Positions 1 to 64,000 of a stretch of DNA of 64,000 nt are shown piece by piece (the stretch's first letter is position 1; every line of letters starts with the position of its first letter). The stretch comes from a virus (lineage: Duplodnaviria > Caudoviricetes). Both the position numbers and the translations under genes were made by a program. Below the pieces are notes generated by a model that did no database searches, was not told the DNA's origin, and worked only from the letters and a program-made list of their open reading frames with translations. The DNA lies in IMG/VR virus record IMGVR_UViG_3300028888_000078, positions 39,415 through 103,414 of that record. One strand, 5' to 3'.

Positions 1-1
1 C

Positions 2-292
2 TGGATAAATTATATACTGTATATTGATCTGGAGGTAACTGATTTTGATACTAATTTAAATGTGTACTTGAAAAAGAATAGTAAATATTTAAAATCTGTA
101 TTAGAAACTGAACCTAATTTTAGCAGAATTTTGTTTAAAAACGGAAATCTGTGTGCTGTGTTCAATTCCCCTAAAAAATATAGGGGAATTGTTCATAGTA
201 TTGCGTTAACAGGATTTAACAGTGTAAACAAATATACCTTAGTTCGTATGTACGAACAGCAACAGAAAGCCCTGGCCGCTCGTGATGAGTAG
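2..292 (+). CDS. 3' part of a hypothetical protein (open from window edge), ending in TAG
   Basis: Frame open from position 2 (WINYILYIDLEV...EQQQKALAARDE) to TAG 290-292. No internal TAG; Gln codons are CAG/CAA. Stop lies inside a terminator-like hairpin. Confidence 0.6.
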   Translation, partial: WINYILYIDLEVTDFDTNLNVYLKKNSKYLKSVLETEPNFSRILFKNGNLCAVFNSPKKYRGIVHSIALTGFNSVNKYTLVRMYEQQQKALAARDE

Positions 293-303
293 TCAGGGTT
301 TTT
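266..303. terminator. Intrinsic terminator between convergent gene blocks (possibly bidirectional)
   Basis: AAAGCCCTGGC-CGCTC-GTGAT-GAGT-AGTCAGGGTTTTT stem-loop with T tract on + strand and short A run on the other side. Confidence 0.75.
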
Positions 304-352
304 ATTGTTGTATTCTGTGCCATATTTTATATGGCCAATAATTTTAAAAATA

Positions 353-432
353 AAGACGAATCCACATAGGATTTTCTAAAAAGTATTCGATTTCAACAAA
401 CTCCTAAAGAGAAGACGAATCTCATAGGATTT
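353..432. repeat. Imperfect 21-22 bp direct repeat pair
   Basis: AAGACGAATCCACATAGGATTT (353-374) and AAGACGAATCTCATAGGATTT (412-432). Confidence 0.7.
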
Positions 433-433
433 A

Positions 434-3400
434 TCACAGAATATCGAAAATTGGTCTTCCTTCTCTAATTGCTTTAAGAGCTTCGTAGAACCAACTTCGC
501 TTATCTTCGTCGCTCATTCGCATTATTTTGTTTTCTTGATATCTTCTTTTTGCTTCAGGATCTTTGTATTGCTCAACAGCATTGTGGAACGGCGTAAGTT
601 TGAATATGTTTCTCTACCAACGTTTCCAACCTTTGTACGTTTTACTATTTTTTATTACGTCATCATCGCTACTGGAATTTTTCTCCTGTTGATAAACATC
701 GTAAATATCATATACTATTGAACCAGCTTGCTGTTTTCCGTGTAAACTACTAAAAAATAAGTTGATGCCGGTTCCAGAAACAACATCTGCCAAACCGTCT
801 GATATAGAAGTTGCTCCAGAGAAACTCTAAATATTGTTTGACAAATCCAATAGATTGTATTTAGTATTTGCTTCAAACTGGAACGCTCTTGCGGCATAAG
901 CCAACCACTGTAATATTTGACGTGTAAGTTTATCGTTCTTATCCCAGCCATCCGCTGCTGCAGCAAGGAAGTTTGCCAACGGAGCTATAAAACAGTTGAT
1001 AAGCGCTACTTCAAGAACAGTCTGCTTGACTTGATATTTATTTGCTACACTGTTAGCTCTAGCTTTAGTTGAACCGGATGCATTGAAAAACTCTTCATCC
1101 TTTATTGATTTCATGAAAGATTTTCTTTCAGTGTGTTGAGCGTATTTTTTATATAAACTATATGCCAGTGCTAATGGTCCACTAACCAAAGGAACAATAC
1201 CAAAACCACCAAAAGCAACTCCTACGAAACATCCGCCACCAAAAGCAGCAAGCGCATTAGAGGCGCACAATCTGTTCAAATATTTGAACATTGTACCAAA
1301 CTAATGATTCTTATACTCTTGAGCATCGTAATCGTAAACACGAGAACCCCAAGTTTGTTGAATCATCAACGGGATATACTGTCTGTGTATTAATGCAAAT
1401 GCACCAACAAAACTACGAGTCATCATGGCTTTTTGAAGTCTTGTTGCCATGCCGTCGGCCTGTTCTGCATTTTTTATTGATTTGTTTATGACAGTATGCT
1501 TTACTTTATCCCACGCAGCTTGATATTTTTCATCTATTTGCAACTTTTCGTCTCCGTCAATGAATATATCATAACATGTTATTTTTGAAGAGTCAAACTT
1601 CTTCAACATTTCTTGATATCTATCACCAAGTTGTTCTTTCGATTCTTCTATCATGTGGCGTGTTGTAAATTCACCATCCACAAGTCTATACGAAAGCATT
1701 GTAGAAACAGCAATAGTTGCTTTTGAAGCTATATCTGCTGCAGACATAAGTCCGTATGTGCTGTTTTTATATATAACCTAGAGCCAACGATTTCTATTGG
1801 AATGTTCGGTCTTTCTATCTAACTAGTTTGACATATCCATCATTTCGAGGATAAGCATAACTCTGTTTTTGGTAAGACGCTGGCCTAAAAGTGTACCTCC
1901 AGTGAATAAACTTCTGCCAAATTCTTTAAGAACTATATTATTTGCTCTCCACATTTCCTTTTTCCCGTACTTGTAACCAACAAGTCCGTTTAACAAATGC
2001 GTAAAACTTGTAGTAAGAAATCCTACAAACGCTACTTTTGGATTCATACCCAAGTTTCTGGCAGTTGTCCACCGTTTCCAAAGACTCAATATCCTACTAA
2101 TATCCCAAGTCTTGTCTCCAAATGTAATAGAAAATGGGGTTCTCTATATATCATACAAATCTCGTTCTATCAATCGTTTCGCATACTGATATGTGTTAGA
2201 TTCGTCATTATTTAATCCACCTATTCTTCGTATTGTTTTTACAACCGAATTATAATCTGGTGTTTTAAATTGCTGCATTTTTAACATATCTAGAATAGCT
2301 TCACAATCATCTCTGACATCTGCTTTTTGCTTATATAACTGTGCCATTTTATAGTAAGACGCAGTTATATCGATAAGATCTCTCGATATATATTGTGGAT
2401 TTTTCATCCTTCGTGTAAAGTATTGCGGTATTATGTGGAATGCACGTCCATCTGGGTATGTTCCGCCGACTTCCCGATATAGCCCGTCAGTACTTTCCTG
2501 TAAGTTAGAACCTTTTTCCATATCGTTTGGATCATCATACTTGCCGACAAGTTTGTTGGCAGCAAATGTGCTCGTATCAGGATCTATTTCACCTATAAGA
2601 CCGCCAAACGTTTTTATATAGTTCCATATTCCAGACCAGAAAGGTTTCCTTCTTAATCTTCCTAAGAAAGTGCATTCTTTTTGTGGGAGCAAAAAGTTAT
2701 CTGCATACTGTCGATTATACAGTTGATTTGACTCTGAAATGGTTTGCTGTACACCTTCGTATAAAGCTCTCAATGTTTCAGAACCACCTCTTCCATTCTT
2801 TCCAAATATCTTTTCGTATTGTTTGGAGTTGTCGTATATACTTCTTTTAGGAACCCATTGTGTACCATACGATTCATCGAAATTTGGATTAGAAAGATCG
2901 CTATCAGCTTTATCTATCCATGCGTCGTTTGGTTCGTATTCCATATACTGTGGATCTCTTGCTTCTATCACAGTAAGCCAAGAATATGGTCTAAATTCTC
3001 CAGGATCGTATCCAAATAGATCGTCAGACCCGCCAATATAATAACCATATGTATCTTGCAACATAGAATACATAAAATCCTCAGTAGAGAACGCGTCTAA
3101 GGCGTCTGCATCATCTTGCTCAGATGCTCTACGCTACGCTTCTTTTTTTATCTCTTCTATGATTTTTTTGAATTGACGAGTTTCAGTATATTTTATATAC
3201 TTTTCTTGTATTTCTCTATACTTAGCTGTCTATTCGCTTGCTTTTGATCTTCTTATATCAGAACGCTTGTTATCTATTTTAATTATTATATTCTTTATTA
3301 CTTCCGGCAACGTATTTATATCAACTTCACCGCTAGCGAGTCTATAATTATTTAAAATATCCTGTTTTTCTTTACCGAGCTATTCGTATTCTTCTCCGTA

Positions 3401-6400
3401 TTGAGGTTTAACACCACCAAACTCCTCTTCTATCTTTTTGAATACTAAAGCCTCCCCATAACTGTTTTTCTTCAGTTTTTTTCTTGTATTACGCTCATCC
3501 CATTCATCAAGCTCTTTTGAATCTAATCCAAATTTATTTATTACAGCCTAACGAGCTTGCTTCCATCCAGTAACATCGTATTTCTTTTCTTTTTCGTTAC
3601 CGTTTTCATCATATTTGTACAGCTTCTCATAAAGAGTTTTCAACGCGATTGCATCCTCGTAATCTTGTCCTTTTTTAAGATTTCCATATTCGTCACGTTC
3701 ACTTCTAAGAGCCCTGCGCTGTTCCCATAAGCTATTAAGTTTCTCCCAATCCTATTGCGACAACTTCTCGTAGTGTGGATGACCATTTTCGTCATAAAGA
3801 TTTTCATAGTTATTAAGAATAGAATTGATCTGTATTCTTATTTCGCTCATACTATCTTTGACACGTTGCGGTAGTTTAGAATAAAATTCGTAATATTTAT
3901 CTTTGTACCTACGTTCTGCATTTTGATGCAGCCACTCTTCTTTTTTTCTGTCGAAATATTCTTTTGGAGTTGTCTTCACACCGTCTATAATAGCAGTTTT
4001 ATTTATTTCCGGAGCAACTTTGTTGTTTAATTGGAGATCTGGAATATTGAAAATATCTCGTATATCTTTATTTATTTGCTATATTGCTTTTTCGTAATTC
4101 TTATAGAATCTTCCGAAGTTAAGGTCTCGTACAAGATATCCTGTAAAATTACCATTTTCATCAACCTCGTACAAATGCCACTCTTTTTCTCCTTTTTTTA
4201 GATTACGTTTTAGTTTAAGAAGGTCTGTTGCTTTTCCTACAGAATTAAGAGTTGCTGAAGTTAATGCCTTGTTTATTATATAAGCGATAGTCCTTACGGC
4301 TTCGTTAGAAGAAGCATCTGCAGCTCCTGCCCAAGAAGATAATGTACCGATATCATCTATAGCATCAGCTGCCATATCAGAATTTAATGCGTTTATATAA
4401 GAATCCATTTCTGGATTTCCTACTTCATTGGCAGTTGTTTTTAGTTTATGAATAACATTCTCTTTAAGCATGTATTCAACTACGTTTATTCCTTCTTGCG
4501 TAAAATTTATCGCATTGTCAAGATGTCGTTCTACTTCTTTAAGATCTTCTACTGTTATTTTATCCGATTCTTTTGTGGCTTTTGCATTAAATACATTTAC
4601 CATATCGATTCTATTCTCATCGTCGTCAAGCATTTTTTTGATGCTGTTAAAAACAGAATTGTACATACCAAGATTTGCATGCATTTGGTACATGTAATCT
4701 CCATTTGTAAATTGCCCGCTTTCACGACGAATGGATCTTAAATTGTCAACATCTTTTATTATTTGTGGTATAGCAGTATCCAAAAGATTCTATATTGCAT
4801 AATATTTACCGGCCTCATCTACAGCGAACATTTCTAACTGGTTCTATGTTATTTGTAAGAATCTGCTTTTGGTAACAGAATCAAGATTTGAAGCACGTAA
4901 TGCATCTATTCTTGTAGCTAACGCGTCTTTTACTCTGTCCCAACTTGTTATTTGCACAGTTCCAGGTTTGTGCTTCTATCCTATCGTAACATTATATCTT
5001 TCTGTACCAAGCATTACAAAATTTTTCTGCGCAATGTTCATCTGTTCCAATCGCTTCATGCTGTCCAAGAATCGTTCATGATTCTAAACACCTAAATCTT
5101 GTTGATGATATACAGAATTTAAATACGACTTTGATGGAATGTTTCCTTTGATAATAGACTGTCTGTTGTATAAATAGTCTTCTATAGTTTTCTAATAGAT
5201 ATGAAGCTATTCTGAATTGTTTGGATCAAATATCGCTCTGTTTGCAATAGCTATTGATAACTTGTTAACCAATCTTTTTAAACGCTCAAATAAGCTAGTA
5301 TTATTGGTTCTGTCTATTGCATCAGCCATTTCAAATATCGCATGTCTTATATCTGGATCAGAAGCAAAATAAGCAGCAAATTCTTTTTCGTTATCCAAAC
5401 AGTGCATTCCGCTAAGAACATCAAATTTTATTGCAGAATCTTTCCCAAATAAATTAGACATCCTGTTAAAAACTTTTCTATTCTACTCTACAAAAGCTTT
5501 GTCCTCAGCTGTTTTCGGATTATCTATAATATCTACAGTTATTGCGTGGATTATTTCATGCATCATTGTTGTGCCAAAATATCCCCTAGATATCTATTGC
5601 AATTCATTTGGATTAATAAGGATAACACTTCCGCCATTATCCGTAATAGTTTCAGCAAGCTCTCCTATACCCATTATTTGTCCAATTCTTACAGGTATAT
5701 CATGTTTTGATAATACATTCGCTAAGTCAGTATTTGTCTTATGAAATATACCATTGGACAACATCGCCGTCATAAGATCTCTACTGCTTACAGTTTCTCC
5801 ATTCAAAAGTTTTGCTGCTAAGTTTTGGCCAAATGAATCTGCAATATTAGTAGAACTTACAAAATTAGCATCGTCTACATTTATATTTTCTATTATAGAA
5901 TGATATATATTGTTTTTGCTCGGGTTAAATTCTCCTAAGTTAGCAATACTTTTTATTTGATTTGGATTTTTTACAACCCATTGTTTTGTAGGTTCCATTC
6001 CACGGCGATCACCTTCTTTATCATATCTTTCGATAAAAACAGAATCGTATTTAGGGTCTCTAATTAGCTCATTTTCGTGTTTTGTGTATTCATCTAAAGT
6101 ATTGAATTTTCCATCTTTTACAGAAGTTTCAGCAGGAGTTTTCATGTTAAGATAACACGCCATTGTAACAGAATGCCTATATTTAAATGCTTTTGCCTAG
6201 CTGTCTGTAAAGAAGAAAGAATGCCTATCGTGTACTTTATGAGCACCTCGTTTTCCATCTTCATCATATTCAAATTCGTTGAAGATGTCGTCAGTACCGT
6301 GCCATAATACAAGAGGTTCTCCGTTATCATCTACAGCTTTAGAGACCTATTCTTTTTCTTCTGATGTCCAGTCGCCAAACCAATTAAAAAACTAATCCGA

Positions 6401-6694
6401 ATACACATTGGATTTCGCTATTAATGTTTTACGCCTATCCCCACCAAAATGATCCAATAACGTTTGAAATAAAACAGATGGTTTGCCCTGTGGGGTCATA
6501 TCGAGCATATTGCCACCGTTTCTATCATATATCCTATAAGCGGCCTCCATGGCAGAATAGTTCCGTCCGGAGCGCTATTTTCGCAACTCCGGATTCCGGA
6601 ACTCATCTTCTGTCATAGGTTTGCCACCAAGTGCTTCAATTATTTCATTGAAGCCATTAAAAACTTCTTTGTTTTTATAATACGGGCAAATCAT
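434..6694 (-). CDS. Large virion/ejected protein (~2086 aa, TAG=Gln) with N-terminal ART-PolyVal-like ADP-ribosyltransferase and zincin domain
   Basis: ATG 6694 (MICPYYKN), TGA 434-436 followed by TAA. All track fragments 827-6163 in this frame. Motifs FFNWFGDW..SKAVDDNGEPLVLWHGT..FFFTD..YLNMKTP..PNQIKS and HEIIH (5546-5560). Confidence 0.85.
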
Positions 6695-6705
6695 GTGAAT
6701 AATTT

Positions 6706-9700
6706 TTAATCATAATCTATATCTTCCGCTACAGAGAACATGCTACTACTTGCTTTTGGATTTGTGCCGCACTCTTGATTTTTAGAGTTGTCTTTATCCT
6801 ATTCGCTCACTTCATCCATAACAACAGAAGATATTTCTTCTTGTTTAGTATCATTAGAATCTATATCTTGTGCAGATTTTGATTGTTCTACAAGACTTTC
6901 TGCGTATTTTGTACTAGTCTAATCAGCTATTAATTTAGCGATATCGTCAGCAATCTGTTCCACATCCTGTTTAACAAAATTTGATTCTGGAGCATTGTCT
7001 AGTGCATAATGTAGTCGTTTTGCCATTCCTTGCTTACCTACATAATTTACAGCGTCTACATGAACATTGGCACTTTTTACAATACCTTTTAAATTTGAAG
7101 CGGCGAGCTACATTACTTTTGTAGTATATGTATCACCGAATTTATCAAATAAAGTATGCAATATAATACCACTGTCTCCTGTAGATTTTAATAAATCAAT
7201 AAGTACTTTTGAAGCCTTAAATTGCTTAATATCTCTAGCTAATTTGTCATAATGCTTTCTATAATAAGCTTTATCTTTTTCTGACAGCTCACCAAACGAT
7301 TGTAAATATTCTTCTATATCGTTTTTGGTTATCTAAACATCCATATTGCCACTAGACGTAATATATACCCACTTATATCCATTTGCAAGTAAATCTTTTA
7401 TAAGATCTACGTTTTCTTTTGATATCGGTTTTGTTATATCTATGGTAACAACTTTATTCTCAGATTTTTCTGGGACGTTTGGTGTTTTAGCATCTTTAGA
7501 AGCAACAAGGTTTATAATAACACTTGCTTTATTGTTTACTGTAAACCATGCATTTTTACCTTGACCATACTAAACAATGCTAATATTTCCGTGTTTAGGT
7601 TCAACAGAATCATCATACTTTTTGTAAACATCTGTATTAAGTATATCATATACTTCCGGAATTTCTTCTGTTTCCCAGTTTACTTTTAATTCAAATCTAC
7701 GCTCGTCATCAAATCCGGTTCCTGGTTTAAGTTTGTTGTAGTCGTCCACTGTTTTCTGTACTCCATCACGAACTTTTTCCATAGACAGGTTTGTACTTAA
7801 TTTGTTGTCATTAAACAGAGACGCTGTCTAAAATCCAGCATAGAATTCGTACTGCTAGACATCGCTTGACCTATATCCTGCTTTAGGAACAGGAGCGTAT
7901 ATAGAAATTTTATCATCTAACGTCTATCCAGCCTTGTCTCCTGTAGCATAAGTTTTTTGAATATCTCCAATCTTTCTATACAAGACACTCTTTCCTTTTA
8001 TTTTTATTTTAAAATACGGATTACCTTTGAGCTTATAATCGCTTTGCATGAGTACATATCTCGGGAATCCAAATTCTCCTTGACTCATGCATTCAGGTCC
8101 GTATTTTCTATAATCATTTTTGTTGAAGTTATCTTGTATACTACTTGGATAATGCCTACTTACAATGTTATCGTCATACCAATAGTTTCTGCAAATAATA
8201 TCTAGAATACCGGACACGTCAAACGCGTTTGTTTTTGCATTTAGATCCATATTTGTTATATCTCCAAGCATTCCTTCTTGATAAATTTTTCTAGCAGTTC
8301 CACTAGCAAATGCAAGATGATTTAGAGTACTAGTTAACGCCCAGTCATACTACTCTCTATAAGCAGGAGGAACAAGGTCAAAGAATGAATTTCTTACATC
8401 TTGATCATAATTCGAATAATATGCATAGAATACAAGATCTCTTGCTAATTCCGCAACTTCTTCATTCTGAGAATCAAGTAGTTGTGCAAAAGATGCAACA
8501 CGTCTAGTCTTCTAATCTGTATCAGTATCCCTTGACTATAACTTGACAACTATTCTACCAATCTCAACATTCTTTGTTGGTGATAACGGAGTAAGAGCAT
8601 CTAACAAATCATTATGATATTCTCCATTTTCATCAACAAGATCGGGATATTTATTTATTGCATCCGAAGACTTTAAGGCGCGTTTGAATTCATCTAACCG
8701 TTTATACAACGGCTTAACCGTTTCTGATCCGTATAGCAAATCGTGCATCTTCTTGATAACGGCCGCTTTATCTCCGCCTAAAGTAAGATCTATAGCATTC
8801 TCGTTAAGATAACGCATATCTTTTCCGATATTAAACATTATATTAAACCTGAATATATTATCCAAAGCGTTTCCTATAGCGTCTATTTTATCTTGCGAGA
8901 ATTCTCTATCATACAATAATTTTGTACCGCCGTTGAGTTTACACATTATCGCTTTAAACACAAGATCATATTCGTCTGTAGCGGTAACAAGTTGCGTTTT
9001 AAGCATTTCTTTTACATTAGACGTAGCAGATTCAAATTTATGACTTAAATAAGAATCGTTGAAATATCTGCGAACAGCTTCTTTTGACGCCTTATTTTTA
9101 TCAACTTTACCTTTTTCATCCTTAAACCGATCGTCAAATCCATCTTCATTTATTGTCCATATAGAACCGTCTTCAATAAAGTGCTAGATCTTGTTATCAA
9201 AGTTTATATGGTCCCTGATAGTATTACCAAACTTTTTAGTATCGATCTAAGAAACGCTCACAAGATCGGATATAGCTTGAGCATGTACACTCAGCTCTTC
9301 AAATGCTCTAACACAAGCAAGCTAAAATTCTAAATGACTTAACAAGTCTGACTGTTTATTAGAACGCCTGTTCTTTATCTGTTTTATAGCATAATCCTTA
9401 TTAAACACGAGCTTTCTATCGAATTCAAGAGAAGGAATATCTTCGTTTTCTTTTCTAAATTTTCTCTTTTTCTATTCAGAAAGACAAACGTAGTCGACAA
9501 AATCAATAAGATGATCAAGTTTAACTGCTTCTGCAGCTGTAAGCTGTTTATTATCTGAATTTTCGTAATCTTTGCGTAAAGAATGAAGTCTTTCTTTCAA
9601 CCTCCCGTATTCAGTTCTTATTGCCGCATTTTTGGATATGTTATTTAATTCTTCAGTAGGACTATCTCCAAGAAGATTTCCTCCGTACATTCCTCCAGAG

Positions 9701-12700
9701 TTATTTATATCCGCTGCTATATTCTTGAGAGACTGTTGAGATAAGAATGTGAATGTTGAAAGTCCTTTACCCGCTCTTATCAAGAAGTTCGCATAATTAT
9801 ATGTTGCGTGATTTACATTAAGATCAAAAATATACGGGTCTTTTGCTACGTCGACATGAGCATTAACCATTGCTGATAACCACCCTGATATACGACGCCC
9901 GTCTTTGCCGTCTATTGCATCCAATGGACCAAAATCATATTCTGCAATGACGCCTTCGTACCTCATGGTGAGGTGGCTATATTGCGTGAGAGCTAGATTT
10001 GTCACATTAAGAGCGAATGGAGCAATACCAGCTTTACCTACAGAAAACTCAAGTTTTCTATTCATCTGGAAGAAAGGCATAAGTTCTGTAAAGCTTGGTA
10101 TATATTTGTCTTGTGGGTCTCTAAGTACACCTTCTGCATCAATAAGCTCTTCTTTTAACATCTTTGTGAATGTATCAATAGACGCTCTAGATTCAGAATA
10201 GTTTTTATTATCGCACAACAACGTCATATAACTTTCAAGAAGTTTATTGGTAAGTCCGCCCTTTGTAGGATTTTCTTCACTAAATTGTTCGTACTCTCCG
10301 TTTATATACGATTTTGTAGCCAAGAATAATTTATCAACGTCGTAGTCAGATCCTGTTTGAGCAGTAAACTCTGGCGGAACGACAATTAAATCTCCACATT
10401 GTGAAGGTAATACATCAGCTACAGTAAATCCAAATATAGATGAAAGTCCCTGTGTAGGAATACGATATCCGATACCAAACGGATCAGGATTTGACTCTGT
10501 TCCATCTTTTTTGGTTCCTTTTATTATATCGTGCTCTATAAGCCAATCTCTTTGATCTTCAAATGGTTTATTCTTCAAATCATTTGGAAGCACGTGTCTA
10601 AAGAAATTAATAGACAACATGACTTCCATAGAGTTATTTTCCGTATGCCATTTGAGCATCTATCCGTTATTAAAATTAATTTTAAACGCACCGATTTGAT
10701 CTGTAACATTACGTTTGCCATACCCAGCAAAACCAAATGAAGATTGCTGGATAGCTGTACCACCTGGAGTATTTATATCAATAACTTCTGAGTTAACTAT
10801 AGATGTAGCACTGTTTTCAAATACTTCACGTCTAGAAAGACATGCGGCTACTCCATTTCTTGCAATTTGTTCGGCTGTATAACCAAGATTATTACTTCTT
10901 GCTATACTAAGAACAAAATCATGAACAGCGTCCATATCAATTCGATATCCGGTGTTCGGATCGTCTGTAAAGAATCTCTTATGCAAATTCTAAATACCAA
11001 GATTCGTCAGATGCTTTACTGTCGACATGATTTCGGCCTTCACCTAGTAACCATATTTGCCACCGTTGCCGTTTTCATCAGCTCCGTATATCGCGTCGTC
11101 AATAATACTTGAAAACGCAAGTTTAAACATCTGGGTACCTATATTTCTGGTTTCAGAATCATGCGCTTCTGTATTTAACTGATATCGTAAATTCTGTAAA
11201 TATTGTATTTCGACAGGAACAGAACCGGTAGAATTTGTCTTTGTTTTTCCATAATTTGTATTATCTGGATTATCATCGTAATCGATATACTGACTACTTT
11301 CTTTATTAAACAAATCCTCTATAGAACACAACTGATCTTCACCCGTAGCACCATCTTCTTTCATCTTAGCACCGCGTTGAGCCGCGCCTACTTTTACAGC
11401 AGATTTGAATGATATCATGTCAAGCTCATTGCCCTTTTTGTTCATTCTTTTATAAAGCTCAGCTCCAACTCCGTTTCCTGCCATAAATCTAAACCACGGG
11501 AATATGGCCATCTTGTTTAATACGGGTTTATTGTACTCAAATGATGGATGATAGTCTATATTTCCTTTTTCGTCGATTGTAAATTTTCGTCCGCCATCGT
11601 CCGTAGGATCATTTTGGAAGTACGTCATTTTTAGAGGATATAATTGGAGTTGACGAACCGCTTTATACAATTCTGGATCACTAAGCCAAGAACCGTTTTT
11701 ACTGTCAGACTTATGACCTTCCAATATCATATACGCCTGTTCATCATTATTAGACCATTGGCCTAATCCGATGCGTATACGTCGATACATCTCAGGCCTA
11801 ATGAATACCTGCGCGTCAGATACATTTATTTTTGTATACGGCTCGACTTGAGTTTCAAGTTCTCTTTCAATCGCAGCGTGTCTGTTCTTAAACAAATCGT
11901 ATACAGTCTTAAAATGTTCTTCGTCGTCATATATCTTCTGCAAGCCTTGCTCAAATGACATTCCGTGTTCATTACACCATCTTTGGAACTTATCCTTATC
12001 AAGATTTCTTATATTATCTACCAAAAGCTGCTTTTTAAACGATGTTTTTATAATATCCACAAACGTAGATCTCATTTTTATATCTTCCACGTTCATGTTT
12101 GTATATCTATCTATAGACAATATACGTCTTCCCTTTTTCTCAAGTTCCTCTTTACTGTAATATAGTCTTATTTCGTCTCCAGGAGACAATGTACTTCCTA
12201 AACGCTTGATTTTGTCTGAAAAAGCATCATATACATTATCAACATTGACTTCAACGTTTGCAACACTTCCATCCTACAAAGAAATAGTTTCATTTATCTT
12301 TGTGGTAGGATTGTCTTTTGCTTTTTTTCTAGAATAAAAGGCAGGATCTCCAGAAAACACCTTTTCGAACTCTATGATAGATATCGCAGAATTTACTGCA
12401 TAATTGGCAATAAGAGAAAACAAAGCATCGCTAAGTATAGTGCTGTTTTCAAGATCACTATAAGCGTCTTTTGTTTGCTTATTATTTATCTTTCCATGTA
12501 TTGCATTTGCGTACTTATTAAGCAGACCAACAGGAATACCGGTTGGTTTGTAAGTACTGCCGTCTTTGTTTACCAAATGAACAGGTTTCTAAGGATCGGA
12601 TAATTGGTCTAATTCTTCTATAGTACGCTTAATAAACAAATCATTTATTGCTGATTTTATTTGTTTCGATGCAAATCCACCAGCAAAATGCTGTTGTTTA

Positions 12701-15700
12701 ATGCGCTCCAATTCCAATCTGACCAATTCAAATCCATCAAGCTACGATTTATCTTTATCACCAAGAGACATTCCTCCAACGTATCTAAACATTGGATCTG
12801 TTGACGCGATATTTTTTACAGTTCCTGCTTCTATCTACTTTTGCACTTCAAACAACATTTGAAGACGCTGATTGAGATTATAAGTGTTGCCGTTATTATC
12901 AACAAACGTTATTGCGTCATAAAAATACCTGAATTTTCCACCGTTTCCAGAGAAATCTAATCTTCCATCCTTAACATTTCCGTGATAATTTTCTACTCTA
13001 AGATTAGAATTTTTTACAATTCGTTTTACGTTCTTGGGATCGTAATAAGCAATAACTGCTTCTAATTCATCTTGCATATAATCAGCAAGTTTTGTTAGAG
13101 TATCATCACTATATTTCCTAAGACCGATTCCTTGTTGATAATCATTATATAAATCTTTTGCAGCTTCATCGATAATTTTTTTGTATTCAGAATTAGGATC
13201 AAGATGCTTGTACCAAGTTCTTGCATCATACTGCCAATCTGACAATTCTTTTTCTCCGTCTGGTTTAGAATGCTCTTTTGCGTATGCGTCATATATTACA
13301 GGATTTAATACTGTTCTATATGGCGTAAATAATATTGCATCATGACACAATTTAAGACTCTTATGTGATATAGAATACCACGTCTTTTTATCAGCCATTG
13401 TCGGAAGAACAATCTGATCTCTTTCTAGCATCTATAACTTTGCAAGATAGTCTTCGATAGGCGTTATTCCGAAATAATCAGCGCCAATATTTCTATTTCC
13501 ATCCTTTATACCAACGAACGCATTTAGTTTGAAGTGAGAGTTTAGATCAACCGGATCCGTATCGTTTTGAGCAATATCTAGCAGCATACTATGTCCGCAA
13601 TATTTAGACTTTTGCATTCTTGCACCAAACTTCTTACCGTCTATCGACAACTTTCTTACTCTATCCGATACAAAACTATTACTAGATATAGGATATATAG
13701 TATTTCCGCTCGGATCCTTAACAGAGAATTGTCTTGCAGACGGATGGACTATATTCATAGATGCCGCAAATCTGTATATACTAGAAGATTCATCATCGGC
13801 AAATCCGTGGAACAGTTTGTCTAAACTATGTGCTCTAGTATCACCACCAAACTTAATAAAGTCTTCCTTATCGGCCTTACTTCCTGCTTCTATAATCGCA
13901 TCTATTACACGAGGAATAGTATTCTATGGAAGCTCTTTATCTTTTTGTTTACCTTTTACAATAATCTTTTCAGTCTTTGCGAATTGAGAATTTATTACTT
14001 GGAGTTGTTCTTGAATGGACGGATTTTGTTTTTCTAATGTCTATTTTATAAACTCCTAGATAACATCTTCATCTGCTGTTATACCTATTTCGCTATAAAG
14101 ATCTACAATAAGAGGAATTATAGTACCTCGCATTGCCTTGTTCAGCTGTTTATTATCCAACAATGCGTTGTTTGTACATTCGGATAACTTCTTTCTTATA
14201 TTGTCAATTTTATCTTTTAGACGTTTTGCATAAACAGAAGACACTGTGTTTTTAGAACCTTTGATGTCTATCAAGCCTTGTCCTGTTATAGACTACGACC
14301 ACTCTCGTATGGTGTTTTTATTGGCTTCTAGAGTATTATCATTAGACAGTTTCCAATCTCTCTACCGATCTGCGACAGACGTATTTGATACAATATCTCC
14401 GCCGACATCGTCCATACTATCAAGACCGACTCCGTAATCATCATAATCAACAGCGTTTCTTCCCTCGGGGTCATAAAGCGTTAGGAACGATACTTGCGGT
14501 TTGTTGCTGTTTACAGTAGCAAATAATTGACTTTTTAAGATAGTGTTTTGGAATTTAGAAGAATCGATACCGTTTAACTTCTGTAGCAATGCGTAGAAGA
14601 AAACGTTTCCTTTAGAAAGTCTTTCTACCATTCCCATCATAGACGTATCAAGATACTTACCATCTTTATCAACAGCATCTATTGATTCGCACAACCATAA
14701 CTTATCTGTAATTTGATTCCATGCGTTGGAGTATGTCCACATCTCTTCGTTGCCGTAATCGTCATACTTCTAAGTATACGTTATGTTTCCATCATCATCG
14801 ATCTCTCTTTGAAGAATTGGGATTTGCTTCATAAACAGCTTTGTTCTAATAGAAGCATTATCTTTTTTCGATACAGAAAGATCAAATACGTCCCAAGTAT
14901 TATCCGGCTTTTCTTCTTTTTCGTCTGCTTCCAGCTCTTTATTTGAGTCTAATTCCTCAAGAGAACTTGCATTATTGTCAATTAAGCGTTTTGCTTTATC
15001 AAGATCCTTTATTTTGCGTATTTTGAATGAAAGTCCTAACTCTTCAAAATACTCAGAAATTGATTGTTTTATTCTGTCTGGATTGTTCAAAACCTCTCTG
15101 AGTATATTTTTATTCTCTTCGAGTATATCGGTAGATGTTTCAACCCAGTCAGACAAATACTTCTATATATCACTAACAAGGGTTCCTGATATACGTTTAA
15201 GATCTTTTTCGGTATCCAGCTTCTAAGAATGTATAAAATGCTTTGCCAATGCTGCAGAGGCGTCCATTAACTACTGATGATCTACTATATATTGGAAGTT
15301 TTCATCTTCTTCTTCAGATAGCGTAGGAACATAATATCCTATCTAGAAAACGCCACCTTTCTTGTGATATGCGTTGTGGAATTCTTTTATGGATTCTTTG
15401 CTAATAGGAGTTCCTTTGTATGCACCATTGCGAATTTGTTTGAATACATTTTTATACAAATGTTTGTTCCTAAATATAAAAATAGTATCCATTACATTGT
15501 TGAACATTCGTAGAATAGATCCTTTTATAGATTTATCTTCCTCTAGTTCAATCCATTTACGGAAATCTTCTGCCAAAAGTTCTTCGACTTCTCCGTATTT
15601 TGGATTTTTGTGCTTTAACCATGGATGACTATTTAAATAGGCTTTGTATATAGCAATACGAGTCTGTTCGTCGTGTATAAGAAGGTTTACATAGTGCCAT

Positions 15701-18700
15701 GCTTCGTGATATTGCGAACCATGACCACCGCGCTTACTGAGCCCGATATATCCAAACAACTCTCCTGTAATAGTATTTACTGCGGCGTCAACGACACCGA
15801 ATACTTCAACATCATCTACTGCAGATTTAATACCGTTCATTACCATCACGTTGGCTGGATCTATGCCTAACGTATCAGCAAGCCACTTTCTAGCACGTTC
15901 TTCGTTAAATTTTCCTTTAGATTTATTCTTTTGAAATACACCAGTAACGCCTTTTATGAAATAATTTCTGTCTTGAACTGCCACCTTCCTAACATTCTTG
16001 TCATGCGCTTCGGAACTTTTTACCGAATCGATACGAATGTGTGTTTTTCCAGTATTCTTGTTCTTATAGAAAGTTGCTATTTCAACCGCATCTTTTTGCA
16101 TTTGCCTAGAAGAATACTTCAATGTATTATCTTCTACTATATCTGCTTTAGAAAGATTTGTTTTGTATTCTTTGTTGTATTTATCTATTAAAGCCTGAAC
16201 AGCGGCATCGTGCATTTGACTATCAATCTTATTCAGATCGTCGTCATTTTCTTCATCGATAAGCTCTCCTATTTCATTAGCATATTCCATAATGTCGTCC
16301 ACTGTACGATCTTCTAACAGTATAGCCTCCAAGATGTCGTTTTCTTTAACGTCTACTCTATCTAAAAATTTACTATTACGAGCTTCTGTACTCAAAAGAA
16401 AATTAGTAAGCTTTTCTAATTTTTCTTTAATTGCCTGTTTGCTTTTTTCAAAGATTATACCAGATTCTCTTACAGCTATCGGCAATTTAGAAATGATACG
16501 CTGTTGCTTCTTTTCATCATAAAACGTATTTTCGTCAGAAGGTGTCAAATCTGTACTTATCTCTGGTTTAGTGTCTACCGATATACCAGTTTTCCTGGAC
16601 GCTTTTTGCTCTGGTTTATTTTCCTTTGGCGTTTTTACACCGTTTGCAAACACAAATGGAGCTTTAAATACATCTTCGCCAACATTAGTCTTTATATGTC
16701 CGGCTTTTATCATCCATGCAAGAATAGATCCTTTTCTTGGTTTAAGACTAGCAAGATTCCTAGCAGATCCAGAATCCGGCATTGTGTAGAAATCTCCTAT
16801 TCTGAATGATAATTGAGGGCATCCCATAATAGACACTTCACTGTTTAGATATTGTTCTGGCGTCATATCATTGAATCTGCCAGACTCGGCGTCTTTTGTA
16901 ATAAGATGTCTGATTAATGCTCCCAACGGACTGGTTTGTATAGCAACTGACGCAGATTCTTGGAATGTAGCAGCGTCTGTATTCCAGTGCATTTGTTCTG
17001 ATATGGCCTATACAATATACTGTCTCAAATCTTCGTTCTGCATGATTTGGTCTTTTGTAAACTGCATAAGTCTATAACTACCATCTTCAGCTACTACAAA
17101 CCCATCGCTTATATTGTCACAAATGCGTTTTAATTCAGAAGTTTGTTTAAGTCCTATATTAAACATCCACGTATCATCTGATACAACACGTCTTGTTTGT
17201 TTTGATCCGTTTTCAAGAGTTATCGTCTCTGTAGAAACAGAAGGTCCAAAATATAACTGTTTTGCAGCAAGATTATTTAAAAGTCCGTCTTTTGTTTGAG
17301 GCTATGTTTCGAGAAGAGTACCTGCATCTTCGTTTATAAATAAAGGAACGAGTGATTTGATATCTGCAAATCCAGGAAGAACATTTTCGCCAAGAATCAT
17401 ATAAAGCAAAACTTCAGCAGCACTTGGTCTATACTTATCGTCAGCTACTTCTAAATTTCCACCTATTTTGTTGATTAACAGCTTTATTTTGTTTCCGCCT
17501 CCTCTAGAAGAAACAGTTTCTAATCCGCCTTTATCTGCCTGTCTGTGTTGTATATCAAATTTTTCTTCGCCGAGCATAATCGGAACCTATCCTTTGCCCA
17601 TAAGCGAATTTACTATCCAATACAATTTACCAGACATTCCTCCGTCTTCAAAGAACACGCGTTCCTCTTGTCCTAATACATGGCCAAAAGAAACAATAGA
17701 CATTGCTCCTGAAAGTTTCGCCCGTTCACCTTTACCTACTCCTATTATAAGTTGTTCTTTGTCTAGTAATTCTTGTATATCGTCTATAGAAGAATCCTCA
17801 TCTTCTATTGTCCTGAATATTGGAATTCCTCCTTTAGTAAACTGGCTATTTATTTTACCGTTACTTTGCGTTACACTCGCAGGTGTCACAACACCTATTT
17901 TTGGACTGCTTGGAAATACATAATTGTCTCCATCCTTATCTAAGTATGCGTTTATTATAGCATCTCTGTTTGCCTTAAGTTTGCGTATCTCGTCTTCTAT
18001 TTGAGATTCTGTAAATATTGTTTTTGACTGTTTAGAGAAGTATTGCCTGGCCGCATCTTTAAAATAAGAATGTTCCTGATCCCATATAGCTTTTCTGTTG
18101 TTATACGCTTCTTCAGATTCTCCACGTTCTCTTTGGATAGAATCCCATTCTTTTTCTGCGCGAGCCTTTGCTTTAGAATCGTCTCTACGCAATGACTGTT
18201 TTTCAAGAGAATATCGTTCCTTGGCGTAATCGTTTATGGCTTTGTTGTATGCTTTTGTTACTTGTTCTCTATAATAGGCGAGTTTTGTCTCATAATCTTT
18301 ATCAGAATCATCTGCTTTTCTTACAGGAATTTTTATATCCAATCCAGAATATGCGATAACTCTAGCAACGTCCATATTTTTGAGCAACAGCCAATGTTTT
18401 AGTGCGTCTTTTCGACTTATGTGATACTGTTTTGGGTTACCGTCTCTTCCTTTATTCTTTGTATCGATCGACAAAATATCGCCCAATGATCTAAATACAG
18501 TAGCGTATGACGCGTCTTTGTCTTCTATTATAAGAGCAACAGTAAATGCATCAGTATCATTTGGGTCTACATTCTTTGAAACCTCGGCCTATGTTACAAC
18601 ATAATAAGTAGAACAAGATTGAAGCCATGTAGGACTCAATAACTTTTTCGCAAGTTCTGCGCCAGGACGAAGAGGCTTTCCGTTGAATTCTGTGATTTGC

Positions 18701-21700
18701 TTCCCGTTCACAGTGAGTTTTAGTGGCGTAGACTCTTCATCAAATTTGTAAAAACACGTCTACCACACAAGATTCACAGGAACATCTCCAACAATGTCGT
18801 CTATATTTTTATCAGACATATCCATAGTCTCATCTGGAGTAAGAGGCGTGTCTTCAGCTTTATTCATATTATCAAACTGTTGCCGTACTTTTCGCTCTTC
18901 TTCTTCTCCGAGCACCTCACCATCGACGTCAAGTATGCCAGTTTCTTCGTCTTCATGTATTAAACCGTAAGTTATAGCATCTTCCTCAACATAAGTAGGA
19001 TCTTCTGGGACTTCTACTTCATTTGGATCGATGTCAATTCTATCAGGCTCATCCTCTTCTCCTATAAATTCGGGCACATCTTCTTCGCCAATAGCGTCTT
19101 CTGCATCATCTATGTTTGAAGAATCAACGTCATCAGGCAGAGGGACAACCTCTTCTCCTTCGCCGACAATTGGTTCTGGATCAGTTATTGGCTCTTCCGA
19201 CGCATTTTTATCCTCTTCTTCATGGAGTTCTTCTACAGCAGTCTCTTTGGTTTTGTTCTCTATTACAGAAGCCTCGGATTCACCATATTCCTCTTTATCC
19301 TTTTGCTTCTACTGCTTTCGCTCGTCAAGAAGTTCTTTTTCAGTTTTCTTTTTTCTTCCGCTTTCGTGATAAAAATCCTTTCTAAGCTATTGTTCAGCCT
19401 GACTTGGGGTATCTGTTCCTTCTTGTGTAGTACGCTCAATCTTCTCTTCCTCTGCAACAGGCTCTTTTGCAGATTCTTCTTGCGTAACTATAGGTCTACG
19501 AGATTCTTGTTCTGCTTGTCTGTGAGCTATTTTGCGTCTTTCTAGCTATTCATCAATTCGAGAATCAATAAGTTTCCATGCTGCATCTTTAGACATTTGT
19601 TTTAAATCTTTATACAAAATTTCATCTGTATATTGATCTTTTTCAGCAGTACTTAACGCATTATATTCATCGAGCCTTTTCTTATACGAAGCTGCATTTT
19701 CATCAAGTATTGTATTTTCTGCACCATATCCAAAGATGGCAGTTTTCAAACTTTCGGGATTTGCCTAAATTGTAGTATATGCGGCCATAACGGTAGCCTA
19801 AGCGGCTCTTATTGCTTGGTTTAATGCATAGTCCGCATATAATTTTTGATACTCTGCGTCGTCATCAAATTTATAATCCTCTCCAAAAACCTCTTTATAG
19901 TTTGTATCATTCCCAACAAGATGTTTTTCTTGTTCTTTTAGATGTTCGAGCTGTGTTTGATAATGCTTTACCCAACCTTGCACTTTCGAAGGATCTACAT
20001 CAAGACCTGTCATATAACGAACTTTTTCCAAAGCCGCAGCTTGATCTTCTGCCCACTTCATATTGTCCATTACAGCCTGCATCTTCTTATATTGATGCAT
20101 AATCCTTATCCGGCGCTCTATAAATTCTTTCTTGGATATAGGTTTTAAAGATTCTTCATACGCACCCTTAAGAATTTCATCACGTTCTGTTTTATCTTCG
20201 GCGTTCCATATATTATCTAGATCGCCAAGCCATGGTTTTATATGCGGTTTATTTGAAGAAACCCAATCACGAACGTAACGATTGTTTCTAAAACTTCTTT
20301 CGTCTTTTATACTATCTGTAAACTTCTTTTCTTGATCGGGATATAACATATTGTAGAGATCTTTGAGCTTACCATTCTATACTATCCGATTGGCCATTAC
20401 TCTAGCAGCAGATGGCTGCACTTTGCTTTCCCCTTTATGTTTGCTGCCGCGCTTCTTTTTCTTATAGTTGTGTTTGATATCCTCGTCGACACCAAACTTT
20501 TCTATTGCGGATTTACCGACTTTTTTATAAAGATCCTCTCCGTTTGTTATTCCTTTTGACCATTCGTCGAAAGAAACATTAGGCTAATTACTGTGCTCTT
20601 TTAGATAGGTTCGATATGATTTGTTAAATCGATCAATCATGTCGGCAAAGTGCGGATTTGACATCATTATTTGCCTCTTATCGCCAACAGAAAGATCTTC
20701 GTCGAATAAAGACGACAGTAACTCGAGATGTTTTTCTTGCATCTAATCGAGTTTTGTTTTTTGATCATCAAGAAGCTCAGAACTTTTATGATAATCCATG
20801 ATAGCAGTAGCGCCATCTCTAAGATACTGTCTATATCGATCGCTATCTTTTTTAATGCCGCGCTTCTTCATTTCTTTGTTTATGTTTTCGTCATCAAACA
20901 AAGTCCACGTTGCGGTCATAAGTTTTATATCGTCTTCAATAAACTCTTTCTTTACAGTATCTGTTACCCTATCGTATTCGTCCTTTGTATATCCAGTTGC
21001 CGCCTTAAATTCATCATCGCTTAGAATATTCTTTGCGTATTGAACAGCTAACGTGCGTTTTTCTCCTGTACTTGGATCCGTTATTGTTATTGGTTGAGTA
21101 TTATCGATAGCTTTTGCTAATGTGGACAACGATTCAACAAGGTTTGCATGAGTAGCACCTCCCATAAACCTATCATAGAACATATCAATATGGGTCTGAT
21201 CTTGCAGTGTTTTTTGTTGATCCGCAAGAATTCTTACGGCGACGTTATCGCTTCTAAGTTGTCTAGCAAGGCCGCGTATATTATCAGAAGACGGTTGTAT
21301 GATATTTCCAAATGAATGAAACAATTTGCTTTGAACTAACGAAGACCAGAATCCAATATTCATAGCTTTTGTTAAATTTTTGTCTCCGTTGTTGGCATCC
21401 CAAAAACCCAAACCAAAATAATCGGCAACGGCTGTAGCAGCAAGGCCATTATTCATAACAAACTCGTTGACGTCAAACATAGACGTCTCTTTGTTATAAT
21501 CATCGTATTCTCCGCGATTAAAACGTTCTTGTAACAAATGCTGCTGTCCTTCTTCCACCGATTCTATCGCTCCTGTAGCTGCGATCTTTGTTGCTTGATT
21601 CTTTGCAAAGTTTGCAATATGTTTAGTATATAAAGCAGCTTTTGCTTTATTCTAATCAACAAATCTTTTTACAGCCTTGTTTACAGTAACATCAAATATT

Positions 21701-23430
21701 CCGTCAACACGATTAGTCATGTCTTCTGCATATTTGAAATTCATTACTTTAGAATCTGGAGCATATAACGTAGTTCTAAGTTTTTGTCCTAGCGTTTTTT
21801 CTCCAATATACAAATTGTCTCTAACAAACCTTCCAGGAACTTTTAACGCCTTTACAACATCTCCAAAATAACTCATATACGGAATCGATTCAGCCCAATC
21901 CATAATTCCAAGAGCGTTGTTGGCGTTTATAAGTTTATTGATACCAGCCCTTGCTGATTTCTTTGCATTTTCGAATTCTTCACCAGCATAAACATCTAAT
22001 ACAATACCAAGTTTCCAAAGCTGTCCTTCATCCAAAGATTCCACATCAATCCCAGCAGCAGAACCCTGCTGGCGTATCGTATCTAATATCTGTTCAGGAT
22101 CTCCGCCGAGCTACTAAGCCAATTTACCAGTGCGTTCACCTATAGCCTATATTGCCTCTAGGGCAGTTTCATCTTTTCTGCTAGCCAATGCCGCACCAAC
22201 GCCTGCGGCAATGTCTGTAGCAGTAAGGGCTACACCTAGACCCGGTATCTTTTTTATAAAAGCCTCAGGCAAACGTCTTATTGCTGCATCTACTCCCATT
22301 GCGCCAATTTGATATTTCATCATATCAAGAGACGATGCTATGTCTGCGATCGCATAAAATGGATGAACGAATGCTCCAAAGATGCTTCCGTTTTGAAAAT
22401 CTTCTCTCCCAAGCTTCCAATCTTGACTTATTGCATTCTTGTCATAAAGATTATTTATGCCAAAAATCCTACCTTGTTTTAAGTCATCCTACTCTTCTTT
22501 TATATTTTCTATTCCGGAATTAATATCTCGCAACGTGTCGCTATATTTCTATTCTAAATCTTTATCAACGTTTCCTATTTTCGAAAGATCCTACCCTAGA
22601 TATAACGCATCTATTGCGCTATCCCCGTCCTAAGCTATATTTTGAAGATAATCTCGAATTGCAGTAGCATTACTCCTTTCATCGTCAGTGGCTTTATGAT
22701 ATACATCTTTTAATTCTCCATAAGCGCCAGACATGATTTCTCCAAGGACGCCGGCTGGTTTTGCAAATAGATTTGCAGTACCTTCTATAGCAGAACCAAC
22801 AAGACCAGCAAGAGTTCCATGTTTATACCAATCTATTCCTACTCCACTATTGTTCCATCCGCGTTTAATCGCTTCCCACGGCAACCATACATTAGCAGAA
22901 TTAATGCGAGCACCGTCGTACATGTTTTCTGCTATTACTTTGTGAGTACGCCCTTCTCCTTTAAAATAATCATCTAGATCTTGAATTTGAGAATTCAATA
23001 TATCTAGTTGATTCTTCATGTTCATAGTATCTTCTCTAGACCATTCTGAAATAGACGGATCGTTGTTTATCTTATCCAGGAGGGCGTCTCTAGATCTTAT
23101 TAGACTTAGATAACGTTGTATGTGTTCTAAATCTTCTTTATCTTGTTTTAGATCAAGTACGTTCGCTTCTGCCGCATCAATGTCCTGTTGGTCCATTTCT
23201 TGATTTATAGAATTCCATAAATCGGAAATATTCTATTTCGTAGAGTTCCACGCAGAAGAAAGGAACCCTTCATCATCTTGATGAAGAGATTCCGTTACAA
23301 CTGGGTCATCTAGATTACTTACTATAGTAGATCTATCGTAGCTGCGAAACAAATCACGCCTGTTTTTATTCGCCTATATCTGCTACTGTTCGTACTATTT
23401 TAACTATTTATCTAAGTCTTCGTATTTCAT
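6706..23430 (-). CDS. Giant virion RNA polymerase protein (~5574 aa, TAG=Gln)
   Basis: ATG 23430, TAA 6706-6708. 21 track fragments share one frame and each ends in TAG; gaps I read had no TAA/TGA. Catalytic TGSDYDVDK (10333-10347), YRIPTQG, SQIDTKKFG, and zincin HEAWH (15694-15708). Confidence 0.9.
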
Positions 23431-23432
23431 AA

Positions 23433-25259
23433 TTAAATATCCATGTCGTCAATATCACTCTCTTCGTAGCCGCCCTAACGTTTTCCAGCAAGACTTTTTG
23501 TTAAAGAATGAGAGTCGTGATACATATCTATCTGAGAATCATTAAATGCTCTGGAATCAATTGTTCTAGACACTGGTATATATACCCATTTTTTAATAGC
23601 AAATACATTTTTATTATTTTCACTATCGTATGTCTTATCGTATTGATCCTTTATTGTTGCGCCAATTTGTTTTAAAACTGCGTCAAGATTTCCTTTAAAT
23701 CCTTCAAGGTCACTATATTTAACCCTAACGGTAGTGTTAATATCCCACAATCCTTCATTTTGTCCGTATTGTAGATGATTTACACTGATATGATCTGTAT
23801 TTACAAGATGTCCAGATACACCGTTGCGTTCCATATAATCCTACAACTTGGCAGATTGACTTCCTTTTGTATATTGTAATCCTGCGTATGTAACCTGTCT
23901 TGCCTTTGTAAAGTTAAGTGATCCATCTGGAGCAAAGCTAACTGGTCTACGTTTTACGGAATTAATATCGCCAATGGGTTCTGCAGGATTCAAACCAGCT
24001 GCTAGTGCTATTGCCGTATTCCTATCATCACCTTCAACAGCAGTCTAATGAGCCCTATAATTCATAGCAACTAAACTTCTGCTATCGTCTCCCATTCCGT
24101 AATTACCAAGAGCCTATTTATTTTTATCCATTCTTGCGGATATCTAAGCTTCTGTTGGATTTTTTATACCTTCTGCAATAAGCTGCTATTTTGCTCCAGA
24201 TATCGTAGAACCTTTTCTAACAGTTTCTAACTTCTTAGAATAATCCTCGTAAGCTTTTCCGCTAGCCATTACTCCAACGCGTTGACGATAAGTCCAACCT
24301 CTGCCTTGAGTCTTTTGCTTGTTTTCTTCTATTTGTTCTTTTATTGCAATCTCTCGTTCTTTTAAATCAAGCTACTTGCGTTTAAGTTCCAACGTTTGAT
24401 CGTTATAATAATCCTTTCTATCTCTACTCAATGGTGTCATTATTTGGCTATCCGCAGCAACAGCATTCTATACAAATTGCTCATTTATCTATGCTTCTGT
24501 TGGATTAGATATACCAGCTGCCTGTAATTGTTGTTTTGCAACTTCTTTATAATACTAATATCCAGGCATTCCGATGAGTCCTGGTAAATTATCTCTCATG
24601 GCACGCTCCATATCTGCTTTTGTTACACCGGTATATTCGTATGTCGGGTCATATTCTGCACCAACCCTACTGATAGCTTCTTCTCTAGACAGCAAATGTG
24701 GTTTAATGTTAATAAAAGAAGGATGTACAAGTTCTTGAAACGATGTTGCTTCTACCGGAGAAGGTCTATCCCACATACGTATTCTTCCAGTATTCGGATC
24801 TATTGTGGAAAAATTACCAAATTGAGTGCCGCCATTCTATACTATATCAAATAACTCTTGTGCTTCACTATATTTACCAGCAGCTCTAAGTTTCGCAGCA
24901 GCATCCAAATAAGCATAACCAACCTTTGCGTTCTATCTAGCAGAGTTGTACCACAACGGATCTATAGAATGGCTAAGCTACGATACTAACATTCTTCCTT
25001 CTGGGCTCTTAAATAAGTCTATACCTCTAGCATAAGCATCATTTACCGTCTGACGTACATTATTCATAGCCGCACCATAAACTTTCATATCCTCAGCAAA
25101 AGGACTCATAAAATCTCCATATGTCTTATAGAAGTTCTCCATCTAAACTTGTCCTTTATCGTACATATCCTTAGCTGCTTCTATAGCCATCTTCATTACT
25201 GCTGTATCGTATAGATCCTTTGTAGGCATCTATACATAATCATCATATGCATATGTCAT
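23433..25259 (-). CDS. Putative cargo/ejection protein (~608 aa, TAG=Gln)
   Basis: ATG 25259 (MTYAYDDYVQMPTKDLYD), TAA 23433; joins fragments 24555-24776 and 23475-23834; sits directly upstream of the RNAP gene. Confidence 0.75.
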
Positions 25260-25261
25260 AA

Positions 25262-27085
25262 TTATCCAATAGTAATTCCAAGTCTTTTTCTCTACGCCAA
25301 AGGAATACCGCCAATATACCTACGTATGTCATCATCCGATCCATATACAGGATCCGTTGGGTCATTGTACATTGGGTAATAACCTATTCCTCTAGTTGCC
25401 TAATTCTGCATCCAATTTGCATTACGTTTTCTCAAATCCATATCATCTCTATACAACGCCATAGTATCGTTAAATTGTCTACGCTTAAACTCATTAGCTT
25501 GATATTGCTGTATTTGACTAAGCATATTAGCTATACCTGTTTGTATACCTCTATTACGTGCAGCATGTGCTTTGCTATAGTAGTCAAGATCCCACTGATT
25601 AGCTGCCATTCTAGCCTGTCTAGATGCTTGTCCTGCATTAATAGCAGCCTGAGCATAGTTAGCTCTATAAGCATTATTCTGTTGCTGTATATTAGACAAA
25701 AGGTTAGATATGTTGTTCTGTGTAGTATTAAGATTAGCTAATCTAGCTGCTGTACGTTGACTACCACTCAATCCTCCTGCAATATCAATAGCTCTATTGG
25801 TTCTAGCTTCTGCATTACGTAGTTGTTGTGTAATAGGATAAGGATTAATTCTAAGCCCAGCAAGTGTAGTAAGACCTTGTAATTCGTACGGATTAGCAAC
25901 ATATGTATGCGGATAATATGGCGTACTGTTCTTAGCATCAATATATTGCGCGAGACTTGCTATACTTCCTAATGCCGAAGGTATCGCATTGCCCAACCAA
26001 CCTTCTGCACATTTCGGAAGCCTTCCGTTTTTATATGCAGGATTGCCAAACATCTTCATCATTTCCTCAGCACCTTCTATATCTCCAGTACGCCAAGCAT
26101 AATCAGAAAGTCCATGTTTGTTTGTAATAACAGTATCACTATCACTAAGAGAAGCAAGTTTCCCATCTTTGTTGTTCTTTAAGCCGGGAACTCTATACAT
26201 TGTACCTGTATATTTGTTAGCTATAACTTCTCCGTTAGATACACGTGCTGTAGCTTCTCCTAAAGCCTAACCGAACGATGTTGATACTTTTCCTATGTCA
26301 AATTTAGGAAGTTTTCCATTAGCATGACCGAATAACGATTGAGAATATTGATCGCCGTATTCTTCTGCATCATTTAATTGCAGGGCTGTACCTATTGCTC
26401 CATTGCGTTCAGCATTGTTTCTTGCATTCATATACAATGCAGCTTTGCGTTCATTTTCCTCTTGCTTATTTGCACTAAATATTTCTCCTAATCCACTTCC
26501 TATTAAACCAACCGCTCCACCGACAACAGCTCCCCATGGTCCTGCGACAGAACCCATTGCTGCGCCAGACGCAGTTGCACCAGCTACATTTCCTAGTGCA
26601 CCACCTTTGTATCCAGGCAGTTTACCGTCTTTTGCTTTTAACATTCTAGTCCATCCGATACCGGCTGTGGTAGCAGATGTGGGTTTATATTGAGCTTCTA
26701 TATCATTTACGCTATCGTAGTTTGTCCAACTGTTGTGTAAACTTCCAATTAATCCTGGTGCAGCAGACGCTGCTGTTTGTATATTACCAACGTTTATGCC
26801 TTTTGCTATCTTTTTTGTTTCTGTACTCTAATATGGAATATCTTTTCTTGATGCAAGTTGTCCGGCTGCACTCATTCCTGCAGTATCAAAGTTTCCACGT
26901 GTTGGTAAAATCGAAGTATCTACTGCCCCGGCTACATTTTTATTTCCAGAATTATATTGTTGTAGATTATCCATCCACTACATAATATTATTCTGATAAT
27001 CATCAGAAGATGTTAGTCCACCAGAAAACCCAGGTAATTGTCCGGTGTTGTTTATAAATTTATAATCTTTCTTTGTTAACTCCAT
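25262..27085 (-). CDS. Cargo protein 1-like ejection protein (~607 aa, TAG=Gln) with glycine-zipper hydrophobic segments
   Basis: ATG 27085 (MELTKKDYKF), TAA 25262; follows the muzzle gene; GALGNVAGATASGAAMGSVAGPWGAVVGGAVGLIGSGLG and A/Q/N-rich helical C-terminal half. Confidence 0.75.
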
Positions 27086-30000
27086 GACATTCTAAATTTC
27101 GTTGTTATATATTGCAATGAGAAGTCAGTGGAGTTGTAATCCGAAGCCATTTCACATTGCATTGTTTTTCCTCGCATTCTATTTCCGTACTCTATATTTG
27201 AGTCTTGTGAACCATTTCTAGGTATAGCCAATCTATAATCATATTCATCTACACTAGTAGACTTATCTCCACGTATAGCAGATTTCTATTTAAGCGGCGT
27301 TTCAAATGTAAACGTAAGATGATGCATTGGAGAATTTAAATGTTCGTCTTTGACATATTCTCCAGGAACTCTTTCCATCTACCAATTTGCTATGGTTTGT
27401 AAACTACCTTTATACATTCTACCACCAAATGTAAGATTGTCAAATGTTTTAGTGTATATGTTGTTCTTATTTACAACTATACGCACTTTAGGGAATGCAG
27501 GTTTGTCAAATAGATAAGTATAACCATCTTCATCTTGCTGATTCTGACGATATATTAAATTTTCTTTTGCAAGATACAAATCATTACCTATAGATGCTCT
27601 ATACTGCGGCATAAACGTATATATAGAAGAGAACGCTTGAATTTGTTCATTATACACTAACGTTTCGTCACTGACAACCTGTGCGAGTACTTCGTCATAT
27701 TTTGTATCGTATGCAAGTATAGGACGTTCAGATTCTTCTCTTTGGTTTATATAATTAGTAACACCTTTTATTTTAGTAAGTGGAACAAGTTCCATTCCAC
27801 CTCCATATGCAAGTATTTCTTTGTTATATCCATCCCACCAGTATTGTGTGCTATTTGATTGTATTTCTGCGTCATACTGATTAGGTTTCATTCCATATAC
27901 AGTAGATATATAGTCATACCTCTAAAGAGTTCCGCCTGTACCTACAACAATATCATTATTCTCAATATCGTTTAATACAGTACGTTCGTTTACACTAAGT
28001 ATACCAGTAGCATGTTCTTGCCAGAATAAAAGTTTATCTTTAAACAAACGCATGTTGGTTATTTGTCCAAATCTGCTATCTACGTCTATATAATTATTAT
28101 CATCAAACTTCAACCAGCTATCTATATGCTCATTGTTTGTTTTTGGATCAGAATGTTTAACTCTACAATCAAACGTGTCTGTATCTATTTTTGTGTATTC
28201 TATAGATACATATGGTACAGCAGTAGGATCTGAATTATATGATGTATTATACCTATATGCGGCTGTTGTTTGAGTGTATTCTTCTATTTTGTCAGCCTGG
28301 TCCTAGAACCAATATGGTTCAACGATATTTGATTCCAAATTTGGGATAAGATATCCAAATGTTCCAGATAAATCTATATCAGAATATAATGGTACGGATT
28401 GTATATTTGCCTAAGCAACAGCGTTTCCAAGTCCGCCTTCACACCATGCGTGAGAAGCATTATATATAAACACACCAGGAAAACAATCTCCATCGTATAT
28501 ATCGTAATCTTTTGTACCAGTGTCAACAGATATTACATTTCCATGAGATATATATTTTGAAGATTTTATAGTACTCTATCCTCCGTAAGGATTCAATACG
28601 TCTTTTTTTATTGATACTATATCCAATCCTATATTTGTAGCTGCGTTTTCGTAAAAGTTACCACCTGACGTTTTTTCAAAAATTATACATTCACCAGTAC
28701 TGCCAACAGGATATGTAAAACTTCCGTTTCTAGACTAAAACATAAGAGTATTAGTAATATACCCACTATCATGTTGTTCCCAATCCGGTTCAGGATCGTC
28801 CACTTTTGCTTTTATTCTATCCTATTTTAATTCTGACGCATCGTTTGAATCAATTTCATATGCTATGGGTATGATCCAATTAAGATAATCAAAACTTCCT
28901 TTTTCAGAAAACGATTCGGAACCATTAAACGTAGGAGGATTCATAGTACTATCGAATAAATCTCCCGCCTTTGGTACTATTGCGTAAGTAGTTTTATTTA
29001 CATCAACATTATTTATAGTACTTTCAACATTAAATGTTGTAACAAACTCAGAAGAACTCATATATACTTTTGGATTATAATTCTATCCCTGCTCTATCTC
29101 CCTTTTGTTTATGTATATATGGTAATAATCTTGATCAATACTATCATACGCAAGCCTTGCAAAATATGTAGCTATCCACGATGTATGTATATATGTAACT
29201 GTACCATTATCCCAATCTTCGTACGGTGGCTATGTGTTACCTTCCCCATTGTATCTAGCATACAGCCATTTATACAATTCGTTTATATCATTCGGTGTTT
29301 TATACACACAATACGGCACGCCGTAATCATACTATGTTCGTTTACTATAAATTCTACGCGCGTTTATCTAATACGGTTCATAGTTTCCATATTGCTAATA
29401 TTGATATGTTGCAGTATCTGCGACTCCATCAAGAGTTAAATAAAAATTTCCACTACTTAATATATCTTTAATATCGTCTTTCTGGTATACATATTCTGGC
29501 GAAGTAAATATCAGTTTGTTATTGTCGCTTACTGCAATTTTTGACTATATTCTCATAAACTTAGAACGCTATTCGTCATCCTATCTAATATTGCCTGTTA
29601 CAGCAAATCTATTTGTTGATATAAGTCCAGGCGAACATACAACTCCTTGATCCTGTACATATTCGTCAAATGCATCCTTATCCCAAATACGTAGTGGGTA
29701 TCCACCTATACCTTGTGTTATAGTCCTTCTATCTGATATTGTACGTTTACATCTTACAATTTCTATAGCTTTACAATCTGGGCATTCTTGTAATATTCCG
29801 TCCCAATTAACTTCAAATTTAATACCTATAAGTTTAAACTGATAGAAATTACTACTAGGATCATCATTATAATAATGTATAGAGTATACAGAATTATCTG
29901 ATATTTCATTCTACAGATCTATATCTGCTATATGTTTTACAGACGTGTGATTTCCATCACTGTCATACAACACAACACCATAGCGATATACTTCTCCGAG

Positions 30001-31125
30001 ACGCAACGATTTAAACTAATCTTTAACATTACCGCTAGTCATCGAATATCGCTTTTCGTTTCTGTTGCTTACATAGACGGGTTTGTTTGTTATCTACCAA
30101 GATATGTATTGTGCAACATCGATTTTGTCATACTTACTATCTATTTTACTTTGTACATCGTTTATATTTGCCTAAAATAGATAATCATTCTTTGACTCTA
30201 TTACTCTTGGTACCGTATTGAAATCTATATATGACAAAAACGTAGAATATGATACATTGTCATCCACGTCATTTTGTCCTGTATCAGTAAAGCTATTTAT
30301 ATACACGCCATCATATATAAGAGATACATGTGGATTAGAATCTTGTGATATATATGATATTCTAAATATCTAAAGATGATCTGATTCGTACGAGTTTGTT
30401 GGTATATTTATAACCACGGATTGGTTTATATTGTATACCAAATCTGCAGAGGCTTCATATCCTTTATTATATTCGCTGTATAACGTGAGTACTTTACTCA
30501 ATGGAGATAGTGTAGTAGTAGATCCACCAAGTTTGTATAATCTGTACGCATATTGTATTTTTGGGGCATTTAGATTTCCGCCACCTTGTTGTATTGTAAG
30601 TATAGGTTGTTCAAGAAAAGTATTTATTATACCTTGTATGGATTTATTTCCGATATGAGTTACATAATCTCCATTATCGTTCTTCTCTGTAATATTTACA
30701 TACATCAAAGGATGCTTAGCGTCAGCTATATATAATTTGACATTATTATCAGATTCCCATCTTGTAACAAGACTTAAATATGTTCCCCAACTATCACCAT
30801 CTTCGGATTCATATGTTATCCACCAATGACTAGGATTATCTGTATCATTTACTAATATATAACCTTTACCGCCATCTTCTGTAATAACAATTAACAAGTT
30901 ACGTATACTTGTCATTGCTTTTATTGTACCATACTGTTGTACGTACGCATACTAAGCAGTACCTTCTACCAGTCTAAGTTCTCCTGTATTTTCTTCTGTA
31001 TCTGTGGTTAATCTTACGTTTTCTGCATATCTATACTGACTACTATCCATTAAGGCATCTGATACGTCAGTATTCATGCCTTTAACAAAAGTATTTATTT
31101 GTTGTAAATCATTATTAATATCCAT
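27076..31125 (-). CDS. Tail muzzle / stabilization protein (~1349 aa, TAG=Gln)
   Basis: N-terminus MDINNDLQQINTFVKGMNTD..YRYAENVR and C-terminus YRLAIPR..YGNRMRGK typical of crAss muzzle proteins; fragments in one frame; TAA 27076. Confidence 0.85.
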
Positions 31126-32068
31126 AATAGTAGTCGTTGTATGTTATTTGTTCTCTGCCTATATTCTTAAAGAACGTATCATCACCATCCCAATCGGGTA
31201 CTAGTTTATTCCAATCGTTCTTTATATTCTGCATATCGTCTGCAGTAGGCATCATAGCTTCAGCATAAGCTTGATTTCTATAAAAGTTCCATTGAGACTA
31301 TGTATAGAAGTAAGTCTATTGTGCGTATTTTTGTGAATATTTAGAACTGCTTGTAGTAAGCTTACCAGACATAAACTTAGGGAATGTAAGCTTCATTACT
31401 ACATACCAGTATATAGCCTCCTAGTAAGAAGTAAGATCTGGTATCAATGGATAACCTCTTTCGTCTACTGCAATAGCTTTATATGAAAGTTTAATAAAGC
31501 CGTGTTTTTGATTTGTTACAATCCAACCCGGTTTAATAAAATACTCAGGCTTGTCTAACTTCCCATGCTTAAACATTCTATCCCAATACTTCATTGTGTT
31601 GATAGTATACAACTAATGCTAAGATGTTGGGAGTTTGTGCATCATTGGTTGATGATGTTCTGGCATACCTACAATCTCTTCTGTTACAGGAGGTTCAGGT
31701 ATAGCCATATTATATGGATCGTGATGGTAGACAAGGTTTCTATGAGGTGTTGGATGTGATTTGCGTTTAAATATTCCAGTCATAGTACTCATTGGCTTCC
31801 ACGGTCCTTCAGGATTCTAGGAATACGCAACACCATCGAGTACTTGTAAGTCCGCTGGGATGGGAACCTAATAGTCTTGTATCTTTAATATAGGTTCGCC
31901 GTCAGTCCCAGACTCTTTTGTGATATACTACATAGGAGCACCAATCTTGTCTACGGCTTCAAATATCCACTCTCTTATGTCTGTAGTACGCTACTTTATC
32001 TCTGTGGAATCTAAATCAGCCATAATCTTTGCAATGACTGATTCACACTTTGTATATTTGTATATCAT
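31115..32068 (-). CDS. Tail ring protein (R1-like, ~317 aa, TAG=Gln)
   Basis: MIYKYTKCESVIAKIMADLD..IREWIFEA..KLSYKAIAVDERGYPLIPD; directly upstream of the muzzle gene; TAA 31115. Confidence 0.75.
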
Positions 32069-32486
32069 TTATATCAATATAATCGTGTTTATTAAATATT
32101 AGTTGAGCTAATTTACGTTTATTCTATCTTACTAGGCTCAGCTAGTATTTATATCTATCTGGGAATGTCCTCGGGATCTTAGACCAGTATAATCTATATT
32201 TATATCCGTCAGAATGTTCATTCAAATGATAGATACGTTTATCATATTCTTTGCTGGCTTTATAGTCTACAGATAATGATTGTGCGGATAAACTCTTAGG
32301 TTTATACTTACCTACCTATATAAAACCAAGCCCAAAAGGCATTTTAAAGCCTTCTGAGCCTTCGAATATGTGTTCTAGAATAACTTTACACATTTCATCT
32401 AAAATGCGCTTGTAGAGGCTGTAATCCACCTCTACGGGCATTGTACGGTACATGTCCCTGAACGTGATGGATTGTTTACTCCTCAT
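32043..32486 (-). CDS. IHF/HU-like DNA-binding protein of crAss-like phages (~147 aa, TAG=Gln)
   Basis: FKMPFGLGFIQVGKYK..SVDYKASKEY..HLNEHSDGYKYRLYWSK; conserved position between ring genes; TGA 32043. Confidence 0.75.
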
Positions 32487-33195
32487 CGTCTTGTGGTCCA
32501 TGTGGTTTCACACTAGCTAAAGTAGCGTTGTTACTATCATCGCTAGGTCTATTCAGCATTACTGCCAATTCATTCTGGAAAATAAGCTTCTTGATATCAG
32601 GAACCATCCAGGTTGGGATTTGTACATCATCCTCATCTTCTGCGTCAGTATCGTCAGTGTCATCGTCTACTTCATATATGGCTTCTAAGTATATATACTA
32701 CAGTTGATCTTGATCTTGCAATCCTTGTATGTATATGTGTTTATCACCATTAAAATAACCGGTGATCTCTCCGAATGTATACTTGCGGAAATATTGATAG
32801 TGACGACGTATTGGATTCATATACTGAATATTCTCACCGCTCTCATCCCTTATTGCTATGATACTAGATGCTGTGTTTGAGAACAAACCGTCTATTTCGT
32901 CTACAGTACGTTTTGTGAAGCTGTCTCTATCTTCGTCTTTAGATTCTACTTTTTCTAATGCCAATGGGCCTATCTCTTTGATCTTAATAAACTCATCGTC
33001 TATCATATCAAGTAGATCCAGTACTTTTGCTTTCTCTTTAAGTTCATCAAGACGCTTCTTCCATAACATTCGCCTATAGTGATTTACCCAAGCACCAACC
33101 TACGCTCTAGAGAAGTCTTCGCTTTCGCTAATATTGTTGTTCCTGACCAAAAGAAGTATATCATCTATTATTTCTTTTAGGCTTGTTGTGTTCAT
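32476..33195 (-). CDS. Tail ring/tubular protein (R2-like, ~239 aa, TAG=Gln)
   Basis: MNTTSLKEIIDDILLLVRNNNISESEDFSRAQ...IPTWMVPDIKKLIF..PSDDSNNA; TAA 32476. Confidence 0.75.
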
Positions 33196-33851
33196 TTTGT
33201 TGTATTTTGTACCACTCTTACATCCGTTGTCTCAATTAAGTCGTTCGTATTCTTTATTTTATACGTTGTCTTATGTACTTTCTTAAAATCAAATGTAAGT
33301 AGTCGCTTTATAAAACTCTTCTTATTCTTATATTCTTTAGTATCAAATACATATAGATATTGCTCATTCCTAATATCTAAGCCTATACTAACTGTATCTT
33401 TACTAATACTATAAGTTACTGTTGTAAGGTCGTTGAAGTTTATTGTATCGTTGTATATACTATCTTTAATAGATATAATATCACCCCCTACCCCCTTACT
33501 TTCTATAACGTTTATAGACTGCGTTTGAGTTGCAGCAGTCTAAACTTGTTTTGGTTTAATACTTAACTTAGACCTAACGCTATCTAACTTATGCAATATA
33601 TCGTCGTTCTAAGCCGTTAATTGTTTTATATTTAGCCTTAAAACATTATTAGCCTACTAGGAGTCGGCAACCAACCCCTAATAGGCTTCAATGTTGTTCT
33701 GAGCCATTTCTAGCTCCTGTGACAGCTTTATATTCTGTCTGTGGGTATTTATACCCCACGCCAGTAATAACGCAACAGAAGCCACGCAAATGGCCTTAAT
33801 GGCGCTTCTTCCGTGGTTTATGACCCACGGTATGATCGTCAGTATGTTCAT
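33192..33851 (-). CDS. Putative spanin (Rz-like, ~219 aa, 5 in-frame TAG); absent from ORF track
   Basis: N-terminal hydrophobic helix AIKAICVASVALLLAWGI followed by coiled coil; overlaps the holin end; TGA 33192 overlaps next ATG. Confidence 0.6.
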
Positions 33852-34335
33852 CTTCGTTTAATTCTATTCCTGTATAATCCTCGCCCTTTTTCTTAAGGAA
33901 TTTACCTAAAAGCTTCCAAGGGCCATTAGGATCTACAGTATTCAGATTCTCTAATATAGACCACATTTCGGTCAGCGTAATAATGATTGTAGCACCTCCA
34001 GTAAGCACAAATACACCAGATTCATCCATCACAGCCCATTCTAAGCCGTGTGCCAAACATATTATTGTAAATTCATCAATAAGTTTTCTTAGCGTACCTG
34101 ACCAATTCTTACCACTTTCTATCTTCTATTTAAACTTCCTAGCCACCCTAAATCCGCATATCATATCAACGATAGTGGCGGCGAAGCATATCATCAACAA
34201 ATACTATATTGGGGTCAAAAACGCAGTTATGGCTGAAGTCAACCCTATTACCCATTTACCAATTATACTGCCTTGTGTTATACTATTTACTGCAGTACCT
34301 ATGTGCTATAGTGTTTGTGACAAGTGTTTAATCAT
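33796..34335 (-). CDS. Holin, Phage_holin_4_1-like (~179 aa, 3 in-frame TAG)
   Basis: Several hydrophobic segments; VDMICGFRVA..IES..LRK and EMWSILENL patterns; charged C-tail; TAATG overlap with upstream gene. Confidence 0.8.
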
Positions 34336-35969
34336 TATGCAATTGTAAATGCTATATCGGCATATTCAGGAGAAGAGTTTCCGCTTCTCACGCTTTGATC
34401 AGATATTATTTGACGCAATCTAAATCTATGAGTACCTTGCGAACATCCAGTAAAGTCTATAGTAAACGTTCCGCTAGATATATCAACTCCGCTGCTCGGT
34501 GTGATAGTTGTTCCACTTATAACATAACTATTTTCTATAGAACCTTCACCTATAGACACATTGAAAGGCACATTTGTGCTTCCATCTGAAGATTGCACAT
34601 TTACAACAACTGTTGCGTTCTATGGAGTTGTTATAGCATTAAACGTACGTACTTTACTTGCACCAACACCTTGCCATACAAAGTCTGCTAGTTGTTGATT
34701 ATTTATAGAATATTGATTAGGATAGAATACGGGACATATTCCGTTTTCTTCTGGTTGTATTATATCAACAGATACTCGATCGATTCCTTGGTAATAGTAG
34801 TTTATTATAGCAACCGTCGCACACCGACTAATGGTTTTTTCTGCAACTGTTGATACAGAATCAATATCTGCAGCAATAATATTCATATTTCCGCACGATT
34901 TAAAACTTGTTTTTCCACATAAAGCAGAATTTCCTCCATCTGCGCTTGCAAAAACGTCTACGGTATAACTATTTCTTATAGGAACGGGTATTTTTCTACT
35001 TTCACTTCCAATACCTTGCCAAGTTCCATAAACCATAAACGAAATACCACCTTCGCCAGGATTATAACCAGAATTTATCAAATTTCTTATCTTTGCGATG
35101 TCAATTTCTACTTTAGACCCAGAAGTCACAACACTAGAAGCGAGAGTTTTTACAGTATCGGGATCATCATCTCTCATGCCCATTACAGTATTATTTGCAA
35201 AAATAATACTAGTCATGTCCTACTAACTGCACTGTGTGGCAAGATTTGTGTATGTCATATTTTCCACAGTGGTAGATGTAGCGGTCAGGGTAAGTTTATT
35301 TATATTATCATATGTAACTCTACTAGTAGAGCTATCTGCTTGATAAAAAAGAATTCTTGTTTTTTCACATACAGTATTACAAATAGAAACACCCTATTGT
35401 TCAGCAGCTTGTCTTATAGTAGCCATTTCCTCAGTATTAGTATTCGGAGAAGCTATTACCGTTACATAAGCCTATCTATTTGAACTGCTAGCATCTGCAT
35501 ATACCTCTATTCCTTCATCCCACAAATACCCGTTGTTTCCGTGACACGAGGTATTGCTTTTGCGAAGTATATGTAGCCAATCAAGTCCTTCAGAGCTTTT
35601 TCCATTCCACCAATCAGAACTTCCATCCTATTCAAATCCTTCAAACGTATAGTTATATCCAGCCAAATACGAGTCTCCGCTATGATTTCCATTTAACGGA
35701 AGCCTCATACGACTACTATCGCACGGATATGTGCATACAATACTATAACCGCTTTGTTCAATAGGCCATACAGGAACAAGTCTGCTATTTGGGAATGATT
35801 GTCCTGGATTAGCACTTTCAAATTGTTCCATCATATTTTCGTCGGTTCCGTTGCGCAATGCAACTGTTTTTGACACACATCTTTCGGGCGGTATTTCTGC
35901 ACTAATGAGAAGAGAGTTCATTCCGGGATCTCCTGTAGGCGTATCGCCGTAAGTTACCATTCTTAACAT
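34335..35969 (-). CDS. Beta-rich putative virion adhesin/structural protein with BACON-like segment (~544 aa, TAG=Gln)
   Basis: Three fragments in frame; DWLHI...IEVYADASSSNRQAYVTVIA..TIRQAA resembles BACON; TAA 34335. Confidence 0.6.
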
Positions 35970-35970
35970 A

Positions 35971-36378
35971 TTACTATATTATTATTTTACATCCTTCTTT
36001 AGAAAGACATCCTTTCTTAATCAAAGGGTAAAGTTTATTTACTGTAGCTCTAGAGTTTAATACCATTCCTTTTTGTTTGTTCTCTCCGACTATAATACAA
36101 CCAAGACTATCTTTGGCAGTATTACCGGAGTGTATTCGTATACCTGCAAAATGCGGTACATCTTCTAATAGAGGCATATATTTCTTAAACTTAGGAGAAT
36201 ATGTCCAGCTTACTTTATATGTCCCATACGGAATAGCTGTCTCTCCATATACTTTCTTTTCTTTGTCTAAGTTGCGCACTTTATCTTCTATTGTGTCGCA
36301 TCGATATACGCCATCTATGTAAAGTTTACCTATTGTGTAAGTATCTCTAAGAGCAATTCTCTTCAATAATAACGTCAT
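35971..36378 (-). CDS. DUF5675-family protein (L,D-transpeptidase-like), candidate endolysin (~135 aa)
   Basis: LLLKRI..YTIGKLYIDG..CDTIED..TAIPYGTYKV..GIRIHSGN..SLGCIIVG; ends TAG-TAA. Confidence 0.8.
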
Positions 36379-37124
36379 GATTGCGGATTATTCACGCTTC
36401 TGTCAAAGAAACCTTGATCGCTATATACTTTAGCGTTACTATTCTTTGGGCATATTCCATCTCCAGAAGTTGTCCACAAACAAGTATCTGTACCTCCATC
36501 TTCAAGAGCAATGATTCTATTTCTTAAATCATTCACTTCTGCAGCAAGATTAAGAATAAAATCAATAATGTTATCTTTGAACACAGGAGTATTACCTCCA
36601 TTTGGATATAGGGGTACAGCCTTCAATTCGTCCTTACGATCATCATAGTTATCCGGATTTGCTCCAATTATGCCATCTTTACCATCGGCATCCTCACCCT
36701 TTAACCATTTATCGTCATATGGCTCTCCGCCAATAGGAACAAGATTGTCATTATCATCATGTGTGTATGGATTCTCAATAATGGTTATCGGCTTATCGTC
36801 AACACCACCACCGGTTTCGTCATAAACAATATCTGTAACACGTTTATTGATTTCATCCTGGAAACGTTCCCACTCTTTCATATTTGGATCATCTTGCCTA
36901 AATCTACCGTCATGCAGTTGATAAGCATATGCGAGCGCACCATTATGTCCTTCTTCTGTTATGTTACTAGGCCAATTCTTGGCTTTACAGGGATCATGCT
37001 ATTCGTCTCTAGCATCTTTCAACTTATCGTCGATCGTAACATTTACAAGCGTGCCATATATTTTGATTTCGCTGTTATCTCCACAGCTATTGCCTTTTGA
37101 GCAATTACAACAATTACAATTCAT
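36375..37124 (-). CDS. Putative tail hub/fibre-associated protein with Cys-rich N-terminus (~249 aa, 1 TAG)
   Basis: MNCNCCNCSKGNSCGDNSEIKIYGTLVN; ATGA overlaps at both ends. Confidence 0.65.
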
Positions 37125-38491
37125 GCGTATACAAGTTTAAATTTAACATCATTACCTGTAGGGATAGCACCGCCACCTACAATAGGAGCTACGCTGCGAT
37201 ATACAAAGTAGTTGTCTACCTTCTTGTTGCCAGGAACTACAGGAAATCTTACACTTGAAGAAACAATATCTTCTCCAAAAGACTTAATATATTTTATCTT
37301 ACGTTGAGACATGATATAAAGATATCCACCGCAAAGCGGATTATGTATATCAATAACGCCATCCAAAGCTTGACGCTTTTTAACATCCCATATATCTTCT
37401 CCTTTATACCAATTGTCCTTATCTTTACTGATGTTGTTAAAGGATCCGTCTGTAGAGAAACCTACATACAAGGGGATGACAGGATCTACTTTAACACAGA
37501 ACGAAGTTTGTACCTTACTACGACCTTCCCCGTACGATACTGTGATGCAAATAGGATCAGTCAAACAATGCGCGTGTAAAGTACCATTTTTATCTACTGT
37601 TACAGCACAGCTTGGAGATTCAAACTTAAGATTGTCATATTTCCAATCAAGAGGATTGTACAACAACGTACTACCATCTTTAAGCTTGACATAGATGCGA
37701 TATTCACTCTCATTAACATCTTGTTCACCTATTCTAAGATCTTGCCCCATCACAAGAGTATAACACTCATTGCTAAATTGTGTAGTATATATAGCTTCTA
37801 TTTCTGGCATATTCTTTCTATCGTCTCCCTTGGTATCTACATCGATAGTTATCGGGCCAGATTCACCACCTTCATCTACAAGTTGGAACACATCACCCTT
37901 GTCTATAGTATAAGTACGAAGGTTATGTTTGCCCCAACCTTTCTGGAATACAGTTATTACCACAACGAGTTTATATGTACCGCACATTATTTGATCAATA
38001 GCAGGGAACATGCACGCCAGGGTATTCTTTTCATTAAGTACCCAAGAATCAGCAAGGTACCAATGGCCTGGAAAGTGATCGTGTTCTGGATGCGGACCAT
38101 GCCAAAGCGAATGACCACAATGGTCGTGAAACCGCTCAGGACATATTCCAAATCCGCGGAACCCTGGCCACCAATGAAAATCATGAAAGTCTGGAGCGAA
38201 TCTGTCATAGTTGCATACGTTTGCTGGCTCCATATGGTAACTTGGAAATCCAGAATTGTTTATATTGTATGCAGTAGGACTATACATTTCGGGAAAACCT
38301 ACGCGCTTAAACTTCTTACGATCTTCTTTTTTAGGGGTATTAATTAAATAACACCTCACTTGTTTGATATTAGTCATATCCAAATCATTCACAGTAATAT
38401 TATACTGTGTACCATCATCTTCAACGATAGTAGATGTTGTGTTGATATTCAGAATAAGCCTAATATCGTTACCTATTCTTATTTTTCTCAT
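37121..38491 (-). CDS. Putative tail hub protein (456 aa, no TAG)
   Basis: MRKIRIGNDI start and CGTYKLVVV..LRTYTID segment; lies downstream of the auxiliary capsid gene; Ig-like C-terminal part. Confidence 0.7.
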   Translation of the reverse strand: MRKIRIGNDIRLILNINTTSTIVEDDGTQYNITVNDLDMTNIKQVRCYLINTPKKEDRKKFKRVGFPEMYSPTAYNINNSGFPSYHMEPANVCNYDRFAPDFHDFHWWPGFRGFGICPERFHDHCGHSLWHGPHPEHDHFPGHWYLADSWVLNEKNTLACMFPAIDQIMCGTYKLVVVITVFQKGWGKHNLRTYTIDKGDVFQLVDEGGESGPITIDVDTKGDDRKNMPEIEAIYTTQFSNECYTLVMGQDLRIGEQDVNESEYRIYVKLKDGSTLLYNPLDWKYDNLKFESPSCAVTVDKNGTLHAHCLTDPICITVSYGEGRSKVQTSFCVKVDPVIPLYVGFSTDGSFNNISKDKDNWYKGEDIWDVKKRQALDGVIDIHNPLCGGYLYIMSQRKIKYIKSFGEDIVSSSVRFPVVPGNKKVDNYFVYRSVAPIVGGGAIPTGNDVKFKLVYA

Positions 38492-38505
38492 ATTGCAATA
38501 TGTAA

Positions 38506-38541
38506 TAAAAAAGGCCAGGTTGGGCGTAGCCCACCCCAGCC
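38506..38541 (-). terminator. Intrinsic terminator after auxiliary capsid gene
   Basis: Minus strand GGCTGGGGTGGGC-TAC-GCCCAACCTGGCC followed by TTTTTT. Confidence 0.75.
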
Positions 38542-38561
38542 AGTTTTATATGTTTTGTTTA

Positions 38562-39692
38562 TCAATCTGCGAGCTTACCATCCCACTCGATGAAAGCTTC
38601 GAGAACATCTTTAAGATCCTCAAGCTGATCTTCGATACCATAGATCTCAACAGTCTGCTTGGTCTTACGGAAAATATCGTCTGCAGCACGATACATATTC
38701 TCAAACTCAAGCGTAATGGCATCGTAATGCTTATCAAGCTGTACTTCCATGTCAGGCTTGATGATCGGCCACGTACCGTTACCACGGTTCAGGATGCCCA
38801 GATAACCCATAGCCTGAGACTCACGATCACGAACCAGCTTAGCAGAAGCAGGATAGGTCTTACCAGGAGTTTTAACAATCACAACACCCTTCGGGAAGTT
38901 CTTATTCAAAGACTCCCAACCATCACCAGCGGGATCAGTCCAATAGATATTAGCATTGAAGCGAACCTTGTTAGCCCAGTTCAGCGTCTCAACAGCGTCG
39001 TCATCATCATAAGGCAGAGCGGTAATCTAAATTGCTTCGCCGTTTGCACCAGCAGCAAATGTACCAGGAGCACCACTCTGACCAGGAGTATAAGTACCAG
39101 TAACAACAGATACACGAGCACGCTTCCACTCACGGTTAATCATATCAGCAATAGCCTTTGCAATAGAAGCATTAGTCTCGTTCTTAGAAGTAACGTACTC
39201 ATAAGACTCAGTCCACTTACGATAGCGATGAGGCATATCCTTATAAGTCAGACGAACAACAATGCGCTTACCACCGTCGGTACCATTAGTAGTATCGACA
39301 AGTTTGCTCTCATCGAGGTTTGCGAAATCGATGACAACTGCATCTTCAGTGTCAGCCTGATAAGAAAGAACATTGTAGCTACGAACGTCCTTAGACTTGA
39401 TCTCGTTCGACCACTTAATGATAGGACGATACTCGGTAGATCCATCTGGCATGCGAACAGCGGTGTTCTTCTTGGTAACAATACCAATCTTAATCTTATT
39501 AATAGCACCTGCGTTAGCGGCAGTTACTTCGTACAGTTTATCTGCTGCAACATTGGGATCGCAGTTCATAATAATGAACTTGCCAGCATCAGCTGATGCA
39601 GTAGCCATATTGGCAGCTGCAGCGGGTTCTGCATCCAAAATAGCACCCGTAGCCAGATTGCTGACGAGCACAGTATTTACGTATGTAATCAT
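38562..39692 (-). CDS. Auxiliary capsid protein (~376 aa, 1 TAG)
   Basis: MITYVNTVLVS..RYRKWTESYEY..KLVRDRESQAMGYLG; fragments joined over TAG 39027; codon bias like the MCP gene; TGA 38562. Confidence 0.75.
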
Positions 39693-39769
39693 ATTATATT
39701 AATTAATTTATTCTACTCCCCCTATATTTCAATGTCTAGACCTAACTAGCTGGGGTTTCCACGTTTAAA

Positions 39770-40459
39770 TTATTCCTAAGTGAGTACTTCGTTTGTTAGA
39801 GTTTTATACCTAGGATCGGATTGATTCTCCACATACATCTGTGCTGCGATCTTAGTTATCTCTAACCATATATAATCATCAAAATCCTTGTACTCTTTAT
39901 ATGGATCTTGATTAGTTATTTCTTCCGGCACTTTAATATAACCTAAAGTGTAGGAGTATATCTTATAATTCTTGTCTGTTAACAGACGAAATCCATTTCT
40001 TGTTCTTATTCTAAGAGGACGTGCTCTATGATACTTATAATGAAAATCAGTAAGACTATTGTTTATTCTATACATAAAACTGTCTGCCGTACATTCAAAT
40101 ACGCACGTGTCCATCTGATGGTCACCGTCCATATCTGTTATAACAACATCTTCATTAAGTACAAACATCATGTCTTGTGGATAGCAGTAAGAATAACTAT
40201 CATAGTTAACATGACTAAAATCTTTACGGAATTTATAGTTTGTACCAGTTCTATATAATCTTATCAAATCTCTAGTACGCTTTTCATTCTGCTCATAGGA
40301 AGTCTTCTTAGGAGGATTTCCATTGAACCGATCTTTAACAAACTTAATAACAGCTTGATTAATCCAGAACAGTGAATCATCTGTAACAGGCTTTTGCAAA
40401 GAATTATCTAGTTTATTTATCTCAAGCTCAAAAGCTGCTATTAAATCAACTGTTCTCAT
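39770..40459 (-). CDS. Tail ring protein (~229 aa; ends NEVLTQE with TAG=Gln)
   Basis: AAFELEINK..SYEQNEKRTRDL..LGYIKVP..EITKIAAQMY; TAA 39770. Confidence 0.75.
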
Positions 40460-41276
40460 TATCGTTATTCTGTTGTCTAGCTTGCTGCCTCATTGCCTCC
40501 TACTGTCTACGCCTGTTTGCTTCTGCACCAGATACATACTGGATATAAAGTTCAAGTGCACCAGTAACAATGTCATCAAAACAATCTAAAGGAAGTTCGC
40601 ATGCAGTAGAAGTCATAAGATCAAAATGATCAGGTTCTTTGTAGTATAATATCTCTATACCAAGAGGTTCAGTATACTGATCATATATTACAGTAAGACT
40701 TTGCCCTTCTTTCTGTCCTGTTGTATCAGCAACGGTATTACTCAACACTGCAGCAGGTCTACGTAATATTCTAAGTGTATCATGAGGAGTTTCTATTAAA
40801 GTCCAGGCATCGGACTGTGATACCAACTCGTTCGGCAAAACTCTGATAGAGCTGTTATTATTTGCTTTATCAGATCTAAAACTAAACGTTTTAGTGACTT
40901 TTGATACACTTCTGACATACATGTAAAATAAAGGATCTAATGGATATACTATAGATCTACCGGTATTCATAACTTCAATACCATTTGGATCAATGAGATT
41001 GCTTGTGGCGTTTATTACGCCGGGATCCGTAACCGGTATCCAGTCACGCTTTAACAGCGATTGTAGTACACTTTCTACGTGAGCAGAGATCTTAGAACCA
41101 GATGGAATAGCATCAAGGCTACGATAAATATCGTGTATATATTTGTCTTGATATTGATTGAGGAACGAGTAGATCGTCTCAGTATCAAGCTTCTCTAATA
41201 ATTCCTTCTCAGGAATCATGGTTTGAACTCGTCTTTCGAATTCAATACCCATTTGTCTTGTTTCATCTAACGTCAT
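40446..41276 (-). CDS. Tail ring protein (~276 aa)
   Basis: MGIEFERR..IYSFLNQYQDKYI..YYKEP..CELP..DIVTGALELY; TGA 40446. Confidence 0.75.
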
Positions 41277-42055
41277 GCTTCAAGCCCTCTCATATTAAGT
41301 TTACTATTTAATCTAGCAGATTCTACATTCTCAAGAGCAAACGCTACAGCAAGGCTTACAAGTTCTTCCGCCATTGTACTATTACATTCAAACTGATATG
41401 CTTCTGGTAAATTTCCAGAGCCATTCCAATCGAAATACGATGCGTAATTTGCACTAGAGTATTGATTCAAATCTTTTACAAACGTATTTGGTATTTTGAT
41501 ATAAACAACTTCAACCTACTCGACCGTTGGCTTGTTTATAGGATCGTATACAACGTGAAGTTTTTTATCCTCTATATAACATACAGGATCTTTTACCCAA
41601 GGAATATTGTGAGGACTTGCAAAAAATTTAGTAGCCATGTCATGACTTACTAATTTTATTTGTAGACTTCTTGTATCTTCTCCATCCGCCGGGTCATAAG
41701 ACTCTTCTGTGCTATCTGGCAGTCTTGTTATTGTGTCCTATTTCATATATGCTGTAACATAATACAGCATAGATTCCGGAAGTGCTCCTTCTACTGAGTT
41801 AGAAACACGATTGTCTGCTGACATATCTATGGTTTCGTGCCGTACAAGAGGTTCAAGGTCTGCTATAGATTTTACATCTGATTCAAACACAGAGCGTCTA
41901 TAGTTATTCCCTGTTATTTTCTATGCAATCAGTGCGTTGTAAGCTTTATCAAGAACGGTAGCTATTTCGTATTCTGTTAACGATGGATATGACGAAGTAA
42001 CATTTGCCTTGTCATATTCTATCACGAACTTAGTATATATGTCTTTATGCGTCAT
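41273..42055 (-). CDS. Tail ring protein (~260 aa, TAG=Gln)
   Basis: MTHKDIYTKFVIEYDKA..EIATVLDKAY..AEELVSLAVAFALENVES; TGA 41273. Confidence 0.75.
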
Positions 42056-42073
42056 ATCACATGTTTATTAGAG

Positions 42074-42826
42074 TTATTTATTCTCTGTTTCGTTTATAAT
42101 CGAAAGCTTAAGGTCTTGATTCTTCTTACTATCCAAATATGCAATAGCATCATCAAGCGAGTCTGCAAACATATCAGAACCGTAGAAGTAGTGTGTCTTA
42201 TCTTTACGAATTACACCCTTAGCAATAGCGTTCTCAAGTAAGAACTCTGTCTCCTTAAACTTATTATTAACCCACTTGTCCATGAACTTCTTAGGTTGTT
42301 TATCGACGATGCCAAACAATGTAGACTCTACGAGTTCATTAGACATACGATCAGGATTAGCACCAAACAGACGCAGACACTTACGCATTTGCTCAAGCGA
42401 CAATGTATCAAACTGCTTAATGGCATCGCGACGAAGCTTGTTCTGCTTGTTCTGCTCAATTGCCTCGGCTTCACGATTAATCAACAGATAGTCTTTACCA
42501 GCGTCAAGCTTATCGAGTGTAGTAGCAACACGCTTATGACCTTCCAAGAATTTGATCATCATAGCTTGACGAGGAATAGAATCGTCAAGCAGTAAACCAC
42601 GTGCACCAACTTTTACAGAGAATGTATTCCAGAACTCTGATGTTTTAGCAAGATGTCCTTCAGGATAACCCAAAGCTTTCTCATAATATTTCTCATCTTC
42701 TGGGGTGAGACCCGTATAAATCGACCCGGAACGTGTAAAGTACGGAGCAATATAATCAAAACAATTCCTATACTTTATAAAAGATCCCCAGGGATTCTTC
42801 TTCTTAATCTTTAATTCAACTACCAT
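42074..42826 (-). CDS. Conserved crAss protein downstream of MCP (~250 aa, no TAG)
   Basis: Likely start MVVELKIKKKNPW (the longer track start runs through a hairpin); TGLTPEDE..FW..AIAKGVIRK..YFYG pattern. Confidence 0.75.
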   Translation of the reverse strand: MVVELKIKKKNPWGSFIKYRNCFDYIAPYFTRSGSIYTGLTPEDEKYYEKALGYPEGHLAKTSEFWNTFSVKVGARGLLLDDSIPRQAMMIKFLEGHKRVATTLDKLDAGKDYLLINREAEAIEQNKQNKLRRDAIKQFDTLSLEQMRKCLRLFGANPDRMSNELVESTLFGIVDKQPKKFMDKWVNNKFKETEFLLENAIAKGVIRKDKTHYFYGSDMFADSLDDAIAYLDSKKNQDLKLSIINETENK

Positions 42827-42849
42827 AATTATAATAATTAGTATGTTGT

Positions 42850-42884
42850 GATGCCGGGCGGGGGCCGAAGCCCCCTCGGACATC
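42850..42884 (-). promoter_or_regulatory. Stable C(UUCG)G hairpin downstream of MCP
   Basis: Minus strand GATGTCCGAGGGGGC-TTCG-GCCCCCGCCCGGCATC; no U tract follows. Confidence 0.65.
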
Positions 42885-42901
42885 AGTATTTCTTATTGAT
42901 A

Positions 42902-44425
42902 TTACGCACCAATATTAATGCCACCGTCGTTGCAGATCTCAGTATCTTCTGCATCGCAGTACAGAATACCACAGTTCAGCGGGTTGCGAACCATGATACC
43001 TTCCTCACCAAGGAAGTGAACCTGGTAACCATCACGGCTGTTAGAACGCAGCGTGTTGATGCTGTTTGCATAACCCTGAGGTGATACAGAACCACCAGTG
43101 TACCACTGTACGAACTCACGACCCTTACGACAAACCTTAACAACATTAGCCTGGCCGTCGAAGTTGCTGATGTTGACGAACAGGAACGTGTAAGACATCA
43201 GGGGCTTACCAGTCAGCGGATGGAGCTGACGGAACATCTCCATATTGTCGAACAGAGGACAACGCTTCAGAGACAGCGTGATACCATTTGTCATGTTGTA
43301 GGTAGTAAACTGACCACCGAGAGTCAGGTTCTGACCACTACCGGTAACGAAGATATTCTCACACATATTGAAGCTAGCAACCTTCTCCTTCAGAATACGG
43401 TCGAACTCACGAATACCCATCTCACCAGTCAGAGCAACGAAACGACGCTCGTTGGTACCCAGAATGTCGTAGCAGAGGTCGAAGAGATAGTCCTCGAACA
43501 GCTCAGCGGTCAAGTGATGATAGTAACGAATGTTAGCCGGGCTAATCTGCTCGAACAAACCACTCATCGTAGGTGCGGGTCTGCCGTTTGTCCCTTTATT
43601 AAGATAAGTACCATCAGCCAGACGGTTGCTCTTAGAGAACAACAGCTGATACTCCTCACGCTTCTTCCACTCACGGAGTGCTAGCCAGTACTGATAATCG
43701 GCCCACAGATAGCTCTTCTTACCGGTCTCGGGATCCTGCAGAGCAATAGCCAGAACAGTTGAATATGCGTCACCAGTAATATCATAAGTCAGACGGAGAG
43801 TCTGCAGATGGCCACGCATCTTAAACGGAGTCTGATAGTTGATGATATCTGCCTCATCACTGTACTCCTCGTAAGCAGAACCCAAACGGCTTACCTGACG
43901 ACCAGGAAGCAGGAACTCACCGGGGATGTAAGCAGCCTGTGCTCCATCAACAACATATACCTCATATACCCAAGCGCTACCATCCTGATAAGGAACACCG
44001 TTTACACGAACCTGGAACTTATAATCGTCAAATGACAGAATTGCACCAGGGCCGAACCAGCGCTCTTCGAGAGCGAGGTAAATAGGAGTACCATTCAGAC
44101 CAGGAGTCTCAGAAATGTAGTTAGCGGAAGTAATCTCCTTACCGTTCCACTTAGCCCAGCGAATGTTAATAGCGTGCTCACTGTCAACATGTACAGCCCA
44201 CTCAAACTCGCGGTTGTCAATAATCATTGTCTTGCCAAGACCACCGGTGAGCAGGTCGATGGTAGTAGAAACACCGTCGTCTTTTGTACCAAATACCAGT
44301 GAAAGCAGACCAGACACCTCATGAGGTCTAGTCAGCAGGGCGTTAGAAATCATGTTTTCATCTACCAGGTCCGAGAAACGACGTCCACGGTACAGCTGGA
44401 GATTGTTAAGTAAAGTATTATTCAT
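42902..44425 (-). CDS. Major capsid protein (507 aa, no TAG)
   Basis: MNNTLLNNLQLYRGRRFSDLVD..FEWAV..GLFEQI..TGEMGIREFD..LGGQFTTY..HPLTGKPLMSY; strongly biased codons; position after scaffold-like gene. Confidence 0.9.
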   Translation of the reverse strand: MNNTLLNNLQLYRGRRFSDLVDENMISNALLTRPHEVSGLLSLVFGTKDDGVSTTIDLLTGGLGKTMIIDNREFEWAVHVDSEHAINIRWAKWNGKEITSANYISETPGLNGTPIYLALEERWFGPGAILSFDDYKFQVRVNGVPYQDGSAWVYEVYVVDGAQAAYIPGEFLLPGRQVSRLGSAYEEYSDEADIINYQTPFKMRGHLQTLRLTYDITGDAYSTVLAIALQDPETGKKSYLWADYQYWLALREWKKREEYQLLFSKSNRLADGTYLNKGTNGRPAPTMSGLFEQISPANIRYYHHLTAELFEDYLFDLCYDILGTNERRFVALTGEMGIREFDRILKEKVASFNMCENIFVTGSGQNLTLGGQFTTYNMTNGITLSLKRCPLFDNMEMFRQLHPLTGKPLMSYTFLFVNISNFDGQANVVKVCRKGREFVQWYTGGSVSPQGYANSINTLRSNSRDGYQVHFLGEEGIMVRNPLNCGILYCDAEDTEICNDGGINIGA

Positions 44426-44447
44426 ATATATTTATAATTCTTGTGCG

Positions 44448-45629
44448 TCAGAACATACCACCTATAAGGTCGGTTACTGACTTCTGTTTATCATCGGCAT
44501 TATAAGTGCTATGATTCTTTGCACTATGCCTCAACATTTTCCTAAGTTTTTCAGCAGCGGATGTTTCTCCTGCCTTCGTCGCGTTATTGATTAAAGTATC
44601 AGCTTTCATCGTAAAATACGCAGACTCAATAAGGTTCTTTGATAGATTCTTATTAAAGTCTTTAGTATACTGCGATTGGCCGTTCTGATCCACTTTGAAA
44701 ATGTAATCGAACAAAGCTTGACGATCTTCCTTAGGAATAGCGATGCCGCGAATATTAGTAAGCGATTTGATGTCGTTACTTACTGTGTTAAAGAATTGTC
44801 TTGATTGTTCTTCCTATTGTCGTGCAAATTCTTCCTATTGTCGTTTAGCTTCTTCAACCTCAGCCTGCCTAAGCTGCTTCAATCTATCTAAAGCATCCTC
44901 AGATTCCTCATACAGCATGTCACCATCTTCATAGCGTTCAATCTTTTTATTAATCTGCTCGTTGGTGTAACCATTACGCTGCATGAGTTCACGTATAACT
45001 GCCTTTTGATTATTCTCGTCTTCGAGGTTGATGTCCTCAAGAGTAATAGCTGCTTGCTGTTTCTCATAGAAGTCCTCAAACTTACCACCATTCTTTACAT
45101 ACTCATCGAGCTTCTGTATACGCTCGTCTGCATATTGTGGTACAGAGTTCTCTTGTACAACATCACGCATGTATTCGGTCAGTTGATCTACAGTAAGAGG
45201 TCTACTCTTTTCATCAATCTCATCCATATTCCACCCAAGTGAATTACCAAGGGCATCAAAGAACAGCCCTACTTGTTCAGCTTCTATCACATCTGCATCT
45301 GTAGGTTCGTTATTATTTGGATCCTCTACAGGTGGTTCTGTTATAGGTGGTTCAGGATTAGTTACGCTAGGAGGGATTGGAGAATCGTCATCCTTTGCGT
45401 TTGGATCCGGTTTATCCGGATCGTCTACATTGCCGTCCTCAGGATCTTTCTTCACTGGCGGCTCATTCTTAATTGGTTCATCGATTGGATCGTCATCATC
45501 GTTGGGATTAACAAAGTAACCTCTATCATCAGTTAATTGTGTAACCTCTTCTTGGCCTTCAGCATTAGAATAAATGCTTCCAAGAACATCTTCAAATCCG
45601 CTCGGAATTGTATTCTTTTTCTTTGCCAT
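44448..45629 (-). CDS. Acidic scaffold-like/head assembly protein (~393 aa, 2 TAG)
   Basis: D/E/P-rich N-terminal half and helical C-terminal half; directly upstream of MCP; TGA 44448. Confidence 0.7.
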
Positions 45630-45666
45630 ATTATAATATGTAAGTTAATTTGTACAGTTTATTCTG

Positions 45667-45975
45667 TTATTTTTGTATTTCTAAACTGGGAATGGTTTTT
45701 GGTGTACCGTCTTCGTTTAATTCTCCATGAATCATTTTGTATGCAATATTTTCAGTATGAATTAAACCATCTTCATCCGTATAATCTTCATATTTAAAGT
45801 TATCGGGATACTGTTGAATCCAAAACTATACATCTGGAAATCTCTTTTCAATTTCCTTAAACACTCTTGCGAATTCATATACACTACCTTCAGTTTGTTC
45901 TGTAAGATCATAACTGAGTCTGTGAACTTTGCCATCTGTACATTTAATGGCAGTATGTACTATATAACTATTCAT
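45667..45975 (-). CDS. Hypothetical protein (~102 aa, 1 TAG)
   Basis: MNSYIVHTAIKCTDGKVHRL...SLEIQK; fills the intergenic gap only under code 15. Confidence 0.6.
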
Positions 45976-45984
45976 AATTAAATA

Positions 45985-48477
45985 TTAATGTTTCCACTTT
46001 TTTGCGTTCTAAGCAAATATAGCTCTCTTACGCGTTAAAGGATTTTTACTATGTGTTAATTCTTCTGTTGTTTTACCAGTACGCTTTTTAGTAGCATTAA
46101 ATTTACCACGATTGGCTGGTTTAATTCTTATTTTGCCGTCTTTGTATTCTGGAAGTTTTCCATCACTAAATGGAATCAGTGGGCCTAATATAGGATGTTT
46201 CTGTATCTTTGTATACATGTTTGCTATTGGATCTAAGAATATATCATATAAAAATCCCATCGGATTATCAGAATATCCCCAATTCCTTGCCATTCTATCT
46301 GCATCCTACATCTTCCATGCTCTAGACGCGCCACGAGTCTATTCGTTAGCTTCACGCCAACGTTTGTACATCTCTGCTTTCTCCTTAAGGCGTCTCTCTG
46401 CCAACTAATCTCCAACAAGTCTAACGGCTTTCATTCCTACAAGCATGGACATTAATGGGTCTTCTCCGCTCATGCCCTGTTCGTGAGAAGCATTCTGAGC
46501 CGCCTATTTTACTTCTTCGTCAGTAAGCTATCTCTGTTCTCCCATAGGAAGTTCTCCTTCGAAATATCCAGGAAGTTTGCCATTCCTATATCGTTTATCT
46601 TGTGGAACCATCATTGCTCCTCCAGCAACTGCAGGCACTTTTAAAAGCATATCTTTGAAGTTGTTGTAGAAGTGTGCTTGTTCTGGAGTGAGAGGCATTA
46701 CATCAGGCATTCCGAGATGTTTAATACGTTGCTCACTAGCATCTCTATTGTATACACTAAGTTTAGACGCCATATCCTCTATCTCTGCAGGTGTTATACG
46801 ATTTACCACATCTTCAAAATCTTTTCCGACAGGGAATCCGTAACGCTTTCCAATCGCATATTCAAGTTCACTGAGCATTGCTCCACCTTCATTGACAAAG
46901 TTAAAATCAGGATGTTCTTTTATGAACTTCTCACTAAATGGGAACATGCGTTCCATTATCATAGCCTACTCTGGGGTATAATTATAATACTGTTGCAGAT
47001 AATGTTTGAACTCATGTGGAACAGCGATATCCATCAACCGATCGTTGTTTACAATCTTGTTGCTGAACAACATTCCTTCCGGCCCATACAGAGCATTTAT
47101 ATTTGTATTTTCTGGAAAATCTGCGCTATTAAGAACAGGCTCTTCGGATGGGAGTTTTGTCTTATTATACTTCTGAGTCTTTTGATCAGTGATCTTCTAA
47201 GTATATTCAGTTTGCTGTTTATACTTCTTTGGATCTATCCTAGTTTTAGGTTTGCTAACAAGATCTTCTGATACTTCTTGAGCGTTTAGCATCTTCTTAG
47301 TAGAAGCCTTCGTTGGGTTTATTGCCTTCTTTACAGCCTTTTTGGTATTCTTGATTAATTCTTTTGAAGAATCTTTTGTAATTTTCCCTCCAGCACCTGT
47401 AAGTATATCCAGCAAAACGTTTGCATGATCTGTTATATCTGCAATACCTCTTACCTCTTTATTCCAACTTTCAAACTACTACTATAGCCCTCTCGCCACA
47501 TTTCCCAAACCACCTTCTACAAACTACTAAAAGAATGGTTTATTATAATCTCTCCAAGTAGAATTTGCATAACTACTTAATGGCGACCAACGGTGCCCCT
47601 GCTATATTGTACCTTGATTTTGTACAATGATATCTTCTATCTACTATGGTGTAAGTCCGTTTTGATATCTTGGCAACTTACCATCAGCATATGCGTTTTT
47701 AAATCTATCCCACGTAGGAGTATATTCCTCTATAGTATCTACTAATTTTTGTATACTTAGAGGTTTAGCCATTTCGAAGTTCTATACAAACGTATGACTT
47801 GGAAGTTCTGTAGCCTACTACATCCACGTAGAAGGCACTGTCTATTGCTGTATAGTAGGAATAGTAGATACTCTAGTAGCATCTGGTACTGCTATAATTG
47901 GCTCGGGTTTTGTCTCTGGAATAATGAAACCTCCGAGTACAGGGTCTGAAAATAGTAACTACTGCTCCTTCATTCTACGTGTACGAAGTCCTGGATTTGC
48001 AGAGTCGTTCCATCCTGCGTCTACTTCTTTTATAGCTTTTGCATACTGTCCAGACCTCCAATATTTCATAAACTTGGTATCATCTTCAAATCCGGAAGGA
48101 TAATTATAATGATACGACGTGAGAGCTTTCTTACTGTCGTTAGATAAAGAATCCCACACTGCAGGACCAAGTTTCTTTCTAAGTTTTGCCTATCTAAATG
48201 CGATTTGTCTTTTTAACTCAGCATCCGCTTCAGCCTTTGTTATTCTTCCTTTGTTTACAAATTTAGCATCCGTAAAACCGTATCCAATAGTGGGTATCCC
48301 CTTTCCATCTAGATATGTTTTATCTCTAAACCCTTCATACTGTTTAAGAAAATCGGCGGTGTCTTCAATAGTACTTTTACCTCCAGCATACCCAGGCAAT
48401 CCATAGATCTCTCGTACAGATTTACCTTCTTTATACGCTTTAAAGCGCTCTCTAAATTTACTTGGATCTCTATACAT
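45985..48477 (-). CDS. Modular putative virion protein (~830 aa, TAG=Gln): GH24 lysozyme + zincin + basic C-terminal domain
   Basis: Five fragments in frame; EGFRDKTYLDGKGIPTIGYG (E-x8-D-x5-T), GLRTRRMKE, HEFKH (47002-47016), C-terminus IRIKPANRGKF..RKRAIFAQNAKKWKH. Confidence 0.8.
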
Positions 48478-48631
48478 AAGCAGGATCTATTCTATTACCG
48501 ATTATGTTAGCAATGATGTTGGTAATGAAATCATCGCCTCCATCATGCCAAACATATCTCAGTATAAGTTTCAACAATTGATTGTTCTCTCGTGTAAGCT
48601 ATAGAAGCTCTTGTTCTTCAGCGTACGTCAT
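48458..48631 (-). CDS. Small hypothetical protein (~57 aa, 2 TAG)
   Basis: MTYAEEQELLQLTRENNQLLKLILRYV..DDFITNIIANIIGNRID; ATGA overlap with portal stop. Confidence 0.6.
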
Positions 48632-51117
48632 CGCTCTCCCGATGTTTTGTTACGAAGAGCATAGCGCCCTTTAACCTTCTCACGCTCAAGAGCCGCGTCA
48701 TCCTTCTGCTTCTGTAGTGCCATCTCGTGCTTCATCTTCTCACGTTCGAGCTCAATCTTCTTGTCTTCTATATTCTTCTTCTGATTTGCTTCGTAACGCT
48801 TCGTATAAGCATCGGATTGCAGCTTCTACTGCTGAATAGCAATATCGTACATTTCCTGCGGATCTGGGATATTGTTCTGATTGATATCTTTCTCCTCAGT
48901 ACCACGATAAGTAGATATCTCAGCAACCGCAATCTTAGTCTGATTGTCAGCATCGATCTTGTAACGCTCAAGCTCCATCTTAGCCTCTTCAAGCATAAGC
49001 TCTTGTTCACGAGCTTCATTCTGCATTTGTTGCAGTTGTATAGCTTGTTGTTGCTCAGCTTCTTGTTGCTGTTGCATTTGCTGTTCTTGACGTTGCTGCA
49101 TCTCTAGAAGCTTCTGCTTGATGATGTTAAAGTTGTCATTTGTAAGTACTTCAGCTGCTTCAAGCAAGCTAGCACCGTTTTGCATAGCAGGTTGAATAAG
49201 TTGTTGTAACTTCTGGATATTCTCCATATCCTTAGAAGTATCGCTTACAAATACATCCATATCTTCATAGTAGAACTTATCTTGGATATCAACAAAAGCA
49301 CGTTCTCCATTATCAAATATATAACTAAGCTTCTTCTTACCTGTTTGCTACCAAGCCCCTTTAGCTGTATTTAAAAGCATGTTGAGCACATGTTTCTTAC
49401 ATTGATTGTGTGCCCAGAACAAAGGTTCTGTGATATGAGAAGACTATACAACAGATCTCTCTACATTACCTACAAGTTCATTAGAACTAATAGCGCCTTC
49501 ACGCTGTTCTGTAATACCTGATATAGTACCTGCCAATTGCTCAATCTTGTCCATCAGCTGAATATACTCAGCTATTACGTTCGACATAGTAAGATCGAGA
49601 GCAGTGATCTGATTAAATGTAGCAGGCTTTCCGCCTTCTCTACCTGCGATGTTCCAACCTTCTTCATAAGGATTAATAAAGTTTACGCCTACAGAAGATA
49701 AGTAGTGCATCCATCTGTCAGGAGTGATATTCATAGATTTTGGGATCTATGTAATATCCATGTTTACTACCTTTCCCTTATCTCTGGCTATAGCTAACTC
49801 AAGTCTATACCACAATACAATATACATATATTGCAGAGGCTTAAGAATGCTTACAAGAGAACGTGGCCTACTGTTGGTATTAGAGTAGACACATCCACAA
49901 TATGGAAGCTTTTGAGAATTAGGGTTATCAATTGATACATGCTGGTACTCAACAGGCTGAATACCAAAATAAAGATCAGATCCTGCACGGTATCCTTCCC
50001 AAACTTCTATAATCCAGTCCGGCTCAACTGATATCTCCTGTCCTGTCTTCTTGTAAGACTCGTCCATAATTTCTACTTGTGCCTGACCGGCTTCATCGAA
50101 GTATGTAACATAGTATATCTTCTTAAATGATTTCCAGCAGCAGTGCCATACATTTATAGCATATCTAGTCTTCTAATCCATAGTAGGATTGTCATAGATA
50201 TGGAATTGTATACCACCACCAAAGTTGTCTACAGGAGGTCTATCTCCAAGATCATTGGCGTGCCTACTGCCCATCATCTCATTAAGCTTGTTTAAATCTT
50301 TTTCGCTGAGTTTATTATAATAGCGATCGTATATTTCGGCTACAGGCATCCTCATCCTACGACAACACCAGGAGCCGTCTTCTACAAACTCCAAATCAGG
50401 GCTGTGATCGTAATCAAAGTATTCTGGATTTACTCTCTCCATATAAGGCTCATCATTCATCACTCCAACGTAGTAGAATTCAGTACCTGCAATAAGAGCG
50501 TCTTTCCAACCTTTAATAAACTCGTTATCTAGATTTAATTTTTCCCGTAAATAAGTAAGGGTATGGTATGCTGTATTTTCTATAACATCTTTATAATCCT
50601 TCTACATGTATTTAGCTATAGCTTCAGGAGGCATTATCTCGCCAGACTGTAACTATTGCTAAAACTATTGTGCTTCCTCAGGACCCATCTGAGAAGTAAT
50701 AGATGCCATAATATATTGTATAAGCATCTCTTTCTCTTTGTCCATTAGTTCAGAAGCTGCTTCTTGCGATGTTCTCACTACCCTGAAGTTCATCGGCCTC
50801 TTTGTCTCTTCACCTATAAGGAGGTCTACCTTAGGCCTTATTATATTGAAATCTTGAGGTGTAGCGGGAAATCCGTCTTCTACTTTAAACGGATTCGTAA
50901 TACGCTTGAAGTCCTTCTCATCAAATATAGAATTATAAAGATTATAGTAGGTTTGTATCTCTCCGAATCGCGTCTTATTCATACCTCCTGACGCAACGTT
51001 TCCCTCTCCGATAATCCAGTTAACACATTCGTGTTGCCACTGCTCATCTTTCTTTTTTAATGGCAGTTTCTGTTGAGGAAATGATACGTTATATAAATTG
51101 TCATCTACTCTAACCAT
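48628..51117 (-). CDS. Portal protein (~829 aa, TAG=Gln)
   Basis: FPQQKLP..NIIRPKVDLLIGEE..LELAIARDKGK..GITEQREG; Q-rich coiled C-terminus; adjacent to terminase; TGA 48628. Confidence 0.9.
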
Positions 51118-51120
51118 ATA

Positions 51121-53163
51121 TTAAAAGCTAAATACAGGTATGTTGTCTTGCACTACCTCTTCATCAGCATCCCAGTATCGCTAGCTGAATAAAGGTAATT
51201 CAAAGAGTTCAACCTATTTATTTTGTTCTTTTGCAGCGGACACTTTAACTTGATATAGTTCTTCTCTATATATCATAACCATACACATAGCTATAACACG
51301 GTCTACGTTTTTCTCACCGTCATTTTCTATTAGCTCTTCTATCAAAGGTTCGCTGTATATTCTTTCTAGATTGGGGTGTCCTTCTTCGTACTCTTCCATA
51401 AGCCATTCGAGAATCAAACCTTCTCCATACGCCCTAATCTATTTAGTCATGTGACAGCCTTTACGGCGCTGTACTCTACTGTCTTTAAAGACTTCCGTAA
51501 TTATTTTATCTGGCTAATCTGCAAGAAGATAATCGCAATGTTTGTTTGTGAAGTAAGGGTAAATACCCTTACGTTCATTCTCAAACAAAAGACGTGCATT
51601 ATAGAATATCAATAATTTACGCACGTTCTCATAATACTCTTCAGCAGTATCTGGTCTTCCTGTATACTCTGCAACTATTACATCATTCCACGCTTCTCCT
51701 GCTCTAACGCGTTTAAATATGAACGTCGATCCTAAGGAGTTAGTGAACGACTCGTCGTGATCATACGGGTCGCAACCGCCAATGTATAATCCAAATGGGG
51801 GATCTGTGATTGGGTATTCCCAGATAACTACTGATCCTCTTGGTTTGTCATCTTTCTTTAAGTGATAAGTAGTTATATCTCCAGATTTCTTTTCTACTGC
51901 TTCAACGCCGCCTTTACCATCCCATAAGAGATCTACAACATGCTTCATGTTCTAGAGCTTCTTATTGGTTCTAATGCGCGTTAATTGATCCATTAGTAAC
52001 TTTCTAGGGAATATGTTTCTTCCAAGCTCTAAGACGGCTTCTTGTGGTTTTAAAGGACGTTCTGAAATAAATCTATCTATAGATGTTTGTGTAGCACCTC
52101 CGTCTTTAACTTTGTTACGCTATGCCATCAATTCTTCTATAGATCGCTCTTTATCACTATTGCCATCCTTATCCATGAACTCAGGACCCATATTACTCCA
52201 TGCAGGAACAAAGAATCCACACTTAGTATTCTCCTATCCATCATCCCATATATTATCAAAAGATAATACATTGAACGCATCTGGTTTATAGAATAGATTC
52301 TTTAGACCATCAAAGCTACCACCTTCAGTACCGCCTGTACCAAAAGCGCAAAGCAGACCAAATGCTACACCATCATCCGTTTCTACAGCAGGTTGTTCAA
52401 CACGCCATGCTGTTTCTAAGTTGGGGAACTTACCACACTCCTCAAATAGCACTAGTTTACCACGAGTACCACGAAGACGTTCTGGGTCATTCTTTAGTGT
52501 AATACCTGTAATAGAGCTCAAGTATCCCTGTTCTGTCTACTTACCAAATTCATCAGTAACTTTATAACCAGATACACGCTCCATGCGGGTTGACGTTAGA
52601 CGTTGTTTAGACCATGCTGTGTGCTTGTCTACAAAGTCCATTATTTGCCAAGCCTTTGTAAGTAGTCCATCTCCTATAAGAAACTTCTGTTCGCTAGCCA
52701 CGGCGAAGTTCTTGCTTCCTGGAATGAGTTCGTAATTTCGTACCAACATTGAGGCTCCCTTAAAGGAATATCCTCTTTGTCTGCATTTAAGGGTTGCCAT
52801 GTGCTTACCTTGGTTTTCTGCTTCTTCTATCGCATTGAAGTAGTAATAATCGTAATCCCAGAAGTCGGGGAAGTTGAGTACACGTTCCCTCCTAGTACGT
52901 TCGTTTCCGTATCGGTCTGTGTACTTAGTCTCCTCCAACTTCATAATAGGACTATAGTTTAAGTAAAAATAATGGTAGCCTGTAATAGCATCGCCATCTG
53001 GTGCTACATATCCGTTTATGCACCTTTGTGTTTCTCTGTCCCAATATTGTATATAATCGGTCGTTCCACGCGGAGCCAGTGTATAACATCCATGTTCTTT
53101 AAAGAAAATTGCTGCTTCACGGAACTTTGAAGAATTTAAAATCTTTTTATTAAAGTCTACCAT
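51121..53163 (-). CDS. terL: Terminase large subunit (~680 aa, TAG=Gln)
   Basis: LKCRQRGYSFK (Walker A region), LVLFEECG (Walker B), FGTGG, GGCDPYD (nuclease), NVDRV; TAA 51121. Confidence 0.92.
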
Positions 53164-53173
53164 ATTTATATTA

Positions 53174-54784
53174 TTATACTGTATTTACAGTTGAATCATA
53201 GAATCCTGCAGCCATTGCTGATCTACCGTTTTTAGCAATAACCTGACTATTGTCGTTTGGATTAATCTCCCACAATCCTTCCAATGCAGTAAGTCTTTGT
53301 AATATACTTGTGAGATCCTGCTGTATATTAGTGATATCTCCCTCTATATTATCTATATCCTGCTCTATTTGTGTAGTATCACCACCGGTGTTTATGGTCT
53401 CAGATGTATTATCTTTATAAGTAAATGTCACAGTAGTACCGGATTGAGATACGTCAACAATAGGATTAGTAGTGTCTGAAGGTGTAGACGGAAGCTGTAC
53501 TTGAAGCGCATTAAAGTTTGTACCTGTAAGATGCAACACATTGCTAGAATCAACGGTCATTGTATCAGGATAGTGATCGTTGTCGGTAGTTTTCCACGTA
53601 GGAAGCTGAACTGTTACATCAGAAAGACCTCCGTTTCTAGTGAGGGTAAGTGTGTTTTCAGAAATGCTACCGCCAGTAACATAATGATCGTTATCTGTAG
53701 GTAATGTTACAGGAACAGTACTACCATCACTGTTTGTGATAGTAAGCGTATTACCATTAATTTCTGCGCTTACAGGATATGTATTAGCATCAGCCGGAAG
53801 TTGAATAGTAACCGGAGTGCCTCCATTTTCCCTAACAAGGGTTATTACACGTCCATCAATACTTCCACCAACAATATGGTTTGTTTCAGGCACAGGAATT
53901 GTAACTGTTGTATTATTGTTTCTAGTAAGTATGAGATTACCACCTGTATACTCTCCAGACTGTATATACAAATCACTATCAGGAATTGTTTTTGTTATAG
54001 TCTAACCATTCTCTTTTGTAAAGATGAGTGTATGATGATCATTTTGATCATAATCAACATTATTGATATGATTACCAGCAGCAACTTTAGTTTCGTATGT
54101 ATTACTTACTTCTGTCTTATAATTATTAAGGTTTGTAGTAAGATTAGTTATACTTTGACTAAGAGGATTGATCATATTGTCAATCTAAGTCTTAGTATAA
54201 TAGTTACTGGGGTTTAGAAAATCATTAAGATCAATGTCAATTATTCTGGGTTCATGATGAGTTTCTGTAGTAGGATCTACATTAAACGTTATTCTAAGTA
54301 TATGAGAATCTATCAAATCAACATCATCAACAAACCAATCTTTTATAAATGACTCTACCGGAATAGTAATATTATCTTGGAACACATCATCGTGATAGAA
54401 GTTTACAACAAGATTGTGGTTATCAAGAGTGTAGTTAACATTATTATAGTCTAGACTCTCTTTATTATAAAGATCTTCTATCTTATCATCGTGCTCTTCA
54501 TCCTTATCTGTAGAACGACTTATCTCTTCAGTAAGTTCACACTCTAGATTCGTGATTCTTTCGTTTACCTCTTCGCAACACTCCTCCATACGCTCCTCCA
54601 TACCGTCTAAGCGAATATTCGGATCATCTTCACACATCTGCTTCTTTCTGCAACAACAGCATCCGCAACCGCTTTTATCTTTACACATATCGCTGTTGCA
54701 TACCGAAGTGTATGTGATCTCCTGTGGAGTATCGTCATCGTGCGTGCCACATTGACAACACGTACAACAATTATTATTACACAT
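53174..54784 (-). CDS. Fibre-like protein with Cys-rich N-terminus and beta-repeat stalk (~536 aa, TAG=Gln)
   Basis: MCNNNCCTCCQCG..CGCCCC; repeated G..(L/I)TLTR.NG..V(T/Q)LP units; NYYTK repeats; C-terminal coiled coil. Confidence 0.7.
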
Positions 54785-54796
54785 AATCGATTATAT

Positions 54797-57700
54797 TTAA
54801 TTATTTAGTAGCTACTTTAATTCTGCAATCTAAGCCTGCAGAAGCTTTATTTCTTCTTTTAAACTTACAACTTCCTTTGCTAATGTTACATTGCTAGCAA
54901 CACTAAGTGCTGAATAGTCAAGTGATAGTGTTTTTATGTCATCATTTGCTTCTGATACTAACTCTGGAACCTTCTCTTTCCAATATTGTGCGCTTGTACC
55001 AACATGAACAAGATTATCTATATTTTTATCTTTCCATTTAAATAAAAATATAGGAGCCTCTGCTACGTCTTTTAGATTTATAGACATGTTTGACTATATA
55101 TCTTTCAAACGCAAATCAGAATTTGGCATAAACTGAGAAGCATGACATACTCCATTAATATCAACCTTTCCCTATGTTGGATTTTTTCCAATGCCAACAA
55201 TCGGACTACCTGATGCAATCACAACTGGCTCATCTTGATCACACTATATATAAAGAGGTCCTGGACCTCCTTCATCAGTACTCCTACCGTCTATATGTGT
55301 TGTATGTGTGTTTGGAGCAAGTAATCTGTTTTCAGCACTAATAGTACCGGCAACACTAAATATAATAGGCTATGAATCTATTGCGTTATTTATATAGATA
55401 GTTCTAGCCTATTCAGCAGCACCTGCTGAAAAGTCTCCGACAGCTATTTTAATATAACACGTTCTGAAACACATTCCAAAGTAGTCGGAATATACAGAAT
55501 GGAAATAATTAGTGCCTGATTCTTCTCTAAAGTCTATACCGTACCAAGGGTGTTTCTTGTTATAAGAATCTGTCCATGTATCAGAGAGCGATGCTCCAGT
55601 ATGAAAAAATCCTTTTGCATATACACCCCCATGATTAGGATTAACTTTTATATTTGTATTTTTTCTAGCACCTTCTGTACGATTAGTATCATCAGCAGTA
55701 CCACTAAATAGTAATCTATAAAAAGTATCTGTTGTAGTATTAGTCTAAGTTACAGCATTATTAGTATCTGCAGTTGGAGGAGTATAGCCAAGAGCATTAG
55801 TTACCATTGTCTTTGTTATACCTGTAATATACCCGGGACCATTGGTAAACTAATTTAAGTCTGTTGGTCTTCCAGATACATTTGTCCATGCAACAGAACC
55901 AGCACTATCAGCATATCCTGCTGATATTTTTTCCCAATCTGTTGAGAACCAAGATCCTTGATAAACTCTAAGAATTCTAAGATAAGTGTCACCATAACCC
56001 ATTTTCAAAACTGCTCCATATTTTACATCTCCAGAACTTGTGTTCGCTGAAGAAAATCCGAACAAATATGAATATTCAGTTCCGCTTGTATTATAAATGA
56101 AAGCACGTCTATTTGTTTTTGCAGTAGCTTTTGCCCAAGTCACATTATTTTGATCAACACTTACTTGTGTACTATATAATCCATCCGTTATTCCATACCC
56201 AGAAAGAGTCGTAGATTTTCCAGTTACATTTGCCCAAGCTACAGAACCAGCTGAACCTGTACAACTTCCATTAAATGTTCCAGATGTTATTGATGCAAGA
56301 GAACCTCCTTTTCCATCTCCAAAATTGTATTGAGTAATATTAGCAGAAGAGTTTCTACCTACAGATTGATAATTAAACCATAAACCTCCACTAAAAGAAT
56401 CTGGAATCATAGTTATTTCATTTCCAGAATGAACAAGATTATTAGCAGCAGCTCTATGAGCAAAAGTACTTGCATGTTCTGAATCCACTGTATCTGCATT
56501 ACCTGCACTGTTAGCATAGTTTGCTTTACTTTCTGCAGTTACTGTTGTCTGTAATGTTGTTAAAGATGATACGTTAGATATAGTAAACAAATCACTAAAA
56601 TTAGAAATTTGATTATGACCATTTGTAACATCATTAATGGAGACTCCTGTGTAATTGTCGCCATCAAAACCAACCCACAACTTAGTAGCAGCATCATATC
56701 CAAAATAAACATTAATTGTTTCTGTACCATTACCATCTCCTAGAATGCAAGCTTCTGGCTAGTACCAGTAATTTGATCCATATTGATAACCACTAATCAT
56801 TATCTTAGTTGCTCTATAACCTTGATATAACGTAACAGTAAAACACAACATCCAGGAAGTGGTAGAATTAATATTTATTTTAATTTTTGTTGTTGTATTA
56901 GTTGTACCATATCTAAATAATGGAATTTTAGTACTGTCTCTAGCACTACCATTTGCCAATGCTTTACCTTGTGCAGCAGAAAGAGAATCTGTTGTGGAGT
57001 CTGATGTAAGATTATTCTATATTCCACGCCATGTATTAGTATCTTGCGTAGGCGGGGTATAACCGAGTGCAGTAGTAACAAGATTTTTAGTAAGTGCTAA
57101 TGAAAATGTAGTACCACTTAAAGATAACCCTGAGCCAGCAGAATATTTTGTATTGTTGTCGGTCCAAGGAACATTAACATACATCTTCTCTCCGCTAAGC
57201 TATACTGCATAATTTCTATTTGCAGCATCTGTAGTAAATCCAATCTACACACCACCTCTAGTTCCACTAGCTGCTAATGGTAAAGAATAGTTATTTAATG
57301 ATACCCAAGTACCATCACCACGTAAGAACTAATGATATTGATCTTTAGTAGGTGCAGGCATATAACCAGCAGTTCCATTTGCAGAAGAAGTAGCTCCTTT
57401 CCAAGCAGTCCATGTATTAGCGTCATCTCCCCAATATAAAGCACCGTCACCATTAGCTCTGAGTATTTTATTTGCAGTAGATTTAGGAACATATCCTTCT
57501 TGAGAACTATTAGCAACTTTCCATGTATTTATCCACGGAACATCGACTGCAAGTCTTCCACTCTTATCTAGTTGTACAGCATAGAGCTTTCCACCAATAT
57601 CACTAGCGTTTTTAGTATATGATGCAAGGTTTGCTTTGATTGTGCCTGTAGTTGTTATATCACCACCAACAACACCATCCGTTGTGGATATTTTTGTAAC

Positions 57701-58822
57701 TCCACTAGATTTGACGTATCCAGCACTAGCATGATTACCCCATCCATAAGCAGTATCCCAATTGCTCTACTTTGCTGTAGTGGGTATAGAATATCCATTA
57801 GCAAAACTTAATGCCAATGTGCCAGTAGATGTAATCGGACTACCCGATATAGCTAACCCAGTAGGTACAGTCATAGCCACACTAGTAACACCGCTAGACT
57901 TAACATATCCTGCTTTGGCATGGTCCCCCCAACCATAAGCAGTGTGACCTTCAGAAGCATTAGACCTTATAGTAGATAAATCCGATATAGCTGGTTGATA
58001 TCCTGCTAAAGCATGATTACCCCAACCGTATGCTGTTTCTCCATGAGATGCGTTAGAGCGAATAGTTGATAAATCTGATATAGCATCCTACTTAGCATCC
58101 CACTCGTCTTGTTTTGCTGTAGTAGGAATAGCATAACCTAAAGCGTATGTAATAGCTAATGTACCGGATGTGGTTATAGGACTACCGGATACTTTTAATC
58201 CAGTAGGAACTGACAAACCTACAGACATTACAGTACCTTCAGGTTCATCACCAGATGGTATTAATATCCAATCCTATCCGTCTGATATAAAAGAGTCTCC
58301 TGGCTTAGCATCGATGCCATAATATGCACCGGCTGTTATTACTTTATATACAAAACCTACATTTTGTCTTGACGCTGCTGGTAAAGTTTGTATAGTACCA
58401 CCAACACCCAAAGAACCTTTAAATATCATAGGCTCAGGAAGCTCATCTATTGCTGTAAATACAGCTCCACTAGTTACAAGGTTGTTACTGCCATCTGTAA
58501 CAACTGTATCTATTATAGGCTTATTTTTAATGTAACTATCTGCAGTATCGTCATCTTCGCCCCAGTCAGATTGTACATTAACCTCAGCTCCTTCTTCAAT
58601 TCCTCTAAGTTTGTTCTTATATTCGTCTGTAAAGTCATTAGTAGAAAGAGATTTACCTGGTACACTATTCTATTTATCTTCTAAAACTTGTGTATTGTTA
58701 GTTATAGATTGATTTATGGTAGTTAACTTCTGTGTTAATACAGTACCTTGTTTATCTATTACTGATGACTCTTGTACAGATGTTTGTCTGGGGTCTTGGT
58801 GAAAATATCTTAATACTGCCAT
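54797..58822 (-). CDS. Tail fibre with C-terminal intramolecular chaperone (peptidase S74-like) (~1341 aa, TAG=Gln)
   Basis: LSTNDFTDEYKNKL..VNVQSDW..YIKNKP; ALGYTPP and SAGSVAW.NV motifs; SDLRLK..FKWK..GTSAQ..PELV..LSLDY then coiled coil; TAA 54797. Confidence 0.85.
57700..58240 (-). repeat. Protein-level internal repeats in the tail fibre
   Basis: 2x V.SV...VPTGL..SGSPIT..GTLA...A.GY.IPTTAKQ..WD; 2x AISDLSTIRSNAS; 3x TAYGWG(N/D)HA.AGY. Confidence 0.85.
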
Positions 58823-58829
58823 AATTTAA

Positions 58830-59618
58830 TTATTCTTGTGAAGGAATATCTAAACCAAATCTTTGTATATCCAATTGCTAATTCTTAGCTACTTCTGCAT
58901 CTGTTAATAGCCTATTATATATTCTTATAGAATATATTTTACCATTAAATGGATATTCTCCTGTACTACGCTATGCGCCAAGAATAGTTTTATCAGATTC
59001 ATCATACGCATATCCAGTATTATCCTATATATTAGTATATTGCCCATTTATAATTATGTCGCTAATTGGATTCACGACATGATCGGCAGAATGATGTCTC
59101 GAAGTAAACGTCATAGAATACGGCGGGTTATTATCAAATTTTGCGTCCAAAGAAGACCATTTGCCTCCACCGATCTATATACAATATTTACTTCCAGTGT
59201 TTCTAATATTTATCATCCCAAGATAATCAGCTCCTGGATATAAAACAAACTAAAAATCTGGATTATATGAATTTGCCTATATGCAGCATTCTATTGTCCA
59301 CGGACCATTATACACACTTGTATCGAAATCCAATTTTCCATTATATACGCACGGGCTGTTATTAAATTGTACATTATTACTATTTACAACAGCGTTTTGA
59401 TGCAGCTAAAATTGTACACCATCGATTAAGTCAGTCCAATAGCCAGAATTTGTACCTTTATCTACGCCATCTAATTGAAATACAAGCCCACTCTAAACGT
59501 AATCTCGCGGCCCAGGTCCTCCGTTCTGCCAAACAACCGTTTGCCCGGCATACACACGATCTACTTGCTAGTCGCCGACTTTTATGTTAGATATATCGGT
59601 ATTATTAATCTTAATCAT
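58830..59618 (-). CDS. LamG/concanavalin A-like lectin domain protein (~262 aa, TAG=Gln); absent from ORF track
   Basis: YVQSGLVFQLDG..YWTDL..PFNGKIYSIRIYNRLLTDAEV; N-terminal IKVGDQQVDRVYAGQTVVW. Confidence 0.75.
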
Positions 59619-60232
59619 TTTATAATATATATAGTTGATGGATCAATAGGATCAATGAGATCATACTACGCTTGTGTACCAACCCAGAACGTAGGTATTG
59701 GTGAAAGCAGTGTATCAACTTGAGTTTTGGTATAATAATTATTGGGATCGAATATATCTTCAAGCGGAATATTAATTGGATCTAATCCACTATCAGTGTT
59801 AAATGTTATTACAAGACATGTAACATATTCATCATCAATAAGTACATCTTGTATAGCAACACTATTTACCATACCGTCTTTAATAAAGTCTGTAGCATCA
59901 ATACTAGTATCAAGTAATACATTGTTTGTATTATAAAACTTAATAAGTTTATTTTGACTGTCATATGATGCTTTAGCTACAGATTCAGCTCTTAATATAG
60001 CTTCTGCAGCTCTAGCTGTCTAAATCTCGCTATTGAGATTATTCTCAGCCTTCTCTAATGTGTCGGATGCTGTAGTAGCGTCAGCTACAATAGTATCCAT
60101 AGTTTTGTTTGCATCCCAAAACTGAGCTGCGGGAAACCTACGTTTGTCGGTTACCACCGCAGTGGGAGTAATTTCTTTACGGAGATGTGATCCCCTGTCA
60201 TCAAGTTCTGTAAATAAAACTCTTTTCTCCAT
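59615..60232 (-). CDS. Fibre adaptor-like protein (~205 aa, TAG=Gln)
   Basis: IDATDFIKDGMV..LVITFNTDSG..NYYTK and C-terminal FWVGTQAQYDLI..DPSTIYII; ATGA overlap with LamG gene. Confidence 0.7.
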
Positions 60233-60240
60233 GTTGTATA

Positions 60241-60759
60241 TTATTTAACCATTTCGTAGAGGCCTATTATACCTCCACCTTTAACTTTACCAGTCTCCAA
60301 CTACTCGGCTTTAGCTTGTTTCATAGCTATATCTAGAGACTTAACAATATTACCAACATCTTTTAAGATACGTGTCACTTTAATAGCCGTATCAATATCC
60401 ATATTACCCTACGAGTAGTCATTTAGGGCAGCTATAAGCCCCTCTGCTGCAGTCTATGACGCTGTCAATAATCTTGTCCCAGGTGTCTCTTGGAACTCTA
60501 TGAAGCGTCTAGCAAGTTCTTTTACTTCTGCAGTAGGTACATATTTATCATCTTTAAATACATCTTTGGCTACAATAGCAGCCCGTTTATCTGCTGGGTA
60601 AGCTTCATACGGGCTGTTCCATTTGTGTAGCCAAATAATGTATTCGATTTCTTTCAACGCAATTGCTTTATCCTTAGCATTGTTATAATGCTCCCTAAAA
60701 GGGGGGATTGCAAGTTCGTCGGTAGATAGGCGAATTTTATCACCCTAGATATCGAACAT
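60241..60759 (-). CDS. Conserved crAss-type protein (~172 aa, TAG=Gln), possibly terminase small subunit
   Basis: MFDIQGDKI..LAIPPF..WNSPY..ETPGTRLL..KVKGGGIIGLYE; function inferred only weakly. Confidence 0.55.
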
Positions 60760-61144
60760 AGTGTTTAATTACTTTGCTGACCATTTTGTACATCTCTGAC
60801 ACTATGTGACCTATGATATAGGCAGCTTCTTCACTGTCTTCTGGTATACCATAATATTCGCACATATGTGACTGCACATGTTTAGCTTCGTGTGCTGCAG
60901 TATTTACAAACTCTTCAGCAGAAGTAGACTCTGAAATACATACAATACTCATTTTATAATCACTGTTACTGTATGTAAAACCTATATCACGCTTTTGTAA
61001 TACTTTAGCAATAGCGTCAATATCTTCTTCTGAACAATCTAACTGTACTAGAGAATCCTCTATCTCAGGTAGATCGTTGAAGTCTGCATTATATAGTACA
61101 AGTACTCTCCAGTACTTGCCTATCTTGATGTACTAGCTGGTCAT
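60740..61144 (-). CDS. Small zincin-like metalloprotease (~134 aa; TAG at codon 4)
   Basis: GFTYSN..NTAAHEAKHV (60878-60892)..SEEAAY; ATGA overlap upstream. Confidence 0.7.
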
Positions 61145-61560
61145 ATCATTTCTTCCCAGTTAATAACAATACCCTTTCGGCACATATCCGCATACCAACG
61201 ATTAAACACGATACCATCATAACCATCAACATCGTCTATTACATCTTTGATATACTTAGCAAGATGCATTTCGTCTGTTATACTAGAGCCTAAGTAATCT
61301 GCTTTACACATGTTGGCTACAAATACGTAGTCATAAAGCTGATTGTATTCTAAGTTGATATTGTTTATTCTAATGATATTATCAACTTGTTCTATAGTAT
61401 AAGGAACTATGGCTGTTTCTTTGCCATTGATTCCTTTCTTAGTCATCTTACTAGTAGCAAACTGTAATAACTTCTTATTGAAATGAGGACCGTTATATCG
61501 AAGATAATTAACCATTGCTTCCGGTTTGATGTCAAACTGGGTCAAATCTGTCTTATGCAT
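61141..61560 (-). CDS. Hypothetical phage protein (139 aa, no TAG)
   Basis: Intact ORF YLRYNGPHFNKKL..ANMCKADYLGSSI..FNRWYADM; fits the operon. Confidence 0.8.
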   Translation of the reverse strand: MHKTDLTQFDIKPEAMVNYLRYNGPHFNKKLLQFATSKMTKKGINGKETAIVPYTIEQVDNIIRINNINLEYNQLYDYVFVANMCKADYLGSSITDEMHLAKYIKDVIDDVDGYDGIVFNRWYADMCRKGIVINWEEMI

Positions 61561-61584
61561 AATAATAAATATTTAAGTTATACA

Positions 61585-61621
61585 AAAACAAATGGGGATC
61601 AAGTATCCCCTGACCCCCACT
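61585..61621 (-). terminator. Intrinsic terminator
   Basis: Minus strand TGGGGGTCAGGGGATACTTGATCCCCA followed by TTTGTTTTT. Confidence 0.65.
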
Positions 61622-61635
61622 GTTATTATCTTCGA

Positions 61636-61908
61636 TCAATAAGCATAACGATTATCCTCACGATAGTCATCGCGCATTCCTCGTTTATAGCCACCACGCA
61701 TAGAAGAGCGGTAACCGCTTCTAGATCCACGAAGACCCATGATACCTTTTGATATCTCGTCTTCATCGCCATGATCCTTCATAGCATCTTCAAGAACATC
61801 ATAAAGCTCACATAAAATCATCTTTTGATTCTTGTTGTGCTCAAACGACTCCTCGAGCAGGTTGAATACTTTATCAACGGCTGCTTCTTTAAATTCAATC
61901 ATCACCAT
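61636..61908 (-). CDS. Hypothetical protein (90 aa) with acidic helix and R/G/Y-rich tail
   Basis: Intact ORF; GLRGSRSGYRSSMRGGYKRGMR. Confidence 0.75.
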   Translation of the reverse strand: MVMIEFKEAAVDKVFNLLEESFEHNKNQKMILCELYDVLEDAMKDHGDEDEISKGIMGLRGSRSGYRSSMRGGYKRGMRDDYREDNRYAY

Positions 61909-61910
61909 AA

Positions 61911-62444
61911 TTATACTGTTTGGACGTTCTCAGTTCTAGTCAGGAGCCCTTCTATCTTTGAAAGAGTACCTTTAATAGATCCAAACTCGGTCTGTATTTT
62001 ATTTACCTGTGCTGTTAGATCTTCTATAGCACTATCCCTCTCTTGCTCTTTTGCATAAGTAGGATTAAGCTATTTGAGAATATCCTCACACGATTTTATA
62101 ATATCTTGATGATAATCTACGTTATCTAAGACGTTCTTACTACTCTAGAGCATACCATCGACTTCAGAGATCATAGCTTCTCTACTCTCACTGATTACTA
62201 TCTTGTTATACTCATGAATAGATGCATTAGCTGGTACACCAGAATATTCTAGTTTATCTGTGCCTACTTTTACGGCAACATCTACTATCTATTCCATATT
62301 AGTACCAAAGCTAACAGTAGGATTATAAGTGGCGTATCTAGGACGCGGCTGCGTCACACTTTCAACATACCCGATTTTTAACTCGGGTTTCTCCACCTTA
62401 TTTAATATATAAAGGGGAGCTCCTTGACGTAAAGCTGAAAACAT
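61911..62444 (-). CDS. Hypothetical protein (~177 aa, 3 TAG); absent from ORF track
   Basis: MFSALRQGAPLYILNK..beta region then coiled coil ..QLNPTYAKEQERDSAIEDL; TAA 61911. Confidence 0.75.
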
Positions 62445-62456
62445 AGTTAATTAATA

Positions 62457-62813
62457 TTAGTTAGAACTAGCAGCCATAGTAAGGAGCTGCATTAAGTTAG
62501 CATCTTTATCATAGTAGATCAGGTATACACCAGGACCTATAACATTTGCACCTGTAGCAGGATCGCCACCAGCAAGGGTGAGAGGTTGCGTAAAATCATT
62601 AGATGTAAATACTATAGGAAGATCTACTGATGCTTCTGGAATTACTTGGCAAAGCCTAAAAAGGATTACCCCTTTGTCATTAAGCCATCTGAATACTCTA
62701 TTGGGGAGAGCAATAGTAACGTTCTCAGTTGTAGCTGTAACGCCACTGCTCTCGATCATAGGTATACCACGGCGATTGGCAAAGTTAAAAGGATAATTAG
62801 TAGTACCAAACAT
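62457..62813 (-). CDS. Hypothetical small beta-rich protein (118 aa, no TAG)
   Basis: Intact ORF MFGTTNYPFNFANRRGIP..GVYLIYYDKDANLMQLL. Confidence 0.8.
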   Translation of the reverse strand: MFGTTNYPFNFANRRGIPMIESSGVTATTENVTIALPNRVFRWLNDKGVILFRLCQVIPEASVDLPIVFTSNDFTQPLTLAGGDPATGANVIGPGVYLIYYDKDANLMQLLTMAASSN

Positions 62814-62832
62814 AGTCTACCTCCTTTCTCAA

Positions 62833-63720
62833 TCAATTCCAAAAGCTGTTAGAACCCCAACCGTTATTCCAACCAAAGCCATATAAAGCTCCAGCTGCGT
62901 AAGGAGTGTTGTTAACTGCGGTTAAGTTAGGCCATACAACAGGTACGGTATTGGGCTGCTTGTTAGCAATCTCATTAACTTTAGCCTGCAGAGGATTAAT
63001 AGCATTAAACAGCTGTGCTGTCTGACGATCATTATCCAGCTGACCACGCAGTTGAGTGATAATATCACTCTGTGTGTCAATCTTACTTTGCATTTCACGC
63101 TCACGAATATCACAGAACTCACGGGTCATGTTGGTCTGGAGATTCGCAATAGCGTCTGTTATTGACCGTGTATTGCGGTCGGCCTGAGAACCAAGCTGAT
63201 TGGTCTGCTCAATGGTCTAGATGCGATTCTCATAACCTTGCTGAGTTGTCAGCAGACGATTCTCGCAGCAACACTCACAGAGTTGGTGGCTTAAAGAAGC
63301 ATTGCCACTCTGAATTGCGTTGGTTACCTGTAAGCTAGACATACCAACCTGAGAGCCTACATTCTGGATGCTGGTGTTCAAAGTGTTGACAGCGGCCTGT
63401 ACTTGTTCTACATTACTGTTAGTAATACTAGCAAGCTGTCCGAGAGCATCTGCACGACCATTTATAGCCTACAACAGAAGATCTCTACCTTCGCTATTAG
63501 CAAGCTGGTTAGCAAAGTAGCCATTGCCTCCGAAGCCGCCAAAACCACCAAAGCCGTTCATTCCCATTCCATAACCGCCCCAAATGAGCCAGAGGAAGAG
63601 AATCCATATCCAGTTGTTACCACCGAAACCACCGTTGTTGTTCATCAGAGCAAGCAGAGTAGGATCGATAGAGCTCTTTGTCCCGTTCTCAGGGAACATA
63701 AAAATTTTAGAGTTTTCCAT
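62833..63720 (-). CDS. Gly-rich membrane-anchor / coiled-coil protein with CECCC cluster (~295 aa, 2 TAG)
   Basis: Joins 63469-63720 and 62833-63129; GGFGGNNWIWILFLWLIWGG, HQLCECCCENRL, G/W/N-rich tail. Confidence 0.8.
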
Positions 63721-63780
63721 AAAAAAATAAAGAGAATTAAGAAAATAATGAAATAATTTGAGAAAAATGTATATACGCCA

Positions 63781-63805
63781 ATAGGGGGCCTTAAAGGTCC
63801 CCTAT
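63781..63805. promoter_or_regulatory. Hairpin in leader of the right-hand cassette
   Basis: ATAGGGGGCCTTAAAGGTCCCCTAT inverted repeat. Confidence 0.55.
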
Positions 63806-63889
63806 CAACTTCGTATCAAAATGAGTTTATAAATTGTGAGGTTTTGCCATTCGATGTACGCCACCCCTGAAGCTTTTATTACGTAATTA

Positions 63890-64000
63890 TTATGCTTCCT
63901 CAACGCTGTTTGATGCGTCGCCGCTGCCTCCTGTTGCGGGCTCAGAGTTTATAGGCTCGCCTTCTGTTTCCGGAAGACTCTGAGTAGCCGTCGGTGCGCT
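63890..64000 (-). CDS. C-terminal fragment of an acidic low-complexity protein (runs off window)
   Basis: SAPTATQSLPETEGEPINSEPATGGSGDASNSVEEA then TAA TAA. Confidence 0.5.
   Translation of the reverse strand, partial: SAPTATQSLPETEGEPINSEPATGGSGDASNSVEEA

What the first reader, a model, noticed from the sequence alone, without database searches (positions are those of the whole stretch)
25262..48477. A shared GKLP peptide motif delimits domains in two putative cargo proteins: candidate processing or capsid-loading signal
Seen, under code 15: the 830-aa protein (45985-48477) has YGLPGYAGG (48379-48402, just before the lysozyme), AYADGKLPRYQNG (47656-47694, after the lysozyme linker), YRNGKLPGYFEG (46555-46590, after the zincin) and FSDGKLPEYKDGK (46132-46170, before the C-terminal domain). 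The cargo-1-like protein 19 kb away (25262-27085) has TGQLPGFSGG (27017-27043), KAKDGKLPGYKGG (26600-26638), HANGKLPKFDIG (26291-26326), YKNGRLPKCAEG (26000-26035) and a degenerate NKDGKLASL. Consensus (D/N)G(K/R/Q)LPx(Y/F/C)xxG. The DNA copies differ, so conservation is at peptide level, and I did not notice the motif in capsid, ring or fibre proteins. Inference: these are bead-on-string polyproteins in which the motif is a maturation-protease site or a docking tag for packaging into the head, and possibly a junction for swapping effector domains. I do not know a description of this motif, but cannot exclude one.
Basis: partly seen in the sequence, partly recalled or inferred. Interest (0 to 1): 0.85.

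Follow-up and report, generated by a model that had tools for sequence, protein, structure and literature searches.

The report
Junction tag in crassvirus cargo proteins
A 12-residue peptide tag (core G-K-L-P) sits in front of each domain of two modular internal proteins of a gut crass-like phage; relatives swap, lose or split off domains at these tags, but what reads the tag is still unknown.

Summary

**Occurrence.** Under TAG=Gln, the core G-[KRQ]-L-P-x-[YFC] occurs 7 times in the 103-kb genome's real genes. All 7 lie in two proteins:
- the portal-adjacent lysozyme/HExxH protein ("family A", 45985-48477);
- the C1-position protein ("family B", 25262-27085).

About 0.5 copies are expected by chance. 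The copies use different codons.

**Conservation.** The motif is kept in 111 of 120 C1 homologues, down to 32% identity. A profile search of 1.84 billion proteins found essentially only these two crassvirus families.

**Position.** All eight copies lie in low-confidence coil, 0-4 residues before the next structured element in seven of eight cases.

**Shuffling.** Relatives exchange GH24 for GH73 and swap HExxH domains. Breakpoints fall at the motifs, both in DNA and in 47% of internal protein HSP ends (7% at random). Stand-alone 61-115-aa module genes keep a related tag at their N-terminus.

**Other lineages.** crAss001 C1 carries an analogous A-[FY]-G-G motif, 4 of 5 genome copies, bracketing the segments resolved by cryo-EM.

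**Verdict.** Bead-on-string architecture and junction swapping are supported. Protease site versus docking tag stays unresolved; I slightly favour a positioning tag. The motif appears undescribed: a new variant of polyvalent, modular phage cargo.

The parts
45985..48477 (-). Family A gene (P0001, 830 aa, 22 in-frame TAG=Gln): modular protein between the portal and scaffold/MCP genes
   Evidence: portal = 48628-51117 (PHROG portal, E 2e-161), MCP = 42902-44425 (Pfam Crass_capsid)
48403..48477 (-). Conserved N-terminal 'address' peptide of family A (aa 1-25, predicted helical)
   Evidence: Near-invariant in alignment A2; also present in 98-aa minimal family members in the same genomic slot
48376..48411 (-). 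Motif copy 1 of family A (aa 23-34; G-L-P-G-Y-x-G-G-K variant). It abuts the start of the lysozyme domain
   Evidence: the GH24 fold aligns from residue 33-34
47932..48372 (-). GH24 lysozyme domain (aa 36-182)
   Evidence: Pfam PF00959, E 1.7e-16; VIA Z 16.7, rmsd 2.3, 140 aligned residues; pLDDT 82-92
47656..47691 (-). Motif copy 2 of family A (aa 263-274), in low-confidence coil
   Evidence: G266 and K267 are invariant in A2
46633..47295 (-). HExxH (putative zincin) domain, aa ~395-615, with HExxH at aa 488
   Evidence: AF2 pLDDT 70-88; HExxH; homologous slot in P0003 and P0013 hits Pfam Peptidase_M48 at 22-24 bits. The fold itself was not confirmed
46555..46590 (-). Motif copy 3 of family A (aa 630-641). 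DNA identity to locus L006 resumes exactly here
46171..46554 (-). Helical segment E (aa 642-769). It is identical in L006, replaced by a ~450-aa domain in L007, and absent in L008
46135..46170 (-). Motif copy 4 of family A (aa 770-781), directly before the basic C-module
45988..46131 (-). Basic C-terminal module (aa 783-830). It is highly conserved across Crassvirales and also present in crAss001 C1 (gp45 residues 373-424)
25262..27085 (-). Family B gene (P0002, 607 aa): protein in the C1 position, directly downstream of the muzzle gene (27076-31125) and upstream of a 608-aa gene and the 5574-aa RNAP gene
27017..27052 (-). Motif copy 1 of family B (aa 12-23; N-T-G-Q-L-P-G-F variant)
26600..26635 (-). 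Motif copy 2 of family B (aa 151-162), directly before the Gly-rich hydrophobic segment
26471..26599 (-). Gly-rich hydrophobic (transmembrane-like) segment, aa 163-205, homologous to crAss001 gp45 ~131-160
   Evidence: Profile A3 versus PDB 7qog_M, E 5.9e-7; hhalign E 2.6e-5
26291..26326 (-). Motif copy 3 of family B (aa 254-265), directly before a beta-rich domain
   Evidence: G257 is invariant in A3
26048..26290 (-). Beta-rich plus two-helix domain (aa 266-346, pLDDT 81-89). It contains the degenerate N-K-D-G-K-L-A copy (26147-26173), which is part of the fold and not a junction
26000..26035 (-). Motif copy 4 of family B (aa 351-362), found in register in 78 of 82 aligned homologues
25385..25996 (-). 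C-terminal long-helix domain (aa 364-567), the most conserved part of family B

Best explanation
**Shown.** The G-K-L-P motif, consensus [YFA]-K-[ND]-G-K-L-P-[GK]-[YF]-x-[NDE]-G, is a strongly selected short linear peptide. It leads each independently folding module of two families of modular proteins in one large clade of TAG-recoded crass-like phages.
- Family A lies in the portal-to-scaffold slot. It has a constant N-terminal address peptide and a constant basic C-module, with payload domains between them: a peptidoglycan hydrolase, an HExxH domain and others.
- Family B is the C1-position protein next to the muzzle gene.
- The unit of evolution is tag plus downstream module. Modules are exchanged, inserted, deleted, duplicated or split into separate genes at the tags.

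**Inferred.**
- Both proteins are packaged internal (ejection) proteins.
- The tag is read by a phage-encoded partner inside the particle. That partner positions each bead of the first-out cargo along the portal and tail lumen, or loads it through the scaffold or portal.
- Cleavage at the tag is possible but not required.
- In sister lineages the same role is played by other short motifs: A-[FY]-G-G in crAss001 C1 and [LIM]-P-x-Y-K-x-G-G in Boorivirinae-like phages.
For: **Restriction and enrichment**
- The motif occurs in two proteins only, with about 0.5 core copies expected by chance.
- Peptide-level selection: codons vary. The motif's G, K, L and P are among the few invariant or near-invariant columns of both family alignments. 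111 of 120 C1 homologues keep it.
- Exclusivity: a profile search of 1.84 billion proteins returned 51 clusters. All but two unrelated repeat proteins have family A/B sizes or motif contexts. All 13 TAG-recoded IMG/VR hits belong to family A or B.

**Tag leads the module**
- All eight copies lie in pLDDT<50 coil, and seven of eight end 0-4 residues before the next structured element.
- Stand-alone 61-115-aa module genes keep a related tag with only 10-50 residues upstream.
- A 98-aa minimal protein (address, tag, module) occupies the same portal-to-MCP slot.

**Shuffling**
- DNA homology to L006 ends at aa 34 and resumes at aa 630, both at motifs.
- 47% of internal high-identity HSP ends lie within 5 aa of a motif, against 7% at random.
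- Payload domains seen in relatives: GH24, GH73, PF18013, YkuD, HD, LysM and M48-like.

**Link to a proven cargo**
- The basic C-module is in crAss001 gp45, next to its portal-bound domain.
- gp45 carries 4 of the 5 A-[FY]-G-G copies in its genome. These bracket the cryo-EM-resolved segments 214-245 and 425-552 (PMC10172136).

**Against family A being the endolysin**
- A separate holin plus DUF5675 cassette exists at 33796-36378.
Against: - No binding partner was identified, and multimer modelling could not be run.
- Other presumed cargo, the 5574-aa RNAP protein and the C2-position protein, lack the motif. It cannot be the general loading signal.
- Virion location of family A is inferred only from gene position and shared modules.
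- P0002 lacks the crAss_CARG1 portal-binding domain.
- The equivalence of G-K-L-P with A-[FY]-G-G is positional. It rests on one direct interchange at a homologous junction and is not demonstrated otherwise.
- HSP ends are not independent events, and the motif's own conservation helps HSPs stop there.
- Four or five docking tags per chain is unusual.
Confidence: 0.45

Rival explanations
1. Maturation or processing site. The motif is cut by a phage protease, either one of the HExxH domains or an unrecognised enzyme. The bead-on-string chains would then be polyproteins that release lysozyme, HExxH domain, membrane segment and basic module as separate products, before or after ejection.
For: - The copies are short, conserved and multi-copy in exposed linkers directly before domains. 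This is the layout of viral polyprotein sites.
- In cr1_1 the same slot is split into separate genes: a small HExxH ORF, an address-bearing ORF and a 71-aa module ORF. The modules can therefore work as separate polypeptides.
- The modules are expected to act in different compartments.
- Zincin autoprocessing has been proposed for polyvalent proteins (PMC5512222) and for crass RNAP polyproteins.
- Cleavage would also explain why crAss001 gp45 pieces are seen both in the tail and in the capsid.
Against: - Only 16 of 32 motif-bearing family-A proteins have HExxH.
- Family B has no protease domain.
- The RNAP polyprotein, which has its own HExxH, lacks the motif.
- Stand-alone module genes keep the tag although nothing needs releasing.
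- The crAss001 model of the portal-bound domain starts at A425, the first residue of an A-F-G-G copy. That copy is ordered and not cut after G-G.
- The crAss001 papers read here report no cleavage.
Confidence: 0.25
2. Passive bead separator or threading leader. The Gly/Pro/Asn-rich turn motif only keeps beads apart and gives an unstructured leader, so that each bead can enter the narrow portal and tail channel in turn. This is the role proposed for the beads-on-a-string N4 vRNAP. No specific partner is involved.
For: - Predicted coil with three consecutive turn-formers (N-G, P-G, N-G).
- The tag precedes each bead, which fits N-to-C ejection.
- The N4 precedent (PMC13434306).
Against: - Flexibility does not need invariant K, L and P, or aromatic residues at fixed positions, kept down to 32% identity.
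- The long linkers around the motif are not conserved.
- Other ejected proteins of the same phage lack the motif.
Confidence: 0.12
3. Host-directed short linear motif. The tag binds a periplasmic or envelope protein of the Prevotella/Bacteroidales host, as colicin TolB and TonB boxes do, to help ejected proteins cross the envelope.
For: - The format matches: short conserved epitopes in disordered Gly-rich regions of proteins that must act in the periplasm or membrane.
- Motif variants are lineage-specific.
Against: No host partner is known, nothing was testable here, and the motif is also kept before domains with no obvious envelope role.
Confidence: 0.08
4. Family A is not packaged. It is the phage's (second) endolysin or lysis accessory, so the shared motif has nothing to do with the capsid.
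For: - GH24 domain.
- Many in-frame TAG codons, as reported for lysis genes of recoded phages (discussion quoted).
Against: - The gene sits between portal and scaffold/MCP.
- A holin plus DUF5675 cassette lies elsewhere.
- The C-module is shared with the virion cargo gp45 of crAss001.
- A 98-aa minimal member in the same slot has no enzyme at all.
Confidence: 0.1

Closest known systems
crAss001 cargo protein 1 (gp45; PDB 7QOG and related entries; Bayfield et al. 2023)
   Same: - Gene position after the muzzle gene.
- A Gly-rich hydrophobic N-terminal segment.
- An extended multi-segment chain whose pieces dock at different places (tail barrel and portal).
- It carries the same basic module as P0001, and its own repeated junction motif (A-[FY]-G-G).
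   Different: - P0002 has no detectable CARG1 portal-binding domain.
- Its junction motif is G-K-L-P instead of A-[FY]-G-G.
- In this lineage the basic module sits in the portal-adjacent protein, not in C1.
- Repeated junction motifs were not described in the paper.
Polyvalent proteins of phages and conjugative elements (Iyer, Burroughs, Anand, de Souza, Aravind 2017)
   Same: Several unrelated enzymatic or effector domains in one polypeptide. These include peptidoglycan hydrolases and zincin-like peptidases, are predicted to be packaged and delivered with the DNA, and form mosaic architectures.
   Different: That work describes no conserved inter-domain peptide (the word 'linker' does not occur). 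Here every module is preceded by a stereotyped 12-residue tag, between a fixed N-terminal address and a fixed C-terminal module.
Junction motifs of polymorphic toxins (VENN in CdiA, the DPxGL region of Rhs, PT-domains; Zhang et al. 2012)
   Same: A constant trafficking part, variable payload domains exchanged between close relatives, and a short conserved motif that marks the swap point.
   Different: - Several junctions per protein rather than one.
- The context is a phage virion rather than a secretion system.
- No adjacent immunity gene was noticed.
- The DNA of the motif is not conserved, so the motif is not simply a recombination substrate.
T4 capsid-targeting sequence with a prohead-protease site (internal proteins IPI-III, Alt)
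   Same: A short N-terminal peptide, shared by several internal proteins, that precedes the functional domain.
   Different: In T4 there is one tag per protein, cleavage by gp21 is proven, and the tag is used by all internal proteins. Here there are up to five copies per chain, only two protein families carry them, and neither a protease nor cleavage is shown.
Beads-on-a-string model of N4 vRNAP ejection (Nat Commun 2026, PMC13434306)
   Same: Ejected cargo organised as small globular units joined by flexible linkers, so that it can pass a narrow channel.
   Different: No conserved linker motif is reported for N4. Here the linkers carry a sequence-specific tag.

Membership tests
Crassvirus cargo protein 1 (gp45-like) | Gene directly downstream of the muzzle gene and upstream of the C2/RNAP genes | tested here: met
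   The muzzle gene is 27076-31125 (Pfam crAss_MUZ, E 5e-146). P0002 follows at 25262-27085, then a 608-aa ORF and the 5574-aa RNAP ORF.
Crassvirus cargo protein 1 (gp45-like) | N-terminal Gly-rich hydrophobic segment homologous to gp45 | tested here: met
   Profile A3 versus 7qog_M, E 5.9e-7; hhalign A3 versus the Steigviridae C1 alignment, E 2.6e-5, 48 columns.
Crassvirus cargo protein 1 (gp45-like) | crAss_CARG1 (PF25725) portal-binding domain | tested here: not met
   No Pfam hit for P0002 at E<=0.01. hhalign aligns only the Gly-rich segment. Foldseek found nothing at E<=0.001. I therefore call it 'protein in the C1 position' and do not file it as a full C1 member.
Crassvirus cargo protein 1 (gp45-like) | Physically present inside virions | not testable with these tools
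   This needs virion proteomics or cryo-EM of a member of this lineage.
Polyvalent phage proteins | Two or more unrelated effector or enzymatic domains in one phage-encoded polypeptide, with mosaic architectures among relatives | tested here: met
   GH24 plus HExxH domain plus basic module in P0001. Relatives carry GH73, PF18013, YkuD, HD, LysM and M48-like domains.
Polyvalent phage proteins | Zincin-like metallopeptidase domain | tested here: inconclusive
   HExxH at aa 488 lies in a confidently folded domain. Homologues hit Peptidase_M48 just above the cut-off. P0001 itself has no Pfam or PDB match there, and the lysozyme dominated the fold searches.
Polymorphic-toxin-like modular effectors | Constant N-terminal part, variable downstream domains swapped between close relatives at a conserved junction motif | tested here: met
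   The N-terminal 34 aa are near-identical while the next domain is GH24 or GH73. DNA breakpoints fall at aa 34 and aa 630, and HSP ends are enriched at motifs.
Polymorphic-toxin-like modular effectors | Cognate immunity gene next to the variable domain | not tested
   The 102-aa ORF downstream (45667-45975) has no family hit. Whether it co-varies with the payload was not examined.
T4-type capsid-targeting sequence with protease site | Cleavage at the tag by a prohead protease | not testable with these tools
   No prohead protease was recognised among the proteins scanned. Cleavage needs mass spectrometry.
GH24 phage lysozyme | Sequence and fold of T4/P22-type lysozyme | tested here: met
   PF00959, E 1.7e-16; VIA Z 16.7 to 9kbs_A, rmsd 2.3, 140 aligned residues.

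The most novel reading that the evidence does not exclude
The tags are a portable address-and-processing code for the crassvirus particle. Each tag both loads its downstream bead into the portal and tail lumen and is later cut, so C1 and family A would be polyproteins whose pieces end up in different places. This would revise the crAss001 picture of one gp45 chain spanning capsid and tail. It would also give a plug-in tag for packaging foreign proteins into phages of the most abundant gut virus order.
Probability: 0.2. Interest if true: 0.8.

Novelty: new variant of a known kind. Interest (0 to 1): 0.62.

Why it matters
How the most abundant human gut phages load and eject their large protein cargo is an open question; the 2023 crAss001 atlas and the 2026 N4 study both say so.

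A sequence-specific tag in front of every cargo module turns that question into experiments: mutate the tag, look for neo-termini, fish for its partner, or fuse it to a reporter.

It also shows that the slot between portal and scaffold holds a cassette-like carrier. That carrier ranges from 98 aa to more than 1300 aa, and its payload domains are exchanged between phages. This is a likely arena of phage-host arms races in Prevotella and Bacteroides.

Finally, it suggests that different crassvirus lineages use different junction motifs for the same job, which gives a handle for co-variation analysis with portal and ring proteins.

Tried and rejected
1. **Zincin co-occurrence.** HExxH is present in only 16 of 32 motif-bearing family-A proteins, so the data give no support for obligatory cis autoprocessing.
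2. **Motif as a general Suoliviridae feature.** Rejected. cr131_1, cr272_1, cr7_1, cr118_1 and IAS virus have no G-K-L-P-x-[YF] and only background levels of the loose [LIVM]-P-x-[YF]-x-x-G.
3. **Motif as a DNA repeat or recombination signal.** Rejected by codon diversity.
4. **Homology of the P0002 beta domain to CARG1.** Not detected.
5. **Fold searches of the whole P0001 model.** They returned only lysozymes, so the HExxH domain fold stays unconfirmed.
7. **Literature.** No paper in the searchable library contains the motif strings in a phage context. The polyvalent-protein paper does not discuss linkers. The crAss001 gel-band assignments for gp45 were not recoverable from the text or supplements.
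8. **Two non-crass hits in the profile search.** Both are tandem-repeat proteins with a chance resemblance. A 26-locus marine viral family has one in-domain copy of K-N-G-K-L-P-G-Y and is unrelated.


Full report
**What the window is.** All long ORFs lie on the minus strand and are open only with TAG read as Gln. Marker genes place the phage in Crassvirales, nearest Suoliviridae. The MCP hits Pfam Crass_capsid and is 77-83% identical to cr272_1, cr7_1 and cr131_1. Muzzle, ring protein 2, portal and TerL are also recognised.

The gene order, read 5' to 3' on the minus strand, is:
- TerL (51121-53163);
- portal (48628-51117);
- the 830-aa protein P0001 (45985-48477);
- a 102-aa and a 393-aa ORF;
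- MCP (42902-44425), followed by further structural genes;
- muzzle (27076-31125);
- the 607-aa protein P0002 (25262-27085);
- a 608-aa ORF;
- a 5574-aa RNAP ORF.

P0002 therefore sits where crAss001 has cargo protein 1 (gp45). P0001 sits in the classical 'minor head or injected protein' slot after the portal.

**Check of the observation.** Every quoted peptide is present at the quoted place.
- The strict pattern occurs 6 times and the G-[KRQ]-L-P core 7 times in 20,844 residues of window proteome. All copies are in these two proteins, against expectations of 0.00045 and 0.52.
- A six-frame scan of the complete 103,414-bp genome adds only one flank-less chance hit.
- The DNA copies average 49% identity and use different synonymous codons, so the peptide is what is conserved.

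**Where the motif sits in the proteins.** AlphaFold2 models built on family alignments give three confident domains for P0001:
- a GH24 lysozyme at residues 36-182, confirmed by Pfam and by VIA (Z 16.7);
- an HExxH domain at residues ~395-615;
- a C-terminal module at residues 785-828.

All four motif copies lie in segments with pLDDT below 50.

In P0002 the four copies also lie in low-confidence coil. They fall between a short N-terminal helix, a beta hairpin, a Gly-rich hydrophobic segment, a long helix, a beta-rich domain and a C-terminal helical domain.

In seven of eight cases the motif ends 0-4 residues before the next structured element. The distance to the preceding element varies from 0 to about 80 residues. 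The tag therefore belongs to the module that follows it.

**Conservation.**
- Of 120 database homologues of P0002, 111 carry one to five copies at equivalent positions, down to 32% identity.
- The last copy is in register in 78 of 82 aligned sequences.
- The motif's G, K, L and P are among the few invariant or near-invariant columns of both family alignments.
- Position counts over 64 and 197 distinct instances give the same consensus in both families: [YFA]-K-[ND]-G-K-L-P-[GK]-[YF]-x-[NDE]-G.

**Exclusivity.**
- A profile of 19 motif windows, searched against 1.84 billion representative proteins, found only 51 clusters at E<=0.001. Apart from two unrelated tandem-repeat proteins, they have the sizes and motif contexts of the two crassvirus families.
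- A back-translated DNA pattern found 39 loci in IMG/VR. Thirteen are TAG-recoded crass-like contigs, and all 13 hits are in family A or B. The other 26 belong to an unrelated family with a single in-domain copy.
- The motif is not a general Suoliviridae trait. Four reference genomes and IAS virus lack it.

**Domain swapping.** Four relatives of P0001 share the N-terminal 34 residues and a version of the C-module (diverged in L007) but differ in between:
- L006 has a GH73 glucosaminidase and an M48-like HExxH domain;
- L007 has an extra ~450-residue domain;
- L008 lacks segment E.

At DNA level, homology between the window and L006 runs from upstream of the gene to codon 34, the end of copy 1. 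It then vanishes and resumes at codon 630, the start of copy 3, at 97% identity to the end. With L008 it resumes at codon 780, just after copy 4. One breakpoint, at codon 210, lies in a linker and not at a motif.

Across 33 family-A proteins, 47% of internal ends of high-identity HSPs lie within 5 residues of a motif, against 7% for random positions. In family B the figures are 22% and 8%. These ends are not independent events, and the motif's own conservation contributes. The effect is still large.

**The constant parts.** The basic C-module is extraordinarily conserved. It is 72-93% identical between crassvirus families, in more than 4000 database proteins.

In Steigviridae and related phages the module sits inside C1. 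In crAss001 gp45 it is residues 373-424, immediately before the portal-bound domain. The two families therefore share modules as well as tags.

Many genomes encode the module as a stand-alone protein of 61-115 residues, one of them on 739 contigs. These proteins nearly always keep a related tag, [LIM]-P-x-Y-K-x-G-G or G-K-L-P, directly before the module, with only a short peptide upstream. In cr1_1 the split is genuine: there is a TAA stop and a frame change.

A 98-residue protein consisting only of address, tag and module occupies the same portal-to-MCP slot. Family A is thus a carrier with fixed ends into which tagged payload modules are inserted.

**Generalisation to the solved virion.** crAss001 gp45 has no G-K-L-P junctions, but it has A-[FY]-G-G at residues 207, 333, 425 and 559, plus looser copies. 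The corresponding DNA pattern occurs five times in that genome, four of them in gp45.

The segments resolved by cryo-EM are 214-245 on the tail barrel and 425-552 on the portal (PMC10172136). Both are bracketed by these motifs, and the portal-bound model starts exactly at the A of one copy.

At one homologous junction of family A, Y-A-G-G-K and Y-A-[DN]-G-K-L-P replace each other. Repeated junction motifs therefore look like a general, lineage-variable property of crassvirus cargo. This is inference from position, not a demonstrated equivalence.

**Mechanism.**
- Shown: a selected peptide tag precedes each module of two modular proteins and marks where modules are exchanged.
- Inferred: both proteins are packaged, and the tag is read by a partner.
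- I favour a positioning or loading tag for first-out cargo in the portal and tail lumen (0.45). The tag is kept on stand-alone modules, it is independent of the fold that follows, it is confined to the two families most likely to lie in or near the channel, and the crAss001 analogue is ordered at the portal.
- A protease site (0.25) is favoured by polyprotein logic and by gene fission. It is weakened by the patchy presence of HExxH, by the motif-free RNAP polyprotein, and by the tag on stand-alone modules.
- A passive hinge (0.12), a host-binding motif (0.08) and the orthogonal idea that family A is an endolysin (0.1) are less likely. The endolysin idea is countered by the holin and DUF5675 cassette.

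**Comparison and novelty.** The architecture fits the polyvalent-protein concept (PMC5512222), and the beads-on-a-string idea is now published for N4 (PMC13434306). The junction logic resembles VENN-type motifs of polymorphic toxins. None of these describes this tag, and full-text searches for the motif strings found nothing relevant. I rate it a new variant of a known kind.

Noticed in passing
window 45988-46131 (-); also L067:388-2916 (crAss001 gp45 residues 373-424): The ~50-residue basic module is more conserved across crassvirus families (72-93% identity) than the major capsid protein. It occurs in more than 4000 database proteins: at the C-terminus, internally, duplicated, or as stand-alone 61-115-aa genes, one of them on 739 contigs. 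Some records annotate it as 'transcriptional regulator'. Its function is unknown.
   Followed up: partly
L067:388-2916 (crAss001 gp45): A-[FY]-G-G occurs 4 times in gp45 and only once elsewhere in the 102,679-bp genome. The copies bracket the two cryo-EM-resolved segments. The N-terminus of gp45 also carries a G-K-M-P copy.
   Followed up: partly
L068:2224-3701 (cr1_1) and L069:5001-5297: The portal-to-scaffold slot is highly plastic. In cr1_1 it holds four small genes: an HExxH ORF, a GIY-YIG-like ORF, an address-bearing ORF and a 71-aa module ORF. In another contig it holds a 98-aa minimal protein. Homing-endonuclease-like genes are interspersed.
   Followed up: partly
L010, L012-L017 and 19 further IMG/VR loci: An unrelated family of ~740-aa proteins, not TAG-recoded and apparently from non-gut environmental samples (not checked), carries a single conserved K-N-G-K-L-P-G-Y inside a longer conserved block. 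This is a coincidence of sequence and was not identified further.
   Followed up: no
window 33796-34335 and 35971-36378 (-): A holin (Pfam Phage_holin_4_1) and a DUF5675 protein form a lysis cassette inside the structural block, next to ring protein 2 (32476-33195).
   Followed up: partly
window 434-6694, 6706-23430, 45985-48477, 60740-61144 (-): Four proteins carry HExxH: the 2086-aa, 5574-aa, 830-aa and 134-aa proteins. Which of them, if any, are active peptidases was not examined.
   Followed up: no
window 26147-26173 (-): An N-K-D-G-K-L-A stretch resembling the tag is a conserved strand-turn of the beta-rich domain of P0002. It may be a fossil of a tag absorbed into a fold, or a coincidence.
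   Followed up: no
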